A DNA stretch of 64,000 bases, from assembly GCF_028641065.1 (NCBI RefSeq), contig NC_073386.1:22506001-22570000 (forward strand), read 5' to 3'. A program made the translations under genes and the position numbers. This document shows positions 1-64,000 of this stretch, one piece after another. How positions within the stretch are numbered: position 1 is the stretch's first letter; the number at the start of each line of letters is the position of its first letter. The stretch comes from Leucoraja erinacea (Eukaryota). The notes under the pieces were generated by a model. It ran no database searches, was not told the DNA's origin, and worked only from the letters and a program-made list of their open reading frames with translations.

Positions 1-230
1 AGATTCCTCCCCATACTGGATCAGTCGTTGTGTCGTCTGCAAACTTGAGAAGCTTGACAGAGGAGTCTGCGAAGGTGCAGTAGTTGGTGTTGAGAGTAAA
101 GGAGAGGGGCGAGTACGCAGCTATGCAGGTGGTCTAAGATGATCTTTCCCAGCCTCACATGCTGCTTCCTGTCTGTCAGGAAGTTGATGATCCACTGACA
201 GAGGGGATCAGGCACAGTCAACTGGGAGAG
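1..230 (-). mobile_element. Rex1/Babar-like LINE reverse transcriptase fragment (degenerate)
   Basis: Minus-strand translation LCQWIINFLTDRKQHVRLG...CVLAPLLYS resembles the non-LTR RT core; frameshifted. Confidence 0.7.
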
Positions 231-699
231 TGAACAGTACAGGGAGCATTCATTAGACTGAATAATACTTTAAGGCTAAGTTAAAAACTTCAGAATGAAA
301 AAGCAGGAAAATATCAGACACAGGACACTTCTGATACGGTATTGAGATTATATTTTAAAAGTGGTTCATCCTGGAAACAATTTTTTGTCATGTTTAAGCA
401 TTCCACTTAAGATAACATTGGATTCCAGTTCCAAGAGTTACCCATTCTTGAAGCTGCCTTCTTTCAAAAATCTCATTGTTTAGGTTTATTATTGTCATGT
501 GTTCTGAGAAACAGTGAACAAAGGAAGAGGACTGACTGAACTTTGTTGCCTTCCACCATGATGAATGCTGAGGTGGACGTTTATGTTGCATTCTATTGTG
601 TATTGTGTGTTCTTTATTCGGTTGTCTCGCTGCATGGCAAATTCATTTCACTGTACCTTAGTTGGCACGTGTGACAGATACAATTGTATTGTATTGAAT

Positions 700-1125
700 G
701 GATCGACTGGGCTTGTTTCACTGGAATTTAGGATGAGAGGGGATCTTATAGAAACATATTAAATTCTTAGAGGATTGGACAGGGTAGATGCAGGAAAAAT
801 GTTCCCGATGTTGGGGGAGTCCAGAACCAAAGGTCACAGTTTAAGAATAAGGACTGAGATGAGGAAAATCGTTTTCACTCAGTTGTGAGTCTGTGGAATT
901 CTCTGCCACAGAAGGTAGTGGAGGCCAATTCACTGGATGTTTTCACGAGATAGTTAGGTTTAGCTCTAAGGGCTAAGGGAATCAAGGGATATGGGGAAAA
1001 AGATGGAACGGGGTACTGATTTTGGATGATCAGCCATGATCACTCCTGCACCTATTTTCTATGTTTCTATGAATGGCAGTGCTGGCTTAGAGGGCCAAAT
1101 GGCCTACTCCTGCACCTATTTTCTA
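700..1125 (+). mobile_element. CR1/HER1-type LINE 3' end
   Basis: LEFRMRGDLIETY-type ORF2 C-terminus followed by the cagccatgatc...gaatggc...ggcctactcctgcacctattttctatg tail that recurs throughout the window. Confidence 0.8.
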
Positions 1126-1129
1126 TGTG

Positions 1130-1610
1130 AATACTTTGAGAAGGTAAATAGCAGGATAGATAAAGTGAATGTTGTTTACCTAGAATTTCAGAAAGCCTTT
1201 GGTAAGCTACCACATGTGAGGCTGTTAAAGAAGATGAGAGGCCATGGTGTCAAAGGGAAGATACTAGCGCAGATAGCAGGTTGGCTGAATGGCAGAAGGC
1301 AAAGAGTGGCAATAAAGGGGGCTTTTTCTGGTTGGCTGCCAGACAGAGTTCCGCAGGGATCGGTGCTGGGGCTGCTAATCTTCAAGTTGTTCATCAATGA
1401 TTTGGATTAAATCAAATGAAAGGGAATTGATGGTTTTGTGGCCAAGTTTGCAAATGATACGAAGATAGGTGGAGGGAGATGTACAATGTGGAGGAAGCAG
1501 GGAGTCTACAGACAGGTTGGGAGAGTGAGCAAAGTGGCAGATGGAATACAGCATAGCAAAGTGTGCAGTCATGCAATTTGGTAGTAGGAATAAAGGCATA
1601 AACTATTTAC
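1130..1610 (+). mobile_element. CR1-type LINE RT fragment
   Basis: ORF 1036-1410 contains VYLEFQKAFGKLPH...VPQGSVLGLLIFKLFINDLD, followed by a KFANDTK-like segment. Confidence 0.8.
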
Positions 1611-1699
1611 CCTAATGACATACTCTGGAACACCTACATCTACATCAGACTCCTATTTATTGATTACAGCTCTTTCGTTTCACAATTCATTAGAGTAAA

Positions 1700-2360
1700 A
1701 TTAGGCCATTTGGCCCACCATTCAATTGAGGCTGATCAATCTTTCCCTCTCAACCCTTCTCTCCTGCCTTCTCCCAGTAACCTTTGATACCCTTACTAAT
1801 CAAAAACCTGTCAATCTCCGCTTTAAAAATATCTAATGACTTGGCCACAGACATTTGTGGCAATGAATTCCACACATTCACCACCACCTGACTAAAGGAA
1901 TTACTCATCTTCTTTAACGTGTACGTCCTTTTGCTCTGAGGCTGTGCCACCTAGTCTTGAACTCTCCGACTAGTGGAAACATCCTCTGCACATCTGCTCT
2001 ATTCCATGCTACAGCAATGCAGATTGGCATCTCATTTTTAAATATTCCACCTATGTTACTTCTAACATATAGAAACATAGAAAATAGGTGCATGAGTAGG
2101 CCATTTGACCCTTTAAGTCAGCACCGCCATTCAATACGATCATGGCTGATCATCCAAACATCCGTACCCCGTTCCTGCTTTCTTCCCATATCCCTTAATG
2201 TGTTATGTGTCAATCCTAACTATCACTGTATGTCATGTTGTCACTTGCGGGCAGAGCACCAAAGCAAATACCTTGTATGTGAATACTTGGCCAATAAATG
2301 TATTCATTTATTCATCCCTTGGTTCCGTTAGCCCTAAGAGCTATATCTAACTTTCTATTT
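1700..2360 (-). mobile_element. CR1-type LINE 3' fragments (two, antisense)
   Basis: ORF 1750-1950 FSQVVVNVWNSLPQ...FKAEIDRFL; a second reverse-complement tail starts at ~2068 (catatagaaacatagaaaatagg). Confidence 0.75.
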
Positions 2361-3479
2361 GTGGGAAATACCGATTCAGCGGCTGAAGGTTGATAAATTA
2401 TAATAATCATGGAGATGAATTACTTGCCCATGTTTGACTAGTTACCATTTGACTTCATCAATTCCAGAGTCAATTATCAGGGAAAATACCTCCCACTTAT
2501 AATCCTTGATACCATCACTTCTGGTGGATTCTACTGACAAAGCAGGATGTCTTAGAAATGTGGACGAGTCTGGCCTTTTGACTGTGAGGCACAATTCTGC
2601 GAGAGCCACTATGTCAGGCTATTGTCGATTAATCTGTGGAACGAGTCACCAAATTTAGACATAGGTCTCCAAATGTTCAAAATGAGAACCTGAATGCAAG
2701 CAGGTTGGGAGCAACTTTGTACATCTCAATTCAGTACTTGAGTTGATTTCCAATTGATGGTCTGGTTTTATTCATATTATATCTTAACAAAGCAATAGGG
2801 ATTTACTTTTTGTTCCATCTCTAATGCAACAATTTAGACAGTCGGTTAATTAATATCCAGTGAGAAATCAATCCATCTTCTAGAGATGCACCTCTCAAAA
2901 AGACAAGACTGCAATTATTTACAGCATGGAACATTCAGACGTCCAACTTTGGTGCTCAATGTATTAAAACTCTTAGACATCTACATCTTAGGCAATAGCC
3001 AACTTGAAGGAGGCTGAAATAGATGGTGGTCCATTCCATTGACTGGCAACTGGTTGGAGGGTATGCGGGAGTAATAAAACAATTTTGTTTGGGGAGGAAG
3101 GGTAATGATGAAGATAATGGCGAATGTTTGGAGTTGGAGGCGGGCATCAATGTTTGCTCTCCTCCAACAAATACCCATCCATCCACAAATGCTGCCTGGC
3201 CCATTGAGTTAATCCAACACTTTGTGTTTTGCTTACATCATGGTCATCGCGAAATAAGAAACACTATAAAAGTGCTGCTCTCGCTCCACGTTTTCTGTCA
3301 GTTAAGAGCGGTTGGCTAGATAAAAATTGGCCAACGCGTACACAATTTCGTGTTTTGGAAATATCTGAATCAAACGCGTCAAGGTTTACAATCTTTCTTG
3401 TGTTTTTTTTTGTAAAGTGACCCTTCCTTTGCTATTGTCAGAAACAATGATTTTCTCTACTTTGACCCGAAAGACTGAA

Positions 3480-4250
3480 CATTACTTGCCGTTCTCAACC
3501 ACCTCTTCGGCGCCTTTTTCTTTCGTTGGAAACCGTTAGACACGTGCAGAGCGCGCGCCCGCCCGCCGCAAGCCCTGTCCCTCCGCGCGCCCGCGCCCCA
3601 GGCCACCGTACCCCTCCGCGCGCCCAACTTCCCCCGCCACAGCCTCAATGCTCCGACTCATCCGCCAGAACCTTTGTCCCTCGGTGCGTCGATGCGCCAC
3701 CACAACACCTGCTCCTCTACGCGCCGATACAACCCAACCTCCCTCCCCGACGACAACCTCTGCCCATCCACGCTCCGAAACCCCGACGGCCCCAGCCCCT
3801 GACTCTCCGCCCGCAAACAACTATTGTCCCTGTAACGCCTAAACGGCCACTCCACCTCTGCGCGTCGACGCTGCACAAAATCCCAGCAACCGCCTACCCA
3901 CTCCGCGTGCTCAGAGCCCGCCCGCCCGCCTCGCGCGCAGTCGCAGAAAGCCTCTCAGCGCGTCCCCGAGCCCAGCTATTCTGATCTGAGACGGTGAACC
4001 GGAGGTGTTTGATAAATTATATATATATATATTTTTTTCTTCCACCTCACTAAAAAGAATAAATAAAAGCATTATTTGCGCATACTCGGCGAGCTGTTGA
4101 CGAAGCGCAACCGGAAACCATTTGACTGCCTGCGTGAGGAGGTTGCGTGGAGCAAGGAAGCGATAGTCACCGGGAGCGGCTGTCACTCGCAGCCACACGG
4201 CAGTTCCATCATCGCAGCGAAGACTATTTTTGTGCTTTCAACATTTGTAA
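3480..4250. promoter_or_regulatory. CpG island / AKR1A1 promoter, possibly bidirectional
   Basis: GC- and CpG-dense stretch in an AT-rich, CpG-poor background, 3.2 kb upstream of the AKR1A1 ATG; GC boxes (cccgcccgcc), an ETS-like ccggaa near 4111, and an ARE-like TGACGAAGC at 4098-4106. Confidence 0.7.
4130..4246 (+). other. AKR1A1: Probable non-coding exon 1 of AKR1A1 (start approximate)
   Basis: Donor TTT|gtaagt at 4247 at the 3' edge of the CpG island; the ATG exon has its own acceptor 7 nt upstream of the ATG, so an upstream UTR exon is required. Confidence 0.5.
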
Positions 4251-4339
4251 GTTTGCATTCTGGAGGTTTTATTGTAGATACAGCAAAAAACTGGAACCTT
4301 GAGAGAGAAAAAAAAACAAACAGTCGGATGCACTCATGT

Positions 4340-4600
4340 GCAGGGTGGAACTGCAGACGCTGGTTTACACCGATGATGGACACAAAATGTTGGAGTAACT
4401 CAGCTGGTCACGCAGCATCTCTGGGGAGAAGGAATGGGTCAGTCTGAAGAAGGGTCTCGACCCGAAACGTGCAAGGGAATACGCAGACGAGGTTTCTGTT
4501 TGTGAAGGATCCCGACGCGAAAAGTCGTCAGTCCATTTCCCTCCGCAGATAGTCTGACCTGCTGACATCCGGCGAGAGACACAAAATGCTGGAGCTCCGA
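4340..4600. mobile_element. Penelope-derived pLTR cluster (inverted pieces) with hammerhead-like core at 4444-4471
   Basis: Antisense pLTR arm followed by CTGAAGA-AGGGTCTCGACCC-GAAAC-GTG and a second degenerate copy near 4501. Confidence 0.6.
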
Positions 4601-4689
4601 ATTCTTAAAGCAGATTTTTTTTTTTTTTGCATGCGTTTTATTATGTTCTTATTAATCATTCGCCTTTCTATTTGGTGTGCGAAAATAGG

Positions 4690-5300
4690 AGCAAAGAGGT
4701 CCTTCTGCAGTAGTACAGGGCCCCAGTGAGACCACACCTGGAGGATCGTGTACAATTTTGGTCTCCAAATTTGAGGAAGGACATTCTAGCCAAAGATACT
4801 AGAGGAGCATCTTTGATTCAAGCTACGGAGGGAATGCAGCGTAGGGTCACTATGTTAATTCCCGGGATGGCGGGACTGTCATATGTTGCAAGAATGGAGC
4901 GACTGGGCTTGTATACACTGGAATTTAGAAGGATGAGAAGGGGTCATTGAAACATATAAGGTTATTAAGGGACTGGACATGATAGAGGAAGGAAACATGT
5001 TCCGGATGTTGGGGGAGTCTAGAACCAGGGGCACAGTTTAATAATAAGGGGTAGGTAGGCCATTTAGAACAGAGATGAGGAAAATCTATTTCACCCAGAG
5101 AGTTGTGAATCTGTGGAATTCTCTGCCTCGGAAGGCAGTGGAGGCCAATTCTCTAGATGCTTTCAAGAGAGTTAGATAGAGCTCTTAAAGATAGTGGAGT
5201 CGAGGGATATGGGGAGCCATGATTGTGGATGATCAGCCATGATCACAGTGAATGGCAGTGCTGGCTGGAAGGGCCGAATGGCCTAATCCTGCACCTAATC
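4690..5300 (+). mobile_element. CR1/HER1-type LINE 3' end
   Basis: [19 protein letters not shown]...RLGLYTLEFRRMR plus the conserved 3' tail. Confidence 0.85.
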
Positions 5301-5524
5301 ATTATATTGCATACATTCAATTTCGACCTGTACCACGGGAAAGGAACAACCAGGCGGACACTAGGATGTTCTTAGAACTACCTTCATAAAAAGTGCAACA
5401 TCCCCAACGACTCGGAAGGTACGTGACTTCAACGTGATGAAGGGCATGGGAACCTGGAGTCCGCGCTTAGAGAGGAAACGAGTCCTGATTAAACGGAAGA
5501 AAGAGTAGGCTGCCTGCAAGCCTA

Positions 5525-5745
5525 ACCTTGCTGTCTGTGGAGTTGACATGTTCTCCCTGTGATTGTGTGGGTATCCTCTGGGTGTTCTGGGTGTCCTCCC
5601 ACGTCCAAACGACGTGCAGGTTTTAGGTTAATTGGCCACTGTAGGGAGAGAAAGTGGGATACCAGAGATGTAGTGTGAAAGGTGAGCGATGATTGGCATA
5701 GATTGGGTGGGACGAAGGGCCTGTTTTCATGCTGTAGCTTTCAAT
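5525..5745 (+). mobile_element. HE1-like (V-SINE) fragment
   Basis: gctgtctgtggagttgacatgttctccctgtg...tcctcccac core shared with the other SINE copies in the window. Confidence 0.6.
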
Positions 5746-7424
5746 TACCTTTAAAGTTTCAGGTGCTAGAAATCCAAAACAAAAACAACCACAGAATCAC
5801 TTAGCAAGGAAAGCAATGTCAGCGGGGACAAAAATAGACAACATTTTAGGTCAAAGAACCCTCAGATATTGCTTGATATGTGTACTTCCAGCATTTATTA
5901 TTTTTGTATTATCTTTAATTTGCTAACATAATATGATATCAAGAAAAGGCAGAGAGTGCTGGAGTAGCTCAACGGGTTGGACAGTATAACATGGACAAGT
6001 GACGTTTCGGATCGGGATCCTTCTTTAGACTGAATAGTCCTCAGTCGAAAAGTCCTGAGTCTATTTTGGTAAACCAGCACCTGCAGTTTCTCGTGTCTGT
6101 ATTGTAATATCTAGTAATGTTTTATAACTGCCAATAAGTTAAAGAAAATATACCAATATTGTTAGATCAAGTCAAACGTGGTATGTCCTGAAATGATTTT
6201 TTTAACTTGAGGCAATAGGCAGCATATTGTAATTGGTCGTTTGTTGAGAATGTTTAATGTAACTAAATGCTCAGATATGCATCACAGAAATGGGTTTTAG
6301 GCAAAATGTATTTACGCAATATCATTATTTTGACAAAACCAATTGTAATGATGAACACCCTTTTCCCCTTTTAAGATAATCCAAATTTGATCAACAGTAT
6401 TACTCTTTACTAAAGCAGTTTCCCTCCCATCATATTAAATTCTGGGAATATGTTTGGATAATTTCTGATATTAGCAGCATATTTATGAACATTCGCAAAT
6501 ATATTGATTTGTGTACTTTATTTCCAAAGGATGGTAGCTATTTGAAGCTGTACAGTAATTGGATCAGTAATCGTTACAAAAATAACTTGCCAATAAGAAA
6601 CAAATGAAGAAAAAAAATCTAAAATCTGCACATCTTTGAAATCTCTCCCGAATATTGTTTATCCTGTAGAAGAGATAATTTGGAGGTTGGAAATGTCGTT
6701 CATTCATGAGTGCTTCGTTTCAATTTTTAAGGGCCAGCATGCAAAAGATTTTTATCCAATGTTTATGGCCAAACCAAATCTTTCAGAAACTACCATAAGG
6801 TAAAAAGTAGGAATGTATATCTTTGAACTTTGGTATTTGGTGCATAAAGAAATGCATGAATTATATTGTCTGAGGAGGGGCCAAACCAAAGCATTGCCTA
6901 TCCATTGCCTCCACAGATGCTGCCTGTCCCGCTAAGTTACCTCAGCATATTGTTTTGTTCAAGATTCAAGACAGAGAAACATTCTCTGTTTCTTTTTTCA
7001 CAGGTGATGTTTAACCTGCTGAACCTTCCATTTTCTCATTGAAATTCAGATTTTAAGCATTTGCAATTTTCTTTTGGCTTTTGTTTAAAATATTTGGTCC
7101 CTCATCAGCCATGGCTGGCATACCTATTGCATTTGAGTGGAATTGCTAATTTATGTAAAAATGTTTTCTACTTTTACTGTCTTTAATTTAAAAATGTCAA
7201 ATGTGATTTTCATTTTTATTATTACTTTAATTATTCTGAATTGTGTGGTCACTGTGGAGGTGGACAAGGTGCATTAGGACGTGAACGCAAGGTGTGTGCT
7301 GAATACTGCACAATCTGTTCTCTTTTGCCAACTTAATTTATATGGTTTTCTCTTGGTACTAATGTGTGAACTATCAAAAGTAGAGTGCATTGATTTGTGC
7401 AATTTCTTCTTGTTTAGGGCAAAA

Positions 7425-7511
7425 ATGTCTACTACTAATTATGCTGTGCTCAATACTGGACAGAAGATGCCTCTCATTGGGCTGGGGACATGGAAGAGTG
7501 CGCCTGGTGAG
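7425..7511 (+). CDS. AKR1A1: AKR1A1 coding exon 1 ([29 protein letters not shown])
   Basis: Acceptor tgtttag at 7417, ATG at 7425, donor GAG|gtaatc. Confidence 0.93.
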
Positions 7512-10500
7512 GTAATCCATCTGGCAAAATATGATCAACTTTATCTTTGAGAACCATCAATTGAATTTGGAGTGTAATGTTGTGTAGCCATCCTATTATA
7601 GTTTATTTTCCTCTCTGCTTTTTTCTAATTTTATTGAATGTACAGGTATATATCATGTTAGCCTTCAGGGTGAATATTGGCAGACGCCTCAGTTGTGTAA
7701 CAGCTTTGACTGAACTGTACCCTCGGCTGAGATGGACAGAAGCATACTTCCAGCAAATCTGTTTCTGATGAATTGAAATGTTCTTTTCAAAAACGTGGCC
7801 ATAGGTTTAGAGTGTTTCAAAGGATTTTCCTAGTTTATTATACTCTCCTTCAGTGAACTTCCTTTTGGATGTCCTTGTCCACAGATTGTTGTAGCTTGAG
7901 GATTCGGAATCATCATGGATCTTCAATCCCAACCATTTTGAAAGACAGAAATATTAATGTAATCTCAAGTTATAAAATAGAGTTTTAAGTTCATATGCAT
8001 TGATCTACAGGCCATTCCCAGGAAATGTTTATAGTCGGATGTAAGTCAATTTTGTCTACGTTTTAAAAAAATACACAAAAGTCACTTAGTACAATGTAAT
8101 TAATTACATCCAAAGCACATAAGAATGAAAATAAATAACAATAACTATAGGTGGAGAGAGAGGAGGCAAGTGCTATTATTCATAGGAACAAACTAATGTA
8201 TGTATTTGGGATTTATGAATTTAATATTATATAGGGGCTTGATCATATATAGCGGGGTCCATGAGCCATGTGTTCATAATGTGGGTGGGAATAAGCAGTA
8301 AATTCAACAAAATTTGCACATTTACCAATTAACAGAAACATAATGAGAATGTGCTTTCATTGTCTTTGGTATTCATACAAAAATTAACAGGAAGCTGCTC
8401 ATTCTTTTATCTTCGCAATCCATCCTTGTCTTTTTATCCTCTGTGGACATCATCTAATTGTCACAGGATGGATTTCATTATTGACTTGCCATGAAGTGAA
8501 TGTTTATAGTCTGAAGAACAAAGCAGGTCTTCCTGATATATTTAAGTCTCCTAAAAAATAAAACAGTTGTTTATTTGATACATCAAAATGACCATTCTTA
8601 TTTGTCATGTGATAAACTAGGAATATTAAGTGTGAAAGGTTATCCCACTGTACAGGACTTTTATGGTTTGTTTCCTACAAAGCCAATACCAAAACTTGTA
8701 ATGTTGTCATTTTTTCTTCCTTTCCTAAATTTATTGGAAGGTAGTCATCAGTAGGTATTATGAACACTCTTCTATATCACTGCTTTTATAATACCACAGA
8801 ATGTTAGAAAAGCCAGAGAATGTTGGAAATGTCAGAAAGCTGGCTGGCAAAGTACCAAAAAGCTAACTGGCAAAATAACATACTGTTGAAAACAGGAAAC
8901 TGGCAAGCTTCTGTTTTCCTTGTTTTTGCCGTTTGCTGGTGTTTGCACTTTTTATATCTGCAGCTGATCCTTAAAAAAAACTTGCTAATTAAATGGTATC
9001 ATTGAGTGCAAAATGTCCCGTTTCCTCTCTCCTGCCTTGTTAACATTTTACCTTTCAAGAATGCTTGCAGATCAAAGAGTAAGCCCAAAATGCTTCGCTA
9101 ATCTACAAAACGCCAATAATTTGATTGTCAATTTTCCACATGTCATCCCTGACATTTTTCAAATCTTGCTAAAATGCTAAAAAAAAGAATTTTGATCTAA
9201 TATCCAATTTAAACTTGCTAAAGCTAAAAAAAATTTGTCTAATCCAGCCAAAACTTGCAATGTTGTCAACCTTAAATTTTGCATTGATTCTGTTTTTAAA
9301 GAAAAAATGTATGCTTGAGTGCTGAAATTAACATTGGCTACGTGGCATGGATATTAATCTGTGGTAAACAGTTCTGTTCTCCAGTTTCTTTACTTTGTCT
9401 CTCATTACAACCCACATAAATCTTATTTGGCATTCATTCTGTATTACAACTGTGCACTATTCAAGAGGGATGGCACCCTTAAGGATTTGGGAGTTTCGTT
9501 GTGCAACCAAAATGACAAGATAAAGCTTTGCTGTGAGGGAGAAATTATTTTCTTTTGAATAGCAGCATAAATAACATTGATAAATCAACAAACTGTGCCT
9601 CTTAAGGCCCTGTCCCACTTTCCCGAGCTACTCACAAATTCTCCCGAGTTTTCCCCTTGATTCAAACTCGGAGATGCCAGCCGTAGGTTCTCCGGGCTAT
9701 ATTTTTTACTCGTGGACATTTTTCAACATGCTGAAAAAACGTCCCGACTTACCTGATGCCCCAAGTACCTACGGCTGGCATTACGATCCGCTACGAAATA
9801 TCTACGGACTCGCTACGGACATTCTCCGAGTTTGAATCAAGGGGGAAACTCGGGAGAATACGTGAGTAACTCAGGAAAGTGGACAGGGCCTTTAATGTCC
9901 TGTACGCTCTGCCTCTGATAGACAGCAAGATGACCTTGCATTAGAAAACTAAAACTTTTTTTTGAAAAAATGCTTAATGGTAAATATTCTTTTAGGACCC
10001 ATCAGTATACATACTTTATAAATAAATCAGCTGTGAAGAGAGATTCAATGTCAGCTAATGCTAATCATCCTGGAAAGTTTTCTCAACCTTTGTTCATCAA
10101 TCACCTTTCACCGCCTCAAAAAAAAACTCAAATCAAATTAGTAAGACACGACTTGCTGTGTACGAAGTCATGCTGACTGTCCTTAACCCATTGTCTTCCA
10201 AATGGGAGTAAACCCTATCCCGAAGAATCCTCCATAACTTTCCAACTGCTGACGTGAGGCTCACCGTCCTATAATTTTCTGGATTTGACTTTGAACATTC
10301 AGTCCCTAAATGATTTCTTGTTCTCTGAATTTACTAGAATAGTAGATTTCTTTTGCCCAGAATTGTACATTAGTACTTCTTTGCAAAGCTGTGCATCAGT
10401 AGGGTCATGTTTAACAGCTACAAATTGTAGCTACGAACATTACCAATGGATAGGAATTCTGAAACCTTTACTTTGTCCTGCTATATACTTTTGAGATAAC

Positions 10501-13500
10501 AGATTGAAGTATTGCCAGGCTGTTATTATGTATTGAATTTACTCACTAAGGTGTAAAAATTGCTGTGAATTACATATAGCTTCTTATATCATCTTTGCTC
10601 GGTATGCTCTATCACTCTGCCAAGAAATATTGCATTATGGGGTGGTTGAGATTAACAATGTTTGAAATAGCAATTCATCCTTAATATTTCTGCAGAAAAT
10701 AAGCTTTAACTGTCAGTAGTGATTACATTTGCTCTTTTTGCCAAGGTAAAAACAGCTGTTGAGAATGCTTTAAAGATTGGTTATCGTCATGTGGACTGTG
10801 CTGCAGTGTACAATAATGAGGCTGAAATAGGAGACCTTTTTAAAGAAATAATTGGTGTTGACAAGGTATGATCTAAAAATTGTTGCATGGATAAGAATCA
10901 GATATGTGTTTGTTTGGAAGTATCTCATAAAATGAAATGAAATATGGTGGGCCATCTTCAAATGACTGGACTATATATGTCGGTTTTCTGCATGTTTTTG
11001 ATCCTTTTCAGTTTAATCAAAAATTATTAAACTTGTTTAAAGGTAATCTCAGAATATTTTACTGGTAAAATATTTTTACCAAATAGGAGATCAGTGGGCA
11101 AAATTAGGGCACATGTAGCCCTCACTCAGAGGACATCAGGAAAGGCATGGGAGTATAGATAAGTCTTTAGTCTTGACTTAAAAGAGTCAATGGAGGGGGC
11201 AGTTCTGATGGGAATGGGGATGCTGTTCCACAGTCTAGGGGCTGCAACCGCAAAGGCGCAGTCGCCCCTGAGCTTATGCCTAGACCGTGGGATATTCAGC
11301 AACCCCAAGTCGGCCGATCTGAGGGGCCTGGAGGTGGAGTGGTGGGTGAGAAGACTTTTTATGTAGGTGGGGGCAAGCCCATTGAGGGCTTTGTAGACAT
11401 GGAGGAGAATCTTGAAGTTTATATGGAACCGCACAGGGAGCCAGTAGAGAGAGGCCAGGATCGGGGTGATGTGGTCCCTTTTTCTGGTGCCCGTCGGGAG
11501 TCTTGCTGCGGCGTTTTGGACCAGTTGCAGGCGGGACAGGGAAGATTGGCTGATGCCAGTGTAAAGGGAGTTGCAGTAATCTAGGCGGGCGGAGATGAAT
11601 GTGTGGATGATCTTTTCCAGGTCATCAAACTGGAGGAATTTTTTTATTTTAGCTATCGTCCGAAGCTGAAAGAAGCTAGCTTTTACCACAGCATTGACTT
11701 GTTTGTTAAATTTCAGTGCCGAGTCAAATATCACGCCAAAGTTTTTGTGACGTGAGGTTTGAGTAGTAGGGTAAGGCTTCCAAGGCTGTCTGCTATCATT
11801 TTGATTGAGTCCGAGGGGCCGAGAAGGATGACCTCAGACTTACTCTCGTTTAGTTGGAGGAAGTTCTGGCCCATCCAACACTTTATATCCTCGAGGCAGT
11901 GGGTAAAGTTAAACAGATTTGATTGGTTTTTGGGCTTCAGGGGGAGATAGAGTTGGGTATCGTCTCAGGAGCACTAGAAGGAAATGCCGTGCCTTTCAAT
12001 GACTTGGCCCAAGGGGAGCATATACAGGGAGAAGAGAATGGGGCCAAGGATGGACCTTGTGGAACCCCACAGCAGAGATTAGCTGGGGAGGAGAATGAGT
12101 TGCTATGTTGTCTGCAGGACTGCAGGAAAGGGGTACTGATTGGGGATGATCAGCCATGATCACATTGAATGGCGGTGTTGGCTCAAAGGGCCGAATGGCC
12201 TACTCCTGCACCTATTGTCTATAAATAAATGCAGCTTTTGATAAGTGTAAATTTGACTGCTGCATTGAAAAGTTTACCGACTGCAGGACAATGAATGATG
12301 AATTCAGGAATTCATAGCCACAGATGGATGTGGAGGCCAAGTCAATGGATATTTTTGCGGCAGAGATTAACAGATTCTTGATTAGTAAGGATATCGGGGA
12401 TTATGGGGTGAGGGCAGGAGAATGGGGTTGAGAGGGAAAGATACATTTGAATGGCGGGGTTGACCTGATTGGCCCAATGGCCTAATTCTGCTCCTAGAAC
12501 TTATGAACGTATGATTGATCATACTGCTGGAGAATGCCATGTAAACCTAATTTTTCTGTCTGCTGGCCAACATCCTGAAGTTTTTTAACTTTTATAATAA
12601 TCATGCAGCATAATATTGATTAACCGTTCTACTTGGTTCATGTGATCAGTTTGTTGTGCTGTTGGATTACCCTCAATAATGAAATTCATTGTGTCATTTG
12701 TGTTAACATTCCAAAATAACTTGTCCCATGTTAACTATTGTTTTCATGTTTACTGGTAAAAATCATACCGCACCAATAAATCAAAAATATTTTTTAAAAA
12801 TTGGATGGCAGTGATTCAGATTTGGAAATTAAAATTTGAATGATTGGACTTTTTGACACCTAGCATTCAGCAATTGGGTAACAGAGTTGATTGAACGTCC
12901 AAGCTAACTAACAGATTTAACTTCTGTATCATATTGTTTCTCTTGCAGATGGTAAAACGTGAAGAACTTTTTGTAACCTCCAAGTTGTGGAATACCAAGC
13001 ATCATCCTGAAGATGTGGAACCTGCCTGTCGTAAATCTCTGGAAGACCTGAAGCTTACTTATCTGGATTTGTACCTCATTCACTGGCCTTATGCCTTTAA
13101 GTAAAATATAATTTATATCTATTTTTCTTGTGTGGTTTGGATGGTTATTTATGACCTTGCAATAACGTGCTTTTAGTTTTGTAAATGGACTGCATATGTA
13201 TTTAAAAAATACCCATTGTAGCAGGTTCCTTGCCTGTTAAAAGTCTTGCAGGGAATTATATCACAAAATTGGATTTGCATTCATTGATATCCGCAGCAAT
13301 GTGAGTTTGTAAACAGTTTATATAAATATAATAGTTAGTTATATATATAACTTGTATAGGTTATATAACATAATAGTTATAAGATGCACATTTTCTATTC
13401 ATATGTATCTATGTTGTATTATTGATGTTTTCAATTATCAATTTTGTGTGGTTTGCAGAAAAGGTGACAGCTGCTTTCCAAAGAATCCTGATGGCACAAT

Positions 13501-16500
13501 GCAATATGATAATATTGATTATAAGGAAACTTGGAAAGCCATGGAGAGATTAGTAGAAAAGGGCTTGGTGAAAGCTATTGGACTCTCGAATTTCAACAGT
13601 CAACAGATTAATGATGTTATCGCTGCAGCTACTATTAAGCCTGCAGCGTTGCAGGTTAGAAATGTTATTGTAATTGGAATCCTATCCAGTGAATCAGTTG
13701 TATATAATGCTTATCACTTTTCCTAAAATAGATACTAATTTCTTTGGACTTGTAAGATTGATAAATAATTTATATGTGCCATTTGTATTCCAAAATATAT
13801 TGAGCAAAGCAACTGTTTGAACTAAATGTACAGGTACATTCACAATTTGTGATAAAGGTTTATATACTGATATTGCATAATGTTCACAAAAGATGTCCAC
13901 AACTAAATAATTGCCATAGCTAACATACCTGAATGATTTATGGGTATTTGGGGAAAGAATTCCAATAAACTTAGCAAATTCTTTCTAAATGTATCCAATA
14001 AATTATCTTGTATTTAAATCAAAAGTTTTTTTAGATCCATTATCTCAAATCTTGATTATATTACCCATGACCTTTCTTTCTTTGTTATTCCCAGGTAGAA
14101 TGCCATCCGTACTTAGCACAAAATGAGCTGATCGGACATTGCCAGAAATATGGAATAATAGTTACAGCCTATAGTCCGCTTGGTTCCTCTGATCGCATGT
14201 GGAAAGCCGCAGATGAACCAGTTTTACTAGAAGATGCTAATATTAAAACTATTGCTAATGAACATGGGAAATCACCTGCTCAAGTGTTGCTCAGGTACAA
14301 GATTTCAAAACCACATTTTTAAATTAGCATAAGATTTTAAACCAACTTAAATCGATACTTCAAACTTCAATAACACATAGGAAATAAAAAGCATGTTAAT
14401 TTGTTTTAAAAGTTTATTTTTAAAACAACACAACCATATATTTTCTGGGAAAATCTATATTTTCAGAAGATTTGCACAGTAATCAGATATCAAATAGACT
14501 GGGACAGATGTATCGATTCACTAGACGTGCATCTGCTGCTTGTATGGCCTATCCATTAGAGAAATTTGCCCTCCAATTGTAATTTAAAAACCTTTTTAAT
14601 GCTCATTTTTCTTCTATTTTGTTTCCCCCCCATCTTGCAAAAGTGCATACAGGTCGAAAACCAATTTTCCGACACCCTTGGTTCCAGAGCTTTACCATAT
14701 TAACTGTTTCACCGGACCAACAGAGGTTACGTAATAAAGACACAATACGTCTCTGACCCACCTGTGTCTCACAAGCACCATGGACTGCTAAATTAAATAA
14801 ATATTAAATGCCAATTATAATTAAAAATGCATGTTTACAACAAATCTTGCATTTCTTGGGCACCAGTTAAGGAGTTGTCCACGGAAGTCTTGATGCGGGT
14901 TGGTTCGGATCGATGGTGCTGCTATCCCGGCAGGACTACCAGACCAACCCCAACAATTAGAACCATCGGTCCTGCATACACACTGAACTTTTTCTTTCTC
15001 TCGTTTATCATATTGTTTACAGTGTTCTATGTTTACGTATTCAGTTGTGCTGCAGCAAGTAAGAATTTCATTGTTCTATCTGGGACATATGACAATAAAA
15101 CACTCTTAACTCTCTTGACTTTTGAAATTAGTCTGTCCTGTCGTGTCAGAATTTTATAAGTTCCAATGTTCTCATTCTTCTAAACTCTTGTGAATATAAG
15201 CCCCAAAATCTTTCTTCAAATATCAGTCCTACCATCCTAGAATCAATCTGGTAAACTTTGCTGCACTCCTTACATTCAAAGCACATCCACCCCAGGGTTG
15301 TGTAGGACACGGAGGGAGAACTGTTGCGCAAAGTGGTGGATGACGGTGCAAACAAGTGCTGAAGACCACGGCCTTTGCCATTTCTTCTTTTGCCACCATT
15401 AACAGACATGTGTACACCTCATCTGTACCATGTAATCTATCCACTTGAGTACACCCAGCCTTCTAGTATGGTTGAAGAAGGGTATCGACCCGAAACGTCA
15501 CCAATTCCTTCTCTCCAGATATGCTGCCTGACCCGCTGGGTTACTCCAGCATTTTGTGTCTACCTTCGATTTAAACTAGCAGTTCTTTCCTACACTTCTA
15601 GTCTGTTTCTCAGTTTGTAGTTTATCAAGAATTTAAATTGCATCTACCTTTTGAGATTCGTGATTGGCATTGTCCTTTCATGTTGGACTCTTATTAGTTG
15701 GGGGTGAATAGGCATTGATAAATTCTTGGCACTAGAACATTGATCTACTTTGTATTTGATATTTTACTATATCTTAAGAGATTACCTTTTTGAATTTGAG
15801 GTTTATTTAAAAAAGTCAGTCAAGTCAAAGTAACTTTATTGTCAATTCAATTATGCAACAGTAGTTACACATAGGATCAAAATTACGTTTCCCCATACTC
15901 CAATGTGCAAGTAATATTAAAAACATGACAGACAACATATCAATAAAAATAGACAATAGACATACATTATTTAAAATATTAAAATATTCACAGTATGCCA
16001 AAATGTAGCAAAACCTTTGAGGTATTTTAAACAGGGTGCAACAATGAAAGGTGCAATATAGAAAAAGTGCAAATTCCGTACTGGAGACATTGAGCCAAAG
16101 TTATTTTCACAGTTTGTTGTCTTTGTTTGGGTACTGTTCATGGAATTTACTTAAGTGTGTTGAGTAGTCTGATGGCCTGAGGGAAAAAGCTGTTTTTGAA
16201 TCTGGTGGTTTTGCTCCGCATGCTGCGGTAGCGCTTACCGGAAGGTAGGAGGGTGAACAGTTTGTGTGCTGGGTGAGTGGTGTCTTTGATAATATTGCTT
16301 GCTCTCTTGCGACAGCGAGAAGGGTATAGGTCCTGGATTGCTGGTTGGGGTGATCTGGTGATCTTCTCAATTGTCCTCGCCACTCTCTGTAGGGCCTTCT
16401 GGTCAGCAGCAGAGCAACTGCCATACCAGACTGAGAGACTGCTGGTAAGAATGCTCTCAATGGCACCCCTATAAAAGGTCGTGAGGGCAGAGGGGGGGAG

Positions 16501-19500
16501 GTCAGCTCTCCTCATTCGTCGAAGGAAGTGGAGGCGTTGCTGTGCCTTCTTAACTAGGGAGATGGTGTTGGTGGACCATGTCTGATCATCTGTGATGTGC
16601 ACTCCCAGGAACTTGGTGCTTTTCACAGACTCCACTGCACTGCCATTGATGGTAGGTGGGGTGTGTGTTGTCTGTTTCTTCCTGAAGTCCACAGTTATTT
16701 CTTTTGTTTTGTTGACATTGAGTTGAAGGTTGTTGATATCACGCCAGTTGATGAGTTGTTGAACCTCCTCTCTGTAGGCTGAATCGTCATCGTGGCTGAT
16801 GAGGCCCACCAAAAAGACTTTTGAAGTAATATTTAACAAAAAGTTGTATACAATAGACCCTTTGCAATCTCTTTAAAACTTGGACATCTGCCACCTTGCT
16901 TTGTAGTTTGTTAATGTTTTAATTCCTGAATAAAAGTTGTCGTTTTCACTCCATTTATTTCTATGTATCCTGCAGGTGGCAGGTACAGCGTGGAGTTGTA
17001 GCCATTCCCAAGAGTGTCAATGCAGCACGAATTGCACAGAACCTGCAGGTAACTTGATATTTTGCAGGTGTTTATACTGAGTGTCTCCTATTGTTCCATG
17101 TGTAGCAAATGAATATTAAGATTGAAAATTAATTGGTTGTAGAAAGCTTTGTTTTTAATGCAATAATCCCCATTTTTCACATTGATTATCGATGCGAGTT
17201 CCCACATTCTGCTCGTTAATTTATCCATGCGGGGAGGAATTAACTTTTTTCTCTCTTGTAGCAACTAACTGTTCCTTGAATGATCCTATAGTTTTTTCAG
17301 TGTTGGTGAGTGAAGTGTATCCAGTTTTTTTCTATAAACCACTAACTGCACTGGTATCTTAGTTTTCTCTATTTTCACTGTTTTAGCACTTTTTTCATGG
17401 GTACAGAATGATCCCTACTTTAATTTAATTTGAAAATAATTCAATACACATTAGTTATTCCCTGCTGATCGATTCTGTCCTCTGCCTGCATATTAAATAA
17501 TATTACTTCATTTCAATTGAATTTAGGGTGCACTATGGTGCATCTGGTAGAACTGCTGTTTCTCATTCAAGACCCATGTTCGATCCTGACCTCGGGTGCT
17601 GTCTGTGTGGAGTTTCCACCTCCCTATGGGTTTCCTTTAGGTACTTGAGTTTCCTCCCACATCCCAGACATGCAGATTTGTAGGTTATCTAAACAAAATA
17701 TTGGTTTGCAACAAGTCTCTACTGTTTCAATCTTTTTTTTTTCTTTTTGGAGTCATAAAGTCTTCGGTCTCCCAGAGGATTTATTTTTATTAATTCATTC
17801 AGCAATGTATGTGGTTTCTTTTGAATTTGCTTAATTTTTGGAAAGTTTTTTATGCTAGTTATTCTGCATATATATTTTTAAAGATATTCCCCCTCTATAG
17901 TAGTATTATTGAATGGCCTTATGCAAAGTTTATTTTTTGTAGATTCGTAAAATAATATTAATAACATAGACAATGATCTTTCAGCTCATTATGTCCATGC
18001 ATGCATCTTGAATCAATCCATTTAGATCGAGAACACCTTAAAATTACTTTCCTCAGAGTAGTTATACAGTTTCCTTCTGAAAGCTCTTACCACCTATTTC
18101 CAGCAGCCATAATCCGTTATTATCCCTTGCTATTTCTCCATTTTAAAGAAAATTTCTTGTTTTCCTTTTTTTTTTAATTTTAAATCACTCTATCTGTGCC
18201 TCCTGGTCCTGAACCATCCATATAATTATTTCCTTATTTCAAACTTCCTATTTCTATCTCTAAGAAGAATTTACTTTCTCCAAACTAATTATGTAGATGT
18301 AGCTGCTCATTCCTGGAATTTACAAGATGGTATTACAAAAATTTCCAAATAACCAAAACTGGATGCAGTGTCTACTGGTAGCCCAACTGATATTTTGTAG
18401 TTTCTAAATAGCTTCTCTTTGTTCATAATGCGTACCTCCACAGGAAGCCCAAGATTCTTTTAAGTTTTTAACAATGCTCTCAACATATGCTTCCATTATC
18501 AATATTTATGAATATAAATATTGGAATCTCTTCTGTCTTCCACCTATCAGATACTTGGTCTATATTGTGTCGGTGATGCTTCTGCCAAAATGCATCATTC
18601 AGTTTTCTTTGAATTTCATCTGCCACCTGTCTGCTCATTCTACTATCCCAAATCGAGTTTTATTGTGTCAATCGCTATGTACCACAGAAGATTTGTCATA
18701 TGAAATTAATGCAGGTAGATAAAGCAGTGAAAAAGTCATTTGATATGCATGTTTTCATTGCCCAAGCCATTGAGTATAAGTTAAGATGACATATTGTGAC
18801 TTGCAAAACACTAGTTACACTGCACTTCAGATTCAAATTAGTTATCATATACACCAGCTAATAATGAAATTCCTTATTCATGTGGAGCTTGTGGAATAAA
18901 CGGCACTGTGTTCTTTTATCAGCTTGTCCAAAAGGTTAGTTATCCATTCTTTGAGATTTGCAACTTTTCGTACATCAGTCTGTATTTGCATGGTCTTGCA
19001 TTCTCCTTTTAAGAATAGGAATACTTTATTGCCACATGTGATGAGGCACAGTGAGATTCTTTGCTTGCATACACAATGTGTACAAATAGCAGCCACCTAC
19101 AGTGTTGACAAAGTTACAAAGCACGCCAGCTCCCCCTTTTGTTCCCCCTCCCCACCAGCACCACCACAGCGGTTCGCCCACAACAGGTCCCCATTGTCCT
19201 TTGTTCCCCCCCCCCCCCCCCCCCCCCCCATTGTCCATTGTTCTTCCTCTCTCCCCTCATGGCGGTCTCCCCACGCCATGTTTTGCAATGAAGTGACATT
19301 TGTAGTTATTCATTCAAATCAATGTAACTGAATTTCAGATGATGTTTAATGTGCAGATATTATTACCCCCTCATGCTTATTGCCTTAATGGAAAATATAT
19401 ATACCAAAATTTCCTAGTAGACATTGTTGTCCAAGGCAGAAACTACACGATCTTTAAAGCTGTCAGTTCTACCTATGCTTTATATTCTGGATAATGGAGA

Positions 19501-20323
19501 TAATTAACCAAAATTCTGCTTGGGTTATGTATAACATACTAGTTCCCTTTCCCTCCCCACCCACCCCATACTCTTTGTCCAATTTATTTATAAAAAGTGG
19601 AATTGCTGTTTTATCACATTGTTATTTCTTTAGGAATAACTTTAAATAACATTCAAGACATTGTTTTGCCATTTTTATTCCCCTTCCACCCTCAGGTGTT
19701 TGATTTTGCACTAACTGAAGACGAGATGAAAACAGTTGGAAATCTCAATAGAAACTGGCGGTATATTGTTCCTAAGATAGTGGTAAGTGTTCATAGCTTT
19801 CTCCAATGTACTTCCAACCCTTTCAACAATTTCATAGTTTAGTTTATTATTGTCACATGTATTAAAGTACAGTGAAAAGCTTTTTGTTGCGTCTATCTAG
19901 TCAACGAGACTACATGATTACAATTAAGCTGTCCAGTGTACATAAGCAGGATAAAGGTATTTAGTGCAAGATAAACTCTTGATTAATTAGGTAAATGGTA
20001 GGTCAGGACCACACTCTAACAGGTAAAGGGACGATATAGTGCTTGATAACAGCTGGGAAGAAACTGTCCCTGAATCTGGAGGTGTGTGCTTTCAAACTTC
20101 TGTATCTCTTCCCTGGTGGGATAAGGGAGGAGTGACTGCGGTGAGACTAGTCCTTTGTTATGCTGGTTGCCTTGCCAAGGCAGCATGAAGTGTAGATCAA
20201 CTTGTGTTTCATATTTGTGTGGAGAATTTGCCAAAATTTTACTTTTTTTGTTAACAGGTTGACAACAAATCTGTATTCAGAGACGCGCTGCATCCTCATT
20301 ATCCTTTCAACGATCCATACTAG
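7425..20323 (+). CDS. AKR1A1: Aldo-keto reductase family 1 member A1 (aldehyde reductase), spliced gene, 8 coding exons, 326 aa
   Basis: join(7425-7511,10746-10865,12949-13100,13459-13654,14095-14294,16976-17048,19696-19782,20258-20323) = 981 nt, all GT-AG and in frame; motifs [57 protein letters not shown] and the AKR1A-specific C-terminus [10 protein letters not shown]. Confidence 0.96.
9605..9891. mobile_element. Harbinger-type MITE (long TIRs, TTA target duplication)
   Basis: aggccctgtcccact...tcaaactcggag mirrored by ctccgagtttgaa...ggacagggcct; tta on both sides. Confidence 0.7.
10746..10865 (+). CDS. AKR1A1: AKR1A1 coding exon 2 ([40 protein letters not shown])
   Basis: ccaag| acceptor, AAG|gtatga donor, 120 nt; contains the catalytic Asp and Tyr. 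Confidence 0.95.
11100..12110 (-). mobile_element. L2-clade LINE, 5'-truncated, with intact 202-aa ORF2 C-terminal segment
   Basis: ORF 11126-11734 (ARLDYCNSL...[12 protein letters not shown]...[13 protein letters not shown]...APRLWNS) is typical of L2; a GVPQGSILGP-type motif lies upstream near 12040-12070. Confidence 0.9.
12120..12510 (+). mobile_element. CR1-type 3' tails (two)
   Basis: gatcagccatgatcacattgaatggcggtg...cctactcctgcacc tail and a second variant at 12310-12510. Confidence 0.7.
12949..13100 (+). CDS. AKR1A1: AKR1A1 coding exon 3 ([50 protein letters not shown])
   Basis: ttgcag| acceptor, AA|gtaaaa donor, 152 nt; contains the catalytic Lys and His. Confidence 0.95.
13459..13654 (+). 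CDS. AKR1A1: AKR1A1 coding exon 4 ([12 protein letters not shown]...IKPAALQ)
   Basis: Within ORF 13352-13726; ttgcag| acceptor, CAG|gttaga donor, 196 nt. Confidence 0.95.
14095..14294 (+). CDS. AKR1A1: AKR1A1 coding exon 5 ([12 protein letters not shown]...[10 protein letters not shown]...KSPAQVLLR)
   Basis: cccag| acceptor, AG|gtacaa donor, 200 nt. Confidence 0.95.
15468..15594 (+). mobile_element. Short Penelope pLTR insertion with hammerhead-like core (15472-15499)
   Basis: TTGAAGA-AGGGTATCGACCC-GAAAC-GTC; cttctagt repeated on both sides (15460-15467, 15595-15602). Confidence 0.65.
15815..16812 (-). mobile_element. Rex1/Babar-like LINE, 5'-truncated
   Basis: ORF 16147-16839 ([19 protein letters not shown]...KFLGVHI...[10 protein letters not shown]...[11 protein letters not shown]) and a short (TTGAC)n-type tail. 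Confidence 0.9.
16976..17048 (+). CDS. AKR1A1: AKR1A1 coding exon 6 ([24 protein letters not shown])
   Basis: ctgcag| acceptor, CAG|gtaact donor, 73 nt; IPKS NADPH-binding motif. Confidence 0.95.
17525..17690 (+). mobile_element. HE1-like tRNA-derived SINE
   Basis: B-box-like gttcgatcc followed by the V-SINE core ggtgctgtctgtgtggagttt. Confidence 0.65.
19696..19782 (+). CDS. AKR1A1: AKR1A1 coding exon 7 ([29 protein letters not shown])
   Basis: cctcag| acceptor, GTG|gtaagt donor, 87 nt. Confidence 0.95.
20258..20323 (+). CDS. AKR1A1: AKR1A1 last coding exon ([21 protein letters not shown])
   Basis: taacag| acceptor; TAG at 20321-20323 followed by an in-frame TGA. Confidence 0.95.
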   Translation, partial: VDNKSVFRDALHPHYPFNDPY

Positions 20324-20485
20324 TGACATTGGGATGAGCCATTGCTGCCTTAGTGGTTTTATTGGTGTATAAATCGATTTTGCTGATGATATTGAATACT
20401 TCTCATCATTTAGAAACAGTATTGGGTTGCTTTTTAAATAATCTCTGTTAAATGACTCAATTAAAAATGCTAATATTTGATGGCA

Positions 20486-20650
20486 AATAAAATTAACTCT
20501 TGCAGAAGATTAACCTTAGTTCAGATCATCCTTTTCTCATTCTCCTTGATTTGTCTTGTTTAGTTCGGTATTCACCCAGCCCAACACAGTGTATGTGTTT
20601 TTCTATCTGTAGCTTTGAGGAGTGAAAATGTACATATAATCTGCAATAAA
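20486..20650 (+). terminator. AKR1A1 candidate polyadenylation signals
   Basis: AATAAA at 20486-20491 and 20645-20650, downstream of the stop codon. Confidence 0.5.
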
Positions 20651-21546
20651 ATATATAACTTCAAAATATGTATTTTCTAGATTTGAAGAATTATTTTTTG
20701 TCAATAATAGAATAATTACTCTGGGTCATGTAAGACATTTGTGTACATGAACCAACTTTAAACATACAAAATTTGCTTGAAAATGGTCATCTAATCAAGA
20801 AAACATTTTCATAAGCTATTGGCTCAATTCTGATTTAGGAGAAAGTTAATTCAGCTGATTGGTCTCTTGATTCCTGATATGAATAAATTGAAAGTAATAT
20901 TTGCATGTAAAACAGTAAACATGCTTCAGTCGGAAATTTATATGAACTCTCCTTCATCTGAGAATTTAATACTTTACTAATCATCCCACCAGGGATGGGG
21001 AACTCTGAAAATTGTGCTCAATGAAAAAATATCACTATATCTAAAATTGATAAGATGAATTAAAAAAGACTAATGAAATACAAGCATAAATGTACTAATT
21101 AATTCAAATGTGCAGGTTTCTGAATTAATCAGAAAATAATGTCATGCTTATTACTGCAATCCAATTACAGTATAAATAGAAAATGAAACCCTCTTATATT
21201 CAGATCATAAATGAATTAGTATCTTGTGGCAATGTTACACTTTTTACAAAATATTTTGATGTCTTCAGCTTTAAATACAAGATAAGTTTATAAATAAATG
21301 TATATTTTATTTACTACGCAATCATAATGGCATTCAACCATCAGAAATGCAGAGTTCAGGTGCTGCATGTTTAATGCCTACTTCAGTTCAGACTATTATG
21401 AATCTGGTTTTATGGGAGAAGACAGCAATTTTTAGGCACAGCAAAACCACTTTCTAGCCAACAAAGTGCTTTGAGCTGGAATCTCAATTCAGGATATTCA
21501 GTACATAATTTGTGCACCAATTTCCACAAACACTATGCAAATTATC

Positions 21547-22062
21547 GAAAGTGGACAAAATGCTGGAGAAACTCAGCAGGTGAGGCAGCGTCTATGGAGC
21601 GAAGGAAATAGGCAATGTTTCAGGTCAAGACCCTTCTTCAGACTGATGTGAGGTGTGGGTGGGGGGGCGGGAAGAGGAAATGAAGAGGCGGAGATAGTGG
21701 GCTAAGGGGAGGAGAAAGCAGAGACTACCAGAAATTAGAGGTCAATGTTCATACCGCTGGGATGTAAACTGCCCAAGTGAAATATGAGGTGCTGCTCCTC
21801 CATTTTACAGTGGGCCCCACTCTGGCCATGGAGAAGGCCCAGGACAGAAAGTTCGGATTCGGAATGGGAGGGGGAGTTGAAGTGCTGAGCCACCGGGAGG
21901 TCCGGTAGGTTATTGCGAACCGAGCGGAGGTGTTGGGCGAAGCGATCGCCAAGCCTACGGTGAGGTTGGAGGAGGTGCAGGTGAACCTCTGCCGCACCTG
22001 GAAAGAATGCTTACGTCCTTGAATGGAGGGGGGAGGGTAAAGCGACAAGTGTAGCATTTCAG
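21547..22062 (-). mobile_element. Penelope-like element 3' fragment (GIY-YIG endonuclease C-terminus plus pLTR)
   Basis: Minus frames give FQVRQRFTCTSSNL and LGDRFAQHLRSVRNN...PVAQHFNSPSH...EQHLIF.LGSL.P.GMN; hammerhead-like core at 21614-21641; 11-bp TSD tgcaaattatc (21536-21546, 22063-22073). Confidence 0.85.
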
Positions 22063-24990
22063 TGCAAATTATCAGTTATTTTGTGTTGAATGGTGGATAA
22101 ATACTGACAAGGCTAAGAGAAATCACTTTATTTCAAAGGGTATCTTCAATGCCAATCTGACAAAGTTAATTGGACTTGGTGGTCTGATTTTTCAACTGGA
22201 CAATGGTACCTTTCAATGGTCAATGGTTCTTTTATTGTCACTTGTACCAAAGGTACAATGAAATACATTTTTTATATATATATATATATGTCAGTGCAAT
22301 TATTGCCATACATAACAACAATCCCCAATTAAGTACCCCATGCCTAGAAACAGCCCAAATCACATTTTTGCTTATAGAGGATTGATTAAAGTCATCCCAA
22401 GAAGCAAATTAAATATGTAAAATAACCGACTTACACCATGTTTTGTCCCGTACTTAAGATCTGTCACATTGTAGGCGTTGACGGCGTTAGAAGTCGCTTT
22501 TTATTTTAATATAATGATTAAATTGTCTCGCGATTTAAAAAAAAAAAAAAATCGGGAATGGAAGTCGGAACGATTTTTCTGCAGCAGTTAGCAGCCCGAG
22601 GAAATCCGCCTCGAACAGGCGGTAAAAAACTGGATTTAAATCCCGCCCCCCCTCAAAGGCGCCAAAGTCACGCAGAACTGCAGTGCCGCTGAAGGTAAGT
22701 TTTGTAACATCGCTACTATATTCTGAACTCTTTTTCCTTCTCTTCACTCTACCTATTGTACCTGAGTTTAGATTAATTGTAATAATTTGATTTGTGTGAA
22801 TAGCTTGCAAAATAAATCTTTTCACTATATGTCGCTACATGTGACATGTAGGTTTATAGGCCTAACACAGGAAAATTGGATTAGTATTAGTTAATCACGA
22901 TTAGTATGGATGATGAGCTGCAAGGGCCTATTCCTGTGATGTATGTTTCTACGGCTATGAACATACTCACATAAAACAGGGTTGCCACATTCCACTCAAT
23001 GAACCAGAATCTTAGTTCCTGCACTCCCTTTAAACCCATCAAGGTCCCATTCTTTATTAAAATTTATTGGATTCTGTTTTCTTCCTTCCATTAAAATTAC
23101 ATGATATACTTAAGAGCCGTCTCTATCCACATCTTCCACCACCATGTACAAATTAGTGCAACAACAAAATATTGTAAAAGTACTCAAATCTGAAAATATC
23201 CAGATTAGGCAACTAGAAGAAAAAATGTTTTCAACTTTTCAAGACTGTGACTGCTCCTATCAGTGGGAGATGCTGCTCCTGAATATTTCCAGCATTTAAA
23301 ATTTTTCAATTTATGTCTTCAACTGGCAATCTAAAGGATATATATTTTGTTTTTGATTTGTATTTCCTGTGTCTGCAATTTTACTTTGCTCATCGGCTTT
23401 ACTTTCTTTAATTTGTTTCTACTTATTCAATAGACAATAGACAAAAGATGCGGGAGCAGGCCATTTGGCCCTTCGAGCCAGCACCGCCATTAAATGTGAT
23501 CATGGCTAATCACCCACAATCAGTAATCCGTTCCTGCCTTCTCCCCATGTCCATTGACTCTGCTATCGTTAAGAGCTCTATCTAACTCTTGAAAACATCC
23601 AGAGAACCGGCCTCCACCACCCTCTGAGGCAGAGAATTCCACAGGCTCACAACTCTCAGTGTCTAAAAATATTTCCTCATCTCCGTTCTAAATGGCTTAC
23701 CCCTTATTCTTAAACTGTGGCCCCTGGTTCTGGACTCCCCTAACATCGGGAACATGTTTCCTGCCTCTTGCATGTGCAAACCGTTAATAATGTTTCAATA
23801 AGATCCCCTCATCCTTCTAAATTCCAGAGTATACAAGCCCAGCCGATCCATTCTATCAACATATGACAGTCCCGCCATCCCGGGAATCAACCTTGTGAGC
23901 CTACGCTGCACTCCCTCAATAGGGGGGTTGCACGTAAGGTCACTGGGTCATAGGGCTTGATGCACGGAGCCGCTCAATCCATCTGGAAGACATCCGTAAC
24001 TTCCGGTATATGTTATTAATGCAAGAAACGCGTACTTTCCGACCTGTTAAAAACCGCCAAAATGTTGAATTTTTGCGCTGTGAAAAATTGTGGAAGTCGG
24101 GGTAAGTGTGAGACATGTACCCAACTTCAGAATTCCAAAAGTGAAGCGAAATGAAGGTAAAGAGAAGCGAGAACTGAAGGGACAACAGCAGCTAAATTGC
24201 TTGGCGAACATTGGCTGTGCAGATATCAGAATTGAAAATATTGGGAATTATCGCGTTTGCTCACTGCATTTCATCAACGGTAAGGCATTGTGTTTTTTCT
24301 TGATTCCTTAGGTATCTAAAAAGTCTCAGAAGTGATGAATCTGGCTGTACTTTTTTCTTCAGAAGCGTTTTCATTTTGTATGTAAAAACCCACTTGAGAA
24401 CCATTGGCGATTTAAAAAAATTTACAGCCAGATTTATCATTTCGGAAACTTTTTAGATGCCAAAGGAATCAAGAAAAAACACAAATAATGCCTTAGTTGA
24501 TGAAATGCAGTGAGCAAACGGCCAATGTTCGCCAAGCACTCTGGCTGTTTTTGTCCCTTCAGCTCTCGCTTCTATCTACCGTCATTGGAATTCTGAAGTA
24601 GGCTAAATGTCTCACACGCTTATCCCGATTAACATAATTATTTACAGCGCAAAAATTGAAATTTTCGGCTGGTTTTAACGGGCCCACTACGCTGGAAATA
24701 ATGGTAAGTGCCTACCTGCAGTTCATCGCGTGTAATCCATTTGGAGTAGCCTAGCAACAGTACGGGTCATGGGTCGTGACCCGACTGCCATGAAACCTCC
24801 CATGTTTCCAGCGTAGCGGGCCCGTTAAAACCAGCCGAAAATGTCAATTTTTGCGCTGTAAATAATTATGTTAATCGGGATAAGCGTGTGAGACATTTAG
24901 CATACTTCAGAATTCCAAAAGTGCGGAGAAATTACGGCAGATAGAAGAAGTGAGAGCTGAAGGGGACAACAACAGCCAGAGTGCTTGGCG

Positions 24991-25881
24991 CCAGCACCTG
25001 ACAGCCTGGTGTGCCAACAATAACCTCGTCCTCAACTCCAAGAAGACGAAGGAGATTATTGTTGACTTCAGGCAGACCAGAGGAGGCAGTCATACCCCCA
25101 TCCATATAAACGGGACTGAGGTGGAGCGCGTCTCCAGCTATAAATTCCTCGGAGTACATATCTCGGAGGATTTGTCCTGGTCCCTCAACACCTCCAAGCT
25201 GATCAATAAGGCACAGCAGCGCCTTTACTTCCTGAGGAGGCTCAAGAAAGCCCGCCTGTCCCCCCGGATCCTGACCAACTTTAACTGCTGTACCATAGAT
25301 AGTATCCTGACCACCTGCTTCACGGTATGGTACAGCAGCTGCACTGCTGCGGACAGGAAGGCACTTCAACGGGTGGTGAAAACCGTGCAGCACATCATCG
25401 GTGCCCCGCTCCCTGCCATGGATGCCTTCCGAAAACGGTGTCTGAGACGGGCTGGGAAGATCATCAAAGACCGCTCACACCCCAACCATGGAAACATAGA
25501 AATTAGGTGCAGGAGTAGGCCATTCGGCCCTTCGAGCCTGCACCGCCATTCAATATGATCATGGCTGGTCATCCAACTCAGTATCCCGTACCTGCCTTCT
25601 CTCCATACCCCCTGATCCCCTTAGCCACATCTAACTCCCTCTTAAATATATGGACTGTTTGCCCTCCTCCTATCAGGTAGGCGGTACATGAGCCTCAGGT
25701 CACGTACTAGTAGGATGAGGAACAGCTTCTACAATAATACAATCACATTGCTGAACTCGGAGTCCCGCCGATAGATTTCTCCGGTCCCTCCGTCCCCATT
25801 GTTTAATTATTCTGTATTTTTTGATTATTCTGTATTTGTACGTATTTGTGCGATGACATTAAAGTTGAGTTGAATTGAATT
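24991..25881 (+). mobile_element. Rex1/Babar-like LINE nested in the foldback element
   Basis: ORF 24950-25558 (WCANNNLVLNSKKTKEIIVDFR...KAQQRLYFLRRL); (TTGAA)n tail; interrupts the host sequence gtgcttggcg|aacattggcc. Confidence 0.85.
25493..25649 (-). mobile_element. CR1/HE1 3' tail nested in the Rex1-like LINE
   Basis: Reverse-complement tail flanked by atgga duplications (25488-25492, 25650-25654). Confidence 0.75.
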
Positions 25882-26672
25882 GAACATTGGCCGTTTGCTC
25901 ACTGCATTTCATCAACAGTAAGGCATTATTTGTGTTTTTTCTTGATTCCTTTGGCATCTAAAAAGGTTCAGAAGTGATAAATCTGGCTGTAATTTTTTTT
26001 AAATCGCCCATGGTTCTCATGGGTTTTTAAACTGTGGCCCCTGGTTAAAAAAATTTACAGCCAGATTGATCACTTCTGAGATTTTTTAGATACCAAAGGA
26101 ATCAAGAAAAAACACAAATAATGCCTTCCTTGATGAAATGCAGTGAGCAAACGTGATAATTCCCAATATTTTCAATGTTTACCAAGCACTTTAGCTGCTG
26201 TAGTCCCTTCAGTTCTCGGTTCTCTATACCTTCATTTCGCTTCACATTTGGAATTCTAAAGTTGGGTACATGTCCCTCACACTTACCCCGACTTCCACAA
26301 TTGTTTTCAGTGCAAAAATTCAACATTTTGGCGGTTTTTAACAGGTAGGAAAGTACGCGTTTCTAGCATTAATAACATATACCTGAAGTGACGGATGTCT
26401 TCCAGTTGGATTTAGCGGCTCCGTGCGTCGAGCCCTATGACCCAGTGACCTTTCGTGCAACCTCCCTATAGCTAGAATGTCCATCCTCAAATTTGGAGAC
26501 CAAAACTGCATATAATACTCCAGGTGTGGTCTCACTAGGGCCCTGTACAACTGTAGAAGGACCTCTTTGCTGCTATACTCAACTTATCTTGTTATGAAAG
26601 CCAACATGTCTTTCGCTTTCTTCACTGCCTGCTGTACCTGCATGCTTACTTTCAGTGAATGATAAACAGGAC

Positions 26673-26703
<31 letters not shown>

Positions 26704-26949
26704 AGATCAGTTGTACTTCCCCTTTTCCCAACTTGACACCATTTAGATAATAATCTGGCTTCCTGTTTTTGCCACCAAAGTGGATAACCTCACATTTATC
26801 CTGCATCTGCCACGCATGAAACATTATGTATGAAACATTTCTAGTCGTGTTTTATTTTACGAGCCAGTAATTGATTTCTCCCTCACCCACTTCTAAGCAC
26901 ATAGATAGATCTACACGTAACTATCTAATTGTCATTTTCATGGAGTCTT

Positions 26950-27600
26950 GCCATCATTACAACAACCCTATTAAACGAAAGCAACGTGTTACGCAGAGAC
27001 CGATCACCCTTGCTTTCGACTACCCGTTATACCAACAATTTACTTGCCCGAATAAACGCCAATCGGTTTAGGTTAAATTTCCCGCCAGTTGCGCCGAGGT
27101 TAAAGGTTGACGGAAGTGATGCGTAGTGGGGGTAAATAAAAAGCGGGAACAAGAACCCTGTTTTTCGCTGCCATATTTTAAACCGAGCTGGTTAGGAAAC
27201 TAGTGCAGGTATTAGGAGTCGTTTGTCGGCTCCGCGTTTTAATTTCTCCCGCTCGGCCTCTGCGGACAATTTATTTCTAATTTGTAGCTGGAAAGTAAAT
27301 ACGATCCTGAAAGGAGCGCTTGAAATGGCGGATCAGGAACCGAGCGCTTCCACGTCGAGCATGGCAGGCAGCGGCGAGGGGTGAGTGATGCGGGGACGGG
27401 GAGCAGCAAGTAGCCGCTGCTCCGTGCATGTGCGCGCGCTCCCCACACTTCTTCCCGCGCGCCCGCCGCCGCCGCCGCCGCCTTCCAATCCCTTGTCTCT
27501 TGTTACAATTTAGAACGAGCCCGGAGTAACAACTGCAACTACCGCGAATGTAACGCTTCTGCTCTCTAGATAAAGACATAAAAACGCTGGAGTAACACAG
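26950..27600 (+). promoter_or_regulatory. NASP CpG-island promoter with cell-cycle motifs
   Basis: CpG-rich; CCAAT 27059-27063, E2F TTTCCCGC 27078-27085 and GCGGGAA 27143-27149, ETS CGGAAGTG 27111-27118, YY1-like GCCATATT 27170-27177 and AAATGGCGG over the start codon. Confidence 0.7.
27325..27380 (+). CDS. NASP: NASP exon 1 ([19 protein letters not shown])
   Basis: ATG in a strong context (gaaATGG) inside the CpG island; donor GG|gtgagt; phase 2 matches the next exon. Confidence 0.8.
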
Positions 27601-30600
27601 CGGGGCAGGCAGCAAGCATCTCTGGGAGAGAAGGAATGGGTGACGTTTCGGGTCGAGACCCTTCTTCAGCTGCCTGTCCCGCTGAGTTACTCCAGTATTT
27701 TGTGCCTGTCATCGGTGTAAAACAACGTCTGCAGTTCCTTCCAACACATTGCTCTTTTGCCGCATTGAACGTCCCCACTTTACTGTGCCTGTCCCTCTTG
27801 CTACTTTAGGCTATGGTGTTTACAAATCACTTCCTGTCTGCTTTCTTGAATCAAGATGTGTATTGGCTTTGCAGAAGTTTGTTTCGGGCAATCTATGTTG
27901 AATCTTCCAAACACTAATCTTGATCGAAAGAATTGTTAGAATTCGGGTTTAAAAGTTTGCTTTTGTACAGCTTGCCGGGAAAATGGCAGCTGAGCACGCT
28001 GTAAGTCTGGTTGGTTGCCTCTGAGTGAGTGACAGTATTGTCGTTTCTGACCTGTCACATCGTGGAATTCAATTAAGCTTTGAACAGCACCCTCGTATAT
28101 TCACAAGGATTTGTGGCTTTGCAGTTTTGTCATTGCTGCTACAATGGGATTGAGTAGAGATTATACTTTTGATCACAATGTCCAAATACCATTGTACTTA
28201 AACCAAAATATAGTTGCCTGGAAATGTTTTCACATTATTGCAGCTTTGATACTTGAGGTTGTATTTGGTTATGTTTGCTGGACATATATGTAATATGTGT
28301 GTGTATATTCCCTAGGTTAGTGGTTTAAGGACCACATGAATTTTGGAACCTGACATGCAAACGCATCTTATGCTTCCTGCTTCGCTGTTGATGAAGAATT
28401 ATAATTTAGGGTGTTTACAACATTTTAATTGGGGTCAACTGCTGTTTAATGCAAGGGCAAACAAATGTAATTCATGGGATGTGGCTTGGATATATGAATG
28501 CCAGCTTTTGCTTTCACTTGGTTTTAAGCCAGACAAATAGTAGTAGTAGTGTTGGGCATTGAGGCACTAATTTCTACTCTGTTCTGGATTGTCCTCAGAA
28601 AGTGATGGCCAAATGGAAAACTAAATGACCTGAATCATAGACATTATGGCCTAAAGGGAGGCCAAACATGTATTGCCAAATGGAAAGGTCTGTTCATTGT
28701 CTTCGACTGGCTCTGACCTTGTCAGTAGCATTTTGCTTCACTTGTCATAGTCTTGGTCCAAAGATGAACTAAATAACTGAATCCCATTGGTACTTGATAA
28801 CTGCAAGGTGACTTTTTTTGAAGTACAGTATCAAGAAGCATAGATAAAGGTCTGCTTTCAGAATATTGCCTCCCATTCCATGAATCTTTGTGTGGGTCAG
28901 TGGGCAAACTGTCCTAGTCCCAAAAAAATCAGTACAGGGAGGCCAACATTTATTGAACAAGATTTCTTTGCAAAGGGAACTAGGCCTTTATAATGTTCTA
29001 TGCATTTATATTATCCTCAGAGAATCCCCCTTTCCAAAGGAAAAATCCCAGCCATGGTTTCATGACTATAATTTTCTAAACCTGGTGATATCCCAATCTT
29101 TGCATTTTTTTGACGTCATTTTTTCGATTGTGTGGCTAGAACTGTATGCAGCAGTTGTTACCATATGAAAAAAATCTCCACGAGGGGGGAAGTTATGCAG
29201 CTTCCATCAGGTATAGCCAGAGGTAATGGTGAACTATGACATTTGAGCAGTTAGTCAAAACATGGAGCAGCTGCTGTCATTTCCCATCAGTGGTCTGCAT
29301 TCCTGCTTGCTGGCCATAATGAGTCTGAAGAAAGGTCTCGACCCGAAATGTCACCTAATCCTTTTCTCCAGAGGTGATGTCTGACCCACTGAGTTACTCT
29401 AGCTTTTTGTGTCTATCTTAGGTTTAAACCAGCATCTGTAGTTCCCTATGCATTTCTGAGTCCTGTGTCAGGTACAGTGGTCCTTGGCACAGCAGTATGC
29501 AGCCTGGTGAGATGTCCACTAAAGTGTAGGGGTACGGACATGAGTATTTGGGCCAGAGAAGAAAGAGCTCTTTTGAACCAGTGCTCTAAAGGCAGCACAG
29601 TGGTGCAGCTGGTAGTGTTGCTGTCTCTCAGCACTGGAAACGCAGGTATGGTCCTGACCGTGGGAGCGATCAGTGTGGAGTTTGCATGTTCTCCCTGTGA
29701 CTGTGCGTTTCTTTTGGGTACTCTGGTTTCCTTCCCTATCATAAAGACGTGGGTTGGTAGTTAATTGGACTTTGTAAATTGCCAAGAGTGTGTAGGGAGT
29801 GGATGAGAATGCAGTGAACTGGAGTGAATGGGTGATGAATTATCTGTTTTCTGTAGTCTATAAAGTTTCAAATGTGACCTATGTGAAAAAGAATGATAAA
29901 ATTAAGAAACTGTTGGCCTTAGTTTTAGCATTTTCCCTCTAACAATATCATGAACAATGTCATAACAAAGCACCTTGATAAGACTGACCAGAATATGTAC
30001 CAGGATTTGAAAGGAAAATCGTGATTGATTAATCAAAGTTCCTTTGTGTTGTCTAGTAGAAAAGATAAGGAGAAATCAGTTGATTGGTGTATTTAGATTT
30101 TCATATGCATTTTATAACAACTGATACAGGACAGTCAACAAGCCATGCAGTTGAGGCCAATTTACTGATGTGGATTGGTAATTGGTTATTGGACAAAGCA
30201 TAGTAAGAATAAATATATCTCCAGGTAGGCAGTCTGGTATTAGTCGAGTTACTACAGGTGCTTAGGGCCCCAGGTGTTTACAATGTATATCGCTGATTTG
30301 GCAGGGGATGAAATGTGATATTCAAGTTTGCTGCTGGTACAAAACTCAGAGTAGGGACTTTCAAGGCAAGTCAAGCTGGGCGAGCAGAAAACAATGCAAC
30401 ATTGTTCACTTGGGTGCATAAAACAGAAGTAGAGTATTTTCTATATGAAGTGGGTAATGTTGCTATTCAGAGACACGAGTGACCTAACACATTGCAGAAA
30501 GCATGCTGCAGCAAACAGTTATGAAGGCAAATAGTATGTTGGCCTTGTTATGAGGATTTGCAGAAGGGGCTGTGTATGATGGATTCTGATGGGAAGGGAA

Positions 30601-33600
30601 GGTGGAGTGTGGAACAAATAAAGGAGGTGGATGGGCAATGGAAGAGGGGACTCATTGGGAGGAGTATGTGAGTGATGGGTAGATGTAGTGGGTGGGAAAG
30701 AAGCTGGATAGGGGGACCAGGGTTCCTGAAATTAGAAATGAATGCTCATGCTGTTGGTTTGTAGACTACCAAAGTTGAATATAAGGTGCTGTCCCTCTGG
30801 TTTGTTTGGGATTGCCCTAGCAGTGTGGTGGCAAAGGACCGACTGGTTGGGCTGGGAAGGGGGTTTAAAGGGCTTGCAATCAGGAGCTCAAGGTGGCCAT
30901 ATTGGAGACAGAACGTGTGCTCTGTCAAGCAGTTGTCTGCTCTTCATTTGTCTTGTTGATGTATAGAGAGTACCTCATGCAATAACACCAGGCCTCAGAA
31001 GTTATGGAGGCCAAGTCAATGGATATTTTTTAAGGCAGTGATAGATTCTTGATTAGTACGGGTGTCAGGGTTATGGGGAGAAGGCTGGATAATGGGATTG
31101 AGGGGGAGAGTTAGATCAGCCATGATTGAATGTCGGAGTAGACTTCATATGCTGAATGGCCTAATTCTGTTCCTATCACATGACTTACAGGAGGTGTGTG
31201 AGAATTTGCCTCATCTGGAAGAGTTATTTAGGTCCGTGGATGGTGATTGAGAACAGATGTAGAAACTGTAGAAAAGTGCCCAGGGAGGGTTAAAGCCCTG
31301 TCCCACTGTACGAGTTCATTCAAAGAGTTCTCCCAAGTTTACCCTGATTCGAACTCGGAGATTTACGGTAATGGCTGCTCGTCGGTACTCGGGGCTCTTG
31401 TGGACATTTTAACATGTTGAAAAATCTTAGTCTTCCCGAGCTTACTGAGCTTTCCCGAGTACCTGTCTTTAGCGTTACGAGCCGCTAAGAGACATCCCCG
31501 AGCTCCAACGTACCCGCCACGCTCATTCTCCGTGCTTACCACAAGCTTGATTTTTTTTTAATCGAGAGAGCTCTTGAATGAACTCGTATAGTGGGACAGG
31601 GCCATTAAGCAATCCAGAGAGTCAGTGGTCCCTGCAGCAAAGGTTGGAGAGGGGGGAAGATGGGAATGTTTTGGTTAGTAGAAACGTTGAATGATGTGAA
31701 GACTGGTGGAAGAGGCAGGTTGAGGGCAGACGTGGAGGCACCATTGACCACAGTGGAGGGAAGGTGGGACTGAGAAGAAAGCTGTTTACTAAAAAGGACA
31801 TCTGTCCTGGATTAGAAGACCTACTCTGCAACAGATACAGCAGAGATGGAAAATCTGAGAGAAATTGATGGTGTGCTTTCAAGAGGCAGGATTGGAAACG
31901 GTGTTGTCTAGGTAGCTGTGGGAATTGGTGGGTTTGTAGTAATCGCAAGTGCACAGTTTGCCTCCTGACATTGAGATGCAGATCAAGAAAGGGTAGACAA
32001 TTCAATGCTGACCTTTTTTCCATCTAAAGTCATAGAGCTATGAAGATAGGAATCTGAACTTTTAGCTTGACTGTCTATGCGGACATGGTTGCCAAATGAG
32101 CAGGTTCCACTTGCTTGTGCCTATCTATTCCATATCCCTCCAAACCTTTTGTATCCATGCATCTGTCCAATTTGTTTTGAGTGTCGTACCTGCCTCTACC
32201 ATTTTCTCTGGCGACTTGTTCCATATACCCACCACCCTTTGGGAAAAGTCGTCTCGTAGATCCCTTTTAAATCTTTCCCCTCTTTCCTTAACCTTGTGCC
32301 CAGTAGTTTTAGATTTTCCTATCCTGGGGGAAGATGCTGGCAATTCCCCTTGTGTCCCTCATGATTTTAGAAACCTCCAAGGTTATCCCTTGGTTGAAAG
32401 AAGTGACCCAGTCTCTCCTGCTCAAACCCTTCAGAATTGCAAACATCTTCAAATCTCCTCTGCACTGTTTCCCGTTTAATGACATCCCTCCTTTGGCAGG
32501 TCAACCAGAATTGTATACAGTACTGTAAATGTGACCTCACTAACCTATACAGTTGTAAAATGTCCCATCTCCTTTACTCAATATCTTCAGAGCATGTGTG
32601 CCTTCCCCTGTCCACCTATGTTACCTTCATAAAACTGCAACAACACTCTCCAAGGCTCTAGTGCAAGCTTGCCCTGGTTTGTCCTGCCAAAATGTAATAC
32701 CTTGCATTTATCTGAGTTAAGCTCCCTCTGCCAATCCTTGGTCCAGTTGATAAATATCTTGTTATAATAGTATAACTTTCACTGATCACGATGCCACCAA
32801 CTTTAATGACCTTTGCAAACTTACTAACCATGTCGCATGCATACCTACAGTAAATTGTAAATATTTATAATGAACAATGGTGGACCCAGCATCCAGTCCT
32901 GTGGTATACCACTTGTTACAGGCCTCGCTCTGAACAGCAACACTATACTAGGCCCATAGTCTTCTACATTAAACACATTTTCTATCCAGTTGGCATGTTC
33001 ATCCCAAATCCCGTATGATCTAACCTTCCAGACTAGCTGGTCAAAGGACTTATTAAACCCCATGGAAACAATGATTGTTACACTGCCGTCATCAGTCTTA
33101 GTCATTTCTTCAAAATTGAATACAATTTAAGAGACTATTTCCTGAGCACAAAACCATGCTAACAATCACTAATCAGTCCTTGCATTTCCAAATATGTAGA
33201 TCCTGTCTCTCAATCTCCTCCAATGACTTGTTCACATCTACAGTTCCCAGGCTCTTCCTTGCAGCCTATCTTATGTTGTGCTCTTATTGTGTGCATCAGG
33301 AACAATAAAATGTTCCTGCTGCTGCATTGACACATTAATGCAACACAAATGTATGAAGAACAATACAATAAATCAGTTATGAGGTCATCAGAACACAATG
33401 GTGCAAGCCAAAGAGTATGTAGTTTACCCCACAAAGTCCATAACAATTTGGTGCTGAGGTAGGTTTCTGCAGATGGTTGATGGAAAGTTTGTGAACCTAG
33501 TTCTCGGGCTCATGTATCACCTTCCCTATGGTAGCAATGAGACATTAGCCACCCTCTAGTCCTCCAACCCTCACCCAGAGTTATCAATGATGACGATGCA

Positions 33601-36600
33601 TCTGCTGGGACACTGATTTCTTCCCTAGTTGCCCACACTGTCCTGGGATGCACTTGATCAGGTCCTGGAGATGTATCCATGTTGCTGAGTTTTAAGACCT
33701 CAAGCATCTCTTCTGTAATGTGAACTTTCCAGCATATCACTTAACTTTCCCAAATTCCCTAGCAACCACTTTTTTCTTCCTTGAATACAGATGAGAAACA
33801 TTCATTTAAACCTCTTCCAACTCTGTACTTTTATATGTAGACTACCTTGTTGGTCTTTAAGAGCCCCCTATTGTCTCCCTTGTTATGCGTTTGCTCATGA
33901 TTTACTTGTAGAATCTCTTTGGATTATTTTTTGCTTTATCTGCCCAAACTGTCCCATGTCCTCTTTTTTCCCTCCTGATTTCCCTTGTGTAGAGTCTGAT
34001 TCGGTCAAAATTACATCAAACCAATGCACAATATCATATCTGAAATGGGTGTATATTAACACAAATATATGGCAAGACTCTGAACAAAGGCATTGAATTG
34101 GAATTGGTTTGTCCAATGTTGTGCTACCGCTGATAACAAATTCTGTTTAAATCAAAGTCTGAAGAAGGGTTTCGGCCCGAAACGTTGCTTCGCTCCATAG
34201 ATGCTGCTGCACCTGCTGAGTTTCTCCAGCTTTTTTGTGTAACCTTCGATTCTCCAGCATCTGCAGTTTCCTCTTAAACTCTGTTTAAATCAAGTTGCTC
34301 TAAATATAAATCCATTTTGTTTTGATGTTGGGCAGAGTCATCGAATGGTCAATCAAATAAGATCAAATAGAACGTTGTCCTACAACTTTAGGCTGTGCAC
34401 CTCATACAGAAGAAAAAGATCTAATGGCAAATGTCTAATTTCTGCAGCAAATACAGCACTTGGTGCCTCACCATGTCAGAGACCCAGATTCCACCCTGAC
34501 CTCAGCTGACTGAATTTACAAGTTCTCTTTGTGATGGCGTGTTTCTTGCCAAATACCTGCAGATTACTGGGTTAATTGACCTCTGCAAATTGTCCCTAGT
34601 GTATAGGGAGTGAATGCAAAAAGTGGGATAACATAGAACTACTGTGAATGAATGGTCAGTATAGATTCAGTTGGCTGAAGGGCCTGTTACCATGCTGTAT
34701 CTTTCAATCTATCAAGTAGCAAAACTCTGGCAAAAACTGTTTGCTAAAGTAATACCTCTGATTTTATAGAACTGATGTTGGTGTGGAACCTATGAAGTTA
34801 CTTGGAGTTGGCAAAAGACACATGGTAATGGAAGACTTTGCAGCAGCTGTCAATGCCTTTCAAGATGCATGCAGGCTATTGTAAGTATATTGTGGCATTT
34901 TGCAGATATTGTGAAGTTTAAATGAAATGTTTGATTGGTGTTCCTGAAGACTTAATGTGGTGGTTTGCCTCCAGACTAGCAATTTTCTGGATTATTGTAT
35001 ATTGTTTTTCTTTTGAACAGTGTTTGAAAGATGTTTTTGAGTATTTGCAGAGCAGGTTTGTTTAAAATAGGTTTGATTTCAAAAGATAATTAATGTTATG
35101 ACCTACAAGCACAAGCAGATTTTTTTCTCATTAAAATTATAATTTGGACTTCTGTTCAATTTGTGATGAAAGTGATATTGTTTTTTCTTTTATATAAATG
35201 CAAAAATAGGAGTGCAGCACATGGAGAAATAGCTGATCAATGTGGAGAAGCCTACTTTTGTTATGGGAAAGCTCTTCTGGAGTTAGCAAGGTTGGTTGAC
35301 AAATGTGATCATTGCTAAGTATCAAGTAGATTTATCCAAAAAAGGGTTCATTTCAATTCTCATAAAACTTATAGCCAATTAAAATATACTGTCTTCACTC
35401 CATGTTTTGCCTGTTTAAAATTTTCACCTGTTTTTTCCGATATTAATTTGTACAATCTAGTCCTGTCTTTTGTCCATCTATCCTTTCCAGGTTAGACATG
35501 GTCTACTTTTCCATTTCAAAGAGCTGACTACCTGAAGACAATTATCAGAAAGTTTGGATCTGAACCACATTGCCCTCCATAATGTTTGGGACAAAGACCT
35601 GTCATTTATTTATTTGCCTCTGTACTCCACAATTTGAGATTTGTAATAGAAAAAATCACATGCGGTTAAAGTGTACATTGTCAGATTTTAATGAAGGCCA
35701 TTTTTATACATTTTGGTTTCACCATGTAGAAATTACACCAGTTTCTCATAAAACATATTTCTCTCCCCCCCCCCCCCCTCCCCAATTTTAATTTTAAGGT
35801 TTGGGACACATGTAAATGAAAGTAGTCATGTTTAGTATTTTGTTGCATATCCTTTGCATGCAATGACTGCTTGAAGTCTGCGATTCATGAACATCACCAG
35901 TTGTTGGGTGTCTTCTCTGGTGATGCTCTGCCAGACCTGTATTGCAGTCATCTTTAGCTTATGCTTGTTTTGGGGGCTAGTACCTAACAGTTTTCTCTTC
36001 AGCATATAAAAGGCATGCTCAATTGGGTTCAGATCGGGTGATTGACTTGGCCACTGATGGACAATTTTTTAGCTTTGAAAAACTCCCTTGTTGCTTTAGC
36101 AGCATATTTGGGATCATTGTCTTGCTGTAGAATGAACCACCGGCCAATGATTTTTGAGGCATTTGTTTGAACTTGAACAGATAGGATGTGTATATACACT
36201 TCAGAATTCATCATGCTACTACCATCAGCAGTTGTATCACCCATGAAGATAAGTAAGCCAGTACCTTCAGCAGCCATGCATGCCCAGGCTATAACACCCC
36301 CACCACTGTGATTCACAGATGAGGTGGTATGCTTTGGATCTTGGACATGTTCCTTCTCTCCTCCATACTTTGCTCTTGCCATTCCTCTGATATAAGTTAA
36401 TCTTTGTCTCATCTGCCCACAAGACCTTTCTCCAGAACTATGGTTGCTCTTTTAAATACTTCTTGGCAAACTGTGACCTGGCCATCCTATTTTTGCGGCT
36501 AACCAGCGGTTTGCATCTTGCAGTGTAGCCTCTGTATTTCTCTGTATGGAGTCTTCTGCGGACAGTAGTCATTGACAAATCCACACCTGAACAGTGTTTC

Positions 36601-39600
36601 TGATCCGTTGGACAGATGTTTGGGGATTTTTCTTTATTATAGAGAGAATTCTGTCATCAGCTGTGGCGATCTTCCTTGGCCTGCTAGTCCCTTTGCGATT
36701 AGTAAGCTCACCAGTGCTCTTTTTCTTCTTAATGATGTTCCAAACAGTTGATTTTGGTAAGCCTAAGGTTTGGCTGATATCTCTAACAGTTTTATTCTTG
36801 TTTCTCAGTCTCATAATGGCTTCTTTGACTTTCATTGGCACAACTTTGGTTGATAAGCAGCAATAAAAGTTTGCAAAGGTGATGGGAAGACTGGATGAAA
36901 GACTTGGTGCTGAGAGCTCTCTTATACCTGCATCAAGGAGGCAATTAAACACACCTGAGCAATTACAAATACCTGTGAAGCCATGTGTCCCAAACATTAT
37001 GGTGCCCTGAAATGGGGGAACTACGTATAAACACAGCTGTCATTTCTACATGGTGAAACCAAAATGTATAAAAATGGCCTTTAATAAAATCTGACAATGT
37101 ACACTTTAACCACATGTGATAATTTTCTATTGCAAATCTCAAATTGTGGAGTACAGAGGCAAATAAATAAATGAAGGGTCTTTGTCCCAAACATTATGGG
37201 GGGCACTGTAAATTATTTGCTTGTTGAAAACAGGAGCAACTCTTTGGATTCCTCTAATTTGGAAGCATGATTGTTACAGTAGGCAATTGTAGTGTTGTAA
37301 CTTGGTCCATAAAGCTTGCTATGAAAGGATTTGATGATCTCTTGCAGAATGGAGAGGGGTGTGCTTGGCAATGCCCTTCAAGGGGTTCCTGATGCAGATG
37401 ATGAGGATGACGAAGACAATGATGAAGAAGAAACGGCAACAGCTGAAGACCCCAAAATAGAAAGTACGGCAAACATGGATGGTGAGTAACTGCCACTTTT
37501 GTAACAAATTGGGTTGCTTAGAGGTAGCTTCAGATTGGTACTTGACCTAGTTTTCTCTGCTCATTCTATTGAGACCTCCAGATAGTTGACACGGCACAAT
37601 TTTGGAGTTGCAATGTTTTTGTTTCCTTTGGAACAGCTTAATTATGATAATGAGAGGCATAATTTTTTCAATAAAATATTGAATGACTGGTGTAGTTTAG
37701 ACAAAAAACAATTTCCTGTGGCTATTCACCTTATCAAACATAGATTAACCCACATACTATCAATTTTCTGTACTTGTTTATGTATGATCCAATAATATTT
37801 CTATGGCTTTTGACATAAAATTCAGTTTTTAAAAAGAGTGTGTTGGAGAGAACTGCAGATGCTAGTTTAAACTGAGGATGGACACAAACTGGAGTAACTC
37901 GGGGACAGGCAGCATCTCTGGAGAGAAAGAACGGGCGATGTTTCGGGTCGAGACCCTTCTTCAGACGAGACGCACTCCAAATTTGTGGTCAGTTTGGCTT
38001 AAACTGAAACAATGGGACAATTGGCCATTAAAATGGTAATGGAATTATGGGAATATTTTCAGATTTTTACTAGTGATAATGTAGAATTCCATATCTTTGT
38101 TCTTTTTCCTATCCTTGCCAAATTGCATTTGGAATTTAGTCACTTGGTATGATAAGTTTAATGTTGCATTGATTTGAATTTAAATTAAAGTTTTGACTTA
38201 ATTTCTGTTAGATGAACCCGTGCAAAAATGGAGATGGAATTGCCAAGATTGATTACCTATGTCTCCCTTAATTTGACACATCTTTTTAAACCTTTCATTC
38301 TACATAGTTTTTCCCTATTATGCAACTTTTCAATTGTAGCAATATTTTTTTTTAAATCAAAATGACTGCATCATTGATACCAGCATTGGGAACTCCAATT
38401 TTGTATTTTTCCCTTAATGTGTATAGAAAAAGAGAGGGAGGAATTGAGGGAACAGGTGTATGCAGCATTGGCTGAAGAAGAGGATAAGCCAACAGAAACC
38501 AAGATACCAACTGAAAATGTGTCTAGTGATCAGGATGTAGTCCATGAAGAACCAACGAGTCCAGAGAAAACTAAAGTCAACTCTCCTGCAGTAGATTCCT
38601 GTGCAGCTGTAAGTGAAAAGGGGATGGAAACTGAAATATTAGGTGATTGTGATGAAGATGATAAAAATGAACCAATGGATGTAGAAGATTCCCATCAGAA
38701 GAGTGGTGATGGTGCCAAGGAGGATGTGAAGAAAATCCTGGAGGATAAAACCATTACTGGTGAAGAGGTTACTGTACCAGAGGAGGGTGAGAATGTAACT
38801 ACTGATGCATCACTGGAAAGTGTTGGCAAAATTGAACAAGAAGGAAAAATATCTCTTCCCTTGCAAAAAGACATTGAGGATGATCAGGACAAAGCTGAGA
38901 AACCAGCACAAGCAAATCTGATAGATGCTGACAGTGAAGAAAAAGTCTCGGTTGAGAAGATTGATGGTGAACAAGGTGGAAACCCAGGCTGTGAGGAACC
39001 AATAGAAGAGGGTGAAGGTATAATCTAGAGGACAAGGTCTGATTAACAATTTGCAGTTAAATTGGCATAGAACTTCATAAATGCCTGTCTTGGTAGCCAC
39101 TTAATGGGTGCAGGTATCCAAATGCTCAAGGCATTTGGTACATTGTCCACTTGCACTTCACTATGAAAAGCATGCCGGAAAGTGTTTTTAAACTTTTACT
39201 ATTCACTTGGTATAAAACTGGTTTCATGGGAGTTGCAAACTTTGGCACCAATCACTGGTAATATTACCGCAGGTATTATTATTTTTTCCATTAAAAAAAA
39301 CATTTTGTGTAATGCATTGAATCATGATGGAAAAGGGCAATAACAAATAGCTTCAACTGAACATTAATGCACGTTTTAAATTGATTAAAGGCTAAAGATC
39401 ATCTGTGAAGTAATGAAAGATTTACATTTCTGGGGACATTTGCTGAATGGGTTACATAGAAACATAGAAAATAAGTGCAGGAGTAGGCCATTCGGCCCTT
39501 CGAGCCTGCACCGCCATTCAATATGATAATGGCTGATCATCCAACTCGGTATCCTGTACCTGCTTTCTCTCCATCTAACTCCCTCTTAAATATAGCCAAT

Positions 39601-42600
39601 GAACTGGCCTCAACTACATTCTGTGGCAGAGAATTCCAGAGATTCACCACTCTCTGTGTAAAAAATGTTTTTCTCATCTCAGTCCTAAAAGATTTCCCCT
39701 TTATCCTCAAACTGTGACCCCTTTTTCTGGACTTCCCCAACATCGGGAACAATCTTCCTGCATCTAGCCTGTCCAACCCCTTAAGAATTTTGTAAATTTC
39801 TATAAAATCCCCCCTCAATCTTCAAAATTCTAGCGAGTACAAGCCGAGTCTATCCAGTCTTTCTTCATATGAAAGTCCTGCCATCCCAGGAATCAGTCTG
39901 GTGAACCTTCTCTGTACTCCCTCTATGGCAAGAATGTCCTTCCTCAGATTAGGAGACCAAAATTATGCAATACTCCAGGTGTGGTCTCACCAAGACCCTG
40001 TACAGCTGCAGTAGAACCTCCCTGCACCTATACTCAAATCCTTTTGCTATGAATGCTAACATACCATTCACTTTCTTCACTGCCTGCTGCACATAGTTAC
40101 ATAGTTAAGTATCACAATTTTACAAAACGAGTGGATTCAGGATTGGTCAGTAATATTTCCAGTGACTGGTGTGGTACAGGGCACTAACAACATGGTATTT
40201 GGCACTTCAAACTTGGACAAAAATTATGGGTGGTAAACAAAGTCTGGTTATTACATTTAATGTGCACAGTGAGGGGACTTGTGTCTAACCAGCAATACAA
40301 AGTATCAATTTCTATTAGCAACAACATTTTAAATCTACATCCTAACTGTTAAATTCCAGGTACCTGTGCAGCAGATACTAGTGAAGCTGAAGATGATAAT
40401 GTAGACAGTGCGGAAAAGGTAAGTTTGATGCCCTTCCTTCTAACACCAACTAAGATTTTGATCTAGTATTTTTCTGGTAAGCCAACTGTTTATTGCAGGA
40501 TGGCGAAAGTGAAGAGGTTGATAACTTACAGTTGGCCTGGGAAATGCTTGAATTGGCAAAAGTCATCTTCAAAAGGTAAATTTTCAGTATTTGGTACAAT
40601 ATTGAAATGTTAAATTTCTTATTTTAAATGGGAATTGAATACTTGAGTTGGTCAAGTCAGTGCTATCTTGTAATCTCATGACTAGATCTAGGTTTGTTCA
40701 AATTTTTAGACAAGAAGCCAAAGAAATACAACTCTGCGCAGCACAGGCTTATCTCAAACTGGGTGAAGTGGGAATAGAATCTGGTAAGTTGTTGAAAATG
40801 GCAAATACAACTTTTCTGATTGTGTATGGTTTTGGATAAAATAAGTAACGGATCTTTTTCGATTTCAGAGAACTATATACAGGCCATTGAGGATTTTAAT
40901 GAATGTCTGAACATTCAGCAAAAGCACCTTGGTCCACATAACCGACTACTAGCAGAGACCCATTACCAACTGGGGCTGGCATACAGTTTTGATGGTCAAC
41001 ATGATTCTTCTCTCAAACACTTCAAAGAGTCTTTCAGTGTTATAGAGAAAAGATTGTGTGAGTAAAATACCATTTTTTAAAAAAACTAATCCTGTTGTCA
41101 AAGGCAGGTGGGTGAGATTTGAATGCCATCCTGTATGGATTACTGTGTTGCTACCTTGGTGAGGTGAATGCAATGGACTGGCTGCCACTTGTTTGGAATC
41201 AGCTTGACTGTTTGAACACTGTTGACATTTTGATATATCAGAATAATAGGAATGAAGGAATTGTGTGGAAAGATAAGAAACTAAAATTAGATTATGATTC
41301 AATTGTTCTATAATTTGAATTTGAGATGTTGTTTGAAATTTATATTAAGTGGGAAATGGGCTTGACTTGCTCTTTTAAAGATTTTTTGGTATGAATCCAA
41401 ACTTGACTGAGATTGTTCAAATTTGAAGCTTAGTTACCGTGAAAGAAAATATGAAGAGAAAATATTAAGGACAATAGACAAGGGGTATTTGAAGTTTGAT
41501 CCAGGAAGATTCTGGAGCCTTCAGCTTTGAACAATATAGGCATGGATAGTGTTTGACAGGAAGTCTGGGTGTAATTTGCATGAAAATCATGCTCGGTTGC
41601 CTGTTGTAGTCTGGTTTGGAATAGTGTTCCAAGTTCACTGAATAGAAAATAGATAAAGGGTAGGAATGGAAAATCTGAACGATTTAAAAGTGAGACAAAT
41701 TGTAGATATCTTGATACCTTTGCATACAAGTTAAAGTTCTACATTATGATTGGGGAAAGGCAAATAGTAAAATAAAAGGATTAGGCAAGTTTTTTTATGT
41801 GTCAGTTTCGGTTTGGTTTGGACATGTAGCAAATAAAACGGACCCTTTAATCCACACTGACCATTGATCACCTGTTCACATTAATTGTTATCACACTTTC
41901 TCATATGCTCAAGATTCAAGAGTTTATTGTCAGGCTCTCTACATTTATGGCAATTTTAGAAGCTAATTAACCTACAAACAGCACATCTTTGGGATGAGGA
42001 AACTTGGAGGTAAATCACATGTCGCAAGGAATTTGTAAACTCCTCGCAGACTCTGCTAGAACGAGTATATACAGTTTTGGTTCTGGATACAAGATGGGTA
42101 CATTGGATGTTTAGGGATGAAATTGCCCTGTTGAGAGAACAGTCCACGCCCTCAACTGTCCATGGGCTCAAGGACAGTCCGAGGAGGCCTCCAGCTCGAT
42201 CGATGTTTGGCTGCTGAGCGATCGGAGAATGCGATCCGGAAAATAATCGCATCTCCGGCAAGGTAAGAAACTGAAAAGTTTCCCCCAACCCCCTCCCCCC
42301 ACATAAAACAAGCCAGAGAACATTTACACAGACTTTTAAAACACACTAAAAACATTTTTAAAAAGACGGAAAAGCATACAAACTATTGGCGGGGCTGCCA
42401 ATTGTTCGGTGCCCCTTGATGAGAGTATTGTGGATGGCGGGTGTTGAGTGCTCAGATTTCTGATAGGGGAGATGCACTGAGGCAGATAGCAACAGGCTGA
42501 ATAGCAGAGACACTGCCTGACCTGAGTTATTCCAGCACTTTGTATCACATTTGGGACAGAAAAGTTGAGTTGGTGTAAAGTTTTGGCCTAATAAGTTTAG

Positions 42601-45600
42601 GAGCTTAATATTGGTGTATTTATAGCTATCAATCATTCAAAATTGAGAAGTTCTATTGATAAGATTTTTTACTCTGTCTGCAGCTATGTTAATGGAAAGG
42701 ATTGAAAAAGCAGAAGAGAAGGGCAAATCTCCAGCAAAAGATAATGATGCAGTTTCTGAAGATAAGCAAGAAATTGAAGAACTTAAAGAACTATTGCCAG
42801 AAATAAAGGCAAAAATTGAGGATGCAGAAGAATCCAAGGATGGAAAAGCAACCAAAGCTTTTCAGGAAACTTTGGTCAGTGTATGTTAATTAACTAGTAG
42901 GGCCTTCAAGATTGATGATTTGAAGCTTTTCAAAGGCTCGTTCTTCAGATTAAATGTTCCAGTGAGGGTGGGTGTTGCAAGTGTCACAAGCCAATTAATT
43001 TTTGATTCAAAGATGAGCATATTTGGTAACACGATTATCCAGAGTGTAGAGAGTAGCTTGTATTCCAATTGGTCTGTGATCTTTGCACTTCAATCTTCTC
43101 TCATTCTGTTTTCTTCCTAAAGCAAATCTTGCTTTTCTTGAACAACTTGTACTTAACTATGCGTGTAAGCATCTGAACTATTTGTTTCACTCACTGGAAT
43201 TTTAAATACATTTTCCATCATTGTATATGGTACTCTGGTGTTACAACCTGGATTCTCTCAAATTAAAAATGTGTTCATTTTCTACCTTTGTATTTGAACA
43301 ATCTGCAGGATCTTATTTTGTTCAAGGAACATTGCTGCCATCTTTATGGTTGGCAACCAAACTCTACATGGTTCTTGGATGTGTTCTCTGCATAAGAATC
43401 CTGCAGACTCCATAAAGGGGCAAGACAAGTGGATTGATGCAGCAAGCTTTAATTCAGGGCATTGAGTACAAAAGTCAGGAAGTCATGTTGTAGCTGTACA
43501 AAACCTTGATTAGGCTGCATTTAGAATATGTATACAGTTTTGGTTACCACATTATAGGAAGCATTGGAGAGGTTAATCTGGATGTTTCCTGGATTAGAGG
43601 GTATTGACTTAAATGAGGATGGACAAACTTTAGTGTTTATGGATGCCGGAGGCTTGGGGGCAACTAAATGTATAAAATTGAGATTTGGCTACTGTAGGTG
43701 ATCCATTTTTTCCCCTAAGCTGGAAATGCCAAATGCTGGAGGTCATAGCTTTAAGGCGAGAAGGAAAGTTTGAAAGACAAGTATTTTCAGTGTTAGTTGC
43801 CCGGAATGTGCTGCTAGGGGATGCAATCCATCATCAACATAACATTCAACAGGCATCTAGACATGTTAATAGGGTATAGAGATCTGGATAATGTACAGTT
43901 TAGGCATAGTTGGCACTGATATGGACTGCAGGGCCTGTTTTGCTCAACATTTAAACAACTTTATTTAGACCTTTGCCAGGTAATCCTTGCAATATCATGT
44001 ACATTTGTTTAACCATTTTGCCTATGTCCCAATAGTACTTTGACTTCATACTCTGCTTTTTGTTTCTAGTGTATTTATTTAATACCATTTGCTCATAAAT
44101 TGTAGATATTGCATTTTCTCTTGAACCATACCTTGGTTCACTATTTTAGTTCAGAACACTTGGTTTCATAAGATAAGAGATGGGAGTAGAATTAGACCAT
44201 TCGGACCATCAAGTCTACTCTGTCATTCCATCACGGCTGGTCTATCTCTCCCTCCTAACCCCATTCTGCTGCCTTCTCCCCTTAACCTCTAACACCTGCT
44301 TTTTGAAGACAGAACATGACTAACAGTGCTATAGCATCTAAATGTTATAACTGATCGTCACTAGAAATGTGCAATGCTTTAGGTTCGGTTCTGTTATTAA
44401 TTGCCTGAATTTTTGTAGGTACTGACTGGAAAAACTGATGAAACTCCTGCCTCAAGCTCAAGTTCTGTATCTAACATCTCTCATTTAGTAAGGAAAAAGG
44501 TAAGTTTATTCTTTGAACTAGTCTGTTTGGATTTGGGGCGACTTTGCTGTGCCTTGGTTTGTGTTATATGAACTGTGGAAACTAACACTAAGTTATCTGA
44601 GAATTAGAGCTGGGTCAGCCAGTTTGATCAGTTAAATATTCACCAATTAGTTTTCAAAGGTTCTTCAGGAGGGTTTGTCAATGAGTATGGGGGAGGAGTG
44701 CAGTTTCTTGCCATTAAAAAAAAAAAAAGCAGTTCTTTAACCTTTATAATGCATTTGTTCATTTTATGCGAGTGCAAATTGTGCTAATAAGTTTAAGATT
44801 CTGATTCCATTTGAACTGTTATCAAGTCGGGATCATTGCTCAACGTTTGGCAGGGAAGATTCATTCCTGCTGAGGTAAGCCAAGAGTTCTTTCAGTTCCA
44901 TAAAGGTGGCTTTGAAGAATTGATTTTTCTGTGAGCTCAACTGGTTAGTAGGATGAAATGGAATTGTTACTAGTACTTAAATGATTGGATGGTTCTGATT
45001 TATATAGATATACATGGACAATAGGAGCAGGAATAGGCCATTTGGCTCCTCGAGCAAGCACCGCCATTCAATGTGATCATGGCTGATTATCCACAATTGC
45101 CCTGTCCCTGCCTTCGGCCCATATCCCTTGATTCTGCTAGCCCTAAGAGCTCTATCTAACTTTCTTTTGAATGCATCCAGTGAATCGGCCTCCACTGCCT
45201 TCTGTGGCAGTGATTTCCATAAATTCACAACTTTTTATACCTTAAGGTTTCAAGGCCAGATTATTGTCGCATGTACCAATTAAGGTGCAGTGAAATTTGA
45301 TTTACCATGCAGCCATACTAAGTGAAAAGCAACAAGACACACTAACACATAAAGTTAACATAAACATCACATTCACATTCCTCACTATGATGGAAGGCAA
45401 TAAAGTTCAATCTTCTTCCTCTTTGTTCTCCCGCGGTCGGGGCGATCAAAGCCTCCGCAGCCGACGATTGAAGCCCCGTCGGGGTGATCGAAACTCTCGC
45501 TTCGGGGCAGTTGAAACTCTCCGTGGCATAGAGCTGCCGAATCGGCCTCTTCTTACCAGAGACCGCAGGCTTCACGATGTTAAAGTCCACAGACCCCGCG

Positions 45601-47402
45601 GTTGGAGCTTCGATCCCCGGCAAAGGGATCACAAGGTCCGCGATGTTAAAGTTCACAAACCCCCGTGCCCGGAGCGCCGGGTCTGTCTCCAGCAGAGGCC
45701 GCCAACTCCACAATGTTAGGCCGCAGTGGGGACAGAGATATGAAAAAAAAAATCACATCTCCGTCAAGGTAAGAGATTGAAAAAATGTTTCCTCCAACCC
45801 CCACATCAAACAAACCAAGAAACAATAAAGCATACTTTTAACACGTACTAAAAATAACAAAAAAAGGACAGACAGATTGTTGGCGCCACCTGGTGTTCTT
45901 CCCAATTTAACATTTTCCATACTATCACAAATAGTGTATGAAATTGCTCAAAATAAATATTTGACAGAAGCTAACTGAATGGTAGCATGGTTAACTTTTG
46001 AAATTGTAGACCTTTTCTTTGATGTGTATAAAATTTGGAAAGCCATGGTACTGACAAATGCAAAAAAAAAGTTTTTCTTTTATTCATCTTGGAAAAACAG
46101 AAAACTAGGTGTAGGCGCCTATTCGGTCCTTCGATGACCATTCAATATGATTATAGCTGATCATCTGAAATCACTACCCCGTTCCTGCTGCTTCCCCATT
46201 TCCCTTGATTCCTTTAGCGCTAAGAGCTAAATCTAACTCTTGAAATCTTCAATCACATTTTGTATTATTGATGTGCATAGCATGTTTAAGTAAAAAGTAT
46301 TTAAAATTTTAAAGTCCTCATTACAGAGGAAACCAGAAGACAATGAGAGGGACAATAAGGACCCTAAAAAAGCCAAGCAAGAGGAGTCTTCTGTGAATGG
46401 TGGATGTGGTGATGCAGCCCACAATAGGAATGGAGTTCCTGAGAAAATGGAAGTGAGTTATTTTGTATCCATTTGGTTTCCAAACTATCTTCACTTTCTC
46501 ATAAAATCCACTGAATGTAATTGAAAAGATGTTTGCTGTCCATAAATTGATTGCCTTGCAAATTCTTTCATTTTGTGATTAAGATCTAATCTGAAAATCA
46601 ACCATTTTCAAAACAAATATTGGCCAAGACAAAACAACTTTACTCGTGTGAAACAATGATGCACTGGGTCTTAAATTTAAGTCTTTATCTCAAAGATGGT
46701 ACAGTCACAATGTGTTTTACTGGGGGGGGGTTACGTGCTTAAAACGGCAATTAAACATATGACAATGCTGTCATCAGCAAATTCTGAAAATCCAGGCACA
46801 TAAATCAGGCTTTGGTATTAAAAGAACAAATCCATTATTTCAAAAACACAAAAAAAACATAAAATGTGAGGTGCTTGTATCTGACAGTACTACAGTGGCA
46901 GAATTTGTAGCAGGAATGTGAATCAAAAGCACAACTGCTACTCCTACAAGCTACATAAAATATTGAACCATCGTATATTTAACAAGAAATTGGTCTTTTA
47001 ATTGAAGTTCCTGGAATTCTGCTGGAGAATTGATAGTGCCCTTCACTAAAATGGATCTGAAAGGTGCATGTATTCTAAATGGAAAAGATCCTTGCACCCC
47101 ATAGCATTTTTCTTTCCACGCGAGTCACTTGTGTACACCAAGGAAAAGGGGAATTTGGCCTTTGATTCTCGATTAATCAATGTCATGGCAAGTACAAACT
47201 TTTTATTTTAAAGTGGAAAATGGGATATGTAATAGGCAATTACAGTTAGATTAGCAATAGTTTGTAAACTGTTAAAACATGTGAAGCTTGTGCGATCTCA
47301 ATCTAGTGCAAAATAGTTAACTGCTTTTTCTCTCCCCTTTTTCAGTCTGAAGAAATTACTTCCCCAAAGAAATCTGATCCAGAAGCTCAGAGTACTAGTT
47401 AA
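27325..47402 (+). CDS. NASP: Nuclear autoantigenic sperm protein (histone H3/H4/H1 chaperone, SHNi-TPR), 13 coding exons, 608 aa long form
   Basis: join(27325-27380,34770-34880,35210-35290,37348-37481,38427-39017,40360-40418,40499-40575,40710-40783,40869-41057,42684-42874,44419-44499,46327-46452,47346-47402) = 1827 nt in frame; motifs [90 protein letters not shown]. The AKR1A1-NASP order matches human. Confidence 0.94.
27570..27748. mobile_element. Foldback Penelope pLTR with intact hammerhead-like core on - (27642-27669)
   Basis: gctggagtaacacagcggggcaggcagc ... gctgcctgtcccgctgagttactccag inverted arms around the reverse complement of CTGAAGA-AGGGTCTCGACCC-GAAAC-GTC. Confidence 0.65.
29321..29450 (+). 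mobile_element. Short Penelope pLTR insertion, hammerhead-like core 29325-29352
   Basis: CTGAAGA-AAGGTCTCGACCC-GAAAT-GTC followed by the shared pLTR 3' sequence. Confidence 0.6.
29590..29850 (+). mobile_element. HE1-like tRNA-derived SINE
   Basis: ggcagcacagtggtgcagctggtag head and gtggagtttgcatgttctccctgtgac core. Confidence 0.7.
30560..32020 (-). mobile_element. Old Penelope-like element, interrupted by a CR1 tail (~30985-31185) and a MITE
   Basis: ORF 31622-32023 begins LNCLPFLDL (PLE RT C-terminal motif); degenerate GIY-YIG/3' sequence at 30720-30970 resembles 21720-22060. Confidence 0.5.
31293..31604. mobile_element. Harbinger-type MITE (TTA TSD)
   Basis: gccctgtcccactgtacgagttcattcaa ... 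ttgaatgaactcgtatagtgggacagggc; tta at 31290-31292 and 31605-31607. Confidence 0.7.
32040..33970 (-). mobile_element. Old degenerate CR1-type LINE
   Basis: ORF fragments [39 protein letters not shown] and [10 protein letters not shown] are collinear CR1 ORF2 motifs. Confidence 0.7.
34156..34279 (+). mobile_element. 124-bp Penelope pLTR insertion with intact minimal hammerhead core (34159-34186)
   Basis: 14-bp TSD tctgtttaaatcaa (34142-34155, 34280-34293); CTGAAGA-A-GGGT-TTCG-GCCC-GAAAC-GTT. Confidence 0.75.
34770..34880 (+). CDS. NASP: NASP exon 2 ([37 protein letters not shown]), TPR1
   Basis: ttatag| acceptor, TT|gtaagt donor, 111 nt. Confidence 0.92.
35210..35290 (+). CDS. NASP: NASP exon 3 ([27 protein letters not shown])
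   Basis: aatag| acceptor, AG|gttggt donor, 81 nt. Confidence 0.92.
35568..37208 (-). mobile_element. Tc1-family DNA transposon, near full length, inactivated
   Basis: TIR ca(g/t)tgccctccataatgtttgggacaaagac mirrored at 37175-37208 followed by TA; transposase pieces [11 protein letters not shown]...[11 protein letters not shown] (paired-like HTH) and [11 protein letters not shown]. Confidence 0.9.
37348..37481 (+). CDS. NASP: NASP exon 4 ([21 protein letters not shown]...ANMD)
   Basis: ttgcag| acceptor, G|gtgagt donor, 134 nt; start of the acidic tract. Confidence 0.92.
37845..37966 (-). mobile_element. Short Penelope pLTR, hammerhead-like core 37937-37964
   Basis: Reverse complement reads CTGAAGA-AGGGTCTCGACCC-GAAAC-ATC. 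Confidence 0.65.
38427..39017 (+). CDS. NASP: NASP exon 5, large acidic tNASP-type cassette exon ([15 protein letters not shown]...EEGE)
   Basis: ORF 38417-39028; gtatag| acceptor, AAG|gtataa donor (an alternative GT lies 6 nt upstream); 591 nt, phase 1-1. Confidence 0.88.
39455..40095 (-). mobile_element. CR1/HER1-type LINE 3' end
   Basis: ORF 39537-39818 [25 protein letters not shown]...[15 protein letters not shown] plus tail. Confidence 0.85.
40360..40418 (+). CDS. NASP: NASP exon 6 ([20 protein letters not shown])
   Basis: ttccag| acceptor, AAG|gtaagt donor, 59 nt; bridges phase 1 to phase 0. Confidence 0.85.
40499..40575 (+). CDS. NASP: NASP exon 7 ([26 protein letters not shown])
   Basis: ttgcag| acceptor, AG|gtaaat donor, 77 nt. 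Confidence 0.93.
40710..40783 (+). CDS. NASP: NASP exon 8 ([24 protein letters not shown])
   Basis: ttttag| acceptor, G|gtaagt donor, 74 nt. Confidence 0.93.
40869..41057 (+). CDS. NASP: NASP exon 9 ([10 protein letters not shown]...[14 protein letters not shown]...IEKRL)
   Basis: tttcag| acceptor, T|gtgagt donor, 189 nt; SHNi-TPR repeats. Confidence 0.93.
42684..42874 (+). CDS. NASP: NASP exon 10 ([11 protein letters not shown]...[22 protein letters not shown]...ETL)
   Basis: ctgcag| acceptor, TTG|gtcagt donor, 191 nt. Confidence 0.92.
44419..44499 (+). CDS. NASP: NASP exon 11 ([27 protein letters not shown])
   Basis: ttgtag| acceptor, AAG|gtaagt donor, 81 nt; start of the NLS. Confidence 0.9.
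45005..45230 (-). mobile_element. CR1-type 3' tail
   Basis: ORF 44977-45228 [25 protein letters not shown] plus tail. Confidence 0.75.
45245..45895 (-). repeat. Unclassified interspersed repeat, related copy at ~42090-42420
   Basis: Shared aaaataatcgcatctccg(g/t)caaggtaaga...acataaaacaa...ctaaaaa...ttggcg segment in both copies; CpG-rich internal part with a short duplicated cgatgttaaagt motif. Confidence 0.5.
46327..46452 (+). CDS. NASP: NASP exon 12 ([26 protein letters not shown]...EKME)
   Basis: ttacag| acceptor, GAA|gtgagt donor, 126 nt; bipartite NLS. Confidence 0.9.
47346..47402 (+). CDS. NASP: NASP last coding exon ([18 protein letters not shown])
   Basis: Long pyrimidine tract and ttcag| acceptor; TAA at 47400-47402; AATAAA 100 nt downstream. 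Confidence 0.8.
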   Translation, partial: SEEITSPKKSDPEAQSTS

Positions 47403-47501
47403 TATTTAGATGGCTGTCATACTCTACCACATGACTGTTTTTGTATATAATGTATTTTTTGATTGGCTTTTGGAACTTTTTGTAACATTGTGGAAATATT
47501 C

Positions 47502-47507
47502 AATAAA
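47502..47507 (+). terminator. NASP polyadenylation signal
   Basis: AATAAA after a U-rich 3' UTR and followed by GU/U-rich sequence. Confidence 0.6.
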
Positions 47508-50500
47508 GATGTCATTTGCAAATTTTAGGTCTCGTGGTTTTTGGGTACAAACTTTTGTTTTGCTATGCCATGGCCCATAAAATGAGTGCAGAACATCTAC
47601 TGGCACAGTATCTTTTCTGATTTTAGTAAATCAGTGATGCTACAGGTAGTTGCAACTGCATTTGTCCGGTGATATATTGGGTTGTGGAAATCCAGTAAAA
47701 AGGTCTTGGCAAACCAATACTTAACTCTAAAATTGGTAGAGGATAATGGCATTATCATGCACCTGAATTTCAGTTTGCGATCAAATGTTTCAAAATACCA
47801 ACAAGCTATTTAATGTATCTCTTGGGGTTGAATTCTAACATTAAGGCTGCAAACAAATTACAAAGGAAAACCTGTATGGCTTGGTTTTTATTTAATGTTT
47901 TTTACAAAATTGAAATTACTACCTTTAAATTAGAGCTGACATTTTGTGTATTATTTTCATTGTACAGACAAAATGTCACAGCCAAAATGTTTAGCAGTTA
48001 CAAATTCCAAAAGTTGTTGTGGTTGTAGTTTCATTTCCAGTGTATGGTAGCCTATTGTGCATGCCAGGTGTTTTAATTTTAAGTTGATAAAACTCCCAAG
48101 TTGCTTATTCTTAAGCACTGTTTATTCTGCTCCTTTGATTGAACAGGGAGGTGTCCAGTTGTGATTTTTAAAGCTAGATCTTCTGCATAACTGCATCCCC
48201 TTGCTTACTGGCTATCATAGAGCCCCTGATTCACCAGTCTCTACTCCAATCATTGTAAAATAATTTGAACTGTCCGAACCTGCTCAACCCAAATGCCTAT
48301 AAGATTCCAGTACAACTGCCTCATTTTCCAAAGGATAAAAGTAATATGTTCAAATCTTTAATCTTCTAACTTCAGGTTTATTTAGCCTTGTAATTTAAAT
48401 CCACCTTTGGTTATATTTTGCAGACAGGTTTTACCTGCAGTTTTACCTTTCGCTTCAGTTTATGAATAGTTGGAGGATTTGTCTTGAAACCCCTTGCATT
48501 GTAGTTAGTTGAAAGCAGCATAAATTGTGCAATACTGTCGGATTGGTTTCTTGCTGACTTGTGCAGAAAGGATTTTGTCACTTGTTCTTGGATATGAACC
48601 AGGGACTTTGTCTTCAACTTGACACGAGCTGTAAAATTCAAATCTGTTAGGAAGAATATAATAGCTTGCCATGTTGATAAAACTACAATTTCCTAAAGTA
48701 AACTAACCCTGGGCAGCCAGCGGTTGGGTATGGAACGTTCAATTATCTGATTTTTATTTCTCATGTCAGGAGGGAAAATACTTATGGCTAATCCCAACAG
48801 TTGTGGAACTGTATATTTTAAAACTTCCTGGTACTAAGGTTTTTGAGACTATTAGTTGGCTATTGGATCCCTCCAGTGTACTTGTCATTCATTTACTCTC
48901 TTTTCCTCTTGTCAACTTGCTAATAGTAGTTACATAAAGAATATTTGAATGGTTCTTGAATTTGGGACTGTTGCATGGACATAATGGGTGACTTACTCAA
49001 GGATGAAAATGGCAAATAAACCTGCTTGCACTTGGCAGCTGTTAGGCAAGCAGATTGCTTAATTTCCCCTCACCATTTTTGGGATGGAATAGAATTTTTA
49101 GGGTAGTTGATATGATGGGTGAGAAATGATAGCACACTTGAAATTTGAGATGTTAAAATTAAAGCACAACATAATTTTTGACTTGCAGAATGAATTTTGT
49201 TGAATGAAAAACAAGGAATTACAGGTTTCAGTTTCCAAAAACTGCTGAAGTAACTCGAGTCGGGCAGCATCGTTGATTGACATGGATAAGTGACATTTTG
49301 GGTTGGGAACCTTCGTACATCGGATATTGTTGTCAAACAATACTGTCCATTTCACTACAGTGGGAAATTAGCAGCAGCTACTCTGTTCTCATGTATGTGA
49401 CCTAATTAAAAGCAGCTTTTGGAAATGTGGGAATTGGAAAGTTCCAAGGTTATTGTTAACTGTTCTGTTTATTCCATAAGTGTGCCATTAGAATCTGGTG
49501 TATTAAATCACAACAGATTGGATTCCCCACTTGCAGTAGGGAAATAATAATTGAACTGCCACAGGGACAATGTCTCCATTTACTTGATTATAACTGGAAT
49601 TATCTACTAGATGTTTGTGAATGCCAGAATATAAAAAAAATAAACTACTGCTTTCACAGTTAACTAAACATTGAACGTTTCCCTTCTAATCCCAAATTGT
49701 TCAAAAAAAATTAGTTTCATCTTTTATGGTTCCAAATTTTGATTTTCTATCCCAGAGCATAAAATGTATTTGGGATGGACTTAGATGCTGGTCTTGACAG
49801 CAATGATTATCATGAAATACACCAGCAATAACCATCACCAAATTCTCCTGAAGGAGGTGAACTACTTTAAATCACTTCAGATCTAGTGAAGCTATGCTTA
49901 CAATGGTTTTGAGTATGAAATGTCATGATTTGACCGAAAGACCAGCTATATTTTCAGGGCTACATGGTGTGCAACTTGAAGAAACTGGGGATTATAGCAT
50001 TCCCACACACTTACTCCTCAACATCTATGATAGAGATTGCAAGAAAAGGCTGAGAAATGACAATGAAGTTTGCAGATGTTGCATTCTTCAGCCTTAAATG
50101 AAGGAGGAAATGTGTACAAAATGACTAGTCAAACAAGCAGGCTGCATTCCCGCGGGCAAGTGGGGACAGTTCCACAGATGACTCCTGCTGTGTAGATGGT
50201 GGAAATACTTTTAGATGTTGGAAGGTTATACACTGGAATTATGGTATATTAAGCAGGGACTCTGCAACAGTATCCCCCACCCACCTTGAGATGGTAGGGA
50301 CTCTGGTATACCTTTTGGAATAACAAGGTCATTTATTAGATTCTCTCAATGGTCATTGACTTGCAGGGCCTTGTTTCATACTCTAACTTGGAGGTTGTGG
50401 ATGAGGTATGACTTGGATTTGCCCCGTGTGACACCTAGTTCTGTTAACAATTGCTCACCAGGGGACCTCTGCAAAGGTCGGTGTAATTGTTGATTGTAGG

Positions 50501-51533
50501 GTAGTGGTACTAAATGTTTTCAAGTTTGAAGGATGCAAAATGAGCAGAATAATAGATAATAGGTTTCTTGTGGGTGACAATGTTGCAAAGACTGAGTAGA
50601 TTTGTGATCCGAGTAATGACAGCCCAGCTAGGCTTAAGACAGTTGACAAAAACAACAACTAGACACTACTGTTTTATACCCACCGTGAAGTGATACATGA
50701 CACTCTTAAACTGATATTGGTCAGGAAAATAATCTGGTAGATAGTTGACCAGCCATTGAGCTGGATACTGCAGGTGAGAGTACTCCACATAATCAAAACT
50801 CATGGTTGAGATTTTAGAATGGGAGTTCAAATTGAGTTGGAAATATTGGAATGGTGTTTAGTTCTAGGTCCCCCTATGAATGGGGTAGTTCACCACCAAG
50901 GAATTGTATAATAATGAGTGGCTCTTAATCATCTCAGTTCAGATTTAACTAGAGTCAGCTGTTTCATTTCCATCACATATGGAAATGACAATACATCACC
51001 CATTTTGGTTGGAAGCTTTTACCTAGACATCCTCTGGAATGAATGTGTGGGTACAATTGTTAAAAAGTGAATTTTTTTCAAATGTGCAAATGGCAATTGT
51101 GAAAGAGCAATAAATTAGGTGATGGTCTTGTGGCATGAGTTAGAGGTGCAAAAATTGCCAAGAGAATTGTTCAGGCTTGGTCAGTCTGGCACACCTCTAA
51201 CATCAGCTATAAGAACAGTGTCTTGCCAGCATAGCAAGTGTGGCGATTTCTTGCGTAACTAGATTTGAGATAAACTTGATTCAATACATCTTATTTCTGA
51301 ACTCCTGAGAAATGTTCAAATACGTTGGCTTTGCCCATTATGGATCCGAATCAGCAACATTCAGTTGGGAATGATACAAGTTTTGTGTGCTTGATGCCTT
51401 GATTCTGTCTGTCAAATGCAACCCAGATTTGAGAATGTTTGGACATCATGCCTGTTCAGTAATGGCAGAACATAAATGAAGGGAACAGCTCCAACTTTCA
51501 TATAAATAAGGTTTCTAATTTTAATGTACATAC

Positions 51534-51674
51534 CTCTCTGAATTTCTGCGATAATTGTCTTTTAAAGTCTTCCACAGACAGGCCAGCAGGAATCAGCTGC
51601 CTCAGGAACATATTACTAGGTTCTGGCTCATACTGTTCCAAGAGTTCAGATGACAAATATGACCTATTAATATG
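51534..51674 (-). CDS. Unknown gene exon H (HINRSYLSSELLEQYEPEPSNMFLRQLIPAGLSVEDFKRQLSQKFRE)
   Basis: ttctttcttaaag| acceptor, GAG|gtatgt donor, 141 nt. Confidence 0.8.
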
Positions 51675-54600
51675 CTTTAAGAAAGAAAATTAGAACAAAC
51701 ATTGTCCTTGTGTATAACTCATGTCATGAATGATAGGAGATGCACTGATTATTTCCAAATTAGAAATTATGATTAGGTGCTAAGGTACACAAAAAAGCTG
51801 GAGAAACTCAACGGGTGCAGCAGCATCTATGGAGCGAAGGAAAGTTTGGGGAGTCTGCATCCTGGGGGCATGAACATCGAATTCTCCCAATTTTGTTAGT
51901 CCTTGCTGTCTCCTCTCCTTCCTCAGTCCCCCCGCTGTCTCCTCCCATCCCCCAGCCTTCGGGCTCCTCCTTTTTCCTTTCTTGTCCCCGCCCACCCCCG
52001 TCCCCGATCAGTCTGAAGAAGGGGTTCGGCCCGAAACGTTGCCTATTTCCTTCGCTCCATAGATGCTGCTGCACCCGCTGAGTTTCTCCAGCTTTTTTGT
52101 GTACCTTCGATTCTCCAGCATCTGCAGTTCCTTCTTAAACACATGATTAGGTGCTAGATGGATTTATGATCCATCATTTAAATGGCAATAAGCTGACAGA
52201 TGAATGTCCTGTTTATGTTATCTTTATAAAGCAAAAGATTAATACTTAATATCTACATTAGCATTACGAGCCTCGTTTTAATATAGTAATACAATAGAAT
52301 TTTTCTGCACGTTACTGACTGGAGGTCAAGTAATAACCATTGTACATTATCTGCATAAGAACAGTAACCTTTTAAATGCTCTATTGCTGGGGAGGAGTAG
52401 TGAAGGGAGATGTTGCTCTGCATAATGCTTACTTGTTCAGAATATCTTGCCAGCTCTTCATCCCTCCTTCCATCTGCAATACTGACTAGCACTGATGCAC
52501 CTTTCATCTGAAAAATCTACACAAGAAAACATATTTAAGAGGGTTGCATTTCAAACAAAGTATCCCTTATTTTTTCCATTGTCACTTACAGTATTCTTCT
52601 GAACAAGATCATCCAGAACACTCGGGCATTCTCCCCTTGCTAAAGCAGCCAAGGCATCCTGCGTGAAAGAAAGAGTTAGGTTTTTTTAGATTTTGAATGG
52701 AAGAAATTCCCCTTATGTTGTTAATGGTATTACTTTGGCCATCTATTATAAGCCCTTGGTGTTCTGATCCATTCCAGGCAAAGGAATTCAATATTGGACC
52801 ACACACCAATTATTGCTGTTAAATTGTAAACCTAAGATGAATTTCTTCAGTGTTAGATTGAAGCTGGACTGATTCCCCCAAACTTGTATAATTGGCACTC
52901 ATTTCAAGTTGATTGCAAGAGGAAAATATAGGTCTATTGTACTAATCCTATAATATCCCTCGCTTTGAGAATGAAGTTGGTTCCAGGGGGTCAAACATGA
53001 ATACGGCTAGGAAATGTAACACCGAATACAAGCTTGTGTATGTCACCAAATATATACATATTCATACCTGAGTGGGAGCTCCTTGATACAGTGGTAGTTG
53101 ATAAATTGCTGTGTGACAGTAACCTTTAGAAAACACCTGGAAGGCAGTCCAGACCTGGTCCTTAATTTCATACTTAAGTGCCTCAGCCTCCACTGGAGAT
53201 GGGGAGACAGCAACTTCATAAAGATGAACAATCAAGGCGAGGTACTTGTTGTAAACTCGTCTTGGAAATGACTGCAAATATAAGACATTTTATTGGAAAA
53301 CGTTTGGCAGCATTGAGAAGCATCCTAGAACCAATTGTTTCTGAAATCCGCCCTTGAAATCAATTCCTGCCTTCCTTCAACCTGCACAATCAAATGTCTG
53401 GCAGTGAACGTCCAGGTCAGAAGTGGGGATGTTTTGATTGTGCAATGTCCAATACCATTTGTAGCTCCTCAGCCAGGTGAATATCTTGCCATCTTTGACA
53501 TTCATTAACATTGCTCTCAGCCAGATCTCACCCTCTCTATCCTGCAAGTCACCATTGACCAAGAACCAGCTATACAGCAAAGCCGGAACGAGGTATCCCT
53601 ATGTTAAATCCACCACCCTAAGCATATATTCCCTCGACCAGCAATGCAAACTATCCACAGTGAGTTGATACACTGCAGTTATGCTCCGAGGCTGCTCCAA
53701 TACCACCTCCCAAATACACGTGTTTCTTAGTGGGAGGGATCAACGGCAACAAGCACTTAGGAACAACACCACTTGTAAGTTCCCAAGAACACTCAAATAC
53801 CTTGAAAAGGGGGCTCACCACCTTCTCAAAAATGTTTAAGAAAGAACTGCAGATGCTGGAAAAATCGAAGGTAGGCAAAAATGCTGGAGAAACTCAGCGG
53901 GTGAGGCGGCATCTATGGAGCGAAGGAATAGGTGACGTTTCGGGTCGAGATCCTACTTCAGACTGATGTGGGGGGGGGGGAGGGGGGAAGAAGAAAGGAA
54001 GAGGCAGAGACAGTAGGCTGTGGGAGAGCTGGGGAGGGGAGGGGAAGGAGGAAGAAAGCAAGGACTACCTGAAATTGGAGAAGTCAATGTTCATACTGCT
54101 GGGGTGTAATCTGCCCAAGCGAAATATGAGGTGCTGTTCTAATTTGCGATGGGACTCACTCTGGCCATGGCGGAGGCCCAGGACATAGAGTTCGGATTTG
54201 GAGTGAGAGAGGGAGGTAGAGTCACTGATGGAGGCCCGCGGGGAGCGGCGTCCGGTCGGCGGGCGAAGCGTCGGAAGATCCAGTCAACGATGGCCGGTGA
54301 GGCGGCGATAGTTGGAGGTAACGGTGAGGGTCGGCGGTCTCAGTGAGGTTCGGCGTCATCAGTGGGTAGGTGAAGGTTGGCGGCCACGTGGAGGTCAGCG
54401 ATGCCAGCGTCTTTGGTGGTCCGGGCCTGAGACCGGTCCGGGAGGCGGTGATTGTTGGTGCTGCTCCTCATGGCAAAGATGGCGTCGCGGGTCTGGGCCT
54501 CGTGGTGTTCGGGCAGGTGGCGCGGGCCAGTGTGGGGGCCCGGGGCCTGCAGGCAGTCAAGTCGAGGCGTGCCGGTGGCAGGAGCAGTCTGGAGGCGGGC

Positions 54601-57600
54601 GAGTTTAAGGTCTGTGGTGGAGTTGAAGTGGGCAAGGAATCGTTTGTTGAAGGCGTGGATCTGCCGTTGGATGAAGTAGAGTTGGGGTCCGTTGCAGGTC
54701 TGGGTGAGTGAGGCCCGAAGATTCGGGAGTCAAAGCGAGGTCCTGTTGGTGCCGGCGCATCACAGCCAGAGTAGATCGCAGGGCACGGAAGAAGAACTGC
54801 CGTGTAGGGCAGCAGATAGCCTGTCGGTATCTATAGTCCGGGTTGGGTCCAAACTGGGAGGTAGGGAACTGGAGCTGGAAACTATGAGGTACAAGATGGA
54901 GGCACAGGCAAGTCCCGAGATAGCAAACGTGGCTGTGGTTACGAGTTTCTCCAGCATTTTGTCTACCTTCTCAAGAATGATTAGATACAGGAAATAAACG
55001 CTGCAACATGAATAAATGAAAAAAACGTACTGACCCTGGACCAAAACTACACTCTAACAAGACACCTTTCTTTGCTCTTTAACCTCATCAAATGTTTCCA
55101 CCACACAACATGTATTTTACAATATAAAGACATTAAAAAATATATATTGATGGTGATTTCTAGATAACATTCAATCCTTAACCCACAGTGTTTGTATCAG
55201 CACTTCGTCCTCACACCAGAGATTACCACTGACTCCTATGTAGTTTTACACCGTTAAACATGATCAGCCCATGATATCTACTTTTTAGTTTCTGTACTGT
55301 AATACCAGCTCAAAGGAGAGTAAAGTGTCCCAGTTAGATCTTCATAATCCAGGTTCTTGTTAAATATATAACTATATTGATGATCCTCAAGTTAACTTTA
55401 TGGCTGGGCTGCTAATGTATTAATAAGAGTTGCTGAGGCAACCCAATGAGACTCCGGTAATAGTTCTAGGTTGAAAAATAGTCTACAATGCAAGCACTAA
55501 AACCTTAATTTATATTACCTTAAAATTATCCAACCACATTGGGCATTTTTGCAGACTGTTGAAATCTATGTTTTCTATGAAAACTGGGTGATCATATTTA
55601 GCCCAAGGGCTACCATAATAGTAAGCGCCTGGTGGATTGAATGAAGCAAGAGCTAACGTAAAGTTACTCCAAGGTACATTTCTGGCTCTGTCCACAGATA
55701 CCTGCAAAGTAAATAAGGAAAAAATCACTATGCAAGAAAATAAATAAAGATAGATTTCAAAGTTAAAGTTCAAAATCACCAGTACAATGGACCAATTTAA
55801 TTTTTCTGTCAGTGTGAACTCTGCATATTTTCTCATGGCATGCATTCTCCGAATGGGGCTTGAAGGTTCATCAGCCACAGTAAATTAACCTTTATGTGTA
55901 GATGAGGGTAGAATCTGTTGGTGGGAGGAGTAAAGGGGGAATTATATGTGAATGCAGAGACAATAGAACAGGATTATCATAGGATTAATGTAAATAGATG
56001 CTTGATACCTAGCACAAACTCTGGGCCAATAGGTTTATTTCCATACTGAAGGACTAAATAATCAAGTTGAAGATTAAAGCATTTTGTTTCCCTTTGAACA
56101 AAATAAATGGAGCCATGAAAAGGAGGCAACATGAGATGCAGTGTTTAGGTGATGAGATATTAGAGTATGCTACAATGACCATACTATTCAGGCCTAATCA
56201 AATTAAATAGATTAGCACAGGACCATGTGTGACAGTGCAATAAACACAACTATCGTGCCAGAATAGGAGACCAAAAGAGAGCGTAAATATCTCAAGCACA
56301 GTGTTACTGCTTGGGACACTTGTGAGTAAGTAGATCCCAAGAACCCCAATGGTACAAGCACATGACCTGGCAAATCTACCCCAGTCCTTATGGAAAGTCA
56401 GATATACTTAAACATTGGACCATCAAATGCTTGGCATCAGATAGAGCAGCCTCGTGGCAGTCCAATTTTTATATATTTTTCTCCAAAACTCCTATAATGG
56501 TTTTACTGCTTTCAATTGATAGATCAATAACTGTTAATCTTACCATACCTTGATGCCAAATGTGGTGAGGTATCTGCTTATATAGGTCAAGTTGAAAGTC
56601 ACTGGTTTATCATCCACCAGTTTTGAAAGTTTCATGTATATCCAGTTTTCAAGTTCTGTATCTGTGCTAAAGTCTTGTGCTTTGGTGCCAGCTATCATTG
56701 GAACAATTTCTCGAACTGAAACAAAAGATCTTTGAAAAAGACCCAACAAGTGTGTCACAAAGAAAAATCTTTTGAGGGTTAATCAATCTAATTCAATACT
56801 TTGAGAATAGACCATTCACGAAACAATCTTTTCAGGGGCAAAGGAAGTGGGAGTTTGAAACAGTGATAAATAAATAAGTGATTAGTATGGGTGTCAGGGG
56901 TTATGGGGAGAAGGCAGGAGAATGAGGTTAGGAGGGAGAGATAGATCAGCCATGATTGAATGGCCTAATTCTGCCCTCATCACTTATGACATGATAACTT
57001 AAAATGTACATCAATGATCAACATAGAAATCTAGATTTAAAAATATGATTAAAAAAATCTGAAATCCGAGCTGATTAATACTTGGATATGGATCTTCTAT
57101 CAGAACTGAAAACTGAAAGATATATTTTCCCAACCAAACTTTATAACTTCTCACGACAACGTAATGATCGCTGCAGTCACAAGCCGTAGGATTTTTGAAA
57201 TCAATATTACTTAATTGCAAAGGGCAAATAATATAATATACTGTTACTGAAGCCAGAAGTGAGCTTGGCTGAGTTAGAAATGTTAGAAAGGCAACAGAAA
57301 AATAATTATATCTGTTATCAAGAATATAAATTATCCTTGGTCACATTGTTATTTGTACCAGCTGTGTAACTTTTCAAACACATTGAAGTGCATGGAACAT
57401 ATTTTTAAATTAGACCACAACAATGAATGTTCCAAATTGTATAGTTTAAGTGCATATGAGAAAATGTCTATTCCATCATTTTTTTTTCAAATTAGACAAT
57501 CACAGTGCCCTCCATAATGTTTGGAACAAAGTACTCCACAATTTGAGATTTGTAATAGAAAAATCACATGTGATTAAAGTACACATTGTCAGATTTTAAT

Positions 57601-57663
57601 AAAGGCATTTCTATACATTTGGGTTTCACCATGTAGAAATTACAGCTGTGTTTATACATAGTC

Positions 57664-57700
<37 letters not shown>

Positions 57701-60700
57701 ATTTCAGCTCACCATAATGTTTGGGACACATGGCTTTTCAGATGTTTGTAATTGCTCAGGTATGTTTAAATGCTTCCTTAATGCAGGTATAAGAGAACTC
57801 TCAGCAACTAGTCTTCCTATCACCTTTGGAAACTTTTATTGCTGTTTATCAACGTGAGGACGAAAGTTGAGCCAATGAAAGTCAAAGAAGCCATTATGAG
57901 ACTGAGAAACAATAAAACTGTTAGAGATATCAGCCAAACCTTAGGCTGACCAAAATCAACTGTTTGGAACACCATTAAGAAGAAAGAAAGCACTGGTGAG
58001 TTTACTAATGCAAAGGGACCTGCAGGCCAAGGAAGACCTCCACAGCTGATGACAGAATTCTCTCTATAATTAAAAAAAATCCCCAAACTGACTGACAGAT
58101 CTGAAACATTCTTCAGGAGTCAGGTGTGGATTTGCCAATGACCACTGTGCCTGGGATCATTTGACAATGATCCCGGGCATTCAGGTCTGGAGATCCCAGA
58201 GGTCTACAAGAAGTCCAGATACGACCTTGGTATGGCCACCAAAAAGGTGCTCCAAGCTGGAGGATGAGACGGATATTCGGCAACTGTGGGAGGGCTTGAA
58301 TGCAATCACCTCCTACAAGGCGAAATCAGGAGGCAGCTCAAATGTGAGCAAAGCATCACTCCCTGAGGTTGTAAACACTGCCCAGTCCATCATCGGCTCT
58401 GACCTCCCTTCCATCGAGGGGATCTATCGCAGTCGCTGCCTCAAAAAGGCTGCCAGCAACATCAAGGACGCACAACATCTTGGCCACACACTCATCTCTC
58501 CATTGCCATCAGGTAGAAGATACAGGAGCCTGAAATTTGCAACATCCAGGTTCAGGAACAGCTTCTTCTCCAAAGCCATTAGACTATTAAACACAACTTC
58601 AAACAAATTCTGAACTATAACAGCCTATTGCACTTTATCTGTTTATTTATGTGTGTGTATATATATATATATATATTGTATGGTATGGTATATGGTATAT
58701 GGGCACACTGATCTGATCTGTATTTATGCCTACAATATTCTGCTGTGCTGCAGCAAGCAAGAATTTTATTGTCCTATCTGGGACACATGACAATAAACTC
58801 TCTTGACTTGACAGAAGACTTGATGATCAGTAATACAGAGGCTACACTGCAAGATGCAAACCACTGGTTAGTTGCTAAAATAGGATGGCCAGGTTACAGT
58901 TTGCCAAGAAGTACTTAAGAGCAACCACAGTTCTGGAAAAAGGTCTTGTGGACATGAGACGCAGATTAACATATATCAGAGTGATTGCAAGAGCGAAGGA
59001 ATTCCCCTAGATCCAAAGCATCTGTGAAACACGGTGGTGTGGATGTTATGGCCTGGGCATGTATGGCTGCTGAAGGTACTGGCTCATTTTTCTTCATTGA
59101 TGATACAAAGACAATGCTGATGGTAGTAGCATTAAAAAAATGGAAATTTGAAGTAAACCAATTGAGTTTTTATATACTGAAGGGAAGGGGACTAGCCCCC
59201 ATGTATAAACTAAAGATGGCTGCAATACAGGCCTGGCAGAGCATCACCAGAGAAGACACCCCCAGCAACTGCGCAGACTTCAAGCAGTCATTGCATTACC
59301 ACAACAAGTGGTCACAGTGGAAACCAAAACATATAAAATTTGCCTTTATTAAAATCTGACAATGTGCACTTTAACCACGTGTGATTTTTATTCTCAAATT
59401 GTGGAGTACAGAGGTAAATAAATAAATGATGAGTCTTTGTCCCAAACATTATGGAGGGCACTGTATGTATTTCATATGGCAAACAAACAATAACATGGGC
59501 GTCACTATACTTAGAGAAATAATAAGATAAATCTCTGAAGATTAACCTGAAAATCTGCTTTATTGATGCTAATGTCATCTATCAGAAAATGTGCTGACAT
59601 GTTTAGTAAGAAGGTTTTCTTTTTAATACATCAGTTAATAACTTTCAGTCAACTCACCTGTTAACCATGGCATGGTAAATATCATTTTCACCTGTGGTTG
59701 GACTGGCCTTGTCCGAATAGTATACTTTATCTTCATAGTTTGGCCTCGGCTGAAAAAGGCCAAGTTTAGTCCATTCAATTTTGGGCACCTTGTCCGTCTC
59801 AATATGTTGGAGGTTCTTGTCAGCTTGTATCTTCACTAATCTCACCAGTAATGTAGCACATGGAATAAATCTACAAAGGAAGGAAATATGGTTGGATGTG
59901 ACCTTCTAGAGGGGACAAGTTGGAATAATATGATGCTGATGGTGATACAGTAGCTTTCATGCATGTGCTACATTCTGGAACTAAAATCTATCCAATTACT
60001 TATGCTCCCATGTGCTGTTTCCACAGAAGAATAAATACTTTCAAACCCAATTCATTTCTGGAGGTTACAGTTGATCCCTCTTCCAACTCCTTTTCAAATT
60101 CCTTAAATGACATTTCTAAATCCCCATATTTATTCTCTGAAGAAGGGTCTCAACCCAAAACGTCACCCATTCCTTCTCTCCAGAGATGCTGTCTGTCCCG
60201 CTGAGTTATTCCAGCTTTTTGTGTCTATCTTTGGTTTAAACCAGCATCTGCAGTTTGTTCCAACACTTTATTCCCTGATCATACCTTTCTGCCACTGGAA
60301 GAGTTTTATTTACTCTTTAAAAATCACTATGAAAATGCCAGTTTAAAATCTCTTAACGCCTCCTCTCTGAGGAAAATAACTTCTCAAGCCTACTGCATAA
60401 TCCATATTGACATCTTATATTACATAATCAAAGACAATTCACATCCTGGTCAGCCTTTCTCCCTTTCTCCCATTGGGCAGAAAGTACAAATGCTTGAAAA
60501 CACATCTTACCACTTCAAGAACATCGTCTTCTTGCTGTCATCCCACTCCTGAACGAATTTCTCACATGCTAAGTATGTACAGTAAACCCTTGGTTTAGGC
60601 CGAGTGGACAGAGCAACGGGAGATGGAGGAGGCGGTGAAGGTCAAGTGGACAAAGCAAAGGAAGAAGTGGCAGCTGGTGAGCGGGGAGTAGCCCTACGGT

Positions 60701-62004
60701 GACCGAGCGCATCCTGTCCGTGGTGGCGGCCTGAACAAAACGCTGTCTCCAGGGGCCTGTAAATATGTTTTTTTTTTAATGAGCCTATCATTCTTTTTAA
60801 AATACACTGTCCGAAAGTAACTAATTTCTTTGTATATATTCACCACCCCTCTCTGTTTTTGTATTAAACTGTCCCAATATACAAATCTGGTAATTAATTA
60901 TTTTAATCCTTTTAATTAGTTTGTTAACTGCTTCAAAAAAAATCCATGTAAGCTTGAATTTCTGTCATTCTATTCCACAGAGAGTTATAAAGTTTAAGGT
61001 AACATTCACATTCTGCTGTTCCCAAGATATGCCATTCAACATTTCCTCATATCCAATGTTCTAACATATTCTCACCTTTCTTGAACCCACATGGTTCATC
61101 AGAAGTATTGACATTGATGGCTATCTGCAACTCTTTTACATTCATAGATAGACATGAAATGCTGGAGTAACACAGCAGGAGAGGCTTTGGTTTAAACCAG
61201 AATTTGCAGTTCCTTCCTACGCATTTATTTTATATGCATGGTTTCTTTCAGCATACATCTTGCTGACGATCCCAGTACTTAGTTTAGTTTAGAGATACGG
61301 TGCAGAAACAGGTCCTTTGGCCCACCGAATCCACGTTGACCAGCGATCCCAACGCATTAACACCATTCTCCACACACTAGGGACAAGTTTACATACACCA
61401 AGCCAAATAACCTACTGACCTGTACGTCTTTGGAGTGCAGGAGGAAACCGAAGATCTCGGAGAAAACCCATGCGCGGTCACGGGCAGATCGTACAAACTC
61501 CGTACAGACAGCACCCGTAGTCGGGATCGAACCCGGGTCTCTGGCGCAGCGCCACCATGCCGCCCATAAAGTTTATAGTTTCCCATTTCTATTTTTCAGT
61601 CATCTCTCCAGCTGTGCCATTAATTTGGGGGGTTCTATCATTGGCCTTAATCAAAGTATGCAGCCCTTACCGTGGTCATCCTCCTACACCTACCAACAGA
61701 AAGCTTTCAGCTTTGCACACTTGAAGTGCTCATGTAAATTGATAGGATTCAAAATAATCGAGACACGACACTTGTTCATTTTTAGCAGTTTTCATTCCCA
61801 TAGGATTCCTGTAATGTGCTTCCATGTTCCAAATCTGCAAACCCATGATTATATTTCTTTCTTACTTATATGTTTCAACATTTTGAAGCTTTGAAATGAA
61901 ACTTACCTTCCTCCGACTGTCACAGCATTGACTGATAATGGCTTATCTGGGTCAGGCCCATCATAGTACAACCGTAGTTGGTGAGCGCCTTCGTTCAGTG
62001 AGAT
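51534..62004 (-). CDS. Uncharacterised protein, 3' part of a spliced gene (8 in-frame exons, 391 codons; 5' exons outside the window; terminal exon uncertain)
   Basis: complement(join(61907-62004,59658-59870,56549-56729,55519-55701,53068-53271,52590-52658,52433-52516,51534-51674)); every junction is GT-AG with a pyrimidine tract and matching phase, with no stops. Confidence 0.85.
51783..52142 (+). mobile_element. Penelope insertion with inverted 5' pLTR piece and hammerhead core (52013-52040)
   Basis: 14-bp TSD atgattaggtgcta (51769-51782, 52143-52156); 51783-51843 is the near-perfect reverse complement of 52046-52106; GSLHPGGMNIEFS GIY-YIG C-terminus. Confidence 0.85.
52433..52516 (-). CDS. 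Unknown gene exon G (IFQMKGASVLVSIADGRRDEELARYSEQ)
   Basis: cttgtgtag| acceptor (an in-frame alternative AG lies 9 nt downstream), CAA|gtaagc donor, 84 nt. Confidence 0.8.
52590..52658 (-). CDS. Unknown gene exon F (DALAALARGECPSVLDDLVQKNT)
   Basis: tttctttcacgcag| acceptor, ACT|gtaagt donor, 69 nt. Confidence 0.8.
53068..53271 (-). CDS. Unknown gene exon E (SFPRRVYNKYLALIVHLYEV...WTAFQVFSKGYCHTAIYQLPLYQGAPTQ)
   Basis: ORF 53062-53277; tttgcag| acceptor, CAG|gtatga donor, 204 nt. Confidence 0.85.
53835..54964 (-). mobile_element. Internally deleted Penelope-like element
   Basis: pLTR with mutated hammerhead core (53934-53961); GIY-YIG C-terminus (~54070-54210) fused to a GC-rich 5' ORF region; inverted pLTR piece at ~54943-54970; 15-bp TSD accttctcaa(a/g)aatg (53820-53834, 54965-54979). 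Confidence 0.75.
55519..55701 (-). CDS. Unknown gene exon D (VSVDRARNVPWSNFTLALASFNPPGAYYYGSPWAKYD...WLDNFK)
   Basis: Within ORF 55510-55878; ttgcag| acceptor, AAG|gtaata donor, 183 nt. Confidence 0.85.
56549..56729 (-). CDS. Unknown gene exon C (SFVSVREIVPMIAG...LTYISRYLTTFGIK)
   Basis: Within ORF 56540-56758; tttttcaaag| acceptor, AAG|gtatgg donor, 181 nt. Confidence 0.85.
57503..59463 (+). mobile_element. Tc1-family transposon (same family as 35568-37208), degenerate, with nested LINE
   Basis: TIR cagtgccctccataatgttt ... aaacattatggagggcactg followed by TA; transposase remnants [14 protein letters not shown] and [20 protein letters not shown]. Confidence 0.85.
58150..58812 (+). mobile_element. 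Internally deleted Rex1-like LINE nested in Tc1
   Basis: ORF 58161-58613 joins RQLWEGLNAITSYK to VVNTAQSIIG...LPSGRRYRS...RFRNSFF.KAIRLLN; ttgacttgac tail. Confidence 0.8.
59658..59870 (-). CDS. Unknown gene exon B (FIPCATLLVRLVKIQ...LGLFQPRPNYEDKVYYSDKASPTTGENDIYHAMVNR)
   Basis: ORF 59654-59845; cctttgtag| acceptor, AG|gtgagt donor, 213 nt. Confidence 0.85.
60137..60266 (+). mobile_element. Short Penelope pLTR, hammerhead-like core 60137-60164 (G12A mutated)
   Basis: CTGAAGA-AGGGTCTCAACCC-AAAAC-GTC; tttattc(t/c)ctga repeated at both ends. Confidence 0.6.
61280..61565 (-). mobile_element. HE1-like tRNA-derived V-SINE, CpG-rich (relatively young)
   Basis: Reverse complement has a gggcggcatggtggcg head, B box GGTTCGATCC, the V-core ggtgctgtctgtacggagtttgtacg and a (ctaaa)n tail. 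Confidence 0.8.
61907..62004 (-). CDS. Unknown gene exon A (ISLNEGAHQLRLYYDGPDPDKPLSVNAVTVGGR)
   Basis: tttgtttgttag| acceptor, AG|gtaagt donor, 98 nt; phase 2 matches exon B. Confidence 0.85.
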
Positions 62005-62374
62005 CTAACAAACAAAGCACTATGTAACGTTTGGTAAATATAAGCTGGATTTCCAAACAAAGATATTAGTAAAAAGATGAAATAAAATATATGATCTGTG
62101 AGGTGACAAAAATGAAATATATAAATTAACCTTGGGAACTAATGCACGTATGTAGAGCAATGTTTGTTATTCTAAATTTCCTCCGTGTCAGTTTTCCATC
62201 TAACTCTGAAGAAAGAATGTCATTGTTCCATTGTGAGTGCTTATGACAATTAAACACTCTTGACCTTTTAATCTATCGAGGTCCTGTCTGACTGTTTCCT
62301 TTGTGAGATGACAGGAAAGGCAGAATTGCCTATTTAATTTAAATTGTATGAAAAGCACTTGAACACATATCTAC

Positions 62375-62962
62375 AATCTTTCACCACCTCAGGTAATTGA
62401 GGAAATTCAGAGTGTCTCTCAGGATCCTCCAGTGCTTCTACTCAGTGGCTGTGGAAAGCATCTTGTCCGGAAACATCACGATTTGGTTTGGGAACTGCTC
62501 TGCCCAGGACAAGAAGGCTCTGCAGAGAGTAGTGCGTTTGGCCGAACGCACTATGGGAACTACACTCGCCCCCCCTGCAGGAACTATACATCAGGAGGTG
62601 CAACTCCAGAGCCAACAAGATCATGGAAGACACCTTCCACCCCAGCAACGGATTGTTCCAGCTGCTACAGTCAGGCAAATGCCTCCGTTGCCATGCTATG
62701 AGAAGGAGTTTCTTCCCAGAGGCCATTAGGACTGTAAACTCCTATCTCTCCAGGGACTAACTTTGCTGTACCTTTTTAATGTTGTGTGGTGTCTTTTTAA
62801 AATAGCTGGGTTTTTTTCCTCCCACAAATACGTAATATGTGAATATGTGTTTCTGTTCCATTCTGTTTTGTAGTTTGTTTTTTTTTGCACAATCCGCGAG
62901 AATTGCCACTTTTCATTTCACTGCACATCTCGTATGTGTATGTGATGAATAAACTTGACTTG
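62375..62962 (+). mobile_element. Rex1-like LINE 3' end
   Basis: ORF 62397-62729 FYSVAVESILSGNITIWFGNCSAQDKKALQRVVR; aataaacttgactt tail. Confidence 0.8.
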
Positions 62963-62964
62963 TC

Positions 62965-63165
62965 TAGGAAGGAACTGCAGATACTGGATTAAACCTGAAG
63001 TTAGACAAAAAGCTGAAGTAGCTCAGCAGGACAGGCAGCATCTCTAGAGAAGAAATGGGTGACCTTTCGGGTCAAGAAAGGTCTCGACCCAAAACGTCAC
63101 ACATTCCATCTCTCCTGAGATGCTGCCTGTCTTGCCAAGTTACTCCAGCTTTTTGTGTCTATATA
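62965..63165. mobile_element. Foldback pair of Penelope pLTR arms
   Basis: agacaaaaagctgaagtagctcagcaggacaggcagcatctc mirrored by gagatgctgcctgtcttgccaagttactccagctttttgtgtct around truncated hammerhead halves (63061-63099). Confidence 0.6.
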
Positions 63166-64000
63166 CAATCCTGTATTCATATGTTCAATTGGTGTTCACA
63201 CAAATCTAAGTAAATATACAATTCTGACTACTGCCATCTCTCACAGGAAGGTCAAGCACTTCTTGTATACAGAGTAATGTTATCTTCCCCTTCTGCAATA
63301 TCAACTCAATCTCAGAATGGTGAAGAGACGAGATCTGTTCCCATCAAAGCTGACTATTGTTCTATTAATTTACTCCAATTCAATTAAAGACAATTATGTT
63401 TATGAAATCCATTAAATGTGAAGGATAATTTAATAATAAACAATCAAATACTACTGCAAACAATTTGTGCTTTGGTGTAACCTTTGGCTAAAAGAATGAA
63501 TAAAATAATATTCAATGCATAATCTAATGTTTTTTTTCCCATGTTAGCAAGATTAGCTATGTTTTCACTGCTTGAAAATATAAATTATAGTGTTCGCCAT
63601 CTACAAAAATAATAGATTGAATATGGCTTCTGAGAATTCATACTCCCAGCAGAAAACTGTATACTTGAATTTCATATCATGTAATCAGAGCTATGATTCT
63701 GTAGACCTTGCTCAGGAACAGACACTGAGTGTGACCAGGAACACCAATGATGAGTACGAGAGGATAAAAATGGTACATTGTCAGTTAATTTGGGCGGACA
63801 GCAAAGGTCATGGGGAGAAGATAGGAGCATGGGATTGAGAGGGGGAAAAAAAAATCAGCCATTATTTAATTACAGAGCAGATTTGATGGGCCGAATGGCT
63901 TAACTCTGCTCCTATATCTTATAGATTTATTTAGAATATCCCATTCATATTTCATGTTCAAAGCTATGTGATTTGAATGCCTCAGTTTTATTCAGCCAAT

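Follow-up and report, generated by a model that had tools for sequence, protein, structure and literature searches.

What are the repeats that carry a hammerhead-like motif in a 64,000-nucleotide stretch of the skate Leucoraja erinacea genome (NC_073386.1, positions 22,506,001 to 22,570,000; hereafter the window), how were they dispersed, and do they cleave? They are very probably retrotransposed short ends of an endonuclease (EN)-bearing Penelope-like element (PLE) with a minimal type I hammerhead (min-HHR), copied from uncut RNA, decaying and mostly inactive. A motif copy is present, on the claimed strand, at all eleven positions of the original prediction; most nevertheless depart by substitutions from the motif as it was written, and just two of the eleven hold it complete. 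Four exact matches to a loose hammerhead pattern occur, against a shuffle mean of 0.06 (maximum 2 in 100 shuffles). The motif lies at the 5' end of a repeat of ~135 bp, and a profile of this repeat built from nine window copies yields 28 matches at E<=1, 24 of them at E<1e-3, occupying 3.4% of the window; the best shuffled score with the same profile is at most 13.3 bits across ten shuffles. Fifteen of the 28 bear the core, one per 4.3 kb, which bears out the high density claimed for these 64 kb, and the copies noted as degenerate, near 6870, 49295 and 63072, are likewise recovered. A descriptor modelled on published min-HHRs (PMC4209133) passes three of the 15 (34159, 52013 and 27669(-), the last with a helix I of 0 bp; shuffle mean 0.01).

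The proposed descent from Penelope elements is supported by three copies that adjoin an EN C-terminus. By tblastn, such C-termini lie directly 5' of three of the 15 core-bearing copies, with the pLTR between, at 21738-22027(-), 54068-54214(-) and 51846-51920(+), as originally described, and are 60-73% identical to their closest matches, which are skate and ray proteins. Longer skate and ray relatives contain an RT thumb, a Cys linker and an EN region. RT and EN occur together in relatives P0003, P0006 and P0007, and of these domains the window keeps just the C-terminal halves of EN and, apart from them, a decayed piece of RT thumb; the CX2-5CXXC linker before EN is found in the closest relatives P0001, P0003 and P0007, in a region that the window fragments do not cover. 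Judged from sequence, the source is likely a Neptune-type EN-bearing PLE, although neither an intact ORF nor a full pLTR-ORF-pLTR element is present in the 64-kb window.

The three EN-linked insertions differ in extent. A 5'-truncated PLE at 21542-22062(-) consists of the EN C-terminal half, from which the GIY-YIG segment is deleted, a pyrimidine-rich pLTR and a hammerhead (21614-21641(-)) with C11.1U and G16.2A; it ends without a tail and is flanked by an 11-bp exact target-site duplication. The element at 51846-52142(+), antisense in a CCDC17-like intron, comprises the last EN codons, pLTR, hammerhead (52013-52040(+); intact core, 3-bp stem II) and tail. An inverted tail-less arm at 51783-51842(-), identical to it at 59 of 60 bases, lies within the same 14-bp exact duplication (51769-51782 and 52143-52156). 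The longest, at 53835-54964(-) in sense orientation in a CCDC17-like intron, is a single insertion within a 15-bp duplication (1 mismatch), ordered as an inverted arm (54943-54964(+)), ~720 bp of GC-rich sequence, EN C-terminus, pLTR, hammerhead (53934-53961(-); A9U and a stem II mismatch) and tail. The GC-rich stretch is likely a putative PLE ORF N-terminus; Pfam and Atlas searches gave no identity for 54220-54940.

Other copies are shorter. The complete solo at 34156-34280(+), sense in NASP intron 1, begins 3 bases before C3 and combines an intact core with a 4-bp stem II, a helix I and a tail; a 14-bp exact target-site duplication flanks it. The profile delimits further tailed solos at 15470-15597(+) (C3U; AKR1A1 intron, sense; an 11-bp duplication that is weak and within chance), 29322-29452(+) (G10.1A and C15.2U; NASP intron 1, sense), 37837-37966(-) (G16.2A; NASP intron, antisense) and 60136-60270(+) (G12A; CCDC17-like intron, antisense; a 12-bp duplication with 1 mismatch, equalled by 6 of 200 random pairs). 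It also finds a degenerate core-bearing copy absent from the earlier list (4504-4565(+), E 2e-4), a copy with G5A, a 3-bp helix I and a short inverted arm at 6060-6090(+) (5937-6031(-)), decayed copies at 6868-6953(+) (G12A and A15.1G) and 49236-49314(-) (G12A, lacking the 5' core strand), and core-less fragments at 3178-3233(+) and 42505-42551(+). Head-to-head pairs, likewise profile-defined, join 27567-27670(-), which has an intact core and stem II, lacks the 5' helix I strand and tail and lies antisense in NASP intron 1, to a tailed partner arm at 27669-27751(+) (model 56-137); two core-less 3' pieces, one tail-less and one tailed, at 61139-61226; and, within 62961-63164, a tailed arm (62961-63077(-)) to a tail-less one with G12A (63072-63164(+)).

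Most copies share a 5' boundary, which coincides with an initiator-like motif and lies 1-3 bases before C3 and the core. In RNA reads and in DNA contigs, from two species, loose ends fall at 52010-11 (5') and at 52105-08 and 52141-42 (3'). The two 3' ends, ~35 bp apart, correspond to presence or absence of the tail, in line with known PLEs, in which a 30-40-bp tail is optional and RT start sites are paired. Target-site duplications measure 11-15 bp; four of 20 tested spans score above all 200 random pairs, and in the other 16 the duplication does not exceed chance. Inverted arms recur in the window, and in DNA contigs of two species opposite-strand joints are pinned at the 5' boundary, go-back joints being rare by comparison among the rows listed. 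Since the copies run across the hammerhead cut site, their templates were uncut. Just one of the 28 matches starts at that site: the 3' part at 4336-4440(-) (profile; model 32-135, cut site to tail end) lies head-to-head with a core at 4441-4470(+) that spans the stretch between the usual 5' boundary and U16.1, so that the inversion 4336-4470 breaks exactly at the predicted cut site, as expected from a cut template. This core (copy 4444) has G at position 17, followed by unrelated sequence, and is therefore not NUH and not cleavable as it stands. A splice junction at the 5' boundary, considered in view of the upstream pyrimidine tract and CAG, is disfavoured, as the AG is kept and the flanks beyond are diverse (agreement 0.32-0.46).

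An alternative that we consider improbable treats the ~135-bp solos as a non-autonomous family in their own right, SINE-like or a monomeric retrozyme, self-transcribed and mobilised in trans by PLE protein, and not as by-products of RNA from the autonomous element. This would fit the 12 of 15 core-bearing copies without an upstream pLTR, the sharp boundaries common to copies and the solo at 34156-34280 with a duplication of its own. PLE-derived non-autonomous retrozymes have also been described (bioRxiv 10.64898/2026.07.22.740005); as far as the accessible part of that preprint goes, these non-LTR retrozymes resemble the skate repeats in their relation to PLE pLTRs and their type I hammerhead, and include one chondrichthyan genome. 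Retrozymes are, however, defined as head-to-tail tandem units, whereas the 64-kb window holds no head-to-tail arrays and its copies are solos or head-to-head pairs. Solos and EN-linked copies, moreover, have subfamily letters in common (34159 and 52013 are 90% identical), and 85-100% of aligned RNA reads continue into unrelated sequence, as for passengers of host transcripts.

Under the preferred reading, derivation from PLE ends, the element's protein would nick target DNA and reverse transcription would start internally at either 3' end, by analogy with the accessible account of an anole PLE (PMC11167929). It would then pass back through the uncut hammerhead and halt at the 5' boundary, the likely 5' end of the transcript, and insertions reaching EN would derive from longer read-through RNA. 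Copies that start at the shared boundary are likely run-offs, covering ~100-135 bases from the transcript 5' end. Any hammerhead activity would likely be confined to the source element, as a dimer or aided by the element's protein. Quite possibly, if tentatively, the 5' boundary is itself the transcription start, which would be the A in an initiator-like TCAGT and precede C3 by 3 bases: because PLE RT would start internally just ~100-135 bases from the transcript 5' end, each promoter-born transcript would yield a short run-off copy with an uncut hammerhead, and ORF-bearing copies would arise solely via read-through RNA.

Whether the dispersed copies cut host RNA is a separate matter. The location in introns holds for eight of the eleven listed copies, which lie between coding exons (five in AKR1A1/NASP, three in the CCDC17-like gene; four sense and four antisense, a small sample); the other three are outside the coding span, 4444 and 6001 falling 5' of the first coding exon of AKR1A1 and 21614 lying 1.3 kb beyond its stop codon. 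The motif occurs in ~0.14% of bulk RNA reads (18,299/12,895,792). The RNA libraries were oligo-dT and single-cell, and two RNA runs have no read-end pile-up at the cut site, an insensitive test in fragmented libraries. One single-cell run (X22) has a strand bias, which may reflect oligo-dT priming on A-rich antisense tracts.

Loss of the catalytic G12 (G12>A) reaches 16.5, 22.8, 15.1 and 12.2% of reads or contigs in four sequencing runs, similar to CpG decay at loop II and 15.2/16.2 (9-20%), and losses of U16.1 (2.4-4.9%) and A15.1 (0.8-2.4%) are similar to those at flanking non-CpG sites. The large population of working self-cleaving motifs put forward originally is thus not upheld: two of eleven listed copies are complete, and G12, A15.1 and U16.1 decay like neighbouring non-core positions, so most dispersed copies, being mutated, are likely inactive. 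Within the window, 4 of 127 non-CpG core cells deviate from the most frequent base vs 222 of 1420 cells elsewhere, with copies chosen by their core and 'elsewhere' including subfamily differences; this low divergence could reflect selection. Among the 40 of 48 rows listed, A13, A14, A9, G8 and A6 have no variant at 2%, positions near the 5' end being under-reported, and no high-frequency non-CpG core variant appears, consistent with constraint in source elements.

It is accordingly very unlikely that a substantial share of dispersed copies are active ribozymes cutting host pre-mRNA, for example via same-intron dimers. Two copies are complete, 34159 has the sense copy 29325 4.8 kb upstream in the same intron, and the motif is transcribed; against this stand the core decay, the absent pile-up, the even strand balance and the folding predictions. 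For 10 of 11 copies, taken in 60-nt context, stem II is predicted with a probability of <=0.31, and the intended dimer lies ~20-29 kcal/mol above the predicted optimum, in both cases by a model that takes no account of tertiary contacts in the core. In published work, min-HHRs fail to cleave as monomers and cleave weakly as dimers (PMC4209133). Eight of nine Xenopus dimers gave no cleavage in the portion of the published assay available, and the anole motif, in the accessible account, requires the element's protein (PMC11167929).

The reading as a minimal type I hammerhead stands on the consensus of PMC4209133, with which the extra nucleotide between 9 and 10.1, G10.1-C11.1 and the palindromic 15.2/16.2 agree. 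The family majority sequence fits a CUGANGA-H / GAAA-NN-UH core with G10.1-C11.1 closing stem II. The palindromic ACGU (15.1-16.1) that replaces helix III is present in eight of eleven listed copies, and across the family 11-20% CpG decay is seen at each site. Stem II is paired in 84% of alignment cells; for helix I, which measures 2 bp in most copies and 3 bp in 6001 and is absent from 27642, the figure is 76%. Common family variants preserve pairing or H17 (11.4 A/G opposite U; 17 C/U; 1.1 A/G opposite U), including a common one-sided stem II variant, U-A/U-G. Stem II covariation was not significant, with one two-sided change (10.3-11.3 G-C to A-U, in 5937-6031(-)) in 17 window rows and 189 of 500 shuffles reaching the observed value. 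RNAalifold over the whole repeat unit did not recover the hammerhead, and a downstream pyrimidine tract acting as a selected 'lock' on the core strand was rejected (z -1.5 to +1.7 in 10 copies, no covariation). It is scarcely credible that an ordinary repeat resembles a hammerhead by chance: no Rfam hammerhead family matches, either at the gathering threshold or at E<=10, and the covariation is not significant, yet all core positions and the features above match the PLE consensus at the expected place in the pLTR, and the 7-pair structure as a whole falls from 84% to 11-44% when slid along the alignment.

Min-HHRs linked to PLE repeats, dispersed in thousands in vertebrate genomes, have been in print since 2014 (PMC4209133). 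Besides the core features above and the lack of helix III, they share with the skate family a pyrimidine-rich 5' flank and an occurrence mostly as dispersed single copies from truncated PLEs. In the skate family both helices are shorter, stem II having 4 bp and helix I 2 bp, although 2-bp helices I also occur in Drosophila virilis, Culex and Oikopleura motifs (PMC4209133). No cartilaginous fish appears in the accessible text of Table S1 or Fig. S3 of that paper. Skate density may exceed the published per-genome counts of ~4,000 (coelacanth) and ~9,000 (Xenopus; PMC4209133), at three descriptor-passing copies per 64 kb, a figure from one window and not a genome count. The anole Poseidon PLE PAc is alike, in the accessible text of Frangieh et al. 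2024 (PMC11167929), in a hammerhead close to where the pLTR ends, a tail set by two internal RT start sites, uncut RNA as insertion substrate and absence of RNA-seq ends at the cut site; it differs apparently in clade and in an ORF that begins within stem II, the skate family being known here from sequence alone. Neptune and Nematis EN+ PLEs, as portrayed in the available sections of PMC8557442 and PMC3846280, share the C-terminal EN, pLTR, optional 30-40-bp tail, inverted 5'-truncated arm and target-site duplications; their 5' truncation is frequent, whereas the skate copies, which are fragments, mostly have one fixed stop at the hammerhead 5' edge. An initiator-like motif has been noted in a rotifer PLE pLTR, and the D. 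virilis element is described, in the accessible part of PMC2377424, as starting transcription within its pLTR. No description of this repeat family in cartilaginous fish was found by title or abstract start, and Repbase, Dfam or subscription papers may catalogue it; a downstream-sequence pattern had 0 matches in metagenome contig and viral contig collections.

These results point to neither a new ribozyme nor a host function, and a 'very high-copy self-cleaving population' is overstated. They extend the known association of PLE pLTRs with hammerheads to skates, in a family whose density may be unusually high and which Rfam does not detect. If true, the run-off model would account for the abundance of solo PLE hammerheads in genomes, genomic copies alone would suffice to map the promoter, the ribozyme and the two RT start sites in a vertebrate PLE, and promoter-born RNA would have just 3 bases as the 5' strand of helix I. 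The family is of use for mechanism: its many fixed-end copies make start-site and paired-priming models testable, with a bearing on how PLEs transpose and on what their hammerhead does in that cycle.

The hammerhead motif was present at all 11 places listed in the original prediction, at a frequency far above chance, and forms the 5′ terminus of a repeat of ~135 bp. A profile built from the window copies has 28 matches in the window at E ≤ 1, of which 24 fall below 1e-3; the 28 together take up 2,153 bp (3.4%), and 15 of them have the core. The copies are less uniform than first described, most of the 11 being altered: a core base is changed in four (G5A, C3U, A9U and G12A), position 17 is G in one, stem II or the palindrome is changed in three and the 5′ strand of helix I is absent in one, while two are complete (34159 and 52013). 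An Rfam search of the window returned no hammerhead family at gathering score or at E ≤ 10. In the bulk RNA run (X24), a loose end behind 52142 carries, after the tail, a related motif with a canonical CUGAUGA core, at an agreement of only 0.4; this suggests another subfamily or a tandem arrangement elsewhere in the genome.

Searches with tblastn bore out the claim that the C-terminus of a Penelope-like element (PLE) endonuclease lies directly 5′ of the motif in three cases (copies 21641, 52013 and 53961), a pyrimidine-rich pLTR separating the two. The frame at 21735-22010 (−) shares 60-73% identity with skate and ray proteins, and the longer skate and ray matches contain the RT thumb, a cysteine linker and the endonuclease region; such a linker is described as a mark of Neptune and Nematis PLEs in the parts of PMC8557442 covered. 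The putative clade assignment rests on relatives. As predicted, the motif fits the consensus of the minimal hammerheads found in PLE pLTRs, which are dispersed in ~4,000 copies in coelacanth and ~9,000 in Xenopus, and which cleave weakly as dimers and not at all as monomers (PMC4209133). The parts of that paper's supplement covered list none from cartilaginous fish. Our literature search found no paper on a hammerhead PLE family in this group, and subscription papers, Repbase and Dfam, which lay outside its scope, may catalogue the family. Unlike retrozymes, in which hammerhead units are arranged head to tail, the window copies are not in tandem. The repeats would work like the minimal hammerheads of endonuclease-bearing PLEs and, by their testable features, belong with them.

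Other PLE remains accompany these copies. An older relic at 30600-32000 (−), broken up by other repeats, retains a decayed RT-thumb piece (31825-31992) and an endonuclease end (30735-30803); a pyrimidine-rich tract with no hammerhead match comes after these. By eye, similarity seems to end where the solo copies, which lack an upstream pLTR, start. At 54220-54940 (−), ~720 bp of GC-rich sequence within a duplication-bounded PLE insertion is joined to an endonuclease C-terminus and is likely the N-terminus of the ORF with a large internal deletion; Pfam and Atlas searches gave no identification of it. The window also contains a pair of repeats ~80% alike (36213-37210 and 57498-59465), which are likely relics of a Tc1-type DNA transposon, judging from weak helix-turn-helix matches in the frame 36572-37039, including one below cut-off to that of Sleeping Beauty transposase. 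Further repeats, likewise abundant and with frames of RT-like or LINE type, lie at 693-1410, 4685-5299, 11126-11833, 16147-16872, 23430-26729 and 39452-40092, with a weak RVT_1 match at 1030-1407 and ALKBH8_N matches at 16150-16872 and 24884-25555.

Coding exons place AKR1A1 at 7425-20320 (+), NASP at 27325-47399 (+) and, on the minus strand, a CCDC17-like gene that begins at position 62067 or higher and reaches 51501. Identity is 97% between a NASP exon and a protein of Amblyraja, and 100% between an exon of the CCDC17-like gene and a protein of Leucoraja; the protein matches indicate a cartilaginous fish of skate type. The matched skate models of the CCDC17-like gene comprise 260-490 aa, far below the 1,200-1,480 aa of many CCDC17 proteins from other animals. 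As to the prediction that copies lie mostly inside introns of housekeeping genes, 8/11 were placed between coding exons (four sense, four antisense), five of them in AKR1A1 or NASP, which are regarded as housekeeping-type genes. Around repeat positions ~45-62 (e.g. 52045-52066), all subfamilies have a splice-acceptor-like pyrimidine tract, AG and then ATG; none of the joints listed is a GT-AG joint. Because a neuromedin-U receptor gene model from a skate relative (P0004) ends in PLE endonuclease sequence, PLE sequences may leak into gene annotations.

The copies share a 5′ boundary. Of the core-bearing copies, 12 have no pLTR upstream; nine of these start within three bases of C3 and three inside the core. 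Depth steps up at 52010 by ~70-fold in X24, ~10-fold in DNA contigs (X1) and ~5-fold in a single-cell RNA run (X22), ratios that are rough owing to the variability and incomplete capture of the upstream pLTR, and loose ends before 52010-11 have diverse flanks. In long copies the boundary falls within TCAGT, which resembles an initiator. The pLTR of Penelope from D. virilis holds an initiator and an internal promoter (PMC2377424, in the parts covered), and an initiator-like motif is described in the pLTR of a rotifer PLE in the portion of the source covered. From the shared boundary, the copies would represent run-off at the 5′ end of a transcript. We tentatively propose, at somewhat less than even confidence, that the boundary is the element's transcription start, solo copies being run-off products and ORF-bearing copies deriving from read-through RNA. 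Alternatively, stalling of the RT before a C-rich tract would set the boundary.

Flanking duplications were sought at 20 spans, each against 200 random pairs, and exceeded all 200 at four: 34156-34280 and 51783-52142 (14 bp, exact), 53835-54964 (15 bp, one mismatch) and 21542-22062 (11 bp, exact); two further spans were weak and the remainder had none. Window copies have two alternative 3′ ends, near model positions 100-104 or 135-137, and mapped reads and contigs show the same two (52105-08 and 52141-42). These delimit a 30-40-bp PLE tail, which matches a pair of internal RT start sites in the green anole Poseidon element (PMC11167929, in the parts covered). Head-to-head pairs occur at seven loci, in six of which one arm stops at model 97-104 and the other at 124-137; the arms of one pair are identical at 59/60 positions. 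DNA contigs from two species repeatedly show joints between opposite strands that are fixed at the 5′ boundary. According to the parts of PMC8557442 and PMC3846280 covered, PLEs typically have inverted arms and tails.

RNA templates appear mostly uncut, because inserted copies span the predicted cut site and only 1/28 profile matches starts there (4440, −). Uncut templates are likewise described for the anole system (PMC11167929, in the parts covered). An inversion at 4336-4470 has its junction precisely at the predicted cut site (model 31/32); this single contrary case alone hints that a template was cut. The motif occurs in ~0.14% of bulk RNA reads, nearly all of which continue into other sequence, and neither RNA run listed a place where many molecules start or stop, a weak negative given fragmented libraries. 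Folded in 60-nt context, ignoring tertiary contacts of the core, stem II has a probability ≤0.31 in 10/11 copies; the intended dimer was predicted to lie far above the optimum, and the competing hairpin was not itself significant.

Variant shares were obtained by mapping four sequencing runs on one near-majority copy. G12>A reached 16.5, 22.8, 15.1 and 12.2%, similar to the CpG sites compared (loop II, 9-15%; 15.2/16.2, 11-20%), and U16.1 and A15.1 varied about as much as flanking non-CpG bases. No variant at A13, A14, A9, G8 or A6 was among those listed (40/48), in which 5′ positions are under-reported. Those variants of subfamily type that are frequent lie outside the core, with pairing or H17 kept. 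Across the window copies, non-CpG core cells differ in 4/127 cases versus 222/1420 for other cells, a comparison confounded by copy selection and subfamily differences. All of these data are accommodated by a reading in which source elements are under constraint and copies decay freely after insertion.
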